From the NCBI GenBank assembly GCA_963755715.1, contig CAVWLW010000009.1, positions 17,347 through 81,346 on the forward strand: a stretch of 64,000 bases of DNA, given 5' to 3'. How positions within the stretch are numbered: the first letter of the stretch is position 1; each line of letters opens with the position of its first letter. Of this stretch, positions 1 to 64,000 are shown piece by piece. The translations under genes were made by a program, and so were the position numbers. Below the pieces are notes generated by a model. That model had not been told where the DNA came from and ran no database searches. It saw only the letters and a list, made by a program, of their open reading frames with translations. This stretch comes from an uncultured delta proteobacterium (GTDB taxonomy: Bacteria > Desulfobacterota > Binatia > UBA9968).

Positions 1-377
1 TTGCTTCCGAGCACGGGAAAGAAGAACGACATGTACTCGTTGAAGATCACCGCGAGGAAAGCGATAGCTCCCGAAAACGTCACCAGAAACGACGACCATC
101 CGGAAAGAAAGCCCATCAACTTGCCGTACGCTTCCCGAATATAATTATAGTCGCCGCCGGCGTACGGTAGACTCGCCGAAAGCTCGGCACAACTCAGCGC
201 GCCCGTCAGAGCCAGCAAGCCGGCCAAGATCCAAACCAGAAGCACGCCTCCCGGCGATAGCACTTGAGCAGCGATGACCCCCGTCGAAATGAATATTCCA
301 GTGCCGATCATATCGCCGGAGATCAACATGACGGCGTCGAATAAACCGATTTGTCGTTTGAGCTCTGTCTGCGCCAT
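1..377 (-). CDS. APC family amino acid permease (5' part; runs off the window)
   Basis: Manual translation MAQTELKRQIGLFDAVMLISGDMIGTGIFISTG...ALSCAELSASLPYAGGDYNYIREAYG shows the APC TM1 G(T/S)GIF and AEL...P.AGG.Y motifs. Not in the ORF track. Confidence 0.85.
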   Translation of the reverse strand, partial: MAQTELKRQIGLFDAVMLISGDMIGTGIFISTGVIAAQVLSPGGVLLVWILAGLLALTGALSCAELSASLPYAGGDYNYIREAYGKLMGFLSGWSSFLVTFSGAIAFLAVIFNEYMSFFFPVLGS

Positions 378-521
378 AGCGCCTACCAATACAGGGAAAT
401 GAGAAGTCAGGCAACTTATTTACGGGCGCAGCAACGACTTTGCCGCGCAATTGGAACGGGGGAAAAATGTGATAGCTTTTAACCGGCCCTCACTGAAATA
501 GCCCTCAGGAGGAATCGTCTC

Positions 522-1186
522 ATGATCCGTGTCTTTCTCGTCGCGCTGATTTTGTCTCCCGCTTTTCTCTGGGCTCAAGACGCCGTCAAACGCGATGAAC
601 ACCAGATGCACGGCCTGCACAACGATCCGAAGGCATACATCGGGTCTCTCGAAGATCCCAAGCGCGACGCCTATCAGAAACCGCACGAAGTCTTGACTGC
701 ATTGAATCTTAAGCCGGCGAAGTCATCGCCGACATCGGCGCCGGCTCCGGTTATTTTACTTTCCGTCTTTCGCACTTTGTCGGCGCCAAAGGCAAAGTCT
801 ACGCTGTCGACGTCAGCCCCGACATGATTTTGCATATCAACCGGCGCATCCGCGCATTGAAAGCAACGAACGTCGTCTCCATCCTCGCCGATCCGGACGA
901 TCCATTGCTGCCGGATCGATCCGTGAACCGGTTTTTCTTCAGCGACTCCTGGCACCATATCGAGAACCAGACGAAGTATCTGGCACTGATGAAGAAGATG
1001 TTAAAGCCGGGCGGCGAAATCGTCATGATCGACTTTCACAAAAAGGAATCTCCGATAGGTCCGCCGCTACAAATGAGAATCGCCCGCGAAGATTTGATCA
1101 AACAGATGGAGGCCAACGGCTTTCGGCTCGCCAAGGAACACTCATTTTTGCCGTATCAATATTTTCTCCTGTTCGCGCCCAAGTAA
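522..1186 (+). CDS. Class I SAM-dependent methyltransferase with signal peptide (frameshift at ~716)
   Basis: Joining ORFs 522..827 and 824..1186 through the intervening frame gives LKPGEVIADIGAGSGYFT...VYAVDVSPDM...LKPGGEIVMIDF. GGAGG RBS upstream. Confidence 0.85.
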
Positions 1187-1458
1187 TCGCGCGCCTAGTC
1201 CTGCGCTGCGAGACGACGAAGCGCGCAAACTTCTAGCGCTGGTACGGGGTCGACGAAAAAGGTCACGCTCGTTCCAAGAGCGCGATCTTCGCGCGGCTTC
1301 GCTACTTTTTCGATAGCAGCAACCTCCCTGGCAGTGCGTTCACCAATCCCGGTCGGGTCTCTGAAAAATCCCTCCTATGGGGTTTGACGCCACCGGTGCC
1401 ACAAGGACTACAATCCCTAGCGCGATTAGTGTTCCAAAAAAATAATTGGAGGTGTGTT

Positions 1459-2004
1459 ATGAAAAGCTATTTATGGGTTGCCAGTCTCGCGTTAGTTGCC
1501 TTTGTGATTCTTGTCGCGTCGGCGCTAGCAGATGATGAACGAGACACCTTGGTCAGATTCAAGGGAGGTATCGGAGTAATTCCGGTGTCAAGCGGCGTCG
1601 GTACAGCGACCACCGCTACGACTGTGAACCGGAACATCGTCCGTACCATCCAACCGCCCGGTCAGCTCTGGACGATCAGAGACCTGGATACCAAGATAAA
1701 AAAGAATGGGGACATCAAGGTCGAAGGAAAGGGACTTGTTTTGGCTGGCGGCAATGGTATCGGAAGCCCACCGGCTAACCCGACGCGCGTGTTTGCCACC
1801 CTGATCTGTGAAGCCGCGGCCCCGTTTATTGAGCACAGCACCACCCTCGCCGGTGTCCTGCTCGCGCCCAACGGCGACTTCAAAATCGACGACGTGCTGG
1901 TGCCGATGCCGGATGGCTGCGCGAGCCCCGTGCTCCTGATTCGCACCGCGGGCGGCGGCAATTGGTTCGCCGCCGGAATACTCGTCCCCGGCAAATCCGA
2001 CTGA
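1459..2004 (+). CDS. Secreted hypothetical protein
   Basis: GGAGG RBS; signal peptide MKSYLWVASLALVAFVILVASALA; beta-rich Gly-rich mature part with two Cys. Confidence 0.75.
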   Translation: MKSYLWVASLALVAFVILVASALADDERDTLVRFKGGIGVIPVSSGVGTATTATTVNRNIVRTIQPPGQLWTIRDLDTKIKKNGDIKVEGKGLVLAGGNGIGSPPANPTRVFATLICEAAAPFIEHSTTLAGVLLAPNGDFKIDDVLVPMPDGCASPVLLIRTAGGGNWFAAGILVPGKSD

Positions 2005-2093
2005 GATTTGTGTAGGGACCAAGAAACCCTTCTGGCGCCAGCTCAAATGCTTGCAAGCACGCGAGCTGGCGGCCCTGTTCTGTCGAGTTGCGC

Positions 2094-3186
2094 CTAGAGT
2101 CGATAAAACTCGACGGCGTTGTTTTGTAAGATTGCGTTCTTATCCTCCTCTGACAGTTCATCGTTCTCGATCAATTCATCCAACTCTTTTCTACAGGTCG
2201 CGGCATTCACCTCATGCGGAAAATCTGTGGAATACATGAACGGCTCGGTTGCCGACCATTTTAACTGCCGTCGCGATGAGCGGCTCGCCGCCTTCGCAGC
2301 CGATGAAGATTCTGCGCGCCTTCACATGCCGGATGATATAGTCGCTGATTTTTTCGCCGGGTTGGAGCTTTAGATATTGTCCGCGAAGATCGCGCATCAC
2401 ATGTGTATCGTAGGACCGGTCGAAGCGTTCGAGGCAAAACAGAAACCAAGCCACGCCGCCTTCGAGGAAGCCGAATCTAATTTTCGGAAATCTTTCCAAC
2501 ACGCCGTTGAAAACGATCGACGCCAGCGAAATCATCTGGCCTAGGGGATGGCCGATCGCATGCACAGCGGCGTAAGGATCAAGCCCGTCCATTCCCATAT
2601 TGCCGTGAATGCCGCCGTGGATCGCCACGCAGCAGCTCAGCTCGTTCGCTGCCTCGTAAACTGGAAAGTACGTCGGCGTACCGAGCGGAGGCCCGTGCAG
2701 ACTATTCGAAGGAATCACCGCACCGCACATGCCAAGCTTTGTCACCGCGCGGTGCAGTTCTTCTGCAGCGACCTGCGGATTCAACGCCGCTTGCGGCAAC
2801 AACGCCAAGCCATGAAAACGCGGGCTGTGTTTCAAGTAAGTATCGTGCAACCAATCGTTGTAGGCGCGCGTCGCATCGATGGCCCAATCGGGGTTGACGA
2901 TATTCGATGACGCCACGCCCGCAGTCGGATAAAGCACCGTCGCTTCGACGCCAACCTCGTCTAAAAAAGCCAGCCATTCCTTCGGCCCGACCTTGCGGTT
3001 GAAAGCACCGGTGGGCATGTCGACCAGGTGCGCCGCATGCAAATGATCGAACGGCGGAAACGGATTGAACGGCTGCATGCGCGCTTTTTCGCGATAGGCT
3101 TCCGGCATATGCGCGATGATCGCCTGCGCGTCTTCCGCGATGTGGCCGTCGGCATCGATGATTCGCTTTGTAATATTCGATGTCAT
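2094..3186 (-). CDS. Amidohydrolase_2 family protein (frameshift at ~2245)
   Basis: IIDADGHIAE, VLYPT, AYNDWL, AIHGG and FLEGG motifs. The C-terminus MYSTDFPHE...NNAVEFYRL* is in another frame. Confidence 0.88.
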
Positions 3187-3316
3187 TACGAGACCTCCAT
3201 GCTAAGCGTCAATTCTCGAATAGCAAATCTAGCAACCTTCGAGCAATACGATTCGGTTTGCCTTCCGCTCATACCGCATCGTATAGAACGAAACGGGTAG
3301 AGTCGGAGGTGTCTTC

Positions 3317-4249
3317 ATGAAAATCATGGTCGTCGGCAGCAGCGGATATATCGGCCGGCATGTTGTGAAAGGATTGGCCGCTCGAGGCGCGCAGGTCGTC
3401 GGCTTCGATTTAGTCCGCGCGAGTCGCGAGGCGAGCGCAACCGGTGTGCCGTCAATCCAGGGAAACATGGCGAACCTTGAAGAAGTCATGGCCGCGATCG
3501 TCGATCACGGCATCGAGCGGATCGTCGCCCTCGGCTATTTCATGACGCCGCTGCTCGCGCCCGAATGCCGCGATCTTCTCAACGCCGCGCGCGTGAACAT
3601 CATGGGCGTAACGAATCTCTTCGAGGCCGCACGGCTGGCGCGCCTCCAACGCGTCGTCTTCGCCAGCACGGTCGGAATCTTTGGCTACCAGGACGGCTAC
3701 GGCGATGAATCGATCAATGAGAACACCGAGCCGCGCGCGCCGAAAAACCTTTACGGTCTCATGAAGCTTCTCAACAATGGTATGGCCGAGCGTTACAGCA
3801 AAACATTCGGCATCCGGATCGTCAAGGTTCACTCAGCGGCGGTCATCGGTCCCGGCAACACCGCTTTCTCCCGCCGAATGATTCAAGATCCCGCGCTCGG
3901 CAAACCCGGCTTCGCCAACTGGCCGTCATCCGGACCGCGCAACATCGTCGGCGTCGCCGACATCGCCCAGCTCTACACAAAGCTGGCGCTCGCCGACGAG
4001 GTCAAACACGACACGTACATGGGCACCGGGCCGTCGCCCACGGGCAGAGAGATTGCGGACATCGTGAAAAAATATCTACCCAATGCGCAAATCACTTTCG
4101 ACGAAAACGCCCGAGTGCCCGCCTGGAACTTCGACAATTCCCGGGCCGTCAACGAGTTCGACTGGAAGATTCAGTCGGTGGAAGAAATGGTGTTAGATGA
4201 GATCAATGGAACTAGAGAAGCGGCGGGATTGCCGGCGGCTCGGATCTAA
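3317..4249 (+). CDS. NAD-dependent epimerase/dehydratase (extended SDR)
   Basis: GSSGYIG Rossmann motif; FASTVG; YGLMK (YxxxK). Confidence 0.88.
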   Translation: MKIMVVGSSGYIGRHVVKGLAARGAQVVGFDLVRASREASATGVPSIQGNMANLEEVMAAIVDHGIERIVALGYFMTPLLAPECRDLLNAARVNIMGVTNLFEAARLARLQRVVFASTVGIFGYQDGYGDESINENTEPRAPKNLYGLMKLLNNGMAERYSKTFGIRIVKVHSAAVIGPGNTAFSRRMIQDPALGKPGFANWPSSGPRNIVGVADIAQLYTKLALADEVKHDTYMGTGPSPTGREIADIVKKYLPNAQITFDENARVPAWNFDNSRAVNEFDWKIQSVEEMVLDEINGTREAAGLPAARI

Positions 4250-4388
4250 ATTACCTGTCCACCTCTTAGCCAGCGCACAATAGTTATACAAAGCTAACAA
4301 CCCGCCGCCTAAGCCGAGACGACTAGACCCAAGACGCGAGACGACACCGTGTTTGCATTCACCCGAAGTTGAGATAAAAAAGTAGCCC

Positions 4389-5049
4389 ATGAATTGGCAA
4401 GACCCCGTTGACTTCGAGGCCGGCAACCACGGCAACAAACCCTTCTCGATTCGAATCCCCGCTCTCGTCGTCACCCGGGGGAAAAACGACCGTTTGAATT
4501 TTCTCACCGCCATGTGGTTTACGCCGACCGGCGCCGAGCCGTCGCGCATGGTCGTGGCGATACAGAAAAGAACTCTGACTTATGATTATCTGCTCGAGCG
4601 CGGCGAGTTCGTCATGAGCGCTCCGACCGATAAAATGATGGACATCGTCGTTTTCGGCGGCTATGTTTCGGGCCGCGATGTTGATAAGTGGCAAGCCGCC
4701 GGACTAACGGCCGTGCGGCCATCGAAAATTTCCGTGCCGCTGATCGGCGAGGCCATCGGCAACGTCGAATACAAAGTCGCGCGCCAGATTCCCTTTGACG
4801 ACGGCATGGATCTGTTCGTCGGCGAAGTATTGGCGACGCATATCCGCAAGGGCGTCATGGACGGCGAACTTTACCGTGCGGATGCGAATCCGCTCCTCTA
4901 CATGGGAACGAAATACGAACTCTGAAGGCAAATCCCAGGGCAAATACTACGCTCACTTGAGCGGCATCGGACCGGCGAATTATGATTCGCCGCTGCTAAA
5001 GCAATACCTCTCTCAACCGAAAAAACGAGACTCTGGAAGGAAGGAATAA
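4389..5049 (+). CDS. Flavin reductase-like (DIM6/NTAB) family protein (possible frameshift at ~4920)
   Basis: PALVVT, VVFGGYVSGRDVDKW, VPLIGEAIGNVEYKV and DLFVGEVLA motifs. The ORF stops at 4925, with a plausible tail to 5049 in another frame. Confidence 0.8.
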
Positions 5050-5055
5050 CTGGCT

Positions 5056-6221
5056 ATGATCGCCAATACGCGTTTCTTGCTGGCCGTGTTCGTCGTAGTA
5101 CTGCTGCATTCTCAGCCGAATTTGTCCAACGCGGCTTCCGCTCCTTTGCCAAAGTCGACGGAGGAAATACTCAAGAAACTGAAGCTCGATGCCAGCACGT
5201 TCTGGCCAACATCGACAAGGAGCTAGAAGTACCCAAAGCGTGGCTCGACGGCGCGCGCAAAGAAGGCAAGCTGCGCATCTTCTCGACTTTCGACCCAGGG
5301 CAGATGGAAGTTCTCGCGCGGCCTTTCAAAGAACGCTATCCGTTCATCAATATCGAATACTCGCGCGCCAGCCACGAGGACCGCGCGGTGCGCACGCTGG
5401 TCGCCTACAAGAATAAAAAGATCGTCACCGACATCATCACCGGACTGGGTGGTAGCTATTTCATGTATAAGGAGATCGGCGCCCTCGATGATCTGCGCGC
5501 CATCCCGAATCTCAAGAATAATCCGCGCGAAACCGTCGACCCGGAAGGATTATGGGTCGGCATGCACATGCGCTACTGGTGCATGGCTTACAACACCAAG
5601 CAGTTCAAGAAAGAAGACATGCCCAAGCGCTGGGACGATATATTGACCAATCCGAAGTTTCGCAACGGCAATCTGGCGCTCGGCAATCGGCCGCAACTCT
5701 GGGCGCTTAGTTTATGGAAGGCCAACGGCGAAAAATGGGCGAAGGACTTCCTCGCCAAGCTGCTCAACGACGTCAAACCGCAACTGCGCCGCGAGGGGAT
5801 GAACGCTATGCTGGAGCTCACCGCTGCCGGTGAATTCTACGCCAGCATACCTTCTGCGGAATACCGCACCTACCAAAAACAAATCGAGGGCGCGCCGGTC
5901 AGCTACCATTGTCCTGAGCCGGTACCGGTGGCGGTTTCCGAAATGGGGATTCTCAAAGGCGCGCCGAATATCAATGCCGCGCGAGTATTCGTCAACTGGT
6001 TCCTCAGCAAAGAAGGGCAAATCGCTCAATACGTCGCCGACTACGCACCGCCGGTGCACAAAGAATTGCAGCGCCGGGAGTTTGTTCCCTTCGCCGACGA
6101 AATCCTGGGGAAGAAAGACGCCTTCCGAGATCCCGCCATCGAGGTCGAAATTCAGCCGAAGCTTTTGGCCTATTGGGACGAGCTTTGGCTCAAGAGCGGC
6201 GGCAGACGGCGAGGACGATGA
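5056..6221 (+). CDS. ABC transporter extracellular solute-binding protein, AfuA/Fe3+-like (frameshift at ~5198)
   Basis: Signal peptide; GARKEGKLRIFS, FKERYPFI, MAYNTK, PKRWDDI, APNINAARVFVNWFLSKEGQ. Confidence 0.88.
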
Positions 6222-6338
6222 GAAAGGGATAAAGGCGAAAGGATGAAGGATAAATTCGGATGCCGTTGCGGCGTTCGTCGCTCTGATAATTTCCTTTTCA
6301 TCTTTTTTATCCTTTATCCCTTATCCTTTATCCTTTAG
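6222..6338. repeat. Palindromic intergenic element built from 7-nt AAAGGAT / ATCCTTT units
   Basis: Left arm gaaagggataaaggcgaaaggatgaaggataaa; right arm tttcatcttttttatcctttatcccttatcctttatccttt. Confidence 0.75.
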
Positions 6339-6341
6339 TCT

Positions 6342-8060
6342 ATGTTTTCGCTCCGCCCCACTCTCTGGCACCACGGAATTTTTTTTCTGGTCTTGGGCCT
6401 GGTCAGCCTGCCGCTCGGTTTTCTTATCTTGGGAAGCTTCAGCACCGCCAGATTGCCGGGCGATTTTTCTCTCGACACGATGGGCCTGGTGAACTACATC
6501 AAAGTTTACACCGACCCGGGCACCTACGAGCTTTTTACCAACACCTGCATTTACGTCGGCGGCAGCGTTCTGCTCGGCATCAGCATGGCCGTGACTCTCG
6601 CATGGCTCGTCGAACGCACCAACATGCCGGGAAAAATTTGGATTTACGCGGGCGTGCCGATGACCCTCGCCGTGCCGGGCATGCTGCAAGCAATGGCATG
6701 GGTGATTCTCTTGAGCCCGCGCATCGGCTTTATTAACAAATCGCTACAAGGTCTTTTTGATCTGTCCGAACCGCCCATCGATATTTACTCGCTTGGCGGC
6801 ATGGTTTTTCTCGAAGGGTTGCGTCTTGTGCCCACGGCGTTCTTGATGCTGGTGCCGCTGATGCGCGGCATGGACCCGTCGTTGGAAGAAGCCGCGGCGG
6901 TGTCGGGAGCGCGACCGTTTTCGACCCTGCGCAAGGTCACGCTGCGACTGCTCGCGCCCGGATTGGTCGCCGTGATGATCTATCAAGCGATGACGGCGCT
7001 GGAAGTTTTCGAGATCCCGGGAATCTTGGGTCTTCCCGCCGGCATCCACGTTTTCAGCACAAAAATCTATGCGATCGTGCGCAGCGCCACGTTTCTACCC
7101 GTGTACGGTCAAGCGAATGCCTTGGCGATGGTCTACCTGTTCATCGCCGTCATCACGACTTTCTTTTACACGCGGCTTATCAGCCGTGGGGAACGTTTTA
7201 CGATCATCACCGGCAAAGCGTATCGACCGCGCCAAATCGATTTGGGTCAGTGGCGCTTTCTGGCCCTCGGTTTCGTCATGCTCTATTTGTTTCTCGCCAT
7301 CGTGCTGCCGTTCTTGGCCTTCACCTACGCGTCGTTTCTCGCCTTCTTGCAGCCGCCGTCGTTGGCGGCATTCAAAGGTTTCACGCTGAAGAACTATCGG
7401 TTCTTGGCCCAGTACGGTGAAGTCGCTTCGGCCTTGAAAAACACCGTCGTCATGGTCGTGGTCACGGCGACGATGACGGTCGCGCTGTCTTTTTTCGTTT
7501 CGCTGGTGATCGTGCGCAGCAAATTCTGGGGGCGGAAACTGCTCGATCAACTGGCCTTCATGCCGCACGCGATTCCCGGCATCGTGCTCGGCATCGCTTT
7601 TTTCTGGGTCTTTTTGAAAATCGACTTCCTGCCGATTTACGGCACGGTCTGGGCGATATCGATCGGCTTCACCGTTAGTTTTCTCTCCTACGGCACTCGT
7701 TCGATGAGCGCGTCGCTCTTGCAGGTGCACAAAGAGCTGGAAGAAGCCGCCTATGTCAGCGGCGCTCGCCCTTGGCGCACGATGCGGCGCGTTTTTCTGC
7801 CGTTGATGATGCCGACCCTTGTCGGCATCTGGATCTGGGTGGTATTGCACGCCGTGCGCATCGCTGGACTGCCGCTGATTCTTTACGAAGGACAACAGAA
7901 TCAAGTGTTGTCGATTCTGATTTGGAATATGTGGGACGAAGGCTATGTCCCGGCGGTCGCGGCCATCGGCACGCTCTTGATGTCGACGCTGTTGCTTTTA
8001 ACCTTGCTGGTTCGCTACGTTGGTTTCCGCCGTCAATGGATCCAGCCGCCAGCGGTATGA
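6342..8060 (+). CDS. ABC transporter permease, AfuB/FbpB-like (two EAA loops)
   Basis: 572-aa polytopic protein with MDPSLEEAAAVSGA and HKELEEAAYVSGA. Confidence 0.93.
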   Translation: MFSLRPTLWHHGIFFLVLGLVSLPLGFLILGSFSTARLPGDFSLDTMGLVNYIKVYTDPGTYELFTNTCIYVGGSVLLGISMAVTLAWLVERTNMPGKIWIYAGVPMTLAVPGMLQAMAWVILLSPRIGFINKSLQGLFDLSEPPIDIYSLGGMVFLEGLRLVPTAFLMLVPLMRGMDPSLEEAAAVSGARPFSTLRKVTLRLLAPGLVAVMIYQAMTALEVFEIPGILGLPAGIHVFSTKIYAIVRSATFLPVYGQANALAMVYLFIAVITTFFYTRLISRGERFTIITGKAYRPRQIDLGQWRFLALGFVMLYLFLAIVLPFLAFTYASFLAFLQPPSLAAFKGFTLKNYRFLAQYGEVASALKNTVVMVVVTATMTVALSFFVSLVIVRSKFWGRKLLDQLAFMPHAIPGIVLGIAFFWVFLKIDFLPIYGTVWAISIGFTVSFLSYGTRSMSASLLQVHKELEEAAYVSGARPWRTMRRVFLPLMMPTLVGIWIWVVLHAVRIAGLPLILYEGQQNQVLSILIWNMWDEGYVPAVAAIGTLLMSTLLLLTLLVRYVGFRRQWIQPPAV

Positions 8061-9169
8061 TTCGCATAAAGAACTTGCATGTGTTTTACCAAACCGAGCG
8101 CGGCCCGGTGCACGCCGTGCGTGGCATCGATGTCGACATTCAGCAGGGCCAGTTTTTTACCCTGCTCGGCCCGAGCGGCTGCGGCAAAACCACGACCTTG
8201 CGCTCGGTCGCGGGCTTAGAGACGCCGGAACAAGGACAAATTTTCGTCGGCGACGATCTGGTCTTTTCTTCGACCGAGAAAACTTTCGTGCCGCCCTATG
8301 ATCGAGACATCGGCATGGTGTTTCAGTCCTACGCGATTTGGCCGCACTTGAATGTCTTCGAGAACGTGGCGTTTCCCCTGCGCGAGATGAGACATAAGTT
8401 CTCGCGCCAGCAAATACGCGATAAGGTCGCGCACGCTTTGGCGCTCGTCCAACTCGAAGGCTTGGCCGATCGCCCGGCGCCTTTCCTGAGCGGCGGGCAG
8501 CAGCAGCGTCTCGCCCTGGCGCGGGCGATCGTCAAAGAACCGCGCGTCTTGCTGCTCGACGAGCCGCTCAGCAACTTGGATGCAAAGCTGCGCGAGGAAA
8601 CCCGCTTCGAGCTGCGCGAACTGGTCAAGCGGCTGGGCATCACGACTCTTTACGTCACCCACGATCAGTTGGAAGCGTTGACCATGTCCGATACCGTCGC
8701 GATCATGGATCAGGGCCGGATCGTTCAACAGGGCACGCCCGTGGAAATCTACCAGGCGCCGCGAGAAAAGTTTGTTGCCAATTTCATCGGCCTGACCAAT
8801 TTTCTTGAGGGCCAGGTTGACAGCGCCGTGGCCGGTGTCGCCGGCATCGGCGCAGTGATGACGGCGAGCGGCAAATTGCATTGCGTGCTGCCGGACGGTA
8901 TGGCTCCCGGCGAGAAGGTCATCGTCGTCATTCGGCCGGAGGATATCAATATCGTCGCCGAGGCCATACCCGCGGCAGGTAACGTCTTGCAGGGCAAAGT
9001 CGATGCGCTGATATTCATGGGCGACGCCTTGGAATGCCAGTTGTCCGTCGGCGCGCAAAAGATCCGCACCAAACTCCATCCGGCTTCGCCCGTTCGACAA
9101 GGGCAAACAGTGCTGCTGCAGTTGCCGGCTGAGAGTTGCCGCGCGCTGCGGAGCTCTGAAAAAGTATAG
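8057..9169 (+). CDS. ABC transporter ATP-binding protein, AfuC/PotA-like with TOBE domain
   Basis: GPSGCGKTT, LSGGQQQR, LLLDEPLSNLD, YVTHDQ. ATGA overlap with the permease stop. Confidence 0.94.
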   Translation: MIRIKNLHVFYQTERGPVHAVRGIDVDIQQGQFFTLLGPSGCGKTTTLRSVAGLETPEQGQIFVGDDLVFSSTEKTFVPPYDRDIGMVFQSYAIWPHLNVFENVAFPLREMRHKFSRQQIRDKVAHALALVQLEGLADRPAPFLSGGQQQRLALARAIVKEPRVLLLDEPLSNLDAKLREETRFELRELVKRLGITTLYVTHDQLEALTMSDTVAIMDQGRIVQQGTPVEIYQAPREKFVANFIGLTNFLEGQVDSAVAGVAGIGAVMTASGKLHCVLPDGMAPGEKVIVVIRPEDINIVAEAIPAAGNVLQGKVDALIFMGDALECQLSVGAQKIRTKLHPASPVRQGQTVLLQLPAESCRALRSSEKV

Positions 9170-9188
9170 CCGTGAAGGAGCAAATCCA

Positions 9189-10175
9189 TTGACCGCGAGA
9201 AAAATCGCCATCGCATGTGTCCCATTAGTCTTATTCGTCCTATTCTGCTCGCCGGTGGCGCATAGCCAGGAGCGCGAAAAGCTTCGCGTTAGCACGCTTT
9301 TCATTGGCTCGTCGCTCGTGCCCCTCTGGATCGCTCAGGAGCAGGGAATTTTCGCGCGCAACGGCGTCGATGTGGAATTGATCTGGATGCAGTCGACGCT
9401 TTCGACCACGGCGTTGCTCGCCGGTGAAGTCGACGTCATCTACGGCACGCCGCAGTCGATCTTATCGGTTTTGACCTCGAAAAATCCGCCGCCGCTGGTC
9501 ACGATCGCCGCGTGGGGTTCCGCTTCGGAGCACTGGTTGGTGGTCAATCCCGCGATCAAATCGGCGAAAGATCTCGAAGGAAAAGCCATCGGCATGAGCC
9601 GGCCGCGCTCGGCGGATCACGGCTATACGCTGGTCATTCTCGAACGGTTGGGCATCGACCCGCGCAAGGTGACGTTTCTCTCCACGGGCGGCCAAGCCAG
9701 CCGCGCGACGGCGGTGGAAGCGGGCACGACCGTGGGCAGCTCGTTCAATCGCTATTACATGCTGCAACTCAAGCGCAAAGGGTTTCGCGACTTGGCGCGG
9801 TTGGAACGACCCGACTATCCTTTCCCGCCGTCGATCTTTGTCGTCAGGAAAGACACGCTGCAGAGCAAACGCAAAGGGCTCAAATCGATGTTGCTCGCCA
9901 TGATGGAAGCGAGCGAGCGGCAAAAAACCAACAAAGAGCTTTCCCTGCAGCTCATCCGAAAAAATCTGCGTTTACAAAATCCCGAGGTTGTCGAGGCGGC
10001 GTACGAAGACGGCGTGACGATCAGTTATCCCTACTTCACCGAACAGCAGTTTCAGATATCGCTCGAATTACTTGGCAAGAGCATGGGGCAATCGGTGTCA
10101 TTGAATTACAAGCAAGTCGTTGATCACAGCTTGCTCGACGAAATCGGACGCCCGGGTATGAACCGACCGGGGTAA
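9189..10175 (+). CDS. ABC transporter substrate-binding protein, NMT1/SsuA/TauA-like
   Basis: Signal peptide; PLWIAQEQGIFARNGVDVEL, ALLAGEVD, IKSAKDLEGKAIG. Confidence 0.88.
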   Translation: MTARKIAIACVPLVLFVLFCSPVAHSQEREKLRVSTLFIGSSLVPLWIAQEQGIFARNGVDVELIWMQSTLSTTALLAGEVDVIYGTPQSILSVLTSKNPPPLVTIAAWGSASEHWLVVNPAIKSAKDLEGKAIGMSRPRSADHGYTLVILERLGIDPRKVTFLSTGGQASRATAVEAGTTVGSSFNRYYMLQLKRKGFRDLARLERPDYPFPPSIFVVRKDTLQSKRKGLKSMLLAMMEASERQKTNKELSLQLIRKNLRLQNPEVVEAAYEDGVTISYPYFTEQQFQISLELLGKSMGQSVSLNYKQVVDHSLLDEIGRPGMNRPG

Positions 10176-10246
10176 AATTTTGGAATGGCTGGTTGAATGC
10201 CCGTGAACATTGGTCGTGGTTCAATTTTGAATTCGATATCAGGTCC

Positions 10247-10273
10247 CGTAGGGGCGGACCTATGTGTCCGCCC
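10247..10273 (+). repeat. GTAG-type REP element
   Basis: cGTAGGGGCGGAC-ctatgt-GTCCGCCC hairpin; near-identical inverted copy at 52230-52256. Confidence 0.8.
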
Positions 10274-10380
10274 TAGCGAAATAGAACATCACCTACGGAC
10301 GTTCCGCCAATTGACAGCGCTCTTGCCGCTGAATAAAGTCCAGAGAATAATCAGCCGATCGATTGACGGAGACTTGTTGC

Positions 10381-11476
10381 ATGGATCGTAGATGGAAAAT
10401 CCTTTTACTCGCTTTTTTCTTCGTGAGCGCCTTAGGACGCACGAGTTTCGCCGCCGTCGCCGCGTCGCCAGAAGAGATCTGGCGATCTCTCGAAAAACTC
10501 ACTCCCTCCGAGCGAGATAAGAAGCTCATCGAAGGCGCCAAAAAAGAAGGCGAGATGGTCTGGTACACCAACTCCGGGATCGAAAATGCGACCCGTTACA
10601 TCCAGGCCTTCAGGAAAAACTTTCCCTTCATCAACGCCCAGGTGTGGCGCGCCAAGACGCGCCAGGTCACGCAACGCGCCATCTCCGAGGCGAATGCCGG
10701 CAAGTATCTGGTCGATGTCATCAAACCCTCGACCGATCTTCTGCCGCCGATGCTCGAAAAGAATCTGCTCGGCAAGTACGAAACGCCCATCCGTGCGATC
10801 TATCCGGCCCACGCAAAATCGGTCTATTATACCAGCATGAACTATGCGTTCCGCGTTTTTGGCTTCAACCCGCGCAAGATCAACCGCAAGGACGCGCCGA
10901 AAACCTGGGAAGAATTGCTGCAACCCAAATGGAAAGGTGAGATTCTCTTCGACGAATCCTCCCTCGAAGAAGTCATGGCCTTGCTCGGGGCCTGGGGCAA
11001 GGAAAAGACCGTGAATTACGCGACCAAGCTCAGCCAGCAGCAGCTCTTGATCCGCGTCGGCCGCGATACGACCACGCAGATGATGATGGCCGGCGAAGCG
11101 CCGTTGGCCGTGACGACCTACGCGTACAACAATGAAGGCTTGCGCGCGCAAAACGCGCCCGTCGATTGGATCGCCGAAGATCTGATTCCGGTGCTGCTGT
11201 ATCCGCTGACGATGGCGCGCAACGCGCCCCATCCGTACGCCGCCGCGCTGTTCTACGATTTTCTGCTCTCCGAAGAAGGCCAGCGGCTGATCGCCAAAGA
11301 AGGCCGCGTCGTCGGCCATCCCGAAGGTCGAGCCGATCTATCCGCGCATGAAGGAGTTGCAGAATTTTCTCGGCACGCCGCGCGTCCAGTTGAATACGCT
11401 GGAGCAAAATTACAAGCTTCTCAAAGACGGCATTCAAATCCTCGACGAGATCATCTTGAAGCGAAAATCGTCGTAG
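10381..11476 (+). CDS. Extracellular solute-binding protein, AfuA-like (frameshift at ~11322)
   Basis: LIEGAKKEGEMVWY, APKTWEELL, APHPYAAALFYDFLLSEEGQ. The true C-terminus ...ILDEIILKRKSS* is in another frame. Confidence 0.87.
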
Positions 11477-11526
11477 CGAACGGTCGCGACCGTTTCGATA
11501 AGAGGAATTTGCGAATGGAGGACAAA

Positions 11527-12422
11527 ATGTTTGGCGCCGAAACCCTTGACCACGTGGCTTTTCCGGTGCGCGATCTGCCGCGCTCGGAGAAATTTTATAT
11601 CGACACCGTCGGCCTGACGTTTCTCACCCAGCGCAAGAACGCCGACGGATCGCCGCGCCACACCTACGTCAAAGCCGGCGAAAATATCATCGGCTTAAAT
11701 CTGCCCGGTATTCAGGCCGATCCTTCCCCCAGCGGCGCGCCGCGTTACGCGGTGGCTGTGGGCTCCGAGGAAATGTTCGACGCGACGGTCGATAGAATCA
11801 AACAGTCCGGCGTCAGCCTGCGGCGACGTGCGCGAGCATGGCAGCGACTCGCCGTTTATTCGGTCGTTTCGCTTCACTGACTTCGATAACAATCATTTCG
11901 AGATCTGCATGAACCGCGAGTCTTTAGGCGACATCAGTTTGAGCCATGTCGTGTTCGAGACCAAGGATTTAGCAAAAGCGAAACAGTTTTATGCTGAAGC
12001 CCTCGGCCTGAAATTCGTCGGCGAGTCCGGATAACGAGCACTTCTTCGAATTTCCCAATCATCAGCTTTTAGCCGTCAAGCAAGTCGACGCGCTTTCCGA
12101 TCGGACGAAACGGCATGGCCGGGCCGTTCACGTCGCGTTTAACGTCAGTCAGGAAGATTTCGACCGCATGCTCGAGCTAATTCCCGCCTGCGGCGGCGCC
12201 AATCAGGGCGACTTTCGCTCTGAGGACGGTCTGCGCGCGCCCGGAGAACGCAGCATTTATTTTTCCGACCCGGATACTAACAAGCTGCAGATCACCGCCC
12301 TCGGCAAAGAGAACTGGTCGCTCATTTCCGACGAAGAGAAGTGGAAACGCACGGAAGAGAACCGAGAAAAACTCGGCAGAGGACTGTCGCGCTTCGACCG
12401 CGGCATCAAACCCAATCAATAA
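11527..12422 (+). CDS. Two-domain VOC/glyoxalase family protein (frameshifts at ~11820 and ~12030)
   Basis: GGAGG RBS; LDHVAFPVRDLPRSEKFY, FTDFDNNHFEI, LSHVVFETKDL, HVAFNV, SIYFSDPDTNKLQI. Confidence 0.82.
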
Positions 12423-12431
12423 GGATCAAAC

Positions 12432-13622
12432 GTGGCGCTCGAAAAACCGATCATTCCGACTTTTTCACTTGAAGAACGCGACCGCCGCTGGAATCTGTTG
12501 CGCCAGGAAATGCGCACCGCGGATCTGCACGCGCTCATCAGTTTGCCCAATGAAGGGCATTGGGATCAGTTCGGCGCCGATACGCGCTACATGACGCAGA
12601 TCGGCGGCACACAGACCGAAGTCGGCGCGGTGCTGCCAGTCGAAGGCGAAGTTACCGCAATCGTGCGCGGCGCCAATGAAATCGAATGGTGGGGCTTGGC
12701 ACAAGATTGGGTCAAAGACATCCGCCCGTCGCGCCGCTCTTACGGCGAGCCGGTCATCGAGCGCCTCAAGGAAATCCGCGCCGAGCGCGTCGGAGTCATC
12801 GGCCTCGCCGGCCTCGTGCGCGCGCCCGAGGGAATCGTGCCTTGGGGAACCTTTGAAAAGATCCGCGCGGCGCTTCCCACCGTCAAGTTTGAAAATGCCA
12901 CCGATCTCATGCAACAGGTTCGCTCGGTGAAAAGCGCTGAAGAGGTCGCCTTTATCGAGAAAGCCGCTGAGATCATCGGCAAAGCGATCGACGTGCTGAT
13001 CGAGCATGTCAAAGTCGGCGTGCGCGAAAATGAACTCATCGCCGAGATGTTGCGCGAGATCGTCTACCAGGGCGGCGAGCCGATCACCATGATGCTCTTC
13101 GGCACCGGCGGACCGGAAGTCCCCTGGGCGCAGCGCGTCTTTACAACGCGCGAGTTAAAGGCCGGCGATTTGATCAACACCGAAGTGGAAGGAAAATACG
13201 CCGGCTACATCGCCCAAGCGTTGCAACCGATCTCTCTCGGACCTAAACCCCAACAGTTGGAAAAAATTTTTGCCGCGACGAAAATCATCTTCGACAGGAT
13301 GCTCAAGATCCTAAAGCCAGGCGTCACCTTTGGTGAGGTCGTCCAGTTTTACCAAGATGAAGTCCAAGCCGCCGGTTACGAGCCCGACGGCGCGCTCATG
13401 CACGGCCGCGGCCTCGGCGAGGACGCGCCGATGCTCTGGGGCGCGCGCCGCGATTTTCCCGAAAAAGAAGCCAAGCTCAAAGAAGGTCATGTCTTCATCT
13501 TGAAGCCGGCTTGCAAGGAAGGCTTCATGCGCGACTCGATCCGCGCCGGCGATACCGTTGCGATCGAAGCCAATGGCGCGAGAAGGTTGGGAAAACGAGA
13601 GCTCACCTTCGTTAGTGTCTAA
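12432..13622 (+). CDS. M24 (Xaa-Pro aminopeptidase/creatinase) fold protein with non-canonical ligands
   Basis: FSLEERDRRW, RSVKSAEEV, GDLINTEVEGKYAGY, MHGRGLGED, FILKP, GDTV. Confidence 0.87.
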   Translation: MALEKPIIPTFSLEERDRRWNLLRQEMRTADLHALISLPNEGHWDQFGADTRYMTQIGGTQTEVGAVLPVEGEVTAIVRGANEIEWWGLAQDWVKDIRPSRRSYGEPVIERLKEIRAERVGVIGLAGLVRAPEGIVPWGTFEKIRAALPTVKFENATDLMQQVRSVKSAEEVAFIEKAAEIIGKAIDVLIEHVKVGVRENELIAEMLREIVYQGGEPITMMLFGTGGPEVPWAQRVFTTRELKAGDLINTEVEGKYAGYIAQALQPISLGPKPQQLEKIFAATKIIFDRMLKILKPGVTFGEVVQFYQDEVQAAGYEPDGALMHGRGLGEDAPMLWGARRDFPEKEAKLKEGHVFILKPACKEGFMRDSIRAGDTVAIEANGARRLGKRELTFVSV

Positions 13623-13749
13623 CCTCTCGTGTGCGTCGAAGCATCAGCGCGGATCGAACTTCGCCGAGGATCTGAGTGAATTTCATCTTGCAAAAAGATT
13701 TCTGATTCACCGCGGTCCCGCGCAATGAGACGCGTTTTTCTCATGACGG

Positions 13750-13780
13750 TTGTCATTTCGACCACAGGGAGAAATCCTTC
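13750..13780. repeat. TGTCAT-type REP-like element (single arm)
   Basis: tgtcatttcgaccacagggagaaatcct resembles the arms at 18451 and 34109. Confidence 0.5.
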
Positions 13781-13922
13781 TTCGCCTTTAGTCCCCCGTT
13801 TCTCCGATAACCCTCAACACTTCATGACTTCACTACCCCATTATTTCGACTCTCTCCCATCTTGTCACCCATTAAGCGTCGTATTATAGAATTGGCTAAG
13901 ATTCTCTCAACGGAGGTTTCCC

Positions 13923-14510
13923 ATGAGCGATGAAAATCTTAACCCCGACGCGCCGCTGCATATTCGCGGCTTAAATCATCTCACGATGCCAGTGAAAGAC
14001 CGCTATCGCGCCGCGCGATTCTATATCGTCGTACTCGGTGCAGAAGCGCATCATGAATCGGCTCCGGACCGCGCTGCCAAGGGACTCGCCCGCTCTTTGC
14101 AAACCGGCGTTCGCCTTGCCCCCGGCTTCGAGGTCGATCTCTTCGAGCAGAGCTACGGCCAGCCCGATTGGAATCAGTCCCATCCGCATTTGGCACTCGA
14201 TACATCGGCTGAAGACTTGGCGAAGTGGACGGAGCATTTTAAAAAATGGCAGGTGCCGTTCGTCGGACCGATGACACGCTCCGGCACGACAGGCGCCGAG
14301 ATTTATTTTAACGATCCCGACGGCAATCACCTCGAAATCCACTGCTCCAACGTGCCGCAAGCGCAACGCGAGCAATTCCCAGTCGGTCCTTACGACAAAG
14401 GTCAATGCGTGCACAAACAAGAGTGGCCGCCGAAGGAATTGGCCGACGAAGCCGAGCGGCTCTTTCAAGCGTCGCTGGCGCGCATGCGCGAACGCAGACA
14501 GCCCCACTGA
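13923..14510 (+). CDS. VOC/glyoxalase family protein
   Basis: GLNHLTMPVKD, HPHLALD, IYFNDPDGNHLEI; GGAGG RBS. Confidence 0.9.
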   Translation: MSDENLNPDAPLHIRGLNHLTMPVKDRYRAARFYIVVLGAEAHHESAPDRAAKGLARSLQTGVRLAPGFEVDLFEQSYGQPDWNQSHPHLALDTSAEDLAKWTEHFKKWQVPFVGPMTRSGTTGAEIYFNDPDGNHLEIHCSNVPQAQREQFPVGPYDKGQCVHKQEWPPKELADEAERLFQASLARMRERRQPH

Positions 14511-14528
14511 AACGAAGTTAGAAATGAT

Positions 14529-14820
14529 TTACCACGAAGGTCCCAGCGCGGCTGAGCCGCAACCGAAACTCGGAGTATCTCCCGCAAAGACGCAAAGGGC
14601 GCAAAGTTCGGAGATTGAGGGTGAAAATCATTTATAAGAGTTTTTGTCCTTTCCCCATAACCTTGGCGCCTTTGCGCCTTGGCGGGAGGAATTCCCGACT
14701 CCGAGTACTTTCGATGCCAGATTATTTGCGCAGGCCGCGCAAATTTTTAACTATAGTAATACGAAGCGCACGAAGTAGAAGAAAATTAAACCTTCGTGTC
14801 CTTCGTGCGCTTCGTGGTGA
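14529..14820. mobile_element. Nested non-autonomous repeat: CACGAAG palindrome interrupted by a 218-bp insert that contains a CGCAAAG palindrome
   Basis: Deleting 14543-14760 restores accacgaaggtcacgaagcgcacgaag, the inverted complement of cttcgtgtccttcgtgcgcttcgtggt at ~14792-14818. An uninterrupted copy lies at 50061-50146. Confidence 0.65.
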
Positions 14821-14834
14821 GTCAATTCCTACGC

Positions 14835-14861
14835 TTTGAACGACTTGAACGTTTTGAACGG
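14835..14861. repeat. 9-nt periodic TTGAAC tandem
   Basis: tttgaacgacttgaacgttttgaacg; related tandem at ~47139-47181. Confidence 0.55.
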
Positions 14862-14870
14862 AGCTTAATC

Positions 14871-16092
14871 ATGCCCGAACTCCACCCCTATCCCCGCTTC
14901 TCTCTTGCTGAACGCGACCGGCGTTGGAAAGCCGTGCGCGAGAAAATGGCCGAGCAAAATATCGACGTCATCGTCACGCCGCAGAACACCGGCCACTCGA
15001 TGGATTTTCAAGCCAACACCCGTTACTTGACCCACTGCGGCGGCGGCGGTGACGCCGATATCGCCGCGGTGTTTCCGCTAAACGGCGCGGTCACGGCGAT
15101 CGCGACGACGGCGAATCCGCGCTGGACCACTACGCAGGATTGGACCACCGATGTGCGCGAGGCGCGCCGCGAATATGGCAAGATCATCGTCGAGCGCTTA
15201 AAAGAATTGAAAATCGAACACGGCCGCATCGGCATCGCCGGCCTCGGCGAAGTCGAAGGCACGCGCACGCCGGAAGGAACGATTCTGCACGGCACCTACG
15301 AAAAAATCCGCGAAGCCTTTCCGCAAGCGGAGATCGTCGACGCCACGCCGATCTTGACCGAAGTCCGCTACACCAAGAGCGAGGAAGAAATCGCTGCCCT
15401 GACCAAATCGATGGAGATCGTCGAGCTTGCCTATCAAGCCGAGATCGAAGCCGCGCATCCGGGTGTCAAAGACTGGGACGTCTGGGCGTCGACGCAATAC
15501 GCGCTCATGCGCAACGGCTCGGAAATGCCCGTGCACTGCAATTGGATATCCGGGAAAAACGTCCGGCGCACATTGACCCGCCCGAGCATGCGCCTTCTCG
15601 AGCTCGGCGATCTGATCATCAACGAAGTCGAAGCGTCGTGGATCGGCTACCGCTCTCAGGGTGTGCAGCCGGTCTTTGTCGGCAAGGCCGATCCGATGCA
15701 TCAAGAGTTAATCAAAGTGCAGCGCGAGCTCTTCAATCGCGTGATGGAAAACCTGAAACCCGGCGTAACGGTCAAAGAGCTAGCCGAGTTGACGTTGAAG
15801 ACAAGCGCGACCGTCGCGCCGAAATCCGGCCCCGCGGCGGGCGCGCGCGGCGATTTGAATATGCACGGCCGCGGCGCCGGCGACGACGGTCCGATCATCA
15901 CCGCGCACGCCAAAAGCCCGCGCCAGCTCGCGATCGCGCTGCAGGAAAATATGGTGTTCATCTGCAAGCCCTCCGCCATCTCTGCCGACGGTCAATCGAT
16001 TAGCACCTGGGGCGACACCGTGGTGATCACGAAAAAGCGGCGGCAGGCGACTCGGCAAACGCCCGCATGATTTAGCCGTATCAGCGGGATGA
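14871..16092 (+). CDS. M24 fold protein, paralog of 12432..13622 (frameshift at ~16037)
   Basis: FSLAERDRRW, RYTKSEEEI, GDLIINEVEASWIGY, MHGRGAGDD, FICKP, WGDTV. Tail GGRRLGKRPHDLAVSAG* is in another frame. Confidence 0.87.
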
Positions 16093-16110
16093 TTACCATG
16101 CCGGTCCTAT

Positions 16111-16134
16111 CGTAGGGGCGACCGGCGGTCGCCC
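16111..16134 (+). repeat. GTAG-type REP element
   Basis: cGTAGGGGCGACC-ggc-GGTCGCCC between convergent genes; exact inverted copy at 56359-56382. Confidence 0.8.
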
Positions 16135-16147
16135 TATTCAGATAATT

Positions 16148-17670
16148 CTAACCCGCCTTGCGAAACGATCTTTTCCAAGCAAACAAAGCAACCGCGAGCG
16201 AGATAATCGTCATCGCCCACGCGAACCAATCGCCGAAACGCACGTAGAAGGTTTCGCCGTTTAGAATCTCGACTTCGGTTTGCATCGTATCCGCTCTGAA
16301 CATCGGCAGCGTTTTGACCACTTCGCCTTTGGCGTTCACCAACGAAGTGACGCCGGTGTTGGTCACGCGCAGCAGGCTACGGCGAGTTTCTATGGCGCGC
16401 GATTGCGCGAGCCATAAGTGTTGCCAAGGCCCGACGGTTTTTCCGTACCAGGCGTCATTGGTGAGATTTACCAGAATATTCGCGCGCGTTTCGCCGACGA
16501 ACTTACGCGATATGTCCGGCATCAAATCCTCATAGCAGATCAGCGGCGCAATCCGGACACCTCGAGATAAATTAAAAGCGATAGGCCCCGGTCCGGGCGT
16601 GAAGCCCTCGGCGAATGGTATTCCGGGTATAAGCGACAAGATTTTGGCGAACGGCAAGTATTCGCCGAAGGCAAGTAGTACCTGTTTGTGATAGCGGCCC
16701 AGGACCCGTCCTTTAGCGTCAGTGAAAAAAGCCGTGTTAAAGGCTTTGGCGCCGGGGCGGCCGAGCGTGCCGCGAAAACTTTTCGCGCCGAAGATAAAAT
16801 AGGTTTGGCTGGACTTGAATGACGGCATCACTTCCGGCGGCAGAGCCGGCAGATCCTCCGGCACCAGGAATTCGACCGCCGATTCCGGCCAAATCACCAA
16901 GCGCAACCGCATCCAACCGGTCGGTGAGCTTGCGGTGCTCATCAAGATTTTTCTGTGCCAAAGCAGGGTCCCATTTAAGATCGATATCCACGTTGCCCTG
17001 CACCGCGGCCACAGGCAATTTGCGCGCCGTTGCCATGTCCTCTCCGACGCTTTCAATTCTCTGGAATCCATAGACGAGCGACAATGCGATCACAAAAACC
17101 GAACAACCGAGCGGGAGAAAACGAACCGAGGGTTCCTGTTCTCGAGCAAGCCAGAGCTTGGAACAACGCCGCGTTAAACCAGACAACGATGAAACCAGCG
17201 CCGTAAGGTCCAACAAGATCGGCGCTCTGGATAAACCACAAAAATGACACCTGCGAGTTGGCCACGTGCCAGGGAAAAAGCAGCGGAAATAAAAATTCGA
17301 GCGCCACCCAGAACACAGCAGGAAATATGCACAAGGGACCGAGCCCGACGCTGCGCACCAGCAGCGCAAAGAGCGCCATTTGAATGGCCTGCAACGCGGC
17401 ATAGAGCAGAAAGACGATCGCGCTTATGGAATAAGGAAAGCCGCCAAAGGCACTGATCGTATAGACCAGCCAGTGAAATCCAATCAGATGCGCGACAAAG
17501 CCCATGAACCAGCCGCAAAACACCGCCTTGCGAAATGTTCCCGCGCGCTGAATTGCCCAAAAGAGCGGCACGAACGAGAGCCAAGCCAGCGGAAACAAGC
17601 GCGGCTCGAGGAAAGGCGCCGCCAGCAGGGCCGCGGAGAGCATCGAGAGAAGCATTTTTACCAATATCAC
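16148..17670 (-). CDS. lnt: Apolipoprotein N-acyltransferase (split by frameshifts)
   Basis: LAWLSFVPL, FPWH, VQGNV, VIWPESA, YHKQVLLAFGEYLP, PLICYEDL, NLTNDAWYG, RAIETRR..RVTNTG spread over three frames. Confidence 0.93.
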
Positions 17671-17715
17671 GGGTGAAATTATCGCGGCTGGGCAGATCGG
17701 AGGAAAACCGGCAAA

Positions 17716-18288
17716 CTAAATTTGCTTGACGCGAAAGTCATAGACGAGCTCAAGAAACTGCACGATGATCCTCGCGGTTACGCCCCACACGTCCCAGCCA
17801 TTCACGTAGAAGTGATAACTCGGGTGGCGGCCCGGTGAAAGATGTCCGTCTTGAGTAAAGTTCGCTTGCTCCATCAGTGACTCGATCCGCACCGAGGCCA
17901 CCGCGGTGGTCTCCGCGGGATCGAGGCGAAACTCGCAATGCGCCGGGATCACGCCGACGACGGGCGTAACGACGAGACCGTAACCCGCGGTGAACTCATC
18001 TAAACGGCCCAGTACGGTCACGCACTCAGGACCGATGCCGATTTCTTCGTAGCACTCGCGCAAGGCGGTTTCCGTTACGTCGGCGTCGCGCGCATCGACT
18101 CGTCCGCCCGGAAAGGCGATCTGCCCTTTATGAGTGCGCAGATGATCGGCCCGCTTGGTCAGCACGAGATAATCGCCGTCCCGCCGCTCTTGGATCGGTA
18201 TCAATACCGCGGCGGGCTTATGGCCGTTGCCGGTAATTGCCTGCGGCGAGCGGGCTTGGAGGGCTTTGGCGATTTTTTCTGCAATCAT
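17716..18288 (-). CDS. Nudix hydrolase, CoA pyrophosphatase (NudL-like)
   Basis: AAVLIP, LTKRADHLRTHKGQIAFPGG, TALRECYEEIG, VWGVTARI. Confidence 0.9.
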   Translation of the reverse strand: MIAEKIAKALQARSPQAITGNGHKPAAVLIPIQERRDGDYLVLTKRADHLRTHKGQIAFPGGRVDARDADVTETALRECYEEIGIGPECVTVLGRLDEFTAGYGLVVTPVVGVIPAHCEFRLDPAETTAVASVRIESLMEQANFTQDGHLSPGRHPSYHFYVNGWDVWGVTARIIVQFLELVYDFRVKQI

Positions 18289-18406
18289 TGCTGGGAAACT
18301 TTTTTGATCCGTAGGATCTATGATAGAACCAAATTCAAATTTAACCAAACTATAGGGGAAAGGGGGAGTGGTTCATTTTAATTGGCCATGAGTCTTCACA
18401 CGAGAA

Positions 18407-18477
18407 AGATTCCTCGCGTCCGCTCGGAATGACAACTAACTAAAAAAGCGTGTCATCTCGAACGAAGTGAGAGATCT
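18407..18477. repeat. TGTCAT/ATGACA-type REP-like pair
   Basis: agattcctcgcgtccgctcggaatgaca ... tgtcatctcgaacgaagtgagagatct. Confidence 0.7.
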
Positions 18478-18515
18478 TTCCCAAACTGAACCACTACCGG
18501 AAAAAACCTAGCGCC

Positions 18516-19172
18516 GTGAAAGACCGCGACATTCACGCAGCGATTCGAATCCTGCGCCGTGAAGTGCCCAAGTGGGAAACGCCGATCGTGACCCTTATGG
18601 CGGAAACCTACGAAAGCCCCTTCCGCGTGCTGATTTCCTGTATTCTCAGCTTGCGCACGCAGGATTCGACCACCGCCAAAGCGTCGCATCGCCTATTTGC
18701 TGTGGCGGATACGCCGCAAGCGATGGTGAAACTTTCGGCGAAAAAAATCGAGAAGCTGATCTACCCCGTCGGCTTTTACAAAACCAAGGCAAAAAATATT
18801 CTCGAAATCTGCCGGACATTAATCGACGAATACGGCGGCAAAGTTCCCGACGAAATCGACGACCTGCTAAAGTTCAAAGGCGTCGGGCGCAAGACCGCAA
18901 ATCTAGTGGTAACCCTTGGTTACAAAAAACCGGGAATCTGCGTCGACACGCACGTGCATCGGATTTCGAACCGCTGGGGCTACGTCGCCACGAAAACGCC
19001 GGAGAAAACCGAAATCGCGCTGCGCGCAAAGCTTCCCAAGCAATACTGGATCGAATACAACGATCTTCTGGTGAGTTTCGGCCAGCATCTGTGCCGGCCG
19101 ATCTCTCCCGTTTGCAGCGACTGTCCGGTCAAAAAATATTGTCGGCAAATCGGCGTAACCACGAGGCGATGA
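18516..19172 (+). CDS. nth: Endonuclease III
   Basis: PFRVLISCILSLRTQD, HhH motif FKGVGRKTANLV, VDTHVHRI, 4Fe-4S motif CRPISPVCSDCPVKKYC. Confidence 0.95.
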   Translation: MKDRDIHAAIRILRREVPKWETPIVTLMAETYESPFRVLISCILSLRTQDSTTAKASHRLFAVADTPQAMVKLSAKKIEKLIYPVGFYKTKAKNILEICRTLIDEYGGKVPDEIDDLLKFKGVGRKTANLVVTLGYKKPGICVDTHVHRISNRWGYVATKTPEKTEIALRAKLPKQYWIEYNDLLVSFGQHLCRPISPVCSDCPVKKYCRQIGVTTRR

Positions 19173-20404
19173 AGATGGCGCAAAAAATTCCCTCAGGTTA
19201 TTTCGCTCGGAATATCGAACCGCTCGGCTATCACGATTTAGACGGCAAGCCGGCATTTAAATTGGCGATGCAGGAAGTGAATCGTCGCTGGTATCTTTAC
19301 GTCGCCCATCTCTGGCATCGCGGCTGGAGCGTGCTCGACGTCACCGACCCGACGGCGCCGGAGTTTTGCAATTTTGTTCCCGGGCCGGAAAATACCTGGA
19401 CGATTCAGGTCCAGGTCGCCGAAGACAAGATGATCGCCGGCCTCGAACGCATCGCGCCGGGCTGGGGCGGCGCCGACGGCCACCCGTTCACCGAAGGTTT
19501 TTTCATCTTCGACGTGAGCGCGCCAACCGAGCCAAAAAAAATCGGTCATTTCCAAACCGGCAGCACGGGCACGCATCGCAATTTCTACGACGGCGGCAAT
19601 CTGGTTCATGCCGCAGCAGGCGCGCCGGGTTTAACCGGAAAAATTTACCGCATCGTCGATATCGCCGATCCGGGCGCCCCGCGCGAAGTCGGCCGCTTTT
19701 CATTGCCGGAGCAGGCGCAAGGTGCAACGACGAACGGCTTGAAATTTTCTTGCCACGGCCCGGCGCATATCGAAGGCGATCGCGCCTATCTTTCCTACGG
19801 CGACGGCGGCGGCATCATCCTCGACGTTGCCGACATGTCGCAGCCAAAATTGATCAGCCAAATCGCTTTTCGCGGCATCACAGCCACGCAAGGAATCCAT
19901 ACCTATCTGCCGCTGCCAAGGCGCAAAATGGCATTAATCAATGACGAAGCGATTCGCGAGAATGGCGACGAGAATCTCAACATGGCGGGGATCGTCGATA
20001 TCAGCGACGAAAAGCGGCCGCGCATGCTGTCCCTCTTCCCGCTGCCCGAACCCGCGCCGGAAAGCGAGCTGAAGAATTTTTACGAGAAAGCCGGCCGCTT
20101 CGGCCCGCACAACCATCATCATCCGAATCATCAACTCTGTCTCGAAGATCGAGACGACGTCGCTTATCTCACGTATTTCAATGCTGGACTGAGAGTCTAT
20201 GATATTCGCGACGCCCGCCAGCCCAAAGAGATCGCCAATTTCGTGCCTGCGGACCCAACGATGCGAATCGGCCTCAAGCCAAGCCGATTAGCCGCGCAAT
20301 CCGAAGACGTGCTCGTCGACCGGCGCGGCTGTATTTATCTGAGCGATAAAAATCATGGGATTCACATTCTGCGGGTCAAAGAAATTTGGTCGTATGCGGC
20401 GTAA
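19169..20404 (+). CDS. LVIVD-repeat beta-propeller protein
   Basis: Repeated VLDVTDPTAP / IFDVSAPTEP / IVDIADPGAP / IVDISDEKRP / VYDIRDARQP; FGPHN motif. ATGA overlap with nth. Confidence 0.85.
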   Translation: MKMAQKIPSGYFARNIEPLGYHDLDGKPAFKLAMQEVNRRWYLYVAHLWHRGWSVLDVTDPTAPEFCNFVPGPENTWTIQVQVAEDKMIAGLERIAPGWGGADGHPFTEGFFIFDVSAPTEPKKIGHFQTGSTGTHRNFYDGGNLVHAAAGAPGLTGKIYRIVDIADPGAPREVGRFSLPEQAQGATTNGLKFSCHGPAHIEGDRAYLSYGDGGGIILDVADMSQPKLISQIAFRGITATQGIHTYLPLPRRKMALINDEAIRENGDENLNMAGIVDISDEKRPRMLSLFPLPEPAPESELKNFYEKAGRFGPHNHHHPNHQLCLEDRDDVAYLTYFNAGLRVYDIRDARQPKEIANFVPADPTMRIGLKPSRLAAQSEDVLVDRRGCIYLSDKNHGIHILRVKEIWSYAA

Positions 20405-20509
20405 GTCTGAACGGAAAGCGTTCTTCGCTTTTTTCTCAGGCGAAAAGACAAGCGCCACCGATCCCGGTGGCGCTTGAATGTGAATATGTGAAGCGAGAGC
20501 TCTTTTCTG

Positions 20510-20833
20510 CTACGGTTTCATCGATTCGGGAAAATATTTCGAAGGCGCCCAGACATTGACCGTGAAGTGGTTGCAACCGAGAATGCGCAACTCGCGCATG
20601 ATGCGAATATAGTCTTGAGAATCGATAAAGTCGCGCCAGTTGTCCAAGGTCTCGAAGTCGATGGTAATGGCGACATGCGGTGTTACTTCCAAAGGATTTC
20701 GGTAGTTGCGAACCTCGATCACGCCCTTGTGCGCCAGCGTAGTCGGCAGCCAATCGTTTTTAGCCTTGTTCGCGTAGATCGTCAGGTTCGCCTTTTGATC
20801 CGGCAAATCCCACTGAATGACGAAGTGGACCAT
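20510..20833 (-). CDS. Small hypothetical protein, probable dimeric alpha+beta barrel (EthD/ABM-like)
   Basis: 107 aa with an AAGGA RBS, directly after the SDR; IDFETLDNWRDFIDSQDY pattern. Confidence 0.65.
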   Translation of the reverse strand: MVHFVIQWDLPDQKANLTIYANKAKNDWLPTTLAHKGVIEVRNYRNPLEVTPHVAITIDFETLDNWRDFIDSQDYIRIMRELRILGCNHFTVNVWAPSKYFPESMKP

Positions 20834-20846
20834 GATCGTATCCTTC

Positions 20847-21638
20847 TTACTGTGTCGCCCTGACTAAACCGCCGTCGACCGCGATCGTCGTGCCGGTGAT
20901 GTAGGTGCCTCGATCCGAGCCGAGAAACACGATGAGATCAGCGACCTCTTCTGCCGTCCCGTAGCGGCCGAGCGGCACTTCGGCCGCCATCTCTCGATTG
21001 ATGTCTTCCACCGGCCGCTTCAGGCGATCGGCCCGCGCCTTGTTCAATTTCTGCGCGCGCTCGGTATCGATCCGCCCAGGGCAAATATTATTAAACAGAA
21101 TATTGTCACCGGCGAGCTCGCGCGAAAGAGTCTTCGCCCAACCGATGACCGCGCTGCGCACTGCATTAGACAGAACCAATCCGGCGATCGGCTCCTTGAC
21201 GGAATAAGAAGTAATGTTGACGACTTTGCCGCCGCCGACCTTGCGCATGTGCGGAACCGCTTCGCGGGTCATGCGCATGGTGCTCATGAAACTCAGATTA
21301 AAGGCGCTCTGCCAATCCTCGTCGGTAAATTTCATGAAATCGCCCGGAGGCGGTCCGCCGGCGTTGTTGACGATGATGTCCAAGCGGCCGAAGTGTTCGG
21401 CGCTCTGATTGACGAACTTTTTTATGTCCTCCGGCTTCGCCATATCGGCCACCATGGCCAGCACCTCGCCGCCGGTTTCTTTGCGAATCATGGCCGCGGC
21501 TTCGTTAAGTGCTGCTTCGCCGCGCGCGCAGATCGCCACTTTTGCCCCTTCACGAGCGAATCCCGATGCCGTCGCGCGGCCCATCCCCTGGCTGGCGCCA
21601 GCCACCAAGGCAACCTTACCTTTTAATCCTAAATCCAT
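20847..21638 (-). CDS. Short-chain dehydrogenase/reductase (FabG-like)
   Basis: GASQGMG, VNNAGGPPPG, PGRIDTER, PLGRYG, YITGTTIAVDGG; LSNAVR in place of YxxxK. Confidence 0.9.
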   Translation of the reverse strand: MDLGLKGKVALVAGASQGMGRATASGFAREGAKVAICARGEAALNEAAAMIRKETGGEVLAMVADMAKPEDIKKFVNQSAEHFGRLDIIVNNAGGPPPGDFMKFTDEDWQSAFNLSFMSTMRMTREAVPHMRKVGGGKVVNITSYSVKEPIAGLVLSNAVRSAVIGWAKTLSRELAGDNILFNNICPGRIDTERAQKLNKARADRLKRPVEDINREMAAEVPLGRYGTAEEVADLIVFLGSDRGTYITGTTIAVDGGLVRATQ

Positions 21639-21780
21639 TCTTGCTTGTCCCCCCGGTCGTTTACGTGTGCCGGATACTAGCAAACCGTATACAAGGGGTC
21701 AAAAGAGAAAGCGCAAATTTGCGCTGACGTAAATCGGCGAGAAACGCAGCGACCCGCGCCACGCCTGATCGACTCGACTG

Positions 21781-22026
21781 CTACTTTTGCTGCCAATAAA
21801 TGTTGTCGCGGAACTCCGGCTGCAAACGTTTAATATAGAGACAGAGCATGCCGTGCACGCCGAGTTGGCGCAGTTTGCGCGGGTCGCCGGCGCGCAGCGC
21901 GTCTTTCTCTTCGGTGGTCAGGTCGTAATCAGCCATCACCCGTTCAAAATCTTTGAGTGAGCTTTGATAGACGGCTTCTTTCATCTTGAGATCGAATAGC
22001 AGACGGCTCAAATCATAACAGCTCAC
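21781..22026 (-). CDS. LigA-like small subunit of class III extradiol dioxygenase
   Basis: YDLTTEEKDALRAGDPRKLRQLGVHGML. GTG start overlaps the LigB-like stop. Confidence 0.75.
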   Translation of the reverse strand: MSCYDLSRLLFDLKMKEAVYQSSLKDFERVMADYDLTTEEKDALRAGDPRKLRQLGVHGMLCLYIKRLQPEFRDNIYWQQK

Positions 22027-22889
22027 AACGACCTCCAACTGACGAATCCCCAACCCGTGGCGACAAAGTCCGGCATGTAAGCGGTGTACGATGCCTTCGC
22101 GTCACCGACGGCGCCGATCACGACCATCCAATTGAGAAACTCGGTATCGCCCGCTTGCAAAAGATCTTGGACGGAATAATCGACCAGACTCTTGCCCTTG
22201 CCTTGGCGCATCACCTCGAGGAGCTGGTGATCGAAAGTTTCGTCGATCTCGCCGATCCGCGGCGAGCCGGGGAAGTGCGACAAGCCGCCAGTGGCGAGGA
22301 TCGCCACGCGTTCTTGGAAATTCTCCGCCACCGCGCGAATCAGCTCGCCGACTTGATAGCAGCGCCGTGGCGACGGCGCCGGATCGACCCACGTGTTCAC
22401 ATAAACCGGAAGAATAGGAATCTTCGCTTCGCGCAGCAAGAAATAGAGCGGCACGTTCTGCGTATGCTGCAACTCGATGTGCTCGCCGTACGAAAAATCG
22501 ATGCCTCTATCCATGCCCGCACGAATGATCGCTTTACCCAGCTCTTTGTGATTTCGGTAGTGAAAGCTATGACGCGTAAACTGCCCTTTGACTTCGTCGC
22601 CGATGGTGACAAAGAAGGTCGGAATATTGTTCCAAAAAAAGTTGACGAATTGATCGTTGGCAACGACGATCAAAACGTCGGGTTTGGCTTGTTCCAAATC
22701 TTCGCGCAAAACGGCAAATGCAGCCTCAGCATCTTGCCTAAGTTTTTTCTGCTGCTCGAATGTCGGCCGGTTCGCAGAAGCTTGCGGCGCCATGCTGTAG
22801 TGAAGATCCATGAAATCTTCCCATTCGCGTCCCGGCTCAAGTAGGATGTTCGGTGCATGGCTCGCAGCCAAAGCGGATACAAGAGGCAT
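22023..22889 (-). CDS. LigB/MhpB-like class III extradiol ring-cleavage dioxygenase
   Basis: SHAP, KPDVLIVVANDQF, TGGLSHFPG, IDETFD, TEFLNW; GAGGAG RBS. Confidence 0.87.
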   Translation of the reverse strand: MPLVSALAASHAPNILLEPGREWEDFMDLHYSMAPQASANRPTFEQQKKLRQDAEAAFAVLREDLEQAKPDVLIVVANDQFVNFFWNNIPTFFVTIGDEVKGQFTRHSFHYRNHKELGKAIIRAGMDRGIDFSYGEHIELQHTQNVPLYFLLREAKIPILPVYVNTWVDPAPSPRRCYQVGELIRAVAENFQERVAILATGGLSHFPGSPRIGEIDETFDHQLLEVMRQGKGKSLVDYSVQDLLQAGDTEFLNWMVVIGAVGDAKASYTAYMPDFVATGWGFVSWRSL

Positions 22890-23049
22890 AGGCAACTCCT
22901 CAGTGAATTGCAAAAATCCTATTCCCCGACCTGGGAAAAAGCAACCGCGAGATCGGATGAAGAGAACACTCCCGGCAAGTGCCCGAAGCAATCAATTTCG
23001 CGGATGATTCGAATAGAAAAATCGGCGAGACTCGAATGCGAGGCGTAAA

Positions 23050-23187
23050 TCAGAGCATCCGATAATTGCGCACGGAAAAATAAATCAACGCGACTACCGC
23101 GACCACTGATATGATCGGATGGTTCAAAACCCACGCGAATGACGGGTTCATGATATTGTGAATTATATACTCGATAAACCTATCCAT
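23050..23187 (-). CDS. 45-aa single-pass membrane microprotein
   Basis: MDRFIEYIIHNIMNPSFAWVLNHPIISVVAVVALIYFSVRNYRML; GGAG RBS; hydrophobic segment followed by basic residues. Confidence 0.55.
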   Translation of the reverse strand: MDRFIEYIIHNIMNPSFAWVLNHPIISVVAVVALIYFSVRNYRML

Positions 23188-23492
23188 GTGATCTCCATTC
23201 CCTCGCGTTGGTCGGCCACAGTTTAACACAAAAGCGATCTTGTCGGAAAAGACCGAAATCGAAATCGGCAACCCAGCGACCAAAGCGCCAGCAGCCAAAG
23301 CCCAAAATAGCCGAGTTGCTGCCAACTTGGCAATCTAAGGAGTAATGTGGAGATTATTTGTACAAGTTTGCCTATTTTAGGCCATTTCTGGACAGAATCG
23401 CAGCGTAACGACGATTGAAACAGCCTGCCCTTTCTGAGCAACACCCGCTAAAAATCAGCGTTTTCTCATGATCAAGCGAAAACCAGCGAGAC

Positions 23493-23508
23493 TGGCATTG
23501 CCGTTGCT
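23493..23508 (+). promoter_or_regulatory. Putative sigma54 (-24/-12) promoter
   Basis: TGGCATTGCCGTTGCT fits the TGGCAC-N5-TTGCW spacing and lies ~40 nt upstream of the 23547 start. Confidence 0.5.
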
Positions 23509-23546
23509 CTCTTTGCCGGACATCAAGTTTATTGGAGGAGCGATCA

Positions 23547-23696
23547 ATGAAACTACTATTAGCGACAATGTTCAAGAAATTGCCAGTGAGAACGACCAAA
23601 CAGCGCGCCACGATTTGTAAACGCTGTGGCACGCGCATCTATTCGTTGAGTTATTTGAAAGCGCATTTAGAAGCTCACGACAGAAAAACTCATTAA
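23547..23696 (+). CDS. 49-aa C2H2 zinc-finger microprotein (not in the ORF track)
   Basis: GGAGG RBS; MKLLLATMFKKLPVRTTKQRATICKRCGTRIYSLSYLKAHLEAHDRKTH contains C-x2-C-x12-H-x3-H. Confidence 0.7.
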   Translation: MKLLLATMFKKLPVRTTKQRATICKRCGTRIYSLSYLKAHLEAHDRKTH

Positions 23697-24288
23697 GCGA
23701 AAAAACAAAGGAAATGTACGATGGAGCTTTCGATTATTCCCTGGCAGGTGTTCCTTGACGCGTTGCATAAACAACAATCGGGCACGCTGGAACTTTGGCT
23801 GCGCAGTTGGTTATTTAGCAACGAAGGCGTGATGCTCGCCGACGATAGTTTCGCAACGACGGATTATTCGTCTGTTCCCGGGTGATGACAAAAGTTTCTG
23901 CAACTGCAAAATGGCTGGGACGAATGTCGAATCGGCCCGACAAAAATCTGCCGGCGACGAGATGGTCTCGGCAGAGTTCCTGCCCAAGCAAGACCGCCGC
24001 GAGCTAAACAGCCCTGCAACCATCCGCTGGCTCTCGTCGTCGATCGAACGGAAAGAGAACTGCGCGAACTGGAAGTCATGTTAAGCAATCGTCCGAACTG
24101 TAGCCGATGGACGCCGGAGAACGGGCCGATCATGGCCGTGTTGTCGAGCGCAGAGAGCCAAGACCACAAAGCACCTGAAGATTTGACCTGAGACCAGCCA
24201 TCTTTTTCTGCCCCTTAGCCCTGCTGCGCGGTTAGCCGGACGGCAGAGATCACCGTAAAATTAATTTAGATCAAACGAGGAACCGCAA

Positions 24289-24561
24289 ATGGAAGCCGTG
24301 AAGATCATAACGCCTCCCGCCGAGCGAAAACCCTGCGTCTGCGGCGCCACTCTCTACATCTGCCGCGAGTCGACGGAACAACGCAGAAATCAAATGTGGC
24401 GCTGCGCGCGCCACTGCGGCGCGCGCGGGTTAACCTATGAGGGCGCGCTGCGGCGAAAACTGCGATTGGATCTATTGAGCTGGGGCGACCTAAAACGCAA
24501 AGCGCAAGCCTTAATCGAGGCTGACAATGAAGACCTAATAAATGTGTCGCTCCTGCAATGA
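24289..24561 (+). CDS. Small Cys-rich hypothetical protein
   Basis: GAGGA RBS; CVC...C...CARHC followed by a helical C-terminus. Confidence 0.55.
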   Translation: MEAVKIITPPAERKPCVCGATLYICRESTEQRRNQMWRCARHCGARGLTYEGALRRKLRLDLLSWGDLKRKAQALIEADNEDLINVSLLQ

Positions 24562-24794
24562 ATCATCCCTGTCAACAAAGGGTGTACCGGCGAACACTGT
24601 TCACTGCGCTTGGAGGGGTCCAAGGCGACAACCATCCTACAATTGATGAAGCATGGTAGACGCGGCAACGGCGATCTTAGCTGAAGTGGTCGCTCGTGAG
24701 AGATGCTGGACGTCATCCAGTGGTTAGCGTAAGTGTAGTCTGCTTTCGGGATGGACTAATAGACGTTTCCCTTGCTTCTCAGGAGCGCCCCGGC

Positions 24795-25268
24795 TTGAAT
24801 ACATTTTGCCAAAGAGCCGTACTGTTTTTCGTAACCGGCGCGGGAGTGGGATATTTTCCCCGGCTCCCAGGGACCATCGGAACTCTTGTTGCCATTCCGT
24901 TCTCGCTCGCGCTTAACCACATCGCCGTGCGCAACTTTCCACTTGCCGTAGCGATTGTGGTCGGATCGATCTTCTGCGCGATATGGCTGTCGACCCAAGG
25001 GGCCAGAATTCTGAAACAGAAAGATCCGCAGTTCATCGTCATTGACGAGATCGTAGGCTTCCTTGTGGCCAATTTTCTTGCTCCTCCGCGATTGACTGCC
25101 TTGCTCTGGAGTTTTCTATTATTTCGCTTCTTCGATATCGCCAAGGTATTCCCGACGAACAGATTAGAACGATTGCCGGATGGGGCCGGCATTGTGCTGG
25201 ATGACGTAATGGCAGGCGTGTACACGCTCATCAGCTTGCGGCTGCTGTTGAAAATGGGTTGGGCCTGA
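24795..25268 (+). CDS. pgpA: Phosphatidylglycerophosphatase A
   Basis: GVGYFPRLPGTIGT, KDPQFIVIDEIVG, LFRFFDIAK, GIVLDDVMAG; TTG start with AGGAG RBS. Confidence 0.9.
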   Translation: MNTFCQRAVLFFVTGAGVGYFPRLPGTIGTLVAIPFSLALNHIAVRNFPLAVAIVVGSIFCAIWLSTQGARILKQKDPQFIVIDEIVGFLVANFLAPPRLTALLWSFLLFRFFDIAKVFPTNRLERLPDGAGIVLDDVMAGVYTLISLRLLLKMGWA

Positions 25269-25436
25269 TTTGTAGAACCGCCGGGCAACAGCGAGTACCA
25301 TCGCAATCAGGAAATTCCAGCGGGATTCTGAAATTACAATGCAGTCGATTATAGTTTGCGTTCGTTTTTACAATGAGGACGCCACAAACGCGCCTCGGCG
25401 ACCCAGCAAGCGGCTTTGAACCCATCGGCTGATGCG

Positions 25437-25570
25437 TCAAGTATGGAACCCCGATTCGCTTGTTGCGACCTTTCTCAGGAGTCGCTCCAGCTTGTTGGAA
25501 TCAATCGGTTTGATGAGATAGGCATTGAAGCCAGCCTTCAGCGCGAGCGCGATCGTTTGGTGATGCCGAG
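25437..25570 (-). pseudogene. C-terminal remnant of a response-regulator receiver domain
   Basis: Minus strand reads ...ALALKAGFNAYLIKPIDSNKLERLLRKV...* (the GF..YL.KP motif). No upstream receiver sequence found. Confidence 0.55.
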
Positions 25571-25708
25571 GGATTCCCACTTGCCACACCTGAAAATATT
25601 TTCAGTATCAACTCGGAAGCCATAGCAAGACCCTAGAGCGCCTGTTAGTCTTCTATCATGCGCTAATCGCATGCGCGCATCCTTTTGGCTGCGAGAAAGG
25701 GGACTGTT

Positions 25709-26299
25709 ATGAATAAAACTTCTTTTATTCTTTTTTTTCTCTATTCTCTTTTTGTCGCTTCACCTCTGTCAGCAGCTGCTGAGAGTCAAACATGGAAGGT
25801 GCGGCCCGGCGACAATCTCGACATCATTGCGACGACTCTTGAAATTCCCAAAGAAGAAATTAAAAACCACAATCCCGGGGTTCTGGAGAGCAATCTCCAA
25901 ATCGACCAGAAGCTGAAACTGCCGCTTCACTCGTATGTAGAGAGTAAGACGCTTCAAGAAGAACTCAGCAAAAAAGATGAGCGGATTGGAACGCTTGAAA
26001 GAAAAAACGGTGATTTGGAAAAACAAATTGCTAGCGCAGAATCGCAGTTGCGCTTGCATCCCATTTGGCTTTGGGGATTCTGGATTTGTTTCGGCATCAT
26101 TGCATTCATAGTTTCCGGCGCATATTGGATTTTTCGGCAAACCCACCCCCGGGTTTTTGAGCAACCGCATGACCGGTCGATCAGAGACTTAAAAGAAAGC
26201 CAAATGCGGGTGCGGTCATTTCCGCACGAAGAAGAAGGTGCAAGCAGCCACGGAGTCCAATGGCACCCGCCGCTGAAGCGGGTTCCCGCACACCGTTAG
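25709..26299 (+). CDS. LysM-domain protein with coiled coil and C-terminal membrane anchor
   Basis: Signal peptide; WKVRPGDNLDIIA...IKNHNP...LQIDQKLKLP; TM segment WLWGFWICFGIIAFIVSGAYWIF. Confidence 0.82.
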   Translation: MNKTSFILFFLYSLFVASPLSAAAESQTWKVRPGDNLDIIATTLEIPKEEIKNHNPGVLESNLQIDQKLKLPLHSYVESKTLQEELSKKDERIGTLERKNGDLEKQIASAESQLRLHPIWLWGFWICFGIIAFIVSGAYWIFRQTHPRVFEQPHDRSIRDLKESQMRVRSFPHEEEGASSHGVQWHPPLKRVPAHR

Positions 26300-26633
26300 G
26301 CAGACAGGTGAAGCTCAGGTCGGCGCACTTGCGGCTCTAATGCTCCTGCGGCGCCTGAGCACGAGGACGGGCGGTGTTCAAAGACCAAAGCAAAGCGACA
26401 CGGGGATTTAGGATTCCCACTTAGAAATCACGGAGAGATTTTCTGCTTTGCCATCACTTTGCCAGTAAATGCGTACAATTCGAATCCATTCACCACTGAC
26501 AGTTCGAATCACCCAGATGACAGGCTGCCGGGCTTTCTACAGCTGATCCGGATAGCCATGGATGATCGCTTTTCGGTCCACAATGCTGGCTCGCAAACAT
26601 CTTGATCATTCACTCTTAACGCGAAAGTGAACT

Positions 26634-27422
26634 ATGCGGTGGGTTAAATTCGCTGCGATTGTTTCTCTCTGGGCAATTTTTTTTGGCCTCATAGTCCTCG
26701 TGCATCTGTGGATCAGTTTGCTGAAATTACCTAACCGTTGGGAGATCATCAGCCGCTTGACGTATAGCTTTTCGTTTCTTTTGAGAACGATCCTCAATAT
26801 CAAGGTGACGGTCGCCGGCGATGCGGGACAAATCGATGAAGGCGATACCGTTATCATCAGCAATCATCTCGGCTATGTGGACGGCTTTGTTTTGGGCAGC
26901 ATTTTTCCGGTAGTTTTCGTATCCAAGAGGGAAGTTAAGAAATGGCCGGTAATCGGTCTGTGGGCGACCTTAGGCGGAACGATTTTCATCAACCGCCAGA
27001 AGAAGGGCGAGGTGGGATTGCTCGTTATGGAAATGAGCAAAAAACTCAAAGAGGGAGCGAATATCCTTCTGTTCCCTGAAGGACGCGCGACCAACGGCGA
27101 GCGAATGTTGCCCTTTCAAACTGCCCCGTTAGCTGCGCCCTTGCGCAATCGCTCGATCATCGTACCGGTGACTCTCGTATACACCCGTGTTGACGATAAA
27201 CCCGTCTCGAAGGAGAATCGGGATTTGATTTATTGTTATGACGACATGGATTTTTTCCCACACTTTTGGAAGTTGTTATCACTTCGTAGCATCGAAGTGG
27301 TGGTGACGATTCAGCGGAAGATCGAGTGCTCTCGATACAAAGATAACTCTGCAGGCAGAAAAAAATTAGCGCTCGACTGCTATAATCGAGTTTTGGGGAG
27401 AGTTAACATTTTGCCCAATTAA
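26634..27422 (+). CDS. Lysophospholipid acyltransferase (PlsC/OlsA family)
   Basis: SNHLGYVD (NHxxxxD), FVSKREV, GTIFINR, LFPEGRAT. Confidence 0.9.
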   Translation: MRWVKFAAIVSLWAIFFGLIVLVHLWISLLKLPNRWEIISRLTYSFSFLLRTILNIKVTVAGDAGQIDEGDTVIISNHLGYVDGFVLGSIFPVVFVSKREVKKWPVIGLWATLGGTIFINRQKKGEVGLLVMEMSKKLKEGANILLFPEGRATNGERMLPFQTAPLAAPLRNRSIIVPVTLVYTRVDDKPVSKENRDLIYCYDDMDFFPHFWKLLSLRSIEVVVTIQRKIECSRYKDNSAGRKKLALDCYNRVLGRVNILPN

Positions 27423-27444
27423 CTCAACCATACCCTGGGTCAGC

Positions 27445-28113
27445 TCATTGCGTTACGCTGATATCAGAGCTGGGCTTGTTAAAAGTAAAATGATAGCGAA
27501 TTCCAGTGTGATCGATTCCCTCATTCTGCGATGCTCCGAAAGCTCCGCCGCCCGACATGTGATCAAAGAAAAGCGATAGTCCATGATTCCCCCAAAAAGT
27601 GGCCCCTATTTCTATCTGGAGCCGTGGCAGAACTCGCCGACCAAACCCGCAATCGCTGTCCAACCTGCAGCCGGTCACGTTCTTTTGTAGCGGGCCGGTG
27701 TGAACCGCCGTGCTTACACCGCCTGAAATCCAAAGTCTCTTGGTGAAATCATTGGTTAGGTTGTCCAGGAACCCGTTGGACAAGCTAGCCTCCCACGCGA
27801 GGCCGAGATAAAAAGCGCTCGTGTTCCCGGTGAAGTTCGGAGTAGCGCCGAGCATCGCAGAAGGAGTGCCAACCCAACGCCACCATTTCCACTCAGGGGG
27901 GTTGAATTGCATCTCCCAGTTGGGGTCAACTCCGTTTTCTTTCTGATCACTTATGAACCCTACATCGTGCAAGAGTATGCCAAACGCAACCTTGCGGACC
28001 CAAGGTTTGACCTCGCTCTTATCGGCGTCAGTGGCTGCGTCTTCCGCTCCCAACACGGCTCCCTGCAAGTTGCAAAGGAAAAAAACCACCGCAAGAATAA
28101 TTCGAGTAGGCAT
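27445..28113 (-). CDS. Outer-membrane acyloxyacyl hydrolase, PagL-like lipid A 3-O-deacylase
   Basis: Signal peptide; GILLHDV, amphipathic beta strands, C-terminal DHMSGG...NEGID..GIRYHFTF. Confidence 0.7.
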   Translation of the reverse strand: MPTRIILAVVFFLCNLQGAVLGAEDAATDADKSEVKPWVRKVAFGILLHDVGFISDQKENGVDPNWEMQFNPPEWKWWRWVGTPSAMLGATPNFTGNTSAFYLGLAWEASLSNGFLDNLTNDFTKRLWISGGVSTAVHTGPLQKNVTGCRLDSDCGFGRRVLPRLQIEIGATFWGNHGLSLFFDHMSGGGAFGASQNEGIDHTGIRYHFTFNKPSSDISVTQ

Positions 28114-28217
28114 TTGAAGAGCAATAACACAGTTTTGCAAGAAGGTCACTGAGAAAACCAATCACGCTGAAATTCTGCGCCTTCATGGAAAGAGAGGGGC
28201 AGTGCAATTTCTGAGAA

Positions 28218-28520
28218 TCAGGGCTTTACCTCCAGGTTGTTGACCACGCTCTTCACGCCGCTTACCTTGCGCGTGATTTCTTCGGCTTTCGCTTTTTTCT
28301 CCGCTGAAGACACCGTCCCTTTGAGCTTGACCAAACCGTCGTCCCCGATATCGACCGTGACCGCCTGCAAGGTCGCTTGATCCTCCCGCGCCAGTTGAGC
28401 TTTGATGGTCGCTGTCAATTTTGCCTTTTCAAATTCCGGCCCGGAAGCTTTTTCCCGGATCGTCTGGCAGCCATTGAGTATGCAGATCAGTAAGATGACT
28501 AGCGCGAAGATTTTGCTCAT
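28218..28520 (-). CDS. BON (OsmY-like) domain lipoprotein
   Basis: Lipobox LNGC; LTATIKAQL...GLVKLKGTV...VSGVKSVVNNLEV. Confidence 0.87.
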   Translation of the reverse strand: MSKIFALVILLICILNGCQTIREKASGPEFEKAKLTATIKAQLAREDQATLQAVTVDIGDDGLVKLKGTVSSAEKKAKAEEITRKVSGVKSVVNNLEVKP

Positions 28521-28821
28521 ATCAATCCTTTCTAAATGAAATTGAACGGCTTTGACAAATATTCGGGACGGTCCGATTAATTTTGTCGTATTCATACACA
28601 CTCGATCAGAGAAGCAACCGAAAGTTGGGCAAGATTTTAAAAGGTCTTTATGGGACTCTTCGATGAAGTTACCAAAGGATTAACGGGAAAATTTTCGGGT
28701 AAGGTGCCCAAAATCCACTACTAGACACGGTCTTGAATACCAGGGGTCAATGGCCGGGTTGTGGGCCTCGGCTTCGGCGAAGTGCTCCACACAGCGTCTA
28801 CCGCCCCGGCTTGTGGATACT

Positions 28822-29160
28822 TTACCTTCTTCCAAACCTATTTGGCCGGGTCATAGCGGCTTGTGGCAACCGCCGCCGCGGTGTCGTTGGCCATACAGGT
28901 ATACCGAATGAATAGCAGCAGGGTTGATATATTTGGTACGGCTGATAGGGCTGCAGATAGAGCTGGTAGTGCATCGCATGCAGCTCGTAATACGGATCAT
29001 TTTGTTGCAAATACTGTAAATACTGCTGCCACTGCAAATATTGCTGATACTGAGCATCCCAATACGGATCGTAGTAAGGGCCATAGGACTGCGCGCGAAG
29101 ATTCGGGGTGACTAAGACCAGCAAAATGAAAAGTGTAACTGTCGAGAATAACAATTTCAC
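28822..29160 (-). CDS. Secreted Tyr/Gln/Pro-rich low-complexity protein
   Basis: GGAGG RBS, GTG start, signal peptide, QYQQYLQWQQYLQYLQQ. Confidence 0.7.
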   Translation of the reverse strand: MKLLFSTVTLFILLVLVTPNLRAQSYGPYYDPYWDAQYQQYLQWQQYLQYLQQNDPYYELHAMHYQLYLQPYQPYQIYQPCCYSFGIPVWPTTPRRRLPQAAMTRPNRFGRR

Positions 29161-29215
29161 CCGATTGCCCTCCCTTCAAAGTTTAGCAGATTGAGAGCGA
29201 GAAATAAGACAGCAC

Positions 29216-29335
29216 GACGAAATTATCCGGCTTCGGTCCACTGCCCTCAATGCAAAACCAGTCGACCTTATCCGGGCAGAGAAAGAATTGCAGCTAGAGG
29301 GCATCATCGCTAAGCGCAAAGGCTCACTTTACGAG
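29216..29335 (+). pseudogene. Internal remnant of an ATP-dependent DNA ligase (LigD/LigC-like)
   Basis: DEIIRLRSTALNAKPVDLIRAEKELQLEGIIAKRKGSLYE contains ligase motif IV (EGxxxK...Y). No start or flanking domains. Confidence 0.6.
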
Positions 29336-29567
29336 CGGAATCGACACCACAAGACCGCCTTCCTTCCGTGCGCCGGCAACAACCCGTTCCCAATCAGCTT
29401 GAGAACTTGATTCGGCTCCCTGAGCAGAGTCGCCAGAGAAACGAGCCACAACAGGGCTAACAAAATCGAATTGCAGGGCAACATCACGATCACGATGAGC
29501 CTCAAAGAAAATTGGCTCCCTTCTCAGAAACCGTTCATGCCTCTCGCCATCATGCGAGTTGGAATTT

Positions 29568-29652
29568 CGTCATGGCGGTGAAAACCGGCATTCAGGTTCG
29601 TTTCGCTGAAGTTCAAAAAGCCGCCCGGATTCCGCATGCGCCGGAATGACGG
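29568..29652. repeat. GTCAT/ATGAC-type REP-like pair
   Basis: cgtcatggcggtgaaaaccggcattcag ... ccggattccgcatgcgccggaatgacg. Confidence 0.55.
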
Positions 29653-29744
29653 ACGAGCCAGTCACCTTCCAATCGACAGTCAGAAAATTCCCCGGCTTTT
29701 GTCCATGCGTTGTTCAGGTTCGGCCATCAGCAGCCGCGACTCGG

Positions 29745-30801
29745 CTAGTTCAAGCCAAATATCCCGTTGTAGAGCTTGATCAGCTCCACTTGCTTTTCGT
29801 CCCATTCCACCGACGGTATCTGCATCTTCTTGCCCTTTAGGTCGGCGAAATAGTTGCCATCTTTTCGGCTCACCCAGCGCCCCTGGCCGGCCATTAGATC
29901 TTGTCCTGCTTTAGAAAGCAGGAAATCCACGAACAGCGCGGCCGCGTGCGGATGCGGCGCGCCGGCCGCGATCGAAATCGTCGTCGGCGTTTTAACCGCG
30001 ACGAACGGCTCGGAAAAGATGAAATCCGCCGGCGCCTTGGCGTTTTTCATCTGCATGATTTCTTCCGGAAAGGCATCGATGACGATCGGAAACTCTCCGG
30101 CCACGGCGAGCTGCACCAAGAGCGTCGGACCGCGCCGCAAGTTGAGCTGCTGCTTGGACAACCTGCCGGCGAGCTCCAGCGCCTTGCCGCGGCCATAATA
30201 GTCGATCAGCGACGCCAGCCAATCGTAATCCGTGGTATCCATGCCCAATTTATCTTTCCAGCGCGGATCGAGCAGATCTTCGAACGATTGCGGCGCCTTG
30301 TCGCGCGCAACCATGCGGGTGTTGAAAAGAAACACTCTCGGCTGAGCATAGATGCCGCTGATAAAGCCCTCCTTGTCGGTAAAGCCTTCGCGCAGCGACG
30401 CTCGCAGTGGCGTCCGATACCGCGCCACCGCGCCGGCCTTTGCCATCACGCCGACGTAGGAGCGGCGCGTGTTGATGATATCGGCGCGCGGCTTTTTCGT
30501 GCGATGCTCGACGAGCAATTGCTCCAGCTGCCGTCCGGCACCGCCGGGTTGGAATCTGACTTTCACGAATGGATACTTGCCCTCGAAGGCTTTGATCAGC
30601 TCACCTGCCCGGTCGTTCGCCATCGCCGCGTACCAAACCAGCTCGCCCTCCTTGCGCGCCTCTTTCTCAAGCGCATCGCCGCGAATTTTTCCGCCATGCG
30701 ATTAACTTGATCCAACCGTTCTTCCACCGATACCGCTGCGGCGGAACCGGGCTGCACAGTAGAAGACTAAGACGACGAAGATCGCGCAATGACCCTTTCA
30801 T
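29745..30801 (-). CDS. Extracellular solute-binding protein, AfuA-like (5' end frameshifted)
   Basis: ARKEGELVWY, FEGKYPFV, APQSFEDLLDPRWK, APHPHAAALFVDFLLSKAGQ. Confidence 0.85.
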
Positions 30802-30860
30802 CTAAGCTGCCACCTCTGAAATATCTTTTGTTTCACGTCCACCCTTTCGCCTCACGGCCG

Positions 30861-31853
30861 TCATTGCAGCTTGGCGAAAAAACCCTTGCGGTCTAGCTCA
30901 GCAATGACGCTGCTGTCCATAAATTCCGAAGACCTTTTTATTTTTGAAAAGCGCATCGGTGAACGCGATGCTTTCCAGTTCAAGCTGCACCGCCTCTTCG
31001 CGCGGATACGGTTTGCTCGGCATTCGACCCAACGAAGCGTCATAAATAACATCAAGCCGCTTGCGGTCTGTGACCTTCATCTGTTTGGCAATCACTTTTA
31101 CGAGTTAAGTCTTTATTTCTCTTTCCGAGCGCGATGGCTTCGCCGCTCGCCATAAAAAACGCGCGCAACAAGTCCGGGCGAATTCTTCATCATATCGGTC
31201 CGCGTCGATAAATCGCCGACGGTGTTGTAGATCTTCATGTCTTCCAGATCGGCGAAAATCTCTATTTTCACTTTCGCCTGAGTCTCCGCCGCTAAAATAC
31301 TTTCCGGACTGCCGATCGTGCCATCCATGCGTCCTTGCAGCATCAGCATGATTCGCTTGTCCGCTTCGCCGATGCCGGTGGCGAGAATCTTCACGTCCTT
31401 GTCCGGCGTCCAGCCAAGCTTGGACAACGCGCGTCGTAGGGCAAAATCGGTGGTGCTGCCAATTCTACTCGTACCTACGACTTTGCCGCGGAGATCGGTC
31501 ACGCCGGGATTGGCGACTAATTTATAAGTCGTGCTGCCGAAGCTGCCGACGATCACCACCGGCAAGCCGCGGCCCGCGGCGACAATGGTCGCCGAACCCG
31601 AGCCGCTGACAATATCGACCTCGCCGCTCACCAATGCGCTGATCGCAGTGTTCCCCGAGGGAATATTGATCAGCTTGGCGTCGAGGCCATACTTTTCGTA
31701 GAGCTTGGCTTCTTCAGCGATCCAGAGTGGCAAGCGAATACCCGAAGTCGTCGCATAGGCGATCTTGATGGGAACAACTTGGCTTTCGCCCACTGCGACA
31801 AACGCCGCGAGCGCAACGAGAACAAGGACAAATAGCTGCGCGCGCATTTTCAT
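30861..31853 (-). CDS. NMT1/SsuA-like substrate-binding protein (frameshifted at ~31170)
   Basis: Signal peptide; LPLWIAEEAKLYEKYGLD, ALVSGEVD, DLRGKVVG; C-terminal SKPYP and ELDRKGFF in other frames. Confidence 0.85.
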
Positions 31854-32882
31854 GATTTCCAGTCCGAAGCGTTGCTGATCTGCTCGATACCGCCGAGGAG
31901 CTCATGTCCCGGTTGGCGCGACCACACGGAAACGAGTTGAGCAGCGTGCTCGCCGTCGTTGACATGTTGATGCACGATCATCGGCGGCACACAAATCAAA
32001 TCTCCTTCCTCCCACGGATGCTGGGTGCCTTCGTGCAAGATCGTAGCCGCGGCCTTTGACCACCAACAAAAGTTCCTCGAAAATATGGCGATGCTCGCCG
32101 CTACACTCTCCGGGGCAATTTCCTGCGCCATCAAGTCAACGCCGCTCGCGGCCACTTCGGCCCATCGGCTGATGTAGAATTTAAGTTTTCCCTGCCGGGT
32201 CATTTCCCACGAGCAGTCCGCGTCGCGGATCACGCGCGGATTTTCTCGCTCGAATCGATTTTCGTCGGCGAGCCTGGATAAAAACCAGTCGTAGCGCGTT
32301 TTACCGGCCGTGGAGCGTGCGAACTTGCCGTCGTGACTTGAAACAGCGCGCGCTATCTTTTGCTCTGATGCCGACTCGTTTCAGATCTTTCACCGTTAGA
32401 CATGGGATCCCGCCACAAAAGCCCTTGCCCATGCCAGAGCCTGATCTGCGGCAGCCAGGCGCGAAAGCCTTGTGGCGAATCGCGATAAATTGGTACGTCG
32501 TATACGGCGGAATGATAACCACGTCTCCGGCCGCAAAGGAAACTCTAAGACCATTCTGAACGGACTCGCCGCTCCCCTCGATAATATAAGCGATCAGTGA
32601 GGGCAGCATGCGCCGTGGCTCGGTCCGCGCTCCAGCTCGCAGGTCGAGAAAACCGCAGGTCAACATGCTCAGCGGAGCCACGGTGTAACGACTGAAAACG
32701 CGCATGTCTCCGAGCGCAAACTCGCCCTTGGCGAACATCGCGGGCTTGATCACGCGCGGCAGGATATTGATCCGCTCTTGCTCGCGCTTTTGTTTAACGA
32801 AGCGCGCTTCGTAATCGTAGTAATGCTCTGCTGTGATCCCGGCTTGGCTGCCTTCGTCTGCTTTCCGATTTTTCTGCGCCAT
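31850..32882 (-). CDS. Bicupin protein (several frameshifts); N-terminal cupin lacks His ligands
   Basis: YIIEGSG...GDVVIIPPYTTYQF; reconstructed SGEHRHIFEELLLVVKGRG...WEEGDLICVPPMIVHQHVN. Confidence 0.75.
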
Positions 32883-32887
32883 TCTCG

Positions 32888-34036
32888 CTAATCTTGTCCG
32901 CGCTGCGTATCCGAGTATTCCGGCGCGTCTTCCAATTGTTCGATCCCGCCTAGTCCGAGCGCCACGCCGGCGCTCGGCATCGACGACAACAGCAAGGCTG
33001 GAAGGTCAGGATCGGCATTGAAATGTTGATGTTCCGCCATCGCAGGGATGCTGACCAGATCTCCCGTTTCCCAATCCCAGCGCGTACCATCGTGAACGTC
33101 GTTGCCGCGCCCTTTGATGACGAGCACTTGCTCCTCCGTCATATGCCGGTGTTTGCCGGATCGGCTGCCAGGTGGAATCTCCTGCATGTAGAGCCAGACT
33201 CGCCGCGCCGCGCTGTTGATCTCGGGGTGGGTGAACCATTTCAGCCGTCCCTGCGCGCACCATTCCCACGGTTGCTCTTCGTAAGCGATCACGTGCGTCA
33301 CGGTGTTGCAGAAAACACTCTCGTCGTGAAATAGCTTCAAATAGCGATCGTAGGTATTTTCGACTGACCCATTCCAGGAAGTCGCTTCCTTGCGCGCGCG
33401 AAAGACGCCTTCGGTTTTCTGATCGGCGCCGAGCATCACGTCGATATCTTCTTTGATCCCCAGCACGCCTTTTTTAATCCGGTAGCCGATCAATTTTCCC
33501 TGTTCGTCGTGAAGCGGCTCAGTTCCTTTGGGAAATGTCGGGTTGTCGCCGAATTTGATTTGCTCGCGCTTGGTTAAACCCATCAGGCTGAACAATCGGC
33601 TTTGCGGCACGAAGATCTGGCAACCGGCATCTTCGTCGCCGCCATGCTGGTGAATCGTGAACGGCGGAACCACCAGCATATCGTAGGTGGCGAACGAATA
33701 AGTCTTGCCGTCGTTGATTTCCCAGCCTCGGCCGCTGAGACAGAACAAGGTCGGCGCGCTAATATGGCGGTGCGCGCCGCGCGACGGCGCATGGGGTTGA
33801 ATATCCGAGAAGTGAGACGTGAGATCGTACACCGGCGCGCGCTTGAGAATATCGTAACAAACGATATCGCCGGTCTGATGCGGGCTGCTGCTGCCCATCA
33901 CCGTCCCCTGCACGGGAAGCAGCTTGACCACGCGCGGCAATTGTTCTTTGATCGATTCTTCGTGCCGTTGATGCGCCAACGGATCGCTGGCTTCAAGACT
34001 CCCTTCCGCCTCCCAGGGCCATCGTTCTTCCATCAT
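32888..34036 (-). CDS. Bicupin protein, gentisate 1,2-dioxygenase-like
   Basis: HRHISAP...VPPFTIHQH and KHRHMTEE...WETGDLVSIPAMAEHQHFN. Confidence 0.85.
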   Translation of the reverse strand: MMEERWPWEAEGSLEASDPLAHQRHEESIKEQLPRVVKLLPVQGTVMGSSSPHQTGDIVCYDILKRAPVYDLTSHFSDIQPHAPSRGAHRHISAPTLFCLSGRGWEINDGKTYSFATYDMLVVPPFTIHQHGGDEDAGCQIFVPQSRLFSLMGLTKREQIKFGDNPTFPKGTEPLHDEQGKLIGYRIKKGVLGIKEDIDVMLGADQKTEGVFRARKEATSWNGSVENTYDRYLKLFHDESVFCNTVTHVIAYEEQPWEWCAQGRLKWFTHPEINSAARRVWLYMQEIPPGSRSGKHRHMTEEQVLVIKGRGNDVHDGTRWDWETGDLVSIPAMAEHQHFNADPDLPALLLSSMPSAGVALGLGGIEQLEDAPEYSDTQRGQD

Positions 34037-34108
34037 CGAACCTCGTTTTTCTCTATGAACTTGCCCATGACATCCGCCCAATGAAAGTCTCTATACCGTA
34101 TCTCACAG

Positions 34109-34180
34109 TGTCATTCTGAGGCGAAGCCGAAGAATCTCGCCCTTTTTCAACAAGATCCTTCGCTGGCGCTCAGGATGACA
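34109..34180. repeat. TGTCAT/ATGACA-type REP-like inverted pair
   Basis: tgtcattctgaggcgaagccgaagaatct ... agatccttcgctggcgctcaggatgaca. Confidence 0.78.
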
Positions 34181-34237
34181 CACGAATATGCGAACCACCC
34201 TGAGTTACGCGACTGATGGCCGTCTGCCTCCATTGGA

Positions 34238-35233
34238 CTATTTCTTATACAGTCCGTCGATAAAACCCTGCTTATCGAGTTTCTCGATCACCTTCGTCTG
34301 AATGAACTGAGCCGGACTCGCCTTCCGCGCATCCAATCGCTTCGACCAGTCGAGAATCGTTTGAATGCCCTTCGCGGAGGGATACGGTTTCTCCGCGAGC
34401 AACTTCACGTAGAAACTATAGGCCTCTTGCAGTTCCTCAGTGTTTTCTAGTTTCATATACTTCTTCATAATCATCGGGGCTTTGATTTTTTCGGTCTTAT
34501 AGAAATGAATCCCTTCGATCACCGACTTGATCACCATTTCCGTGGCGAATGGTTCCGCGTCGTAGAACCTGCGGCTCGTCGTCAGCGCGGCGTTAGGCAG
34601 TTCCGAATCTCTCATTCCGGGAAGATCTTCGAAAAAATTGTAACCCGCCCGACGCGCCGCGAAAGTAAACGGCGGTGCCAACGTCGTCGCATCCACCTGA
34701 CTTAATTGCAATGCGCCGAACCGGCTGGACGAAGGACCCACGGCGAGATAGCTCACGTCCCGTTCAGGGTCAAGTCCGGATGCCGCAAGAATCATTTTCA
34801 GTGACAACATCGCAGGACCAATTAAACTGTTGACTGCGAGTTTTTTTCCTTTGAGTTGAGCGAGGTCTTTAATCTCCCGCCTTGTCACGAGCACTTGAGG
34901 CTCTTGATTGATCGGACTGGCGACGATGAAGATATCCGCGCCGCCGAGCACGGCGTCAACGACACCGCCGCCGCCGGCATTGATAAAGTTGACATCGTTG
35001 CTCACCAGCGCCTGCGTGGCGACCACGCCGCCGCGCATATAGACCAACTGCGCATTGATGCCGTTCTTTTTGAAAAACCCCGCTTCCTTCGCAATCCAAA
35101 CCGGCGCGTACTGTGGCGAAATCGAAGTGTAGGCAATCGTGACGTTGGCAAGCTTCTCTTGGGCGGCGAAGACTGCGTCACCCGAAAGCCAACTAAGGAA
35201 GAGGAGCGCAATGCAAGAGCCGAGTTTCGACAA
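34238..35233 (-). CDS. NMT1/SsuA-like substrate-binding protein
   Basis: PVWIAKEAGFFKKNGIN, LKGKKLAV, EKPYPS, KLDKQGFIDGLY. Confidence 0.9.
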   Translation of the reverse strand: MSKLGSCIALLFLSWLSGDAVFAAQEKLANVTIAYTSISPQYAPVWIAKEAGFFKKNGINAQLVYMRGGVVATQALVSNDVNFINAGGGGVVDAVLGGADIFIVASPINQEPQVLVTRREIKDLAQLKGKKLAVNSLIGPAMLSLKMILAASGLDPERDVSYLAVGPSSSRFGALQLSQVDATTLAPPFTFAARRAGYNFFEDLPGMRDSELPNAALTTSRRFYDAEPFATEMVIKSVIEGIHFYKTEKIKAPMIMKKYMKLENTEELQEAYSFYVKLLAEKPYPSAKGIQTILDWSKRLDARKASPAQFIQTKVIEKLDKQGFIDGLYKK

Positions 35234-35247
35234 GATGTTGCTCCAGC

Positions 35248-36128
35248 CTATGAAGACCGCTTGGACTCGACCCGTCGTAAACCTTCCGCGATCGCCCGAC
35301 GCAGGATCGCACTCAGCGCCTTTTTTTTGTACGCGGCTGAGCCGCGCAGATCCTCGATCGGCTCAGCGCCTTCTTGAATCACGTGGCCGGCTTGCTCGAT
35401 CAGCTCTGAAGTAATTTTCTTCCCACGCAGCAAAGCTTCAACCGGGACGCCTTTCGTCGGCGTCGAATGAGCGCCGGTGACACCGATGCCGATTTCATTA
35501 CAGACGGCGTTCGCATCGAGACTCAACTGCACGGCAGCACTGGCGATCGCAAAATCGCCCGCCACTTTTTCGAGCTTCTGATAGACGCCCGCGCTGCTTT
35601 TATCAGGCAACGGAAACACAATCTCGGTTAGAATTTCGTCGGGTTCCATCGTGGTAGTATAAGCGAAGGTAAAAAACTCATCGGCCGGGATGACACGCTC
35701 GCCGCGCGCGCCGGCGCATTTCAACTGAGCATTTAGCGCCAGCACAACCGCGCCGTAATCCCCGCCGGATCGGCCTCCGCCAAGCCGCCGCCGATGGTGC
35801 CCCGGTTACGTACTTGCGCGTCGCCGATCTCGCTTGCTGCTTCACGGAGAATCGGCAACCTATCGCCGATCAGGCGGGATTCCTCGATCTGCACGTGACG
35901 CGTCATCGCGCCGAAGCGAACCGTGCCCGCTTCTTCTCGAATATAATTCAGATCCGCGATCCGATGGATGTCGATCAGATATTTGGGCCGGGCGACGCGT
36001 AGCTTCATCATCGGCACCAAACTCTGGCCGCCGGCGAGAAGTTTGGCGTCATCACCGTATTGGCGCAAGAACTCGATCGCTTCGCCGATTCCTTTTGGCG
36101 CGAGATATTCAAAAGCCACTGGATACAT
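35248..36128 (-). CDS. Xanthine dehydrogenase family FAD-binding (medium) subunit, CoxM/CutM-like (frameshift at ~35760)
   Basis: FEYLAP, AKLLAGGQSLVPMMKLR, QVRNRGTIGG, DLRGSAAYK. Confidence 0.9.
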
Positions 36129-36138
36129 GTTTTTCAGA

Positions 36139-37161
36139 TTACCTCTTGCTATATTCGTAGCGCATCGGGTCCCACTTGCTGGCGCGAATATCGTCGTAAG
36201 CTTTTTTCACGAAGCTGAAATCGTAGACCTGATCAAGGGTCACCGGCCCTTTGATCCGGCTGGTCGCTCCGACGGCGCGCATTTGCTCGCGCACCCGTTC
36301 GATATTGGTCGTCATCACCTCTTCGCTGGCGCGGCCGACCTGCGCGAGATCGGAAGCCTGTTTATCGCGCTCGCGCCAGATCTCTTTGGCTTCGTTCAAG
36401 TCATTGATGCGCAGCACTTCCATAATAAACTTCGCCGACTCATTGGCGTTGCGATGATAAAAGAGTTGGCCCTTGAGCGTCGCTTTGACCACCCGATACA
36501 CCTCATCCGGCGAGTTTTTGATTTTGTCGTCGTTGGTTTCGAGGTTAGCGCTGAGCGCCGAGACATAATCGCCGCTGTAGGCGAGGATGCGAAAGCCCTT
36601 CGATTGGGCGATGCGTGCGTTGCCGATCGTGATCATGGTGGCGTCCACCGTCCCGGCCAGGAGCGCGCCGAAGCGAACCGACGGTTCACCGAGCGCGCGC
36701 ATTTGCACCGTATCGACGGCCACGCCATTTTTGCTGAGCAGCTCACGAAACAGCAGCGTCGAATTGCCCGACGAGTCGGAGATCGCCACGGTCTTGCCGT
36801 TCAACTGCTTGATATTCGTGATCTTGGGCGACACGACAAGATACTGTGACGGCTTGTCGGTGCTGACCTGGAGAATTTTCATGCGCGCGCCGCCGAGGAT
36901 CGCCGGAATCGACCCTCCGTTGCCGTAATCGACGGCGCCGCTAACGACAACCTGGGTCGTCACGGTGCCGCGGGTGACGATCACATCGACATCAAAACCT
37001 TCTTCCCGGTAGAAACCCAATCGTTGCGAAATCGTATAAGGAACCAGCGATTCACCCGGGGCTTTCGACGCGATGCGAATTTTCTTCAGCGTCTGCGCGT
37101 CGACGAGCTGAGATGCCGCACAAACAATTAACGCTGTCGCCAAAATTAATTTTGCTAGCAT
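36139..37161 (-). CDS. NMT1/SsuA-like substrate-binding protein
   Basis: Signal peptide; GFYREEGFDVD, VVSGAVDY, LNGKTVAI. Confidence 0.88.
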   Translation of the reverse strand: MLAKLILATALIVCAASQLVDAQTLKKIRIASKAPGESLVPYTISQRLGFYREEGFDVDVIVTRGTVTTQVVVSGAVDYGNGGSIPAILGGARMKILQVSTDKPSQYLVVSPKITNIKQLNGKTVAISDSSGNSTLLFRELLSKNGVAVDTVQMRALGEPSVRFGALLAGTVDATMITIGNARIAQSKGFRILAYSGDYVSALSANLETNDDKIKNSPDEVYRVVKATLKGQLFYHRNANESAKFIMEVLRINDLNEAKEIWRERDKQASDLAQVGRASEEVMTTNIERVREQMRAVGATSRIKGPVTLDQVYDFSFVKKAYDDIRASKWDPMRYEYSKR

Positions 37162-37182
37162 AATGAAGCTACCGTCATTAGC

Positions 37183-38205
37183 TCACCGCTTGGCGTATTC
37201 ATAGCGCAGCGGATCCCACTTGCTCGCTTGGATCTCGTCATAGGCTTTCTTGACAAAACTAAAGTCGTAAACCTGATCCAGGGTAATTTTTTCTCTAAGC
37301 CGCGCCGCGGCGCCGACCATTTTCATCTGATCGCGCACACGCTCGATGTTGGTCATGAGCGCGTCCTCCGAGGCCCGGCCCACCTGCGCCAACTCGGATG
37401 CCTGCTTGGTGCGCTCGCTCCAAACTTCCTTGGCGTCGTCCAGATTGGACAGACCGGCGACTTCCATGATGAACTTGACCGCCTCCTTAGGATTGCGATG
37501 AAAAAACAGCTGGCCCTTTAAAGTCGCCTTGACCACGCGATAAACCTCGCTGGGCGAGTTTTGAATTTTATCATCGGTGGTTTCCAGGTTGGCGCTCAGC
37601 GACGAGACATGGTCACCGCTGTAAGCGAGAATGCGAAATCCCTTGGTTTGCGCCTGCTTGGCGATCGCGTAGGAAAGCATGGTCGCGTCCACCGCGCCGC
37701 TCAAGAGCGCGCCGTAGCGCACCGCTTGCTCGCCCAACGGGCGCATCTGCAAGTTATCGATTGCCACGCCATTTTTGCTCAGCATCTCGCGCATCAGCAG
37801 TGTTGAATTGCCCGACGCGTCGGAAACGGCGATGCTCTTGCCCGCCAGTTGCTTCATGTTGGTGATCTTCGCTGAAGTGACCAAATGCTGCGCCGGCTTG
37901 TCGGTGTTGATCTGCAAGATTTTCAGCCGCGCGCCGGCAAGCATCGCCGGGATCGATCCGCCGTTGCTATAATCCACCGCGCCGCTCACAACGACCTGCG
38001 TCGTCACCGTCCCGCGCGTCACGATCGCGTCGACATCCAACCCTTCTTCTCTATAGAAACCCAACCGCTGCGAAATCACGTAAGGCAGCAATGATTCGCC
38101 CGCCCCTTTTGATGCGATACGAATCTTCTTGAGCGCTTCGGCGCCGAACGCCTGCGCGGTCGCCAGCTCAAGCAAGAGAGCGAGTATGATTAGACGATGC
38201 CACAT
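37183..38205 (-). CDS. NMT1/SsuA-like substrate-binding protein (tandem paralog of 36139..37161)
   Basis: Same length (340 aa) and long shared blocks, e.g. VTRGTVTTQVVVSGAVDY, VYRVVKATLKGQLF, TLDQVYDFSFVKKAYD. Confidence 0.88.
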   Translation of the reverse strand: MWHRLIILALLLELATAQAFGAEALKKIRIASKGAGESLLPYVISQRLGFYREEGLDVDAIVTRGTVTTQVVVSGAVDYSNGGSIPAMLAGARLKILQINTDKPAQHLVTSAKITNMKQLAGKSIAVSDASGNSTLLMREMLSKNGVAIDNLQMRPLGEQAVRYGALLSGAVDATMLSYAIAKQAQTKGFRILAYSGDHVSSLSANLETTDDKIQNSPSEVYRVVKATLKGQLFFHRNPKEAVKFIMEVAGLSNLDDAKEVWSERTKQASELAQVGRASEDALMTNIERVRDQMKMVGAAARLREKITLDQVYDFSFVKKAYDEIQASKWDPLRYEYAKR

Positions 38206-38262
38206 GACCGTTCCACCGAATCGCCTGAGCCGTGCCGATGCGAACCGAGAATACCTACGCGA

Positions 38263-38931
38263 TCAAGTAACACGCGGTCCCGCGAAGATCCGCCCCATGT
38301 TATCTCTCGCGCCTTCGTAAATATCGTCGCCGTGGCCGACCAACAATCGTTCCAGATCCAAATTCATCGCGATCAAGCGGCGCACCGACTCGGCCGCCGC
38401 CTCTGGATCGGACGACAAATAAGTCGGCGAAACCACCAGATGCTCGCCCGCGCTGACGATGGCGTCGCCGGCGATCATGGTTTTGATCCGCGGCAGATGC
38501 AGACTGATGTGCCCGGGCGTATGCCCGGGAGTATGAATCACGTTGATGCCGCCGCAGTCGGGCAGACGCTCGCCGCCTTTGACCACATGTTCGACATCAT
38601 AGCCGCTCGCTTTCTGGATCGCCGGCATATCGAGCTCATGGGCCATCACTTCGAACTTGAGGGTCTTTTTGAGCTTCTTCAGGCCGCCGGTGTGATCGCC
38701 GTGGCGATGGGTGAGCACGCAGAGTTTCAAGTCCGCATGGTTGTGACCCATGTCTTTAATCGCATCCATGATGATGTCCGCATCGGCGTCCGACGCGCCG
38801 GTGTCGACCAGAATCACGCGGTTTTCGCCTGCGACCAGGAAAGATTTGACGACGCCGCGGTTGTTCATGGCGACTCGACACGGGACAATCTTGATGCCGT
38901 CGATCGGAATATCTTTGAGAATGCTGACCAT
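38263..38931 (-). CDS. MBL-fold metallo-hydrolase
   Basis: LVDTG, THRHGDHTGG, HTPGHTPGH, AGDA, VGHG. Confidence 0.9.
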   Translation of the reverse strand: MVSILKDIPIDGIKIVPCRVAMNNRGVVKSFLVAGENRVILVDTGASDADADIIMDAIKDMGHNHADLKLCVLTHRHGDHTGGLKKLKKTLKFEVMAHELDMPAIQKASGYDVEHVVKGGERLPDCGGINVIHTPGHTPGHISLHLPRIKTMIAGDAIVSAGEHLVVSPTYLSSDPEAAAESVRRLIAMNLDLERLLVGHGDDIYEGARDNMGRIFAGPRVT

Positions 38932-38940
38932 GATTGCCCC

Positions 38941-39412
38941 TCACTTGGTAAAATTCGTCGCCGCTTCTTTGATCGCCGCGACGATATTGCCGTAACCGGT
39001 GCAGCGGCAGAGATTGCCGGAAATCGCCTTCTTGATTTGCTCTTCAGTCGGCTTGCTTCCTTTGCTGAGCAACCCGTAAGCCGACATGAGCATGCCGGGC
39101 GTGCAGTAGCCGCACTCCACCGCGTCGTTTTTCCAAAATGCTTCCTGCAGCGGATGCAATCGTTTGTCCTGCGCCAAACCTTCGACGGTGACGATTTCGT
39201 CGCCGTCAGCTTGGACGGCGAAGACCATGCACGATTTCACCGCCGTGCCGTTCCACATCACGGTACACGCGCCGCAGCGGCCGACGACGCAGCCCAAATG
39301 GGTGCCGGTCAATCTCAAGCGTCGCGCAAAAAATGCGCCAAGTAGAGTTCTCGGCTCAGCTTCGCCCGAATACGATTTGCCATTGACGTGTTAAAGAAAT
39401 GGTTTTAAGCAT
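38941..39412 (-). CDS. (2Fe-2S)-binding small subunit, CoxS-like (5' frameshifts)
   Basis: GTHLGCVVGRCGACTV, ECGYCTPG, GNLCRCTGY. Confidence 0.88.
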
Positions 39413-41786
39413 TGAGCCGATTTCGCCTGCGCTTTCTCGATAAGATCCAAAACTCTGTCCGGCGTGAGCGGCGTCTCGCGAACTCTTCACGCCGAAAGGG
39501 CTCAACGCGTCTTCCACCGCGCTGCACAGCGCCGGCGGCGGCCCAAGCATGCCGGTCTCGCCCGCGCCTTTCGCGCCCAACGGCGTAAATGGATTGGGCG
39601 TGACGATGTGCTCCAACGCCAACTCCGGCACTTCCTCCGCCGATGGCAAGCGATAGTCCATGAACGTTGATGACAAGAGCTGACCATCTTCGCTATAGCG
39701 CAGCTCTTCGTAAAGCGCCGCGCCGATACCTTGCATGATCGAGCCCTGCTGTTGGGTGTCGACGATCTGCGGATTGATCATGTTGCCGCAGTCGTGCACC
39801 GTGCAGTACCGGACGATCTTGATCATGCCGGTTTCGACATCGACATCGACCACCGCGATCACGCGCCGCATACGGATAACTCGAAAAGGTATTCATGCGC
39901 CCTTTGTCATCGGGCGTGTAATCGATATTGGGATTGATGAAATAGCCGGTGACTTCCAGACCGGGCTCCATATTTTCCGGCAGCAAGTGAATCGCGCCGT
40001 AGGCGGTGCGGACGATTTCCATCACCGCGATGGACTGCTCCTTGTTTTCCTTGGCGAAAACTTTGCCGTCGCCGATCTCGAGTTTTCCGGCGCGACGCTT
40101 CAATTGGCGTCGCGGCGATGCCGAGAATCTTGTCGCGCATCAATTTGCCCGCCACCCAAGCCGACGGCATCAAGACCACCGAAGAACGGCTGCTGCCGGT
40201 GCCGAAGCCATAGGGCGTCGGCAAAGTATCGCCGTGAATCACGGTGATCTTGTCGAAGGGAATGCCGGTTTGACTGGCGACGATCTGCGCGAGCGTCGTC
40301 TCGTGCCCCTGTCCCTGCTCGCCCATGCTGGAAAACACCGTCGCCGCGCCGGAGGGATCGATGCGCAAGCGGCACGACGCATAGCCGCCGGTCGCATGAA
40401 TGCGGCTTGAGCTCGTCGGCTCCATCACCAGAGCCACGCCGATGCCGCGATAGATTCCTTTTTTGCGCAACTCGGCTTGCTCTTTGCGCAGTTGATCATA
40501 CCCGGCGATCTCCGCGGTGCGTTTCATCGCCAGATGATACTGGCCGCTGTCGTAGAGCGCGCCGGTGGCGTTGCGATAAGGAAACGCGTCGGCGGGGATG
40601 AAATTTTTCATCCGAATGTCGATTGGGTCGATTTTCAACTGGCGCGCGGCGATGTCGACCAGCCGTTCGAGAATATACGACGCGTCGGCCTTGCCGATGC
40701 CGCGCAGGATCCATGCGTCGTCTTATTGGTGGAGATGCCGAGCGCGTCTACCTCATAGTTTTGAATTTGATAAACGCCGGTCATGTACAGCGCCGCGGCC
40801 TGAATCGAATGATCGACGGTGTAGGTCGAGCCCATATCGGCGATGATCTTGTCTCTGATGGCGAGCATCGTGCCGTCTTTCTTGAGCGCCATCTCGATGT
40901 AGTGAATCTGATCGCGCCCATGGCGGCCGTTGCGCATGTGCTCGACCCGCGTCTCGCACCATTTGATCGGCCGGCCGAACTGGAGCGAGAGATAGGGCAG
41001 CAGTAATTCTTCCTGATAAGTTTGAATTTTAACGCCGAAGGAGCCGCCGACGTCCGGCGCAATCACGCGGATTTTACCTTCGGGAAAACTTAGAATATCG
41101 GCGATGCGACCCCGCAGTGAATGCGGATTCGCCGTCGCCGACCACATGGTCAGGCTGTCTTCTTCTTTATTGTAAGAAGCCAGATACGCGCGCGGCTCGA
41201 TCGGGCATGCGGTGATACGGTGGCTGCGAATTCGTTCTTTGATGACGACGTCGGCGTCTTGAAAGACTTTGTCGATGCCGTCCGTGGCGAAATGGTATTT
41301 GTAGACGATATTGCTTCCGGCATCTTCATGAACCGGTTGCGCGCCCGGCTCCATCGCCGCTTCCGGATCGATGACCACCGGCAACAAATCATAATCCACC
41401 GAGATCATCTCGGCGGCGTCCTCCGCCAGATAACGATTGTCCGCCACCACGACCGCCAAAGGTTCACCGAAGTAGCGAATCTTATCGACAGCCAAAGGAT
41501 AAAGCTTCACGGGCCGCAGCACCGAGCTGCCGCCGACGCGCAAAGGCTTGACGTGCTGCTCGATGTCCTTGCCGGTAAACACAGCGTGCACACCGGGCAT
41601 CGCGCGCGCCGCTTCGACGTCGATCGATTTGATCTTGGCGTGAGCGCAGGAACTGCGCGCGAACGCGACCTGCAATGTCCCCGGCGGTAAAAGGTCGTCC
41701 ACGTAGCGACCGGTGCCGGTAATGAAGCGTTGGGTTTCTTTGCGGCGAACCCGTTCGCCGATAGGCGAATTGATCGAATATTCCAT
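39391..41786 (-). CDS. Xanthine dehydrogenase family molybdopterin-binding large subunit (several frameshifts)
   Basis: TGTGRYVDD, PDVGGSFGVK, reconstructed TNKTTHGSLRGIGKADA, YDSGQY, QGQGHETT, GTGSSRS, DCGNMINP, GAKGAGETG. Confidence 0.88.
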
Positions 41787-41829
41787 AAGAGTTTTCTGGG
41801 ATGCCTTGCTAGGGATGGTTATTTTCAGC

Positions 41830-42888
41830 TCACACTTTGAAGTGGCCATCCTCGCAAACCACTTTATTGTCGTCGACGACGAAGGTCACGCGCCGGGCGA
41901 TGCCTTCCAAGCGCAGCGTGCTCTTCACTTGGCCGCGGTCGGCGCCATGACCGATGCCGAAATGCATCGCGCCAAAGGCTTTCTTATCGTTGCGCATCAA
42001 GCCCATGGGCGCCCAGCAGCGATGGTTGGTGCCGACCGCGATCTCGCCGCCGACCAGCATGGTTTGATCGTCGCCGTAGGTTTCTAAATACCAGCGGACC
42101 TGATCCGCCTCGGCGCCGCCGTCGATGCTGACCACTTTGCCGTTCTTGATCGTCAACGTCACCGGATCGCGCCACAGTCCGGAGGGATAGTGCGAGGTCG
42201 TATCCCAAACGATTTTACCGTTGGCGGTTCCCGGCACCGGTTCGACATGGATTTCGCCGTAAGGCCAAGTGCCGCCGCCCAGTTTGCCGGTCTTGGCATT
42301 GCGTTCGAACGGCATTTTGCGCCAGCGCTCGGCGAAGTAGCCCGGCGGCATCCCGGAAATATCGGCGACCAGGTCGCTGCCGGCCGGCGAGGTCACGTGA
42401 ATTTTTTTGCCGTGGTCATAAACCTCGCCGATGCGCCGCTGCAAGTCGCAAATCTGTTCGAGATCTTCAACCGTCGCGCGGCCGCCGCCTTCGGTGAGAA
42501 TCTCCACCGTAGTCTCTTCCATCAACCAGATCGGCGTGCGCCCGCTGCCGCCGCCTTCAGCGCGGATCGCGCGCAAGCCGGGGGTGCCGCTGTTAAGCGC
42601 GGTGGTTGTCAACGCGACGACAGCGTCGGCTTCCTTCGCCGCCGAAACCGCCATCGCCGTGGGATCACCGCAGTGATAAGTCCGGCGCGGATAGAGCGCC
42701 AGGGTCACTTCGGCGCCGCGCTCCTGCAACGCCGCCATCGCCGACTGCCAAACCATCGGGTCCATCGAATCGTCGGTCATGATCAACAGACGATCGCCTG
42801 CCTGCACGTTGCGAAACGGCACTTTCCAAGCGCTCATCAAGCTGATGATTTTCGTCGAGGGAATTCCATATCTTTCTGCCATCACCAT
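41830..42888 (-). CDS. M29/AmpS (COG2309) fold protein with altered metal ligands
   Basis: WPYGEIHVEPVPGTANGKIVWD, TIKNGKVVSIDGG, GEIAVGTN, GAMHFGIG, LRLEGI. Confidence 0.75.
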   Translation of the reverse strand: MVMAERYGIPSTKIISLMSAWKVPFRNVQAGDRLLIMTDDSMDPMVWQSAMAALQERGAEVTLALYPRRTYHCGDPTAMAVSAAKEADAVVALTTTALNSGTPGLRAIRAEGGGSGRTPIWLMEETTVEILTEGGGRATVEDLEQICDLQRRIGEVYDHGKKIHVTSPAGSDLVADISGMPPGYFAERWRKMPFERNAKTGKLGGGTWPYGEIHVEPVPGTANGKIVWDTTSHYPSGLWRDPVTLTIKNGKVVSIDGGAEADQVRWYLETYGDDQTMLVGGEIAVGTNHRCWAPMGLMRNDKKAFGAMHFGIGHGADRGQVKSTLRLEGIARRVTFVVDDNKVVCEDGHFKV

Positions 42889-42963
42889 AAGTCACCTCCT
42901 GTAGTTGGAATCATTTGAGATTTTCCGAACTCCGCGTCTTCGCGGGGCAACTTCTAATCGGAT

Positions 42964-44379
42964 TTAATCTTCCCCCAGCGCCTTGCCCCACTTGGCATTG
43001 GTCTCTTTCAATAATTCCTCGGCAATTTGCGTGGTCGCCGGGAATTCGTCGATCCAATGATAGGGCCGGCAGGCGTCGATGATCGCCACCGAGCCGGTGT
43101 AGTCCGCCACTTCCTTTTTATGTTTGGGCAAACGCGGATCGATTTTGTAGCTCCAAATGCGCCGCGCCACATCCACTGAGGTTTCCGGATCGCAGCGCGT
43201 CGCGATCGCCCACAACACCTGTTCGAGATTGTAAGGGTCGATGTCTTCATCGACGACGATGACGAATCTGCCGTGATAACCCGCCGTGCCGCCGATGGCG
43301 CCATGCGCCGCGCGCATCGCATGGCCGGGATAAGCTTGCTTGAGTGAAATGATGCACATGCCCCACGAATAATTGACCGCCTTGATGTCGGGGATGCCCA
43401 AGGCATCCAGTTCGTTCCAAACCAGGATGCCGCGCGAGGAGAGAATACCGCGGCTAGCGCCGATAAACGGCGGCGAGCCGAGGATGATAGGCTCGTTGCG
43501 ATGGAGCACGCTGCGGATCATCGTTACCGGCGCCGGGCGCGCGCCGCCGCCGTAGTATCCGGAAAATTCACCGAAGGGTCCTTCTATCTCCAAGCCGGCC
43601 GACGGCGGCAACATCTCGCCTTCCAAAACAACTTCGGCGGTGGCTGGAATCGGCAGGTCGGTAAACACGCCCTGGGTCACTTCCACCGGCGCGCCGCGCA
43701 TCCAGCCGGCAAAACCATATTCCGACACGCCCCAATTGGTGTTGGTGCCGGCGGCCACTAACAGCGACGGCTCTTGACCGAGACAAATCGCGATCGGACA
43801 AGGCTTGCCCTTGGCCCAATATTTTTTGCGGATCACGTCGCCGTGATGGCCGGAACCGATGTGCGCGACGATTTTGTTCTTGCCGAGCAACATGAAGCGG
43901 TAGGAGCCGACATTGATGTACCCCGACTCGAGATCGCGCGTCACCGACGAAGTCGCGCAAATATACGGACCGCCATCGCGCTCATGCCATTTCGGCCAGG
44001 GCAGCTTGGTGAGGTCGACTGCCGAATCTTGAAAAACATTCTCCTTGATCGGCCCGTCTTTGACTTCCACGGGTTTGATGGGATCGTAATTTTTCAATCG
44101 CCCCTTCCAGTAGAGCACCGCTTCAGGATCGGTGAGATCGTTGGACACGCCGAAGACCAAGCGCTCGCGCAACCGGTTCGAAAGAAAATTGGTCAGCACG
44201 CGAAAGCCTTTGGGATGGCCCTTGATCGAATCGAACAGCACCGCCGGGCAAGATTTGCGAAACGAAGCCAGCTCGGTGATCGCGCCGATTTCTAGTTCGC
44301 AGCTCGCGCCATCGATGGTTTTTAACTGACCGAGCTCGGTCAAAGTCGCAAGATACTGTCGTAGGTCGTTAAAAATCAC
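42964..44379 (-). CDS. UbiD family (prFMN-dependent) decarboxylase 1
   Basis: GTG start overlapping the OsmC stop; FNDLRQYL, PAVLFD, DGGPY, NVGSYR, EGPFGEFSGYY, VVDEDIDP, WAIATRCDP. Confidence 0.92.
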   Translation of the reverse strand: MIFNDLRQYLATLTELGQLKTIDGASCELEIGAITELASFRKSCPAVLFDSIKGHPKGFRVLTNFLSNRLRERLVFGVSNDLTDPEAVLYWKGRLKNYDPIKPVEVKDGPIKENVFQDSAVDLTKLPWPKWHERDGGPYICATSSVTRDLESGYINVGSYRFMLLGKNKIVAHIGSGHHGDVIRKKYWAKGKPCPIAICLGQEPSLLVAAGTNTNWGVSEYGFAGWMRGAPVEVTQGVFTDLPIPATAEVVLEGEMLPPSAGLEIEGPFGEFSGYYGGGARPAPVTMIRSVLHRNEPIILGSPPFIGASRGILSSRGILVWNELDALGIPDIKAVNYSWGMCIISLKQAYPGHAMRAAHGAIGGTAGYHGRFVIVVDEDIDPYNLEQVLWAIATRCDPETSVDVARRIWSYKIDPRLPKHKKEVADYTGSVAIIDACRPYHWIDEFPATTQIAEELLKETNAKWGKALGED

Positions 44380-44933
44380 TTCTTTCTCCTGTCGTAAAGT
44401 TTCATGCCGAGGTTCTGTTGGTTGTGCAGGATCGTCACTTCGATCGGTATGCTTCGCGCCGCCGAAACAAAAGCCGGACAACGGCGCGTCGCGGCTTCGA
44501 CGATCGATTGAATCGCATCCGCCGAGTTGGGGCTTTCGATCGTCACCGTGTATTTGATCAGATCGAATCCGCGTTCGACTTCTTTGCCCGCGTCGCCGCC
44601 TCCCGCCTCGACGAAGCCGGAGATTTCTCCCTGGAGACGATCCAATTGCACATCCGCCACCGCCGAACTCTTCACGCACCAGACCTGATGGCACATCATG
44701 ATACCGGCGAGAAAATATCTGAGCGGCGCCGGCCCGGCGTCATGTCCGCCGGCTTCGTCGCCCTCGTCGGAAATAAAACTATGTCCCTCCACGGTGGCGC
44801 GGAATTGCAGTCCATGCAGCGCTTTGCAGTTCACCGTGGTTACCGGCCGTCGCGCTTCGCCCTCTTTACGCGCGCGGCGCTGTGTCAGTTGCCGCGTGGC
44901 GATTTCTTTGAGGTTGGCTTCCACCTTGAACAT
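44376..44933 (-). CDS. OsmC/Ohr family protein
   Basis: SDEGDEAGGHDAGPAPLRYFLAGIMMC ... RRCP; GGAGG RBS. Confidence 0.85.
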   Translation of the reverse strand: MFKVEANLKEIATRQLTQRRARKEGEARRPVTTVNCKALHGLQFRATVEGHSFISDEGDEAGGHDAGPAPLRYFLAGIMMCHQVWCVKSSAVADVQLDRLQGEISGFVEAGGGDAGKEVERGFDLIKYTVTIESPNSADAIQSIVEAATRRCPAFVSAARSIPIEVTILHNQQNLGMKLYDRRKK

Positions 44934-45013
44934 CGTTGCCTCCAAATCTCTTAACTCGAAATCGTCAAATCCTCGCCATATCTATATTCGCATCTTTGGA
45001 AACACAAACTTAG

Positions 45014-45802
45014 TCAGCCGCCATGTTTACGCAAAAAAACTAGCATGAGCTTCGCGCATTCTTCCGGCACTTCGAGATGCGGCAGATGGCCAACGTTGGG
45101 AATTGCGGTGAACTCGGAGTTCGCGATCCCTTCGTGAAAAGCCTCGCCATGCGCGATCGGAACGTAGTTGTCGCGCTCGCCCCAGAGGACCAGCGCCGGC
45201 AGCCGCGCGCGGTAGAGGTAGCGAAGCAATCTCGGATCGTCGGGAAACTGCCAAGCAAAGCGCGCCAAAGTGCGCCGGCCAAGAATCGTACTCACGATCG
45301 CGTCGGCTTTCGGTGTATCGGGAAGCGTTTCCATCGCCAGCGTAGAATTAGGATCAGCGAACAACGCCTGCCGCAGCCCAGGGCCGTCGAGACTCAAAAC
45401 GTCCGCCGCGGGCGCCGTCTCCAACCGTAATCCGAGCGCGTCGATGAGGATCAGAGTTTTCAAACGATCGCTGCAGCGAATCGCCCACTCCGCCGCGATC
45501 CAGCCGCCGAACGACGCGCCGGCGACGGCGGGCTGCTCCAGGCCAAGTGCTTCGCACAAATCGAGGTAATGGATCACGAGATCTTCCATCACTTCGAATT
45601 GATCGAAGTGATCTTCCGATCCGGAAAATCCCGGATGGATCGGCACAAAGACTTCAAACTCAGCCGCAAGCCTGTCGTACAACGGCAACCAGGACGGACA
45701 AAACTCATCATGGAGAAACATGAGCGGCGGCCCGTCGCCGGCGCGAAAGAGGCGCGTGCTTCGTCCGCGAACTTTAATGGTTTCTTCTTTACAACTCGCC
45801 AT
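45014..45802 (-). CDS. Alpha/beta-fold hydrolase
   Basis: GDGPPLMFLH, HPGFSGS, GASFGG nucleophile elbow, LWGERD, GHLPHLE. Confidence 0.9.
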   Translation of the reverse strand: MASCKEETIKVRGRSTRLFRAGDGPPLMFLHDEFCPSWLPLYDRLAAEFEVFVPIHPGFSGSEDHFDQFEVMEDLVIHYLDLCEALGLEQPAVAGASFGGWIAAEWAIRCSDRLKTLILIDALGLRLETAPAADVLSLDGPGLRQALFADPNSTLAMETLPDTPKADAIVSTILGRRTLARFAWQFPDDPRLLRYLYRARLPALVLWGERDNYVPIAHGEAFHEGIANSEFTAIPNVGHLPHLEVPEECAKLMLVFLRKHGG

Positions 45803-45840
45803 CTCGAATTCTGGTCTCAAATGTTGCCGGTCTACTCAAT

Positions 45841-45922
45841 TCATGATTCCCGTGGAAACGGGAATCCAGGTTCTTGGAATTCAAAAAATTCAACCTGGAT
45901 GCCCGCGTTCGCGAGCATGACG
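45841..45922. repeat. GTCAT/ATGAC-type REP-like pair
   Basis: attcccgtggaaacgggaatccagg ... cctggatgcccgcgttcgcgagcatgacg. Confidence 0.7.
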
Positions 45923-45948
45923 CACTCTACTCTCAACTAATCTGCGGC

Positions 45949-47121
45949 TCACCCATTCGCCGCCGGCGCATCGACGTTAATATCCCGTAGCTTCGGCATG
46001 ACCTTGTCGGCAAACAGCTTCATGCTCTTCTCCGTATACTCGCGCGGCGCGTTGCCGACGGAGAAATTTGCGATCAGCAGGCCGAATCCCACCTTCTTCG
46101 CATAATCTTCGAGCCGCTGGCGCACCGTCTCCGGGCTGCCGACGATCACGTATCCCGCGTCGTCCACTTCCTTCCACGTGGACAAATTCGATGGCCGCGA
46201 CTCGAGCCGCCGCTTCATCATGCCCATTACGCTGGCGATCGACGTATGTCCGGGCGGCATGCTTAACTGCACCGGCTGCTTTAGAAGATTGCGCGCATAG
46301 TACCAATAGTGCGGCTCGTATTCGCGCCGCGCTTGCTCGTCCGTATCGCTGACGTAAATACCGATGCCCCAGCCGATTTGCGTATGACGAACCGTGTATC
46401 CCGCTTTGCTGCAACATTGGGAAAAATATTCGGCCGCTTGGCGACGTAGCTCGAACGGCGCCAGGGTCGGCAGAACCATATACGTATATTTCTGCTTGGC
46501 CACCCACTCCATCGTTTCGGAGCTGCCGGAGCCGGGAATCCAGATCGGCGGATGAGGCTTCTGATACGGCCGCGGCCAGACGTTGATATAGCGGAAGCGA
46601 TAATGCGTGCCGTCCCAACTGAACGGTCCTTCCGTGGTCCACGCTTTGATGATCAGATCGTGCGCTTCGTGAAAGCGCTCGCGCGCGTAGGTCGGATTGA
46701 TCCTGTATGAGAAATATTCCATGCCGGTGCCGACGACCATGCCCGAAACGACACGGCCTTTGGTAATCACGTCGAGCATGGCGATCTCTTCGGCGACCCG
46801 TTGCGGATGATCGTAGAGGGGCAAGACGTTACCGAGGATCACCAGCTTCGCCTGCTTGGTGCGCCGCGCTAAGCATGCCGCCATGATGTTGGGCGACGGC
46901 ATGCCGCCATAGGCGGTCTGATGATGTTCGTTGACGCAGACGCCGTCGAATCCGAGTTGATCGGCCAATTCCAATTCGTCCAGATATCGATTGTATAGCG
47001 GATGGCCGAGCTCGGGATCGTACAGCGAATTCGGACAAGTCACCCAGGCGGTTTTGTGCGTCTCGGAAAAATCCTCCGGCAAATACGCCCACGGCATCAG
47101 ATGAAAGCAATAGACTTGCAT
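45949..47121 (-). CDS. LLM class flavin-dependent oxidoreductase (luciferase-like monooxygenase)
   Basis: LGFDGVCVNEHH, PSPNIMAA, PQRVAEEIAMLD, PRPYQKPHPPIW, GSPETV. Confidence 0.93.
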   Translation of the reverse strand: MQVYCFHLMPWAYLPEDFSETHKTAWVTCPNSLYDPELGHPLYNRYLDELELADQLGFDGVCVNEHHQTAYGGMPSPNIMAACLARRTKQAKLVILGNVLPLYDHPQRVAEEIAMLDVITKGRVVSGMVVGTGMEYFSYRINPTYARERFHEAHDLIIKAWTTEGPFSWDGTHYRFRYINVWPRPYQKPHPPIWIPGSGSSETMEWVAKQKYTYMVLPTLAPFELRRQAAEYFSQCCSKAGYTVRHTQIGWGIGIYVSDTDEQARREYEPHYWYYARNLLKQPVQLSMPPGHTSIASVMGMMKRRLESRPSNLSTWKEVDDAGYVIVGSPETVRQRLEDYAKKVGFGLLIANFSVGNAPREYTEKSMKLFADKVMPKLRDINVDAPAANG

Positions 47122-47184
47122 CAGTTCCTAACCGACAGCTTGGACCTCTTAAACGGCTTGAACGATTTGAACTCTTAAACTCAT

Positions 47185-48161
47185 TTACGGCTTCCAGCCT
47201 GCTTTCTTCAGCTCCGCTTCCACGTCCGCCGCCAGGCTCAAATCAAAAACGTCCGGAATCTCCACCTTGCGTTCCATCTTTCTCGCCTCGCGCGCGCGGT
47301 CGATCACCTTGCGCATGTTGCCTTGCTCAAATCCGCCACCGGGATTGTAGCGGCGCATCTCATCTTCGTAGGTTTCGCGCGCGGTCTTGCGATCGTCGAT
47401 GCGCAGAACTTTTTGGATCACACTGAGGGTTTCTTCAGGCTTTTGACCAAAAAACAGATGGCCTTTCAAAAACGCCCGGATAAACGAACGGGTTATGGCT
47501 TTTTCATTCGCGAGCATTTCGTTTTTTACGATCAACGGATGGGAGACATAAGGCGGCGGCGTGTATTCCAGATTCCGAAAGCCATTTTGCATCGCTGCCA
47601 AGGCGTGTTGGGACGCGAGCAAAGCACCCTGCACGTTGCCGGATTGCAACGCGGCGAATCGCACCGGCACACCGCCGGTTTGCAGCAAGATGACATCCTG
47701 CATCGGCTTGAGGCCGTGGTCGAGAAAATTTCCCGAGTAAGCAAATCGGTCAACGTTCCGAAGGCGCTGATGGCGATTTTCTTTCCTTTGAGGTCTTCGA
47801 ATCTTTTGATTTGCGGCGCGACGATTAATCGATGCAGCAAAAACTTTTCGGCAACATAAATTGTTTTGCCCTTGATATCGCCGGCGACTATCGAGTCAAA
47901 AGTGCTGGGCGAGTAGGTAAACTGAAACGAACCCGCGATCAGTCCCATGGTGCAGAGATTGCCCCTCCCGGCAATCACTTCGATATCGATTTGTTCTTGG
48001 GCTAAGTAGCCATTCTGCTTGGCGACGAAAAATGGCATGACGCCAACGGAATAGTCCGGCACGCAAACTTTAAATTGTCGGGTTTGCGCATCGACCAAAC
48101 TACCGAAGCCAAAAGCACCAGCAATAAAAATGAGTAAGAATGCGAAACTGCGTCGTTTCAT
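47185..48161 (-). CDS. NMT1/SsuA-like substrate-binding protein (frameshift at ~47720)
   Basis: Signal peptide; VAKQNGYLAQE, EDLKGKKIAISAFG, RFAALQSGNVQG; paralog of 51250..52218. Confidence 0.85.
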
Positions 48162-48172
48162 GAGGCTCCCAC

Positions 48173-48569
48173 TCAAACCAAAATCTTGCCGCTATCGCAG
48201 ATCACGGTGTCGTCGATGATCATCGTGATCTTTTCGATGATGCCTTCGAGGCGAAGCACGCTGACGATCTTGCCGCGATCGGCGCCGTGGCCGATGCCAA
48301 AGTGCATCGCGCCATAGTGCTTTTTCCAACTGCGCACCGAGTCCGCGTCCGGCTGGCATAACTTGCTCAACCCGAGCGCCATCTCGCCGCCGCAAAGCCA
48401 CGAACTTTCGTCGCCATAAGTTTCTAAAAACCAGCGCACTTGATCGGCTTCGGTCTTGCCTTGGATGTCGACGACGCGGCCGTCCTTGATCGTCAGCGCC
48501 ACCGGGTTGCACCATCTCCCCGGCGGAAATACCAACGGATTTCATCTCTTCTCGTTTAGAGTCCGCCAT
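48173..48569 (-). pseudogene. Internally deleted M29/AmpS-fold paralog
   Basis: Only FPPGRWCNPV...GGEMALGL...KKHYGAMHFGIGHGADRG...LRLEGI remains, preceded by a short out-of-frame N-terminal stub MADSKREEMKSVGI. Confidence 0.7.
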
Positions 48570-48582
48570 CCGCGTGGTGGAA

Positions 48583-50031
48583 TCATTTCGCGGCCTTGAG
48601 CAAATCGGTCCATTTGGCTTCCATCGCTTTGCGCAATTCCGACGAGATACCGACCTTCTCGGGGAAATGTTCCTTCCAGTGATACGGCCGAGTCGCGTCG
48701 ATGATGGCGCAGGATGCGGTGAAATCGCCCTTCTCGACCTTTTCCGGTTCCAGACGCGGATCGACGCGCGAGCTCCAGATGCGCCGATTGATATCGAGCG
48801 AGGTGCCCGGATCGCAGCGGCTGCCCATCGCTTCGAACACTTCGTTTAGATCGTGCGGATTGACGTCTTCGTCGACCAGAATCACGAAGCGGGTGTGATA
48901 GCCGCCGGTGCCGCCGAGCGCGCCGAGCGCCGCGCGCATGGCATGCCCAGGGAAAGATTGCTCGATCGACAGCACGACGATGCCACCGCCGTATCTGACG
49001 CCTTTAATTCCCGGGATACCCAAAGCTTCGAGCTCGGCACGCACGCGTAAGCCGCGCGCGCCGAATAAATTGCGCGCCGTGTTGGGAAACGGCGGCGAAC
49101 CCATGATGATCGGATCGTTACGATAAAGCACAGCGTGAATTTTGATCAGCGACGACGGGCTCGCGTCGCCATAGTAGCCGCCCATCTCGCCGAACGGTCC
49201 TTCGATCGCCGTGCCCGATTTCGGCGGGAGGATTTCGCCTTCGAGCACCGCCTCCGCGGTCGCGGGAATCGGCAGATCGGTAAAAACGCCCTTCGTCACC
49301 TCCACCGGAGCGCCGCGCAGCCAGCCGGCATAATCGTATTCGCAATGGCCCCAAGCCGCGTTGTCGCCGGCGGCGATCAGGATCGATGGCTCTTGTCCCA
49401 ATGAAATCGCCACCGGACAAGCCTTTCCCTGTTTCCAATATTGCTTGCTGATGATGTCGCCGTGATGTCCCGACGCCATATGGCCGACGCAAGTAGTCTC
49501 GTCGATCAGTTTGAAACGATACGAACCAACGTTGACGTAGCCGCTTTCCGGATCGCGCGTCACGGTCGAAGTCGCGCACATGTAGCCGCCGCCGTCCTTC
49601 TCGTGCCAGCGCGCCCATGGAAAAATTTTGAGATTGACGTCTTTGCCCTGCTTGACGTTTTGTTTGACCGGACCGTCGTTAACAAAAACCGGCGGCAAGG
49701 GCTGGAACTTTTTCACTTGCCCGTTCCACCAGCGCGCTGCTTCAGCTTCACTGAGCTCCGGCGGGCAGCCATGGATGATCTTTTGGCGCTCCGCATTGTT
49801 GAGCATATTGGTCATCAAGCGTACACCGCGCGGGCAACCTTTGATCGCATCGAAGAGTAAGACGGGACAATCGCGCCGCGCACCGATCATCCCGGTGAGC
49901 GCGCCAATCTCCAACTCGCCGTCCGCACCGTGGATGACGGTTAAATGACCCATCTCTTTCACCACGGACAAATATTCGCGCAGATCGTTAAACGGTCGCG
50001 GCCGGCGCTCGGCTGCTGTTAGTGTTGTCAT
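48583..50031 (-). CDS. UbiD family decarboxylase 2
   Basis: FNDLREYL, PVLLFD, DGGGY, NVGSYR, EGPFGEMGGYY, LVDEDVNP; close paralog of UbiD1. Confidence 0.92.
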   Translation of the reverse strand: MTTLTAAERRPRPFNDLREYLSVVKEMGHLTVIHGADGELEIGALTGMIGARRDCPVLLFDAIKGCPRGVRLMTNMLNNAERQKIIHGCPPELSEAEAARWWNGQVKKFQPLPPVFVNDGPVKQNVKQGKDVNLKIFPWARWHEKDGGGYMCATSTVTRDPESGYVNVGSYRFKLIDETTCVGHMASGHHGDIISKQYWKQGKACPVAISLGQEPSILIAAGDNAAWGHCEYDYAGWLRGAPVEVTKGVFTDLPIPATAEAVLEGEILPPKSGTAIEGPFGEMGGYYGDASPSSLIKIHAVLYRNDPIIMGSPPFPNTARNLFGARGLRVRAELEALGIPGIKGVRYGGGIVVLSIEQSFPGHAMRAALGALGGTGGYHTRFVILVDEDVNPHDLNEVFEAMGSRCDPGTSLDINRRIWSSRVDPRLEPEKVEKGDFTASCAIIDATRPYHWKEHFPEKVGISSELRKAMEAKWTDLLKAAK

Positions 50032-50060
50032 TCTTTCTACTCCATCAGGCTAACGAAGAA

Positions 50061-50146
50061 TTCACCACGAAGGCACGAAGTTCACGAAGGTTGATAAAAA
50101 TCCAGATTTCTCTTTCCTTCGTGCCCTTCGTGTGCTTCGTGGTGAG
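50061..50146. repeat. CACGAAG 9-nt-periodic palindromic element
   Basis: tcaccacgaaggcacgaagttcacgaagg ... ccttcgtgcccttcgtgtgcttcgtggtga. Confidence 0.8.
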
Positions 50147-50154
50147 TAATCCGT

Positions 50155-51198
50155 TCAGATCTTAAACTGCCCCTTCTCGCATACCACCGTATTGTCGATG
50201 GTCATCGTGATGTAGTCGGTGATCCCTTCCAGTCTTAAAATACTATTGATCTTGCCGCGATCGGCGCCGTGGCCGATGCCAAAATGCATCGCGCCATAAT
50301 GTTTTTTCCATTCGCGCACCGAGTCGTTGTCTTTCTGGCAAAGCTTGTTCAGACCAATTGAGATCTCGCCGCCGACGAGCCAAGAGTTGTCGTCGCCATA
50401 AGTTTTCACAAACCAGCGCACTTGATCCGCCTCGGTCTTGCCTTGAACATCGACACAGCGGCCGTTCTCGATCACCAGCGTGACCGGATGCTTCCAGCGG
50501 CCGGGCGGATACTGTGCCGTCACTTCCCACACGACTTTGCCATTGGCGGTACCCGGCACCGGCTCCACGTGAGCTTCACCCCAAGGCCAGGTGCCGCCGG
50601 CCAATCTGCCGTTCTTCGGATTGCGCCCAAACGGAATTCGTCCCCACCAGTTAGCAAAAAAGTCAGGCTCCAAACCGCCGATCTCTGCGGTGAGATCGGT
50701 GCCGTTGTCGGCTTGCACGCGAATTTTCTTGCCCTTGTCCTGCAGCTCGCCGACTTTGCGGCCGAGCGCGCAAATCTCTTCGACGTCAGCCATCGACGTC
50801 CGGCCCCCGCCGTCGGTGAGGATTTCGACCGTCAATTCTTCCATCAGCCACATGGGCCCGCCGCAGGCTTGGCGCATGGCTCGCGCGCCGGGCGTGGAAT
50901 TGCTCATCGCCGTCGTCGTCAGCGCGACGACTACATGGGCGCCGCGCGCCGCCTCGATCGCCATCTGCGGCACGTCGGCAAAGTGCCGCGGCAAGCGCGG
51001 CCACATGCACAGCATCGCCTCGCCGCCCTTTTCGTTGATCGCCGCCATCATGCACTGCCAGATCAACGGATCCATCGCATCGTCGGTAATCACCAGCAGC
51101 TTGTCGCCGGGCTGCACCGAGCGCACCGGAACCTGAAAGCTTTTCATCACCGACATAATCCGCGTGCTGGGACTGCCGAACCGTTCCATCATGACCAT
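50155..51198 (-). CDS. M29/AmpS (COG2309) fold protein with altered metal ligands
   Basis: WPWGEAHVEPVPGTANG, GEISIGLN, WKKHYGAMHFGIG, LRLEGI; GGAGG RBS; paralog of 41830..42888. Confidence 0.75.
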   Translation of the reverse strand: MVMMERFGSPSTRIMSVMKSFQVPVRSVQPGDKLLVITDDAMDPLIWQCMMAAINEKGGEAMLCMWPRLPRHFADVPQMAIEAARGAHVVVALTTTAMSNSTPGARAMRQACGGPMWLMEELTVEILTDGGGRTSMADVEEICALGRKVGELQDKGKKIRVQADNGTDLTAEIGGLEPDFFANWWGRIPFGRNPKNGRLAGGTWPWGEAHVEPVPGTANGKVVWEVTAQYPPGRWKHPVTLVIENGRCVDVQGKTEADQVRWFVKTYGDDNSWLVGGEISIGLNKLCQKDNDSVREWKKHYGAMHFGIGHGADRGKINSILRLEGITDYITMTIDNTVVCEKGQFKI

Positions 51199-51249
51199 AA
51201 CTTTACCTCCATCAATTTTGCTTGTTCAGTTTCATTGCATGCTTGCCCA

Positions 51250-52218
51250 TCACGGAGTCCATTGCGCCCGCTTCAGCTCCTCTGCCACTTCTCTGGCGAT
51301 GCTGAAGTCGAACAGCTCCTTAATATCAAGCTCGCGCTTAGCCACGCTGTCCTCTCTCGCGCGCTCGACCAGCCGTTTCAGATAGGAATCTTCCAGCCGG
51401 CCGCCGGCGTTGTAGCGGCGCATTTCGTCCTTGTGCAGTTGCGCGGCTAATTTTGGGTCCTCCAGGCGCAAAGCTTTTTGTAAGATCGCCGCGGCCTGCT
51501 CCGGTCTCTGGCGAAAAAACAGATGGCCTTTCATCACGCCGCGGACAAAGCCCGTCACCAAGGCGCGGTCGCGCGCCAACGTGCCGTCGAGCGCGATCAT
51601 CGGCCCGCTGACGTAGGGCGGCGACTCGTAGTCAAGCTCGCGGTATCCCTGTTCGAGAGCCGTGATCGAATAGTTGCCGACCAGCAAGGTCCCTTGCACC
51701 TTGTTCGATCGCAGCGCGGCGTAACGCAAGTCTGCTGTACCGATTTGCAACATCATGACGTCTTTCATCGCCACCAAACCGTGCTGCGAAAGAATCTCGC
51801 GCGAGAGCTTGTCGGCAAAACCGCCGAAGGTGCTGATCGCCATGGTCTTGCCCTTGAGATCCGCGTAGCTTTTGATTTCCGGCGCGACAATCACCCGATG
51901 CGCCAAACCGCGCGCCGCGTTGTAGAGCACCTTGCCCTTGAGCCTTCCTTCGACCATCAGATCGAACGCCGTGGGATTGGTCGTGAAGGCGATCTGCTCG
52001 GCGAGCAACGCCGTGATGCACAACTGGCCGCGTGCGGCGAGAATCTCGACATGAAGTTTCTCCTGGGCAAAGTAGCCGCGCTCTACCGCGACGTTTAAAT
52101 AAGTAAACGCCGGCGAAAGTCCCGGCGTACACACGCGCACATTGCGCGGTTGGGCGGCCGTCCAACTCGGCGAGAAACAGATTACAGAAAAGAGGATTAT
52201 GAATCGTTTTGGATTCAT
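51250..52218 (-). CDS. NMT1/SsuA-like substrate-binding protein
   Basis: Signal peptide; VAVERGYFAQEKL, IKSYADLKGKTMAISTFG, RYAAL. Confidence 0.88.
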   Translation of the reverse strand: MNPKRFIILFSVICFSPSWTAAQPRNVRVCTPGLSPAFTYLNVAVERGYFAQEKLHVEILAARGQLCITALLAEQIAFTTNPTAFDLMVEGRLKGKVLYNAARGLAHRVIVAPEIKSYADLKGKTMAISTFGGFADKLSREILSQHGLVAMKDVMMLQIGTADLRYAALRSNKVQGTLLVGNYSITALEQGYRELDYESPPYVSGPMIALDGTLARDRALVTGFVRGVMKGHLFFRQRPEQAAAILQKALRLEDPKLAAQLHKDEMRRYNAGGRLEDSYLKRLVERAREDSVAKRELDIKELFDFSIAREVAEELKRAQWTP

Positions 52219-52229
52219 ATGGGTTCGGA

Positions 52230-52256
52230 GGGCGGACACGCAGGTCCGCCCCTACG
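52230..52256 (-). repeat. GTAG-type REP element
   Basis: gggcggacacgcaggtccgcccctacg is the reverse complement of the 10247-type element. Confidence 0.8.
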
Positions 52257-52287
52257 GTACAATTACGTTCGCAAAATCAAACTTTCA

Positions 52288-55117
52288 TCAGTTCGGTCGT
52301 AGGCGTTGTTTTGCCTGCGCGATTGCGTCGTGAAGCCTTTCTGGACTGACGGGAATCCGATCCACCTTTACTTTCAAATCGGACAGCGCGTCTTCGATCG
52401 CCAATGCCACGGCAGTCGGCGCCGGGATCGTGCCGCCCTCGCCGGCGCCTTTGCAGCCGAGCGGATTGAGCGGCGTCGGCGTTTCGATGTGCACGACGTC
52501 CATGCGCGGCACTTCCATCGCGCCGGGCAAGTAGTAGTCCATGTAGCTGCCGTTTGAGAATTTGCCCGCTCTCGTCGTGAATCACTTCTTCGTAGAGCGC
52601 GTTGCCGATGCCATGCGCCACGCCGCCATGAATCTGGCCATCGACGAGCATCGGGTTGATCACCGTGCCGCAATCATGCGCCACGGCGTAACGCTGGACT
52701 TCCACGTGACCGGTTTCCTCATCGACTTTGACGACCGCGATATGGACTCCGTTGGAATGGGTCGAGCGGCGCGGCGAATAATAAACCGTCGCCTCCAGGC
52801 CGGGTTCGATGCTGCGATCGACCATAAAACCCGAGACGCGGTTTGCCGCTTCGTGGGCCAACATTCGTAAAGTGATTTTCTTTTCCGGCGTCCCCTTGAC
52901 GAAAATTTCGCCGTTGACCAAATCCAGATCTTCGCTGCGGCATTCCAATTTATTCGCCGCCAACTGAAGCGCCTTCTGGCGCAATTGCTCCGAAGCCTGC
53001 GCGATCGCGTTTCCCGCGGTCACCATTACTCGACTGGCGAAAGTTCCGACGCCGTAAGGAATCGCCGCGCTGTCGCCGGTAACGACATCGACGTTTTTGA
53101 AATCGACGCCGAGATAATCGGCGCAGATCTGGCCGAGCGCGGTCTCCTGTCCCTGTCCCTGCGATGCCGCGCCGGTGAAGACATAAATTTTGCCGTCGGT
53201 GCCGACCTTGACGCTGCCGCCCTCGTAAGGACCGAATCCGGTGCCTTCGACGTACGCCGCGATGCCGACGCCGAGGCGCGTGCCGCGTTTGCGCTCCGCC
53301 AATTGCGCTTTACGAAAGTCGTCGTAACCGATCATCTTGAGCGCTTCTTCCAAGCAAGCGGGATAGTTGCCGCTGTCGTACTCGAGCGGATTGTTGTCGC
53401 GATAAAGAATGCCGACGTTGTACGGATACTCGTCTTTTTGGATGAAATTACGCCGGCGCACTTCGGCGGGGTCCATGCCGAGCTCGCGCGCAACCCGGTC
53501 CATGATCTTTTCCATCACGTAGACCGCCTGCGGCCGGCCCGCGCCGCGCACCACCATGGCGGTTACTTTGTTGGTATAAACCGCTTTGAACTCCAACTGC
53601 AGATTGGGAATTTTGTAAGGTCCGGGAATTGTCGCCAAGGAGATCCAAGGAACGACCAAGCTGGTGCTGTAAGCGCCGGTATCGTAGAGAAAGAAGTTTT
53701 TTAGCGCGACGACTTTGCCGTCCTTGTTAAACGCCGCTTCGACCCAATGGGTTTGATCGCGCTCCTGGCGGCTGGCGATAAAATGTTCGCGCCGGTCCTC
53801 GATCCACTTGACCGCGGTGCCGAAACGCACGGCGAGCCAAGGCACGAGAAAATTCTCCGGATAGAAGCCGCCCTTGGGCCCGAAGCCGCCGCCCACCCGC
53901 GGCGCGATCACGCGCACTCTATGCTCGGGCATGTCCATCAATTGTAATAGCGTGCGGCGAATCCGGTGCGGACCCTGACACGAAGCCCAAATCGTTAGAA
54001 AGCCGGCCTTCGGATCGAATTGTGCGACGATACCGCGGGTCTCAATCGCGTGGCAGCCGCCGCGATGCACCCGCAGGGTTTCTTTGATCACATGATCCGC
54101 TTCCGCGAACGCTTTCTCGACGTTACCCGTCGACTGCTTCATGAAACCCGCGACGTTGTCCGGTTCGCTTTCGTGCACCAGCGGCGTATCCGGCGCCAAG
54201 GCCTTTTCAATATCGACGCATGCCGCGGTGACTTCGTAATCGACTTCGACCAATGGCGCGGCGTCTTCGGCCAAATGGCGCGCCTTCGCGACGATCACGG
54301 CGACCGGTTCGCCGACGTAGCGCACCTGATCCTTGGCCATGGGAAATTCGGTGAGCGGTTTCAGATTCGGATGAGGGATCGTCAGCGGCAACTTGCGCAC
54401 CGCGCCGAGATCCTCGAAGGTAATGACGTCGACAACGCCGGGAGCGCGCTTGGCGGCCGCGCTATCGATGCGCAAGATCTTCGCGCGCGCATGAACGCTG
54501 CGCACCACATACGCGTGCAACATGCCGGGAAAATCGATGTCGTCGACGTAGACGCCTTTGCCGGATAACAGCTCGTTGTCTTCGGCGCGTTCCACCCGCG
54601 CGCCGATGAATTTTGAAGGCGTCGCGTGATCATGATGCGCTTGCGACGCAACTTTCCCGCCCGAAGCTTCGACGATGGCATCGACGATATTTTGATAACC
54701 GGTGCAGCGGCAAAGATTGCCCGACACCGCTCGGCGCGCCTCGGCATCGGTAAGCGGGCCGCTGTTGCGCAACAAAGCGTCGGCGGTCATTAAAAATCCC
54801 GGCGTGCAAAAACCGCACTGGAGCGCGTGATGTTTTTTGAAAGATTGCTGCAACGGTCCGAGCGTATCCCGCGTCGTCAGCCCTTCCACTGTGGTGATCT
54901 CGGACCCATCAGCCTGTACCGCCAGCATCAAACAGGAGCGCACCGGAGCGCCATTATGCTGCACCGTGCAGCTGCCACACACGCCATGCTCGCAGCCGAC
55001 ATGCGTGCCGGTTAGAGCCAATTCGTGGCGCAAGAAATCGGCGAGATTCTGCCGGCACTCGATTTCTCTTTCAATCGGCTTACCGTTGACGATCAATCTT
55101 ATTTTCTGCAAGTCCAT
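52288..55117 (-). CDS. Fused (2Fe-2S) + molybdopterin-binding subunit, xanthine dehydrogenase family (frameshift at ~52555)
   Basis: GCEHGVCGSCTV, QCGFCTPG, NLCRCTGY, then VGGGFGPK, VVRGAGRPQA, QGQGQET, GTFASR, DCGTVINP; tail GCKGAGEGG in another frame. Confidence 0.9.
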
Positions 55118-55145
55118 TCTCAATTTCGACGTGGTCAGGATTTAC

Positions 55146-55240
55146 CCCTCTTTGAAAAAGAGGGGCTCGGGGAGATTTTCCGAGTGACCCACAGCTCTAT
55201 CACAGCCGAAATCTCCCTTGTTCCCCCTTTTCAAGGGGGA
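55146..55240. repeat. CCCCTCTTT/AAAGAGGGG REP-like inverted pair
   Basis: cccctctttgaaaaagaggggctcggggagattt ... aaatctcccttgttcccccttttcaaaggggga. Confidence 0.7.
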
Positions 55241-55285
55241 AAGTTTTCACGACACCCGCTGTTTGTCTGCGCCGTAACCATGTCA

Positions 55286-56158
55286 TCAGTCGCCAATTCG
55301 CGCTTTTTGCAATGCTTCATTCAATGCTCGCCGTGTCAGGACATTTGCCAGCGACTTTCGATAGGCCGCGCTACCGTGGATGTCCGAGCTTGGGTCGATG
55401 TTGGCGGCGATTTCGCCGGCCGCTTTGTTGAATAAATCCGGCGCCGCTTTTTTGCCGATGAGAATTTCCTCGATCCAACGCTCACGCCACGGTTTGTCGC
55501 TGACGCCCGTCAAAGCAATGCGCGCGTCGGTAATTTGCTCTTTCGCGAGCGTCAAAGACGCGGCGACGCCGACGATGGCGAAGTCGCCGAACCGCCGCGC
55601 GAATTCGACGAACGAAGAGCCGGAATTTGTCGCTTGCTCAGGAACCGAAGCTTCGAGAACCATCTCATCGGCGCCAAGCGCCGTGCTCAAGTAGGATTGA
55701 AACAAGTCTCGCGCAGAAATTTGCCGCGTCCGCGTCGAATTAGCGACCGTGACCGAGCCGTCCAGCGCGAGCAACACCGCCGGCAGCTCCGCCGCCGGAT
55801 CGGCGTGCGCCAGGCTGCCGCATAAGGTGCCGCGATTGCGCGTTTGCTCGTAGCCGACGTGAGTCATGGCTGCGGCGAGGAGAGGACACCGTTGTCGAAC
55901 CAGTGCATCGCTGAGCAAACGAGATTGGCGCGCCAGACAGCCGATCTTGAGCGCGCTGTTTTCACTGCGGACATAATCCAAGCCGTCGATGAAATTGATG
56001 TCGATCAGATGCGCCGGCTCAGCCAGCCGAAAATTCATCATCGGCATCAAGCTTTGGCCACCGGCGAGAATCTTGCCTTCCTCGCCGACTTCCTTCAATA
56101 ACGTCAGCGCTTCGTTGACTTCGCGTGGCCGGTGGTAGTTAAAGTCTGCTGATTTCAA
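55286..56158 (-). CDS. Xanthine dehydrogenase family FAD-binding subunit, CoxM-like
   Basis: FNYHRP, KILAGGQSLMPMMNFR, TRNRGTLCGSLAHADPAAE, DIHGSAAYR. Confidence 0.92.
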   Translation of the reverse strand: MKSADFNYHRPREVNEALTLLKEVGEEGKILAGGQSLMPMMNFRLAEPAHLIDINFIDGLDYVRSENSALKIGCLARQSRLLSDALVRQRCPLLAAAMTHVGYEQTRNRGTLCGSLAHADPAAELPAVLLALDGSVTVANSTRTRQISARDLFQSYLSTALGADEMVLEASVPEQATNSGSSFVEFARRFGDFAIVGVAASLTLAKEQITDARIALTGVSDKPWRERWIEEILIGKKAAPDLFNKAAGEIAANIDPSSDIHGSAAYRKSLANVLTRRALNEALQKARIGD

Positions 56159-56167
56159 TTGGGTTGC

Positions 56168-56338
56168 CTATTTCTTGATTTCGAAATTGGCCGCATCGAT
56201 TTTTCCGTCTTTCCTGGGATATCTCGCCATGCACACCGGACAGAACATGGAGAAATCCTCGCCCTCGTCGTAAATCATTTTGTGGACGTTGTAGCGATGG
56301 CCGCATTTCGGACAGGTAATGTAAAATTCCGGTGGCAT
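56168..56338 (-). CDS. 56-aa zinc-ribbon microprotein (not in the ORF track)
   Basis: AAGGAG RBS; MPPEFYITCPKCGHRYNVHKMIYDEGEDFSMFCPVCMARYPRKDGKIDAANFEIKK has two CPxC knuckles and fills the UbiD3-CoxM gap. Confidence 0.78.
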   Translation of the reverse strand: MPPEFYITCPKCGHRYNVHKMIYDEGEDFSMFCPVCMARYPRKDGKIDAANFEIKK

Positions 56339-56358
56339 GGATTGCTCCTTATTCGGAA

Positions 56359-56382
56359 GGGCGACCGCCGGTCGCCCCTACG
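56359..56382 (-). repeat. GTAG-type REP element
   Basis: gggcgaccgccggtcgcccctacg, followed by a CTTTGCG repeat fragment. Confidence 0.8.
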
Positions 56383-56411
56383 CCTCCTTTGCGTCCTTTG
56401 CGATTAGTTTC

Positions 56412-57846
56412 TTATCCCGCGACTTTTCCCAATTCTGCCGCGCTGACAAAATCTTCCAGACGAATCCGCGCCAGCGCGTCATCGGGCGGTTTGCCGATAT
56501 CCGGGAACGGCTTGCCCACCGGCTTGGTGGCGTCGATGATCAAGCCACCGACGCGCAGATACTTTTCCGTCGACGGATCCTGTCGATTGGCTTGGAGGTC
56601 ACGGATGATTTGCACCTGGGCGGAATCCGCGTCGGTTCGCGTGCTGATCGCAAACAAGACCATGCTCAAATCGAACGGATCGATGTCGTCGTCGACCAGA
56701 ATCACGTTCTTGATTCGGTCCGCGAAGCTGCCGAGCGCCATCAAAGCTAGCCGAGTGCTTTCTCCCGGCACTCTCGGCTTGAACTGAATTACGTAAGTGT
56801 AGGGACAGACTTGATTGACCGCGAGAACGCGCGGGTAACGCTCTTTGAGAACGCTGTAGACGTAAGATGCCGCGCCCAACACACCGTACGTGTCATGGCC
56901 GGTCCAATTGCCGATGCAGATAGGATCGTGCCGCATCAAAAACGCCGTCGGCGTAAATACCGGCTCGAGGGTCTGCGGCGAGTAGTAGCGCATCACATCC
57001 GCCCACGGCCCGCAGATTTCTTTTTTGGTCAGATCGATCATCCCTTCGAGGACGATCTCGGCATCGGCGGGAATGAGAAAATCTTCGCCCAGCGTACACC
57101 GATGGCGTGACCCGCACGGCGCCGTCCATCAAGCCGCCGGCGAATTCATATTCGTCGACGCCCCAGGCGCAATTGGAGCCCGCCGCGACTTCGAACGCGG
57201 GATGATGACCGAGCGCAAAGGCCACTGGCATTTTGTCGTGGCCTTTGGCGCGATACCGATTCATATATTCCATCAAATGGCGCGGATTGATGCGCGCCGA
57301 GGCGTGCTCGGGCGAGTGAACATGGAGCCGGTGCCAAGAGAGATTGTAACGGCCCGAATCCGGCTCTTTGCCGATGCCGATGGCGCATAGCCAACCGGGC
57401 TTGGCGTCGAACTCGTCCTTGCGATAAACCGGTAGATCGAAAAGCGACATTTGTGAGCCGGTCACCACGGTTTGGTGGATCGGCGCTTCTGCCGGCGGAA
57501 TGCGTACTGGCTTGGTCGTCAAACGATTGCGCCGCGAGAATTCCTGTGCCAGATCCTGAAACTTAACTTCGCCGTCGAGATCCATGGCCGCCGCTTGCTT
57601 GCGCAGCGTGGCCAGCTCGGAAAACAACAGCTCGCCTGGCCAAAGTTTTCCGCTGAGTGTCTTGAAGCCGCGGAAAAGAGTAGCCGGTCGCTTGCCGCCG
57701 GCTTTCAGTTTGGCGAGGAAGGCCGCCGCGTCGCACTCGGCGAGGTCGAACGTTTTACCCCGGGTATCGACGCGCAACACCTCGCCGGGCCGGCGGTCAT
57801 CGAGAATCTTTAAAAAAGTGCGCAGATCTTTCGAGTGAGCCTGCAT
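56412..57846 (-). CDS. Divergent UbiD family decarboxylase 3 (frameshift at ~57100)
   Basis: KDLRTFL, RYNLSWHRL, PVAFALGHHP, DEYEFAGGL, CGPWADVMRYY, LVDDDIDPFD, IIDATKP. Confidence 0.85.
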
Positions 57847-57878
57847 GGATGACTCCGTTGTCAACGACGCGCGTCGAT

Positions 57879-58601
57879 TTAACGCGCGCGCACCGTTCGC
57901 GTTCGAGCCTCGATCTGCTTGAGCAATATCGTCTTGACGTTTTGCAGATGAGACCTCATGAGCTCCTGCGCTCGTTTGGCATCTTTGCGCTTGATCGCCT
58001 GAAATATTTCCTGGTGATGGCGCAGCACCGCAAACCCGCCGTGCGTAACGCCTTCGATGCGCCGCTTGAGCACGAGCTTCTCACAGGTGTCGTTCAAGAC
58101 GCGGCTCACCGCGCTATTGCCGGCGATCTCGGCTAGCTCCACGTGAAAATCCTTATTGATAATGTAGCGGTCGACGAGCGGATCGTTGGCCACGATCGCT
58201 TTGCGGGACGACTTCACACTTTGCTCCAACGCTTTGATTCCGTCCGGGGTAATGCGCCGGATCGCCTCGTCGATGCAGTAGGCTTCCAACGCGCTCCGCA
58301 AACCGAACAGTTCCTCGACTTCCTCGGCGGTCATTTCGCTCACTCGATAACCGCGATTGGTCAGCCGCGTGACATATCCCTCCTGAGCCAATCGTGACAG
58401 CGCTTCGCGGATCGGCGTCTGGCTGATCTTCAACCGCAACACCAGCTCCTCGTGCGACAATCGCTGACCCGGCACAATCTCATGCTTGAGAATCGTCGCT
58501 TTGATTTTTTGATAAGCGATCTCGGCAAGACTAAGATACTCCACGCGGGTTTCCTTTGCGGGTTCGTGGAAAGTCTTTTGGCTTGCTTCCCAACGCTGCA
58601 C
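57879..58601 (-). CDS. GntR family transcriptional regulator (FadR/FCD subtype)
   Basis: PGQRLSHEEL, ISQTPIREALSRL, ELFGLRSALE, NKDFH, HQEIFQAI, MRSHL. Confidence 0.92.
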   Translation of the reverse strand: MQRWEASQKTFHEPAKETRVEYLSLAEIAYQKIKATILKHEIVPGQRLSHEELVLRLKISQTPIREALSRLAQEGYVTRLTNRGYRVSEMTAEEVEELFGLRSALEAYCIDEAIRRITPDGIKALEQSVKSSRKAIVANDPLVDRYIINKDFHVELAEIAGNSAVSRVLNDTCEKLVLKRRIEGVTHGGFAVLRHHQEIFQAIKRKDAKRAQELMRSHLQNVKTILLKQIEARTRTVRAR

Positions 58602-58616
58602 TGCGCTACATATTAA

Positions 58617-58632
58617 ATAATTTATAAATTAT
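58617..58632. promoter_or_regulatory. Perfect 16-bp palindrome, candidate GntR operator
   Basis: ATAATTTATAAATTAT is its own reverse complement and lies in the 77-bp divergent gap between GntR and the MBL gene. Confidence 0.55.
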
Positions 58633-58678
58633 CAAATCCTTTGGTGAAAATTTTTTTACAACTGGTGAAGGCAATAGC

Positions 58679-59603
58679 ATGAAACGAATGCTGATCGGCG
58701 TCGCCGGGCTCTGGCTATTATTATTCGCGCGCACCGCTGGTCGCGCAGGAACTCGGGCCGCATTTCCAGAAAATCCGAGATGGCATCTATGTCTACGGCA
58801 TAGACGATCTCGCCGGTCGAGATCCGACGTCGAATTGCGGCATCATCATCACGCAGGAAGGCGTCGTGCTGATCGATAGCGGACCCAATCCGCCGGATTC
58901 TCTGATCATTCTAAAAGCCGTGAAGCAGCTTACGTCCCTGCCGATTCGGTTTTTGATCAACACGGAAACTCACAACGATCACGTCACCGGCAATTTTGTT
59001 TTCTCGCCGCCGGCCATCGTCATCGGCTCCACAGGAGCAACGGCAGGAATAAAAAATTACTACGACCCCAAGCGCAACGAAAAATTGATGGCCGAATCGA
59101 GCGAAATGCGCGAAGCGTTTCGCGGTTTCCGCGTCGTGCCGCCGCATGTGGAATTCAACGACCGGATGATTTTGAACATGGGAGATCGGACTTTAGAGCT
59201 GATCCAACTCAAGAATATCCACAGTGACGCCGACACGGCGATCTGGCTGCCGAAGGAGCGCGTGCTCTTTTCTGCCGCCACCGCGGCGGTAAAACGATTC
59301 GGCTTTCTGCGGCGGTTCGTCACCATCGAAAACATCAAAGCCGACATCAAAAAGCTCAAGGCGCTCAATCCTGACATTGTCGTGCCCGCGCACGGTCGCC
59401 CGACCACGGTGCAACTCCTCGACGAAACCGACAAGTTTTATGATGTTCTTTTGGAGCGCGTCGGCAAACAAATCGCGCAGGGCAAATCCCTCGAGGAAAT
59501 CAAAAAAGATCCGGGTTTGCCGGAATATAAAAGCTGGTCCGGCGGAAAAGAGCGGCTCGACACCAATATCGAGGCCGCTTATCGCGCGCTAAAAAATCAG
59601 TAG
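58679..59603 (+). CDS. Secreted MBL-fold metallo-hydrolase, cyclase-like (frameshift at ~58742)
   Basis: Signal peptide; SNCGIIITQEGVVLIDSG, INTETHNDHVTGN, IHSDAD, VVPAHG. Confidence 0.85.
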
Positions 59604-59607
59604 AGTT

Positions 59608-59790
59608 TTGCCGTATCAGGACTCGACGGAATCAGGTCGGTTGATCCTGCGCGATGGAACGACCGCAATAGTCCGTTTGGCGCGCCGCGAGGGCCGAGAA
59701 TTGATGGCGCCATTTTTTTGGCGGCTCTCCAAGGATTCCCGCCAACGAAGGTTTTTTTCCATACCCGAGCCTACCGTCGAGTTCAATTAG
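59608..59790 (+). pseudogene. 5' fragment of a GNAT domain from the GNAT/acyl-CoA ligase (Pat-like) family
   Basis: LILRDGTTAIVRLA...FFWRLSKDSRQRRFFS, then a stop with no continuation. Confidence 0.6.
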
Positions 59791-59878
59791 CGCGCAGCGC
59801 CACGGCGAAAAAGCATTTTTGACGACACGCTATCTTGGGCACAAAAGCTAGCGAAGTGTAACAGCTACATAGCGTTTG

Positions 59879-59912
59879 CCGTTCATGGTTCGAGAGCCTC
59901 ACCACGAAGGCT
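59879..59912. repeat. REP-like element (CCGTTCATGGTTCGA type)
   Basis: ccgttcatggttcgagagcctcaccacgaa; partial inverted arm gtcgaagg nearby. Confidence 0.45.
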
Positions 59913-60020
59913 TATGCTTGACCGACCGAGGGTCGAAGGGTTCTACGAACTGTTAAAGTCACTAGAATATTGCGCGCCAGGCGGATTTCACTAGGCTAGA
60001 CCGCGTCGCCTGGCAGTAGT

Positions 60021-60516
60021 TCATGCCAGCCAAAGCGAAAGTGACTGCGGATCGCTTTTCATCAGCATCTCGCGGATCTGTTCACGGTGTCTCATCCCGT
60101 CTGCGTAAATGCGTTCCAAAACTTCGGCGACCGCGGGAAACTCTTCGCGGAGGCTTTGCGCCTGTTCGATCAATCCCGCCGCAGAGCGCTGCTCTTCGTT
60201 TAGATCTTCGAGCAGATATTGCCAACTGTTCTTCGTCGCCGCCGGAACCGGCGGCACGTCGGGCAGTCTTCCGCCGAAGAGCTTGATTTTTTCGGCGAGC
60301 CGCTCGACGTGTTTGGCTTCGTCCGCCGCAATCGCCAATAGTTTTTGTCCGAAATTGCGGATACTGCATCCGTTCTGCATGTTGGGTAAAGCGCGTTACG
60401 TGCTGGCTTTTCTCGATGTACCGCTGCATCAGAATTTCGCTCGCCTGGCGCGAGCGATCGGCAGAAAAGCCGAGGAACTGACGCCACCATTCGGACCAGC
60501 TATTCTTGTCGCTCAT
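60021..60516 (-). CDS. Ferritin-like domain protein (frameshift at ~60370)
   Basis: FTQHAERMQYPQFR joined to KLLAIAADEAKHVERLAEKIKLFGG...EEQ...DGMRHREQI (ExxH motif). Confidence 0.8.
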
Positions 60517-60833
60517 CCGCCCCTCCGCCTGAAGAAAACCAATTCATCTAAGGATAATAAAGCAACCAAACCATTTGATGCGGTGCGGTCGATCTCAATC
60601 TAGCTTGGTTTCTCGGACGATTTTATGAAACTTATTATCAGATTCGAAAACTCCGGCAAACTCTCCTACCACAAATGGGAATTGCCATGACCGACAAACA
60701 GTCTACACCAAACTGCGGAAGTTATGCCGTTTGATTTCACGAAGTGTTAGATTGAGCCCATGGCAGCTATCGACTTCCAAAAATTATTCAAGGCAACCCC
60801 GCGGAAGAATCCGTTCCGCGCCGCACTCTGTCC

Positions 60834-60962
60834 ATGGAAACGCTTTTAAATCTTGGTTTGGCGCTCGCTCTCGGGCTGCTCGTCGGCGTGGAGCGGGGCT
60901 GGCAGGAGCGCGAGGCCGCTGAAGGCAGCCGCCTGGCCGGCATTCGAACTTTTGGCCTGATT
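60834..60962 (+). pseudogene. 5' fragment of an MgtC/SapB family membrane protein
   Basis: LGLALALGLLVGVERGWQ...AGIRTFGLI, after which similarity ends abruptly. Confidence 0.7.
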
Positions 60963-61250
60963 TATTGGACTTATAGAGCAACCAGGAAAGAGCTTCGACG
61001 AATTGTCAACTCTTTCCGGATATCGTATGAGAAATCGTTTCACTCACCTCACCTTGATTGCTCTGCTCGCATGGCCAGGCAAGGGATGAGGCGAAACATA
61101 AGATCGAGGCCGCCAAAAAGACGGCCAGGTGTTTTTCTTTTCAGGTAGGGATTTGCTAGATACGATTCCCAGGAGGGATAGGATCGTTCGGCCCAACAGA
61201 GAAGGTGCTTTAAATTACAGAGGCGAGACAACTCTTACGGAGCGCTCGTT

Positions 61251-62279
61251 ATGAAAACACATGATAAAAGTTTCATCTGGGCACTTTTTATTTGCCTAAC
61301 CACGATTTTTTCTGAAGGTTCTGCGATCGGTGCCCAGTCGGACCCCGGGTCACGCATTCTAGAAGGCGCGAAAAAAGAAGGCGCGCTAGTCTGGTACACC
61401 GCGCTCAACCTGAATGATTCGGAGATGTTGATTAAACGCTTCGAGCAGCTCTATCCGTTCATCAAGATCGAGGCGCTGCGCTTGAGTTCGTTTAGTCTTC
61501 TCTCAAAAATCCAGACCGAGGCAAGAGCCGGCGCGTTTAAGGCCGACGTGATTGAAATCGCCGGGGTGCTCGGCCACATCCTCAAGAAGGAAGGACTATT
61601 CGCGAAATATATTTCGCCGCAGTCGCGCTTTTATCCCGATTCCGTCAAGGATCCGGACGGAACTTGGACGAGTTTCTTCATGAATACTCATGTGCTCGTC
61701 TACAATACCAAGCTGGTAAAAAAGGACGAAGTACCAAAAACATTCGACGAGGTCACTCAGTCGAAATGGAAAGGCAAGATCACCATGCCCGAGGACTTTG
61801 ACATCTTTGGCATGATGCTAAAGATCATGGGGCGGTCAAAAGGCATGGATTTTATGCGGCGGCTGGCGGCCCAGGAAGTGTCGCTCAAAAACAGCTATTC
61901 GCTCGCTATCCAAGCGGTTGCGTCGGACGAAGCGGCGCTGGGTCTCAATCTCTACGGCACCCGAACAGAGGAGTTCAAGAAAAAATCAGCGCCGGTCGAA
62001 TGGGTTCCGCTCGAATTCACGCTCGCTTCATTGGAGCCTCTGGCGGTGGGCGCGAAGGCTCCTCATCCGAATTCGGCCCGGCTTTTTGTTGATTTTCTTC
62101 TATCAAAAGAAGCTCAGGGCCTGATGCGCGAGCGCTTTCGTATCCCGTCGCGCCCGGATGTGCTCCCGGATCCGCCGGAGCTGACGAAGGGATTGAAGTT
62201 GATCCCCACCGATTTATCCCTCGCGGAACAATCGAAGCAGCTCGCCGAAGAGTTTCGCCAAACCTTTCAAGTCCGTTGA
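61251..62279 (+). CDS. Extracellular solute-binding protein, AfuA-like
   Basis: GAKKEGALVWY, FEQLYPFI, LVYNTKLV, APHPNSARLFVDFLLSKEAQ. Confidence 0.9.
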   Translation: MKTHDKSFIWALFICLTTIFSEGSAIGAQSDPGSRILEGAKKEGALVWYTALNLNDSEMLIKRFEQLYPFIKIEALRLSSFSLLSKIQTEARAGAFKADVIEIAGVLGHILKKEGLFAKYISPQSRFYPDSVKDPDGTWTSFFMNTHVLVYNTKLVKKDEVPKTFDEVTQSKWKGKITMPEDFDIFGMMLKIMGRSKGMDFMRRLAAQEVSLKNSYSLAIQAVASDEAALGLNLYGTRTEEFKKKSAPVEWVPLEFTLASLEPLAVGAKAPHPNSARLFVDFLLSKEAQGLMRERFRIPSRPDVLPDPPELTKGLKLIPTDLSLAEQSKQLAEEFRQTFQVR

Positions 62280-62289
62280 CGAGGACCCA

Positions 62290-63813
62290 TTGGACTACCT
62301 TGTTAGAGGCCGATTTGTATTGACCATGCGCGAGGGGCTTGGCGCGGATGGCATCATTAAAGACGGCGCGATCTACGTTTCGGGAAAAAACATCGTTGAA
62401 GTAGGGCTGTTTAAGGACCTCAAGGCGCAATATCCGACCGCGACCATCGTTGGATCGCCGCGTTTTTGGATCACGCCTGGTTTTGTCAACGCTCATCAAC
62501 ACGGCAAAGGCATGACGAGCTTTCAACTTGGCGCCCTCGATGAGCCTCTGGAATTGACGCGGGTCAAAGCGGCGCCTCAGGCAAAGATTCCGCCGTATCT
62601 CGATACGCTCTATGCCGCTCTACGCATGATCGAAGCGGGTGTCACCACGTGCCTTCATTACAACTCAAGCCGCGGTCCGACCCAGTATGAGAGCGACGTG
62701 CGCGAACGGATCAAGGCCTATGCCGAAGCCGGCGTTCGCGTGTCTTTCGGTCTCGATATACGCGATCGCAATCACCTCGTTTATGGCGACGAAGAGTTTC
62801 TTGCCGGCTTGCCACCCGCTCTTAAAGAGCCGGCGCGGGCAAAGATCACTGAGCCGCGCACCGCAAATCCGGAAAATTACTTTCGGCTTGTCGGCCAACT
62901 TACCGATGAGCTGAGAAATGATCGTGACGGTCGGATCCAGCTTTTTCTTACGCCGGCCGGTCCTCAATGGTGCACCGAGGACTTGCTCAGGACTATTCAT
63001 CGGATTGCCGACGACCGTGGTCTGGGGATTCAAATTCACGTCTTGGAAACCAAGTACCAGCGCGCCTACTTTCATCGAACCTATGGAAAAAGCGCAGTCG
63101 AATGGCTCGACCAGCTGCAGTTCCTATCAGCCAATGTGAGTCTCGCCCATGGTGTGTGGCTGAGTGAGCAAGATATCGGCTTGGTCGCGCAACGCCGGAG
63201 CGCGTTGGTTCATAATCCGAGCTCCAACTTGCGGCTCAAAAGCGGCATCGCGCCTTTGACTCTGATTCGCCGCGCGGGCATTCCCGTAGCTTTGGGGCTG
63301 GATAGCAGCACGCTCAATGATGACATGGACATGCTCCAGGAGATGCGCCTGAGCGCCAATCTACAAAGAGTTCCCGGTGTAAGCGCCGAGACCGTAGCGC
63401 TCAAAGATATTTTCCGAATGGCGACGGTAAACGGCTCTCACGTATTGGGCTGGGGAGAATTGTCCGGCACGCTGGAACCCGGAAAGCGAGCCGATATGGT
63501 TTTGCTCGATGGCCGGAGGCTGGCTGAACCTTATCTCTCCAGCGAGCACAATCCTATTCATGCGCTTCTTTACCGCGGCCGAGCGAGCGACGTAGATACG
63601 GTGATGGTCGATGGCGAGATTCTCTACCGGGGTAAAAAGCATCTGAGGCTCGATGCAAAAAAATTGCTTAAACAAGTGAAAGCGTCGGTCAAGCCGGCGG
63701 CTAAAGACAGCGCTGAATCGGTCGAAGCGGAACTCCTTGCCCATGCGATCCGCTACTATCAGGCCTGGGACGAGGAGCCTCTAGTCCCGTACCACCGAGT
63801 TAACAGCATTTGA
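62290..63813 (+). CDS. Amidohydrolase_1 family deaminase (AtzA/MtaD/CodA-like)
   Basis: PGFVNAHQH, IHVLET, LAHGVW, HNPSSNLRLKSG, LGLDS, GTLEPGKRADMV. Confidence 0.9.
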   Translation: MDYLVRGRFVLTMREGLGADGIIKDGAIYVSGKNIVEVGLFKDLKAQYPTATIVGSPRFWITPGFVNAHQHGKGMTSFQLGALDEPLELTRVKAAPQAKIPPYLDTLYAALRMIEAGVTTCLHYNSSRGPTQYESDVRERIKAYAEAGVRVSFGLDIRDRNHLVYGDEEFLAGLPPALKEPARAKITEPRTANPENYFRLVGQLTDELRNDRDGRIQLFLTPAGPQWCTEDLLRTIHRIADDRGLGIQIHVLETKYQRAYFHRTYGKSAVEWLDQLQFLSANVSLAHGVWLSEQDIGLVAQRRSALVHNPSSNLRLKSGIAPLTLIRRAGIPVALGLDSSTLNDDMDMLQEMRLSANLQRVPGVSAETVALKDIFRMATVNGSHVLGWGELSGTLEPGKRADMVLLDGRRLAEPYLSSEHNPIHALLYRGRASDVDTVMVDGEILYRGKKHLRLDAKKLLKQVKASVKPAAKDSAESVEAELLAHAIRYYQAWDEEPLVPYHRVNSI

Positions 63814-63832
63814 AGATTTCAAGGAGGATTGA

Positions 63833-64000
63833 ATGGCACGATTGGCATTGACGGGCGCGACTTTGATGACCGCAACCAGAGGTAACATCGAAAATGGCAC
63901 ACTCCTGATTCACAATTCTGCGATCGCCGAGATCGGCGCTCACGTCCGCATCCCGCAGGACGCCGAAGTTTGGGATCTCAAGGGCAAAGTGGTGATCCCG
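63833..64000 (+). CDS. Amidohydrolase family protein (5' part; runs off the window)
   Basis: GGAGG RBS; MARLALTGATLMTATRGNIENGTLLIHNSAIAEIG...DLKGKVVIP. Confidence 0.75.
   Translation, partial: MARLALTGATLMTATRGNIENGTLLIHNSAIAEIGAHVRIPQDAEVWDLKGKVVIP

Follow-up and report, generated by a model that had tools for sequence, protein, structure and literature searches.

Gene content of the locus

The window of this study, i.e. the whole stretch of DNA that was analysed, comprises 64,000 nucleotides, and the features discussed here are compiled in Table 1. They are arranged around a gene of 49 codons with a single Cys2His2 (C2H2) zinc-finger pattern in its product, preceded by a ribosome-binding site, a sigma-54-type promoter and a conserved upstream island and followed by further small genes. 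What appears to be an empty 1.6-kb stretch is occupied by four small genes in a conserved row, which ORF-length cut-offs hide.

Table 1. Genes and signals at the finger locus, in positions of the window.
Feature	Position	Strand	Basis or remark
Conserved island GTACAA-N2-TTG, then second G-x-CA...TG block	23357..23392		upstream alignment
Sigma-54-type promoter TGGCAT-N5-TTGCT (TGGCAT-TGCCG-TTGCT)	23493..23508	+	sequence and conservation
Predicted transcription start (~23519-23520) and CATCAA block	23519..23526	+	start placed from the -12 element, 12 nt past GC
Ribosome-binding site GGAGGA	23534..23539	+	7 nt 5' of the ATG
49-codon C2H2 finger gene	23547..23696	+	sequence, conservation, dN/dS ~0.08, predicted fold, profile matches
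Layout of the finger gene product			residues 1-20 hydrophobic-basic N-terminal arm; C24, C27, H40, H44 finger; 45-49 variable tail
orf-a, Trp-rich, predicted helical, 54 aa here (~48 aa in relatives)	23721..23885	+	16 distinct conserved copies
orf-b homologue, Cys/His small protein in relatives	23889..24191	+	18 distinct intact copies in relatives
orf-c, conserved 90-aa Cys-rich protein (C-x-C ... C-x3-C)	24289..24561	+	11 of 26 loci, 12 distinct copies

The sequence reads as an ATG at 23547 and a TAA at 23694-23696, and the 49-aa ORF, the GGAGG and the ATG were thus found where the initial annotation had placed them. The ORF program opens the same frame at a TTG (23532, 54 aa); ATG 23547 was taken as the conserved start because in four relatives a stop codon lies 1 to 5 codons upstream. 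Ribosome sites of the GGAG or AGGAG-like type were present in most orthologs and weaker in three.

Coding evidence and distribution

The finger ORF was kept in 18 of the 24 other genomes of the genus, a tally that takes in the unpublished genome G005, each time with 49 codons, without stop or indel, and with protein identities of 76-92%. The six genomes without the gene had completeness values of 60, 65, 84, 86, 95 and 97%. The stop codon occupied the identical position in all 19 sequences, and the earlier suggestion that an indel in the A-run might extend the C-terminus could therefore be discarded. Median values of 0.13 for dN and 1.69 for dS were obtained, with a median dN/dS of 0.08 (171 pairs compared, 89 of them with correctable dS). 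The four ligands were invariant in 50 sequences comprising the gene, its paralogs and distant relatives, and no frame disruption occurred in the 18 genomes, and two of the checks proposed in the initial annotation, homologs and dN/dS, turned out in favour of the gene. Purifying selection acts strongly on the stretch 23547-23696, which is a real protein-coding gene.

An overlapping RNA element, promoter or antisense gene might also keep such a frame open, and the shortness of the ORF as well as an 88-aa antisense ORF (23372-23638) overlapping the finger gene would fit this reading, which we nevertheless regard as extremely improbable and close to refuted. The third codon position varied in 46 of the 49 codons, against 25 and 19 for positions 1 and 2; synonymous change among the orthologs was saturated while pN amounted to 0.06-0.2; the length was fixed and the ligands did not change; an Rfam scan of 22800-24900 gave no match at E <= 1; and it is the protein pattern, not the DNA, that the paralogs have in common. 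When the 7.4-Mb genome was translated in six frames, the strict finger pattern occurred five times, compared with 0, 0 and 0 in three trinucleotide shuffles, and three of these five are the 49-aa gene and its two paralogs.

The description of the gene as uncalled did not hold, as 95 clusters related to the 49-aa protein, 74 of them exactly 49 aa long, are already called as hypothetical proteins in a collection of 5.8 billion proteins, and the exact sequence is present in the ESM Atlas. Relatives were located on 26 named MAG contigs. A profile built from 50 family members did not find the family outside the genus in 200 other genomes of the same phylum, the sole marginal match (E 9.1e-5) lying within a 319-aa frame. 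Neither the 49-aa protein nor paralog A had a tblastn match in 50,697 phage records, hence there was no sign of phage origin in that record collection.

Contigs assembled from RNA libraries of four studies, which carry neither transcript ends nor strand, covered 23542-23692, 23717-23838, 23321-23553 and 24264-24556 at a depth of 2-3 with DNA carry-over being possible, while 23872-24223 lay outside their coverage. They provide weak evidence that the finger locus is transcribed. One of them (X11) crosses the promoter, as would be expected from contaminating DNA or read-through rather than from transcription beginning at ~23519.

Promoter and upstream island

A sigma54-like promoter had been noticed in the initial annotation, and the alignment of the orthologs substantiated it in the form TGGCAT-N5-TTGCT. 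TGGCA (23493-23497) and TTGCT (23504-23508) show the GG-GC spacing of 10 bp of a -24/-12 promoter, 54 nt upstream of the ATG. Of 28 distinct regions upstream of orthologs, 27 have kept the motif amid diverging flanks; the single exception is situated 149 nt from a contig end with unrelated DNA upstream. It matches experimentally bound Salmonella sigma-54 sites given in the literature (PMC3844500). In all three paralogs the motif was found 48-58 nt 5' of the ATG, and a PII-type gene of the same genome carries it as well. Genome-wide, TGGCAY-N5-TTGCH occurred 82 times versus ~21.5 expected from composition. The genome encodes rpoN (one Sigma54_DBD match, E 6.9e-63) and enhancer-binding proteins (31 Sigma54_activat matches, E <= 1e-59). 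Judged from its sequence and conservation, the finger-gene promoter is a conserved one of the sigma-54 (-24/-12) type. The CATCAA block at the predicted start was conserved to at least 70-90% in the upstream alignment.

The island is positioned 101-136 bp upstream of the -24 element; when 27 distinct upstream regions were aligned, its columns were at least 90% conserved amid diverged flanks. Sites of bacterial enhancer-binding proteins are typically located ~70-150 bp upstream according to two reports (PMC7057263, PMC3844500), and we infer that the island is a candidate enhancer (UAS) for such a protein. Alternatively, it could belong to a divergent gene for a small membrane protein. As a regulon marker GTACAA-N2-TTG showed no enrichment, with 12 copies in the genome; the finger-gene promoter was the only strict sigma-54 site in the genome with this motif at enhancer distance. 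A further copy on contig C25 is suggestive: a relaxed sigma-54-like site follows it at ~105 nt, immediately past an enhancer-binding-protein gene at 137736-139565.

Finger motif and predicted fold

The pattern C-x2-C-x3-hydrophobic-x5-L-x2-H-x3-H, as initially annotated, was recovered as C24-x2-C27-x3-I31-x5-L37-x2-H40-x3-H44 with a 12-residue spacer between C27 and H40. Across 40 sequences of the three paralog groups C24, C27, G28, L37, H40 and H44 were invariant, and the core positions I31 and L37 were so in 24 sequences, an aliphatic residue replacing the usual Phe/Tyr. Likewise, the proposed basic N-terminal arm is present and as conserved as the finger. Among the basic residues of the protein, K11, R20, K25 and R30 are invariant, K10 and R15 almost. 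Residue 49 varies between H, L, R and T among the orthologs.

For residues 21-49 AlphaFold predicted a beta-beta-alpha finger (pLDDT ~83) whose two strands span 22-23 and 30-31 and whose helix spans 34-48; the first 20 residues were of low confidence (pLDDT 52-59) and predicted to be disordered, though conserved. The term canonical in the initial annotation goes too far: the ligand spacing is the classical one, but zf-C2H2 (PF00096) scored 16.7 bits (E 0.01), below the cut-off of 25.2 bits. The score for zf-C2HE was 19.2 bits versus a cut-off of 30.1, only one of 50 family members matched PF00096 at E <= 0.01, and none of the 49-aa protein, orf-a and orf-c corresponded to an NCBIfam family.

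Searching the PDB with the family profile gave HKR3 entry 8jq0 as best match (E 4.5e-5), together with 5yj3 (E 2.9e-4) and Miz-1 7mc1 (E 9.1e-4). Classical C2H2 fingers made up most of the 60 matches listed, which also contained MSS4 exchange factors, ribosomal proteins and an RNA polymerase subunit at E of at least 0.08. In Foldseek there was no match at E <= 0.001 for the 49-aa protein or the paralog A model; the best rows superimposed within 0.6-1.0 Å over 22-27 residues, but with E of at least 0.48. The VIA fold comparison stayed at Z <= 3.5 throughout. The top rows of both methods, though weak in score, were nearly all C2H2, UBZ or CCHC fingers, and the matches are statistically weak, as is to be expected with ~30 residues. 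Residues 21-49 are thus predicted to form a single classical beta-beta-alpha Cys2His2 finger. Taken jointly, the gene, the finger and the promoter as such are held with very high confidence.

Downstream genes

The finger gene comes first in a conserved series of small genes whose products are rich in Cys and His. Orf-a begins 24 nt after the finger-gene stop with its own AAGGA ribosome site and has no sigma-54 motif of its own; it is probably co-transcribed with the finger gene. By tblastn it was detected in 14 of 26 named loci, with W8, W26 and W30 invariant and a pN/pS of 0.25. The orf-b frame is open in the present genome, but its conserved part is not preceded by an ATG, GTG or TTG, Arg has replaced one of the Cys residues in the C-P-N-C motif, and orf-b may be decaying here. 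For orf-c no Pfam or NCBIfam match was obtained.

Paralogs and family

Beside the 49-aa gene, each genome contains two longer paralogs (66-69 aa), with which the 49-aa protein shares 29-37% identity. In the family consensus the finger, C-x2-C-G-x-K-x-Y-P ... H-x3-H, leads into a long helix, in a total of ~60-70 aa. In public genomes a sigma-54 promoter stands before 49 of 54 members of the family; in the wider family it is situated 45-62 nt before the start. The 49-aa protein has in common with its paralogs and the wider family the four ligands in register, an Ala three residues before the first Cys and the sigma-54 promoter. It differs in that it stops 5 residues after His44, without the C-terminal helix that in the family ends in M-R, in that Ser33 stands where the family has an almost invariant Pro behind its aromatic residue, and in its hydrophobic-basic arm, where AlphaFold places two extra strands in paralog A. 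From these alignments, the 49-aa protein is best described as a truncated, divergent, short basic branch of a one-finger family of ~50-70 residues. This family is uncatalogued and nearly always sigma-54-linked. No sigma-54-linked C2H2 protein was found in the literature searches, in one of which most of the C2H2 hits, as judged by titles and abstracts, were about acetylene in nitrogenase work. In the fold comparison of paralog A, ZifS (PDB 8yoz) was a weak entry at rank 30 with an rmsd of 9 Å.

Proposed function and competing readings

As the best overall explanation we consider a zinc-stabilised, nucleic-acid-binding mini-regulator, to which we give an even chance; for the nucleic-acid-binding mechanism as such the chance is even at best. 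In this model an enhancer-binding protein at ~23357-23392 would activate the sigma-54 RNA polymerase, and only then would the finger gene be transcribed, on an mRNA that probably takes in the next small gene or genes too. One Zn(II) would be held by C24, C27, H40 and H44, the finger together with the basic arm would bind nucleic acid, most probably DNA, much as the single finger with basic arm of the GAGA factor or Ros does, and the 49-aa protein would act as a small conditional regulator. Over its 49 residues the protein carries a net charge of +9 to +11 (pI 10.3-11.4), which, like the conserved basic arm, agrees with a regulatory or nucleic-acid role.

Positions -1, 2, 3 and 6 of the helix usually contact DNA bases in C2H2 fingers. 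In the 49-aa protein they are S33, S35, Y/F36 and A39 and not Arg, Lys, Asn, Gln or Asp, and in the paralogs they read P/A-or-Q/E-or-S/L. Furthermore, the proteins of paralog group A range from acidic to neutral (pI 5.1-6.9), which means that DNA binding is not family-wide, and its model contains one predicted exposed helix of 31 residues that would suit pairing. The atypical helix residues and this acidic group leave room for a protein-binding role. The foremost competing reading, possible if doubtful in our view, is therefore an adaptor that binds protein: finger and hydrophobic N-terminus would dock on a protein partner as UBZ-type and other beta-beta-alpha fingers do, and the products of orf-a, orf-b or orf-c, an enhancer-binding protein or RNA polymerase/sigma-54 could be that partner. 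The top VIA match was the UBZ finger of Pol eta (3wup; Z 3.5, rmsd 1.4 Å over 30 residues), and 4 of 50 family members weakly matched Pfam zf_UBZ (best E 3.7e-5, all below the curated cut-offs). M1, L4, T7 and F9 are invariant despite the predicted disorder of the N-terminus, and the place of the finger gene at the head of its row would suit an adaptor as well. In Helicobacter the zinc-ribbon protein FlgZ is reported to stabilise sigma-54 (PMC3372290). On the other hand, the high net charge would be unusual for a pure protein adaptor, and the N-terminus was unchanged in the 13 of 30 distinct loci that lack orf-a, so that orf-a is not an obligate partner.

Size, extreme basicity and the single zinc site also resemble small zinc ribosomal proteins, and a sigma-54-induced protein associated with RNA or the ribosome, perhaps a ribosome or RNA chaperone factor specific to certain conditions, would accommodate them. 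A VIA row for 6skg_Bo, an archaeal ribosomal chain (Z 3.0), and the JGI names of paralog-A relatives ('ribosomal protein S27AE', 'L34E', besides 'predicted nucleic-acid-binding Zn-ribbon protein') point the same way, but these names are automatic, and the NCBIfam matches to L40e and S27e (E 0.03-0.06, 13-14 bits versus cut-offs of 54-70) concern the paralogs only, the 49-aa protein having none. The distribution, one genus among those searched, is also unlike that of ribosomal components, and we consider this role improbable. We regard it as very improbable that the protein handles zinc, whether as buffer, store or metallochaperone, and has no macromolecular target. A Cys2His2 site with more His near the C-terminus and several small Cys/His proteins clustered downstream might suggest it, but the C-terminal His49 is not conserved, one site per 49 residues makes a poor store, the neighbourhood has no zinc-uptake or Zur-type context, and the strongly conserved basic arm would be left unexplained.

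Significance

Classical C2H2 fingers with the 12-residue spacer dominate eukaryotic transcription factors; to our knowledge they are rare and essentially unstudied in bacteria, and the textbook bacterial finger, Ros/MucR, has another spacing and fold. The 49-residue protein and its two paralogs might even represent a new class of sigma-54 regulon output, namely free-standing single C2H2 fingers of the classical type; their role would be that of minimal, signal-gated transcription factors, or of modulators that feed back on enhancer-binding proteins or on the sigma-54 polymerase. On this reading, which we regard as rather unlikely, they would form a bacterial lineage of 12-spacer beta-beta-alpha fingers independent of Ros/MucR and would bear on the origin of the eukaryotic C2H2 finger. 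A conserved minimal bacterial finger of 49 residues is within reach of a peptide synthesiser, and the three paralog lines per genome, with a sigma-54 promoter before almost every family member, offer a regulatory handle. Two questions become testable: whether one bacterial finger on its own, equipped with a basic arm, can bind DNA specifically, and which products other than enzymes and transporters the sigma-54 regulons of uncultured soil bacteria supply.

Comparison with known systems

With the classical C2H2 finger (TFIIIA/Krueppel-type, PF00096) the protein shares C-x2-C-x12-H-x3-H, the hydrophobic core of I31 and L37 and the predicted beta-beta-alpha fold, the nearest solved examples found being the HKR3/TZAP fingers (8jq0, 5yj3) and finger 10 of Miz-1 (7mc1). 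In contrast to these it is bacterial, has one finger in 49 residues without linker or array, carries Ile for the usual aromatic residue and atypical base-contact residues, stays below the Pfam threshold and would be expressed from a sigma-54 promoter.

UBZ fingers such as that of Pol eta (3wup), the best VIA match, are small beta-beta-alpha Cys2His2 units too; they belong to eukaryotic DNA-damage proteins and bind protein rather than DNA. We know of no ubiquitin in bacteria.

Ros/MucR (PF05443) is likewise bacterial, with a single Cys2His2 site and basic flanks, which in Ros help DNA binding (PMC9779718). The Ros motif given there, C-x2-C-x3-F-x2-L-x2-H-x3-H-H, has a 9-residue spacer, which upholds the distinction from the classical 12-residue spacing drawn in the initial annotation. 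Membership in this family was excluded by the 12-residue spacer of the 49-aa protein, by the structured part of ~29 residues with one helix, and by the ROS_MUCR profile (PF05443), which did not match at E <= 10; Ros87 was not among the fold matches listed by Foldseek and VIA.

The C(P)XCG micro-proteins of Haloferax volcanii are below 70 aa with a single zinc domain and are reported to show regulatory or stress phenotypes (PMC6562870, PMC11241148, PMC10716476). They differ in being archaeal, in having a four-Cys knuckle or ribbon and in having no link to sigma-54.

The architecture of one finger plus an N-terminal basic arm is that of the GAGA factor (1yuj). GAGA is eukaryotic and its VIA match was weak (Z 2.7, rmsd 12.4 Å over 49 residues), the likeness being one of architecture. 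In GAGA, finger and basic arm are sufficient for sequence-specific DNA binding, and by analogy the 49-aa protein may work like the GAGA DNA-binding domain.

A conserved 49-codon finger gene

All of the features named in the initial annotation, i.e. a TGGCA/TTGCT element, GGAGG, an ATG and a 49-aa C2H2 frame, are present as read between 23493 and 23696 (+). The finger gene product (MKLLLATMFKKLPVRTTKQRATICKRCGTRIYSLSYLKAHLEAHDRKTH, 49 residues by translation) carries a finger-type zinc site, C24-x2-C27-x3-I31-x5-L37-x2-H40-x3-H44. The ORF listing opens this frame at a TTG five codons upstream of the ATG; because the ATG is common to all relatives and a stop codon lies 1–5 codons upstream of it in four of them, the ATG was taken as the start. 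Six-frame translation of the 7.4-Mb assembly gave five occurrences of the strict finger pattern, three of which are the finger gene and its two paralogs, versus 0, 0 and 0 in three trinucleotide-shuffled genomes.

Of 24 other genomes of the genus, 18 proved to have a full-length copy (76–92% identity) in a six-frame search; the six genomes without it are 60, 65, 84, 86, 95 and 97% complete. This count and the selection statistics take in an unpublished genome (G005), whose upstream sequence was independently found on the public contig JBOHVN010000016.1. All 19 sequences comprise exactly 49 codons and are free of indels and stops; the terminal stop lies at the identical place throughout, contradicting the hidden indel suspected at the A-run near 23684. 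In the 171 pairs compared, synonymous differences approach saturation (proportion 0.5–0.9 against the window's copy) and the proportion of non-synonymous differences is 0.06–0.2; the 89 pairs with correctable dS yield medians of 0.13 for dN, 1.69 for dS and 0.08 for dN/dS. Variable sites at codon positions 1, 2 and 3 amount to 25, 19 and 46 of 49. Taken together, these results rule out both a chance ORF and conservation due to the overlapping antisense frame. By the dN/dS check suggested earlier, the finger gene is under selection.

Among 5.8 billion proteins, a word-indexed search found 95 clusters, none of them below 76% identity (74 of exactly 49 aa; named ones labelled 'hypothetical protein'), and the ESM Atlas contains the identical sequence. 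Gene finders thus do call the family, and the label "uncalled" fails at family level. The gene was also located on 26 named MAG contigs (9 Candidatus Binatia, 12 Deltaproteobacteria or 'delta proteobacterium', 5 with other labels).

Coordinates of the features (window positions unless a contig or locus is named)
Feature	Location	Strand	Remarks
sigma-54-type element TGGCAT-TGCCG-TTGCT	23493-23508	+	sequence
Ribosome site GGAGGA	23534-23539	+	sequence
Finger gene	23547-23696	+	ATG 23547 (sequence); TAA 23694-23696
Conserved island, GTACAA-N2-TTG + following block	23357-23392		101-136 bp upstream of -24 element; alignment
Paralog	C27 192581-192787	-	behind own TGGCAT-N5-TTGCT
Paralog	C32 57477-57683	-	behind own TGGCAT-N5-TTGCT
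Paralog loci	L002 1444-1641; L003 1435-1641	-
53-aa ORF, C-x2-C-x12-H-x3-C	C69 146921-147079; L181 301-459	-
Small-gene row	23721-24561	+
orf-a		+	~48 aa, Trp-rich; own ribosome site 24-33 nt past finger-gene stop; pN/pS 0.25
orf-b		+	~75-89 aa, Cys/His motifs
orf-b homologue of the window	23889-24191	+
orf-c		+	~89 aa, Cys-rich, C-x-C ... C-x3-C
Divergent 91-aa ORF	23050-23325	-
Apolipoprotein N-acyltransferase	16151-17670	-	LNT_N 17056-17670; CN_hydrolase 16151-17071
Second GTACAA-N2-TTG element	C25 ~137300-137500	-
Enhancer-binding-protein gene	C25 137736-139565		frame
RNA-library contig	23542-23692		almost exactly finger CDS
RNA-library contig	23717-23838		orf-a
RNA-library contig	24264-24556		orf-c, two studies
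RNA-library contig	23321-23553		spans promoter

Predicted finger fold and basic arm

AlphaFold (40-sequence alignment) gave a mean pLDDT of 72; residues 21–49 (pLDDT ~83; strands 22–23 and 30–31, helix 34–48) are modelled as a beta-beta-alpha finger, and residues 1–20 score 52–59. Against all PDB sequences the family profile is led by classical C2H2 fingers (8jq0, 4.5e-5; 5yj3, 2.9e-4; Miz-1, 9.1e-4), which fill most of the 60 rows listed; some MSS4, ribosomal-protein and RNA-polymerase chains also occur there, at E 0.08 and higher. The matches listed by Foldseek and VIA-align are almost exclusively C2H2, UBZ and CCHC fingers (0.6–1.0 A over 22–27 residues). Their scores are weak (E at least 0.48 and Z at most 3.5, respectively), which the small size of the domain would lead one to expect. 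The Pfam models zf-C2HE (19.2 vs 30.1 bits) and zf-C2H2 (16.7 vs a cut-off of 25.2 bits) remained sub-threshold; the ligand pattern and the PDB profile are those of a classical finger, but the word "canonical" in the initial annotation says too much. The 12-residue Cys2–His1 spacing was confirmed, the Ros spacer being given as 9 in PMC9779718, and Pfam returned no Ros/MucR match at E <= 10 for the 49-aa protein.

The protein is very basic (pI 10.3–11.4, net charge +9 to +11). Its basic N-terminal arm, already recognized earlier, is conserved to the same degree as the finger, with M1, L4, T7, F9, K11, P13, V14, T17, Q19 and R20 invariant in 18 sequences; the tail beyond H44 is variable, including its last His.

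Paralogs and wider family

The genomes of the genus each encode a pair of longer paralogs (in the window's own genome, of 66 and 69 aa). Like the finger protein, these have the four ligands, G28 and L37 as well as an Ala preceding the first Cys. For paralog A, AlphaFold predicts two extra N-terminal strands, a zinc knuckle and a single 31-residue helix. Conserved upstream repeats are TGTCA/TGACA-type dyads in the 69-aa group and ACAAAAATGT ... TGACA in the 66-aa group, a difference which suggests separate activators.

Among 1.84 billion representatives, a profile search identified 263 proteins at E <= 0.001, in two groups: many proteins of 47–130 residues with a strand, A-A-x-C-x2-C-G-x-K-x-Y-P, H-x3-H and a helix ending in M-R, and long eukaryote-type multi-finger proteins, one with 38 matched stretches. 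In an alignment of 50 members none of the four ligands varies, and the Pro hardly does. In contrast to the wider family with its Pro and C-terminal helix, the 49-aa branch carries Ser at the Pro position and lacks this helix; intermediate forms of 47–66 aa exist. Neither Pfam, where any one family matches at most 4 of the 50 members at E <= 0.01, nor NCBIfam holds a model for the family, and automatic JGI names, e.g. 'ribosomal protein S27AE', were rejected as unsupported by the scores.

In relatives, 21 of 22 paralog loci carry the sigma-54 motif. Scanning public genomes with a pattern yielded 112 matched stretches, 80 of which were fetched and 54 assigned to the family (HMM at least 64 bits). 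TGG[CT]A-N6-T[TC]GC precedes 49 of the 54; among the remainder three carry CGGCAT-N5-TTGCT and one is interrupted by the end of its contig. With both counts the sigma-54 link is a trait of the family to which the 49-aa protein belongs. Beyond the genus, only one of 200 sampled genomes of the same phylum gave a match to the family, and a marginal one.

A further 53-aa ORF (contig C69) was observed 112 nt downstream of another sigma-54-like site; it occurs in 8 of 24 genus genomes (41–58% identity) and matches zf-C2H2 (Pfam) below the cut-off (E 0.0011).

Promoter and upstream island

Ortholog upstream regions are otherwise diverged, yet TGGCA and GTTGCTC reach at least 90% conservation across 27 distinct sequences in an alignment. 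Overall there is one exception, a copy with unrelated upstream DNA situated 149 nt from the end of its contig. GG and GC are 10 bp apart, the same distance as in sigma-54 promoters, for which PMC3844500 describes a conserved GG at -24 and TGC at -12 as well as bound Salmonella sites of this form. Given this conservation and spacing, and one RpoN and 31 strong enhancer-binding-protein matches in the genome, the element first read as sigma54-like qualifies by computation as a sigma-54-type promoter. Transcription is predicted to start at ~23519–23520 (from the -12 GC), adjoining a conserved CATCAA, with a leader of 27 nt.

Genome-wide, TGGCAY-N5-TTGCH occurs at 82 sites, where base composition predicts ~21.5; one of them precedes a PII-type nitrogen-regulator gene, and all three finger genes have one 48–58 nt upstream of their ATG. 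Many of the 82 sites precede very short ORFs, and glycine-zipper and other small membrane proteins, a hemerythrin-like protein and a universal-stress-type protein are encoded behind them. These short ORFs and the 31 enhancer-binding proteins suggest a large, microprotein-rich sigma-54 regulon.

The conserved island lies at the usual distance of enhancer-binding-protein sites (~100–150 bp upstream according to PMC7057263, ~70–150 bp according to PMC3844500), for which reason we infer a candidate enhancer site; it could instead serve the divergent small membrane-protein gene. For a role as enhancer site, a candidate cognate activator is the enhancer-binding protein of contig C25, directly after whose gene a second GTACAA-N2-TTG element was observed, followed after ~105 nt by a relaxed sigma-54-like site (TGGCAACTGTTTTGCT). 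The motif shows no genome-wide enrichment.

Neighbourhood and RNA-library contigs

Genes for a small membrane protein, LigB, LigA and a short-chain dehydrogenase lie upstream on the opposite strand and are kept in 21–24 of 26 loci; pgpA and the genes beyond are syntenic in 0 of 26. Because the divergent 91-aa ORF is conserved over its last 45–70 residues only (36–69% identity, 24 of 26 loci), the gene probably encodes a ~45-aa membrane microprotein starting near 23187. Elsewhere in the window, apolipoprotein N-acyltransferase appears as two overlapping ORFs, which may reflect a frameshift or an assembly error.

Downstream, an apparently empty 1.6-kb stretch holds a row of three further small conserved genes on the same strand (orf-a, orf-b, orf-c), with order and strand alike in many relatives. 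They have no Pfam or NCBIfam matches and no sigma-54 motif of their own. Since no terminator-like site turned up when the + strand was scanned from 22900 to 24800, a common transcript with the finger gene is plausible. Absence of orf-a from 13 of 30 distinct loci, where the finger protein's arm is unchanged, counts against an obligate finger/orf-a pair. The window's orf-b frame is open, has no ATG, GTG or TTG before the conserved part and carries Arg for one Cys of C-P-N-C, in contrast to 18 distinct intact copies from relatives; it may be a decaying copy or have an unusual start.

Expression data consisted of assembled contigs of public runs, with RNA libraries from four studies at depth 2–3. 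These contigs give a weak hint of expression, presence in an RNA library being no proof of transcription, and the promoter-spanning one fits DNA carry-over or read-through.

Proposed working and comparison with known fingers

We propose that an enhancer-binding protein ~100–135 bp upstream of the promoter would fire transcription on a signal, that the 49-aa protein would bind one zinc ion and that finger and basic arm would jointly hold nucleic acid. Four points favour the main rival, a protein-binding adaptor: the helix surface is not basic, paralog A is acidic, there are UBZ-like matches, and the hydrophobic N-terminus is conserved. Holding of nucleic acid by finger and arm would have its analogy in single-finger domains with basic flanks, as in the GAGA factor. 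According to PMC9779718, basic flanks also help the single-finger domain of Ros to hold nucleic acid.

Literature searches found no paper on a family of free-standing single C2H2 fingers under sigma-54 control. Classical-type fingers are not unheard of in prokaryotes, since the ESM Atlas contains small archaeal C2H2 clusters. The 49-aa protein is not a member of Ros/MucR; at the domain level it resembles the classical C2H2 finger, and its proposed working would be similar.

Follow-up and report, generated by a model that had tools for sequence, protein, structure and literature searches.

The nic cluster is defined by an FAD monooxygenase, an amidase and a maleate isomerase and also contains an alpha/beta hydrolase; the hmf cluster is defined by a CoA ligase and an enoyl-CoA hydratase and pairs an XDH-family enzyme with a UbiD. 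NicX binds Fe through H265, S302, H318 and D320, and the alanine mutant of each is inactive (PMC7910607). PhdA (7PDA) is reported to be a phenazine-1-carboxylate decarboxylase that acts in catabolism (PMC10850782). The lumazine pathway of Cupriavidus LA-1 runs from an XOR-family dehydrogenase through a metal-hydrolase-fold isomerase to a UbiD (PMC12391406). It is a precedent for the enzyme logic that we propose below, and it shows that a pairing of XDH-family and UbiD enzymes is not new in itself.

The locus studied here lies in a 64-kb window (the whole stretch of DNA that was analyzed) of a 7.4-Mb metagenome-assembled genome from a soil Binatia-type bacterium. It consists of 26 consecutive minus-strand genes that run from a GntR regulator (58601) down to position 29745. 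Pfam and NCBIfam bear out exactly the gene list, order and strand initially read from the sequence, and the spacing is indeed tight, with intergenic gaps of mostly 5-160 bases. The eight longest plus-strand ORFs within the block match no Pfam family at E ≤ 0.001. No enzyme of the block reaches a curated family cut-off (NCBIfam equivalog), and therefore all chemistry assigned below, including the order of steps and the substrate, rests on analogy. By Pfam, the block carries no permease or ATPase, UbiX or Mo-cofactor insertion gene, which counts against the pathway we propose; the genome encodes one UbiX.

Module A opens with the GntR/FCD transcription regulator (57879-58601; PF00392 and PF07729) at the head of the block. 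UbiD3 (56412-57864) follows, with its UbiD and UbiD_C domains in two frames due to a one-base insertion near 57096. A 56-aa zinc ribbon with a CPKC...CPVC motif (56171-56341) has generic zinc-ribbon matches and nothing more specific. The molybdenum hydroxylase of this module comprises a CoxM-type FAD subunit (set a, 55286-56158; PF00941 and PF03450) and a CoxS-CoxL fusion, CoxSL (52277-55123; Fer2, Fer2_2, Ald_Xan_dh_C, MoCoBD_1 and MoCoBD_2), with two [2Fe-2S] clusters and Mo-pterin. The fusion has a loop reading VVRGAGRPQ, and its best PDB matches are 7dqx, CODH and Qor 1t3q. Next come SBPa, an NMT1/SsuA-type binding protein with a signal-peptide-like N-terminus (51250-52239; PF09084), the NicX-fold protein M29a (50155-51198), which is 57% identical to M29b, and UbiD2 (48583-50031), a predicted PhdA-like prFMN decarboxylase with three UbiD domains. 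A third M29-like gene had been described as deleted, and what is left of it, the C-terminal ~120 aa (48176-48541), indeed matches the end of the intact third copy carried by relatives L022 and L059 at 93-94% identity; no separate third copy was found in G012, G016, G011 or L062. The module continues with SBPb (47185-48176), split by a one-base deletion near 47727 as judged from Pfam and orthologue frames, a luciferase-like flavin monooxygenase, LLM (45949-47121; PF00296), and an alpha/beta-fold hydrolase (45014-45820; PF00561) with weak PcaD/HsaD-type matches below cut-offs. An OsmC-like thiol protein (44376-44945; PF02566) sits at the junction and is part of both modules.

Module B continues with UbiD1 (42964-44400), another predicted PhdA-like prFMN decarboxylase, and M29b (41830-42888), a NicX-fold protein with changed metal ligands by alignment and structure match. 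A second hydroxylase set, identified by Pfam, comprises a CoxL-type Mo subunit (set b, 39356-41849) with at least four frame changes, a [2Fe-2S] CoxS (38941-39318) that lost its N-terminus to an indel near 39389 and is 154 aa long in L027, and a CoxM FAD subunit (35248-36128) with a one-base deletion near 35767. Between CoxS and CoxM are a metallo-beta-lactamase-fold hydrolase, MBL (38263-38931; PF00753), and the NMT1-type SBPc (37183-38205) and SBPd (36139-37161), both with signal-peptide-like N-termini. NMT1-type SBPe (34238-35233) precedes a bicupin with two Cupin_2 stretches (32888-34081), a candidate ring-cleaving dioxygenase with weak NCBIfam matches to 5-aminosalicylate/gentisate 1,2-dioxygenase below cut-offs. 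A second bicupin (31850-32882) is in two pieces and corresponds to one 335-aa ORF in L027 (Pfam/NCBIfam). The block ends with a shortened NMT1-type binding protein (31113-31853) and an SBP_bac_6-type protein without its N-terminus (29745-30623).

Both modules recur in congeners and in 20 or more Binatia-type MAG loci, so the neighborhood is conserved beyond this genome and the first-pass annotation is not overturned on that ground. Module B occurs in G007, G011, G012 and G017 as well as L022-L027, L051 and L070, and is intact in L027. Module A occurs in G011, G012, G016, L059-L063, L065 and L068. The junction of A and B is seen again in L022 and L068, and the modules are also found apart; in G012 they are on different contigs (C275 vs C196). 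GntR orthologues precede UbiD3 in G011, G016, L061 and L068, and in G007 GntR directly precedes module B (OsmC-UbiD1). The zinc-ribbon gene follows UbiD3 in all four loci that hold this flank (L017, L061, L063, L068), and orthologues of the terminal two binding proteins come after the cupins in L027 and L070. The block is nonetheless a patchy accessory island, with an M29-like gene in 24 of 90 family genomes. M29b is absent between UbiD1 and CoxL in G012, G017 and L070, and L022 lacks both the LLM (present in G012, G017, G016, L062 and L068) and the hydrolase. Several parts are thus dispensable, which counts against the pathway that we propose.

We propose, at about even confidence, that the block serves catabolism as an accessory island whose two modules each combine a Mo hydroxylase, a PhdA-like UbiD and a NicX/M29-fold enzyme for the breakdown of aromatic acids. 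In each module, secreted NMT1/SsuA-type binding proteins would capture the substrate for a permease encoded elsewhere. The three-cofactor XDH-family hydroxylase would then place a water-derived hydroxyl on an electron-poor ring carbon; phenazine itself has no free carbon adjoining N for such an attack, which counts against this step. The UbiD could remove the ring carboxylate. UbiD1 and UbiD2 are 57% identical, and 7PDA is the best solved relative of both (E = 3.2e-107 and 3.1e-100; next match 1.9e-52), but both resemble PhdA to a moderate degree, scoring 339-362 bits across their full length. UbiD3 is 30% identical to UbiD1 and is closest among solved structures to HmfF (6h6v, E = 1.8e-38). 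The NicX/M29-fold metalloenzyme may act as a hydrolase or isomerase, not a dioxygenase, on the hydroxylated, lactam-like ring. Later steps may involve the two bicupin dioxygenases and MBL in module B, and the flavin monooxygenase and alpha/beta hydrolase in module A. OsmC may handle peroxide or redox-cycling by-products, and the GntR/FCD protein presumably senses the acid. The parallel branches suggested at first fit the two-module layout, with hydroxylation and decarboxylation as their putative chemistry.

It is possible, if unlikely, that the UbiD instead carboxylates a neutral ring compound or enol and that the M29-like protein processes the product, a step that an ATP-driven biotin carboxylase would perform in Proteobacteria and Actinobacteria. 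Within 5 kb of M29-like genes, a UbiD is found at 18 of 49 loci and a biotin carboxylase and/or pyruvate-carboxylase-B-like carboxyltransferase at 17, with both at none. In other phyla, the same tight M29-like family, all compared members of which form one 50%-identity cluster, adjoins biotin carboxylase in place of UbiD. In a quick tree, the 18 rows with biotin context form a clade (SH-aLRT 100) apart from the other 33. ATP-dependent carboxylases at these loci are more in keeping with carboxylation than with decarboxylation and count against our proposal. However, the contexts are shared by descent, so the two clades carry the weight of roughly two observations, and Pfam detects no ATP-dependent activating enzyme in the block. 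PhdA, the closest solved relative of UbiD1 and UbiD2, is moreover reported to be a catabolic decarboxylase (PMC10850782).

Less probable still, there may be no common pathway, the block being a paralogue-rich neighborhood where independent cassettes, each for a different substrate, adjoin one another. The genome has ~51 UbiD loci, ~38 CoxL loci and at least 150 NMT1 binding proteins (a lower bound, from 566 first-look candidates), and UbiD matches number 20-69 per genome across 31 genomes of the order. The co-occurrence of UbiD, CoxL and binding proteins is present as first noted but, given this massive expansion, is less remarkable than at first sight. Modules A and B occur apart, and the third M29 gene is intact in some genomes, reduced to a remnant in others and missing from still others. 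Against this, the genes share one strand, tight spacing and one regulator, the A/B junction recurs, and a core of UbiD, M29-like, CoxL/S/M, MBL and OsmC extends even to MAGs of Chloroflexota and Acidobacteriota (L051, L064, L066, L067). In favor of our proposal, 15 of the 51 UbiD loci have a CoxL within 10 kb, where 4.8 would be expected and 2000 random placements gave 15 at most. The block-specific genes are M29-like, OsmC and MBL. OsmC and MBL are single-copy in the genome at ≥60% cover, and the only M29-like copy besides the three in the block is distant. OsmC adjoins M29-like at 16 of 49 loci. Own-genome paralogues are also distant (UbiD1, 44% for the next after UbiD2; CoxSL, 35%).

Single-base frameshifts occur in at least seven genes of the block, a feature absent from the first-pass annotation. 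Besides the sites given above, they lie near 52555 in CoxSL, whose last ~87 aa are out of frame, and at 40708, 40110, 39864, 39484 and 39413 in CoxL. That these are real and the block is a decaying relic being lost seems very improbable to us, although ~11 single-base indels in 29 kb and the M29 remnant would agree with decay, rpoB and rpoC (8 kb) have no indel, and at each listed site there are runs that do not show the in-frame state. Congener orthologues of the frameshifted genes have one continuous frame, with intact UbiD3 of 477-485 aa in L021:3200-4633 and L017:1093-2550. CoxL, the most damaged gene, differs from G012 at 55/761, 27/760 and 266/759 of codon positions 1, 2 and 3 (7.2, 3.6 and 35%), a pattern that indicates strong constraint. 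In independent soil contigs of run X1, the extra base is missing at 39483 (depth 24.1/24.1), 39864 (19.3/22) and 52556 (18.5/18.5), and run X6 contigs carry an extra C at 47724 (18/18) that restores SBPb. Lnt, which as a rule is one protein, is likewise split within the window, and L068, a long-read MAG with the same block, is fragmented throughout.

We likewise find it highly doubtful that the M29-like proteins open a dihydroxylated N-heterocycle as Fe(II) dioxygenases of the NicX type, the form that the ring-opening branch of the first-pass annotation would take. The fold stands: NicX is the best structural match (7cn3, TM 0.73, E = 1.2e-22) and the only significant PDB sequence match, the precomputed assignment in Pfam 38.1 is PF26233 'NicX', and an alpha/beta hydrolase is nearby as in the nic cluster. 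The NicX-type ring opening lacks support, since none of the four essential Fe ligands is identical; H265, S302, H318 and D320 align to invariant E282, G311, R326 and E328. At positions E212, E282, H309, R326 and E328, 98-111 of 113 more distant superfamily representatives carry a hydrolase-like E/E/H/H/D pattern, of which the family keeps three residues. In a quick tree, M29a groups with L061, L062 and L065 in a clade of their own. The two bicupins are better ring-cleavage candidates. There is little chance that the block belongs to a described nicotinate/picolinate, HMF/furoate, lumazine/pterin or phenazine pathway despite the shared XDH-family hydroxylase, UbiD, NicX fold and alpha/beta hydrolase, because no equivalog cut-off is reached and the defining genes of nic and hmf (Pfam) and the Amidohydro_2 pair, deaminase and UbiX of lumazine cluster I are absent. 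The earlier interpretation is thus partly supported: conservation, parallel branches and the lack of a described pathway (nic, hmf, lumazine or phd) that accounts for the gene set hold, and NicX-type ring opening is not supported.

The 29-kb block is real and conserved, and combines known enzyme families with one unstudied enzyme type, the M29-like proteins. Most likely it takes up and degrades ring-shaped organic acids, probably N-containing. The likeliest substrates would be polycyclic or N-heteroaromatic carboxylic acids of the phenazine, quinoline, quinoxaline or pyridine type.

The block at 29745-58601 encodes a set of co-oriented genes on the minus strand. Pfam and NCBIfam scans of minus-strand ORFs matched exactly the gene list and order of the first-pass annotation, and ORF coordinates bore out the tight spacing it described. 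The set comprises a GntR/FCD regulator, three UbiD genes and a 56-aa zinc ribbon, two sets of XDH-family subunits, in one of which CoxS is fused to CoxL (CoxSL), and two full M29-like genes (M29a, M29b) plus a C-terminal remnant of a third. Further genes encode a luciferase-like monooxygenase (LLM), an alpha/beta hydrolase, OsmC, a metallo-beta-lactamase (MBL)-fold hydrolase, cupins and nine binding proteins (SBPs). On the plus strand inside the block, the eight longest ORFs matched no family at E <= 0.001. A scan of 40000-59500 for promoters and terminators was uninformative (5 promoter-like sites vs 7.9 expected; 22 terminator-like sites vs 26.3). A second MBL-fold gene, divergent from GntR, lies just outside the block (58866-59603, plus strand).

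The M29-like proteins share the fold of NicX, the 2,5-dihydroxypyridine 5,6-dioxygenase of Pseudomonas putida. They match PF02073 below threshold (21.4 bits for M29b and 15.6 bits for M29a, against a cut-off of 27), and in both the protein collection and the ESM Atlas they carry the precomputed label PF26233 'NicX'. NicX is also their sole significant sequence match in the PDB, at 22% identity. An AF2 model of M29b (pLDDT 86.3) found NicX as its best Foldseek match (7cn3_A, TM 0.73, E 1.2e-22), followed by the M29 aminopeptidases PepS, AmpS and AmpT (4icq, 1zjc, 2ayi; TM 0.58-0.64) and then by CgnE/CgnB.

NicX-type ring cleavage, which the first-pass annotation had suggested for these proteins, does not follow from the fold: the fold is shared, yet all four Fe ligands are replaced. 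According to the structural report, Fe(II) in NicX is bound by His265, Ser302, His318 and Asp320, each of which is essential (PMC7910607). In the HMMER alignment these residues correspond to E282, G311, R326 and E328 of M29b, which are invariant in 14/14 diverse family members. Of the substrate-holding residues of NicX, Glu177 and His189 align with A186 and T207 within a gapped loop, and His105 lies outside the aligned stretch. The nic partner genes, too, are absent from the block.

A profile search of 1.84 billion representatives places the whole M29-like family in a single 50%-identity cluster scoring 668 bits, with the next relative at 273 bits; 67 representatives were recovered at E <= 1e-30 and 2148 at E <= 0.001. 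In 113 distant full-length representatives, the positions equivalent to E212, E282, H309, R326 and E328 are held by E (98), E (102), H (107), H (109) and D (111), which we take to be the metal-ligand pattern of M29 peptidases. The M29-like family keeps three of these five positions (E212, E282, H309), replaces the remaining two by an invariant Arg and an invariant Glu, and has H214, E216, H314 and D317 as further invariant residues. An M29 aminopeptidase was rejected on the PF02073 score, which lies under the gathering score, and on the invariant H-to-R and D-to-E changes in the metal site; the M29-like proteins are also about 60 residues shorter than those enzymes. Given the replaced Fe ligands and the retained hydrolase-like positions, we read the M29-like protein as a derived, rewired member of the hydrolase-like superfamily and not as a NicX-type dioxygenase. 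It represents a highly conserved, unstudied family with members across at least five phyla within one 50%-identity cluster.

The block is a conserved yet accessory island. Its neighbourhood, which the first-pass annotation had offered as a point to check, recurs elsewhere as two modules, both in congeners and, among 49 loci from species-representative genomes, in those of Binatia-type MAGs. The related genome G012 carries M29a-UbiD2-SBPb-LLM-hydrolase-OsmC on contig C275 and UbiD1-CoxL-CoxS-MBL-SBP-SBP-CoxM-SBP on C196, and in G007 GntR stands immediately before OsmC-UbiD1-M29b-CoxL-CoxS-MBL-SBP-CoxM-SBP-bicupin. G011 and G016 have GntR-UbiD3-zinc ribbon-CoxM plus CoxSL-M29a-UbiD2. The second module is intact in locus L027, with OsmC (183 aa), UbiD (471 aa), CoxL (790 aa), CoxS (154 aa), MBL (221 aa), SBP (343 aa), CoxM (291 aa), two bicupins (378 and 335 aa) and an M29-like gene. 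The junction of both modules is found in L022 and L068. A core of UbiD, M29-like, CoxL/S/M, MBL and OsmC also occurs in Acidobacteriota and Chloroflexota MAGs (L051, L064, L066, L067).

Individual genes come and go within this framework. M29b is missing between UbiD1 and CoxL in G012, G017 and L070, and the LLM and hydrolase are missing from L022. The third M29 copy, a 120-aa remnant in the block, is intact in L022 and L059, whose copies are 93-94% identical to the remnant, and absent from G012, G016, G011 and L062. An M29-like gene is present in 24/90 genomes of the taxonomic family (10/31 of high quality) and in 11/30 congeners, a tally that includes the unpublished genomes G049 and G052.

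Outside this setting, the M29-like family keeps a different type of carboxylase nearby. UbiD lies within 5 kb of the M29-like gene at 18/49 loci, and a biotin carboxylase and/or a pyruvate-carboxylase-B-like carboxyltransferase at 17/49; both types occur together within that distance at 0/49. The biotin-type loci belong to Xanthobacter tagetidis, Lutimaribacter pacificus, Seohaeicola, Roseibium, and Burkholderiales and Actinomycetes MAGs. Their order is a regulator, the M29-like gene, a small BCCP-like protein, BC, BCCP and CT, then a TRAP or ABC transporter, at about 10001-15000 of the 21-kb loci (L041, L043-L050, L057, L058, L032-L035, L038), with M29-like proteins 57-65% identical. This set in Proteobacteria and Actinobacteria has the look of a biotin-dependent system not yet described. 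In a quick tree, 18 rows with the biotin context form a clade (SH-aLRT 100) apart from 33 rows with UbiD/OsmC/CoxL contexts; since kin share contexts, the split amounts to about two independent observations. The M29-like enzyme is linked to carboxyl-group chemistry, which could run in either direction. Neighbours that switch between two unrelated carboxylase systems offer a direct way to find the function of the family.

UbiD1 and UbiD2 are 57% identical. The former has UbiD_N, UbiD and UbiD_C domains above cut-off, and the latter has the same domain set except that UbiD_N falls slightly under cut-off (23.9 vs 24.3). UbiD3 is only 30% identical to UbiD1; its domains lie in two frames in the window and are whole in orthologues. 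The loop that presumably carries the catalytic acids of UbiD enzymes reads EGPFGE in UbiD1 and UbiD2, and UbiD3 has the variant EICGPWAD (from orthologues L017:1093-2550 and L021:3200-4633). The best solved relative of UbiD3 is HmfF (6h6v), a weak match (E 1.8e-38, 136 bits). The zinc-ribbon gene directly follows UbiD3 at 4/4 loci that hold this flank, recalling, by adjacency alone, the small partner proteins of VdcCD/LpdCD-type decarboxylases. Against PDB sequences the zinc ribbon returned generic zinc-ribbon noise (best E 0.0092), with no likeness to any solved chain.

The best NCBIfam matches of the OsmC-like protein (44376-44945, minus strand) and the zinc ribbon (56171-56341, minus strand) are families named '(seleno)protein': NF041052, with 87.5 bits against a cut-off of 95, and NF041197, with 20.7 bits against 40. 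Cys is present in both proteins, and a thiol-redox pair near the Mo enzymes is possible.

Over their full length, UbiD1 and UbiD2 both have 7PDA as their best solved relative (E 3.2e-107 and 3.1e-100), far ahead of the runners-up (E 1.9e-52 and 8.2e-42). 7PDA is PhdA, which decarboxylates phenazine-1-carboxylate in Mycolicibacterium fortuitum (PMC10850782). The likeness is moderate, and a PhdA-like substrate would be by analogy. Neither phdB (UbiX) nor phdC, which encodes an HpaC-like maturase (PMC13040415), is adjacent in the block. A gene for an HpaC-like flavin reductase (PF01613) is located 38 kb from the block (4389-4925, plus strand); its product shares its fold class with PhdC, which matures prFMN for PhdA (PMC13040415).

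Both Mo enzyme sets are complete, with Mo-pterin, 2x[2Fe-2S] and FAD modules detected by Pfam, and thus belong to the XDH/XOR family. No curated NCBIfam model reaches its cut-off, the best being glyceraldehyde dehydrogenase and group-5 CODH. Among solved structures, the CoxSL fusion is closest to 6-hydroxypseudooxynicotine dehydrogenase, CO dehydrogenase and quinoline 2-oxidoreductase. The active-site loop reads VVRGAGRPQ in CoxSL and SLRGIGKAD in the G012 orthologue of CoxL, unlike the cysteine-bearing loop (AYXCSFR) of form I CoxL. The non-cysteine loops and the CODH models below cut-offs speak against aerobic CO dehydrogenase (form I CoxL).

Several of these genes are frame-broken in the window, which the first-pass annotation missed. 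The domain scan places UbiD3, the CoxS-L fusion, one SBP, CoxL, CoxS, the second CoxM and the second bicupin in this group, and their orthologues occupy a single frame. Compared with the G012 and G017 orthologues, CoxL undergoes at least four frame changes through single-base indels at about 40708, 40110, 39864 and 39484, and positions 39413 and 39389 are the sites of two further indels. The window alone also carries single-base indels at about 57096 (UbiD3), 52555 (CoxSL), 47727 (SBPb) and 35767 (CoxM_b). The second bicupin aligns too divergently with L027 for a frameshift to be placed.

These breaks may be consensus errors of the assembly or lesions specific to the strain. Lnt (apolipoprotein N-acyltransferase; 16148-17670, minus strand) is likewise split, with its LNT_N and CN_hydrolase ORFs overlapping in different frames, and because Lnt is normally a whole protein this points to assembly indel errors. 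L068 (CAVUVW010000016.1), a long-read MAG with the same block, is fragmented throughout: over the whole 21 kb, its GntR-to-CoxL block lies in short frames typical of uncorrected indel errors. Intact rpoB and rpoC (8 kb), however, speak against a uniform error.

We aligned contigs from four public soil metagenome runs, from four studies, to 38900-58700. Among the matches listed, contigs of run X1 lack the extra base at 39483 (24.1/24.1 depth), 39864 (19.3/22) and 52556 (18.5/18.5), those of X6 lack it in part at 39483 (3.67/8.77) and 52556 (8.49/12.8), and those of X7 lack it at 39864 (4.71/12.8). The C missing from the window at 47724 is present in X6 (18/18, among the matches listed). In-frame alleles thus exist in nature. 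On the other side, two long pieces spanning SBPb have one gap (X5, record 12) and two gaps (X7, record 29), and the remaining runs that cover indel sites do not differ from the window at that coordinate, again among the matches listed. Differences between the window CoxL and its G012 orthologue amount to 7.2%, 3.6% and 35% at codon positions 1, 2 and 3, a pattern that implies constraint through nearly all of the gene's divergence. The codon-position pattern and the in-frame soil contigs are evidence that the broken genes are probably not old pseudogenes.

Much of the island's content reflects a general theme of the lineage. The source genome, in which the window is C9:17347-81346 (7.4 Mb, 76 contigs, 93.6% complete, 4.2% contaminated), has 57 UbiD domain matches at about 51 loci, 46 MoCoBD_1 (CoxL) matches at about 38 loci, and at least 150 matches to NMT1/SsuA-type binding proteins (566 first-look candidates), an orphan-SBP expansion on a scale that recalls the Bug proteins of Bordetella. 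Of the 51 UbiD loci, 15 have a CoxL within 10 kb, against 4.8 expected from random placement (maximum 15 in 2000 trials). This abundance and pairing mark UbiD, XDH and SBP as features of the lineage at large, and all 31 genomes sampled from the order, including the unpublished G005, have 20-69 UbiD matches each. The extreme UbiD expansion of the source genome is served by a single UbiX, the one match over cut-off, which lies outside the block on contig C54 (75162-75707). The main text of the principal genomic survey of the phylum, Binatota, has 0 occurrences of UbiD, xanthine dehydrogenase or aromatics and leaves the UbiD expansion unmentioned (PMC8262859).

What sets the block apart is its M29-like family, which has three copies there and one distant homologue elsewhere in the genome, on contig C18, that matches no Pfam family. 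The genome has one copy each of OsmC and MBL. The next paralogues of the block's UbiD and CoxL in the same genome are 44% and 35% identical, so that neither is a recent duplicate. The closest public loci are in MAGs titled Candidatus Binatia or 'Deltaproteobacteria bacterium', and the metagenome runs holding block sequence are labelled soil or rhizosphere.

The view that no described pathway explains the gene set stands, as the defining genes are missing. The hmf cluster of Cupriavidus basilensis, which we take to unite the XDH-family furoyl-CoA dehydrogenase HmfABC and the UbiD enzyme HmfF in one catabolic cluster, differs in its CoA ligase and hydratase, both absent from the block. Absent too are the genes that we take to define the nic, hmf and phd systems. 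Literature searches found no paper on this gene combination or on UbiD in Binatia, and none relevant by title or abstract, among the matches listed, on M29 in a gene cluster with biotin carboxylase. A search for UbiD with the xanthine dehydrogenase family in heterocycle catabolism returned one relevant paper, on lumazine.

Closest in logic is lumazine cluster I of Cupriavidus sp. LA-1, which runs from an XOR-family dehydrogenase through a metal-hydrolase-fold enzyme to UbiD. As the 2025 report has it, a three-subunit XOR-family dehydrogenase hydroxylates the N-heterocycle twice with water, ring opening and re-closure by a Zn amidohydrolase-fold enzyme then yield xanthine-8-carboxylate, and a prFMN UbiD enzyme decarboxylates this product (PMC12391406). 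However, the Amidohydro_2 alpha/beta isomerase, pterin deaminase and UbiX described for LA-1 are not among the 32 block ORFs scanned; compared by description, the block has in their place an M29/NicX-fold protein, the MBL hydrolase, OsmC and bicupins. An Amidohydro_2 gene is found at 2212-3186, 27 kb from the block.

We infer all chemistry of the block by analogy. Its overall logic would be lumazine-like, with the rewired M29-fold enzyme as the hydrolase/isomerase. The bicupins could act as ring-cleaving dioxygenases, the MBL, LLM and alpha/beta hydrolase could catalyze downstream steps, OsmC may be a redox safeguard and GntR the sensor. The substrates may be N-heteroaromatic or polycyclic acids, the PhdA and Qor-type similarities being the only pointers to this class. 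The kind of catabolic cluster is known and this version of it is new, its most interesting part being the unstudied NicX-fold family and its two-carboxylase switch.

A bolder proposal, to which we give little credence at present, is that the NicX-fold family (E212, H214, E216, E282, H309, R326, E328) forms a new class of enzymes invariably partnered with a (de)carboxylase, prFMN UbiD in Binatia, Chloroflexota and Acidobacteriota and ATP-driven biotin carboxylase in Proteobacteria and Actinobacteria. Through hydrolytic ring opening or contraction the enzyme would either produce or use up a ring carboxylate, as a non-homologous counterpart of the lumazine-pathway Amidohydro_2 isomerase. The island would then encode a route for N-heteroaromatic acids that has not been described, in a lineage that ranks among the most UbiD-rich known in bacteria.

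The contig holds more catabolic content beside the block. Upstream, two creatinase/M24-type hydrolases are encoded on the plus strand (12432-13622 and 14796-16070) and a LigB-type extradiol dioxygenase on the minus strand (22023-22991). In a 505-aa ORF (10363-11880, plus strand), an SBP_bac_6 binding protein and a glyoxalase/dioxygenase domain are continuous, either as an odd fusion or as two genes merged by an indel.

Binatia are abundant, uncultured soil bacteria, and the island provides a concrete, conserved enzyme set with which their use of ring-shaped acids, such as phenazines, quinolines and humus-derived compounds, can be tested.
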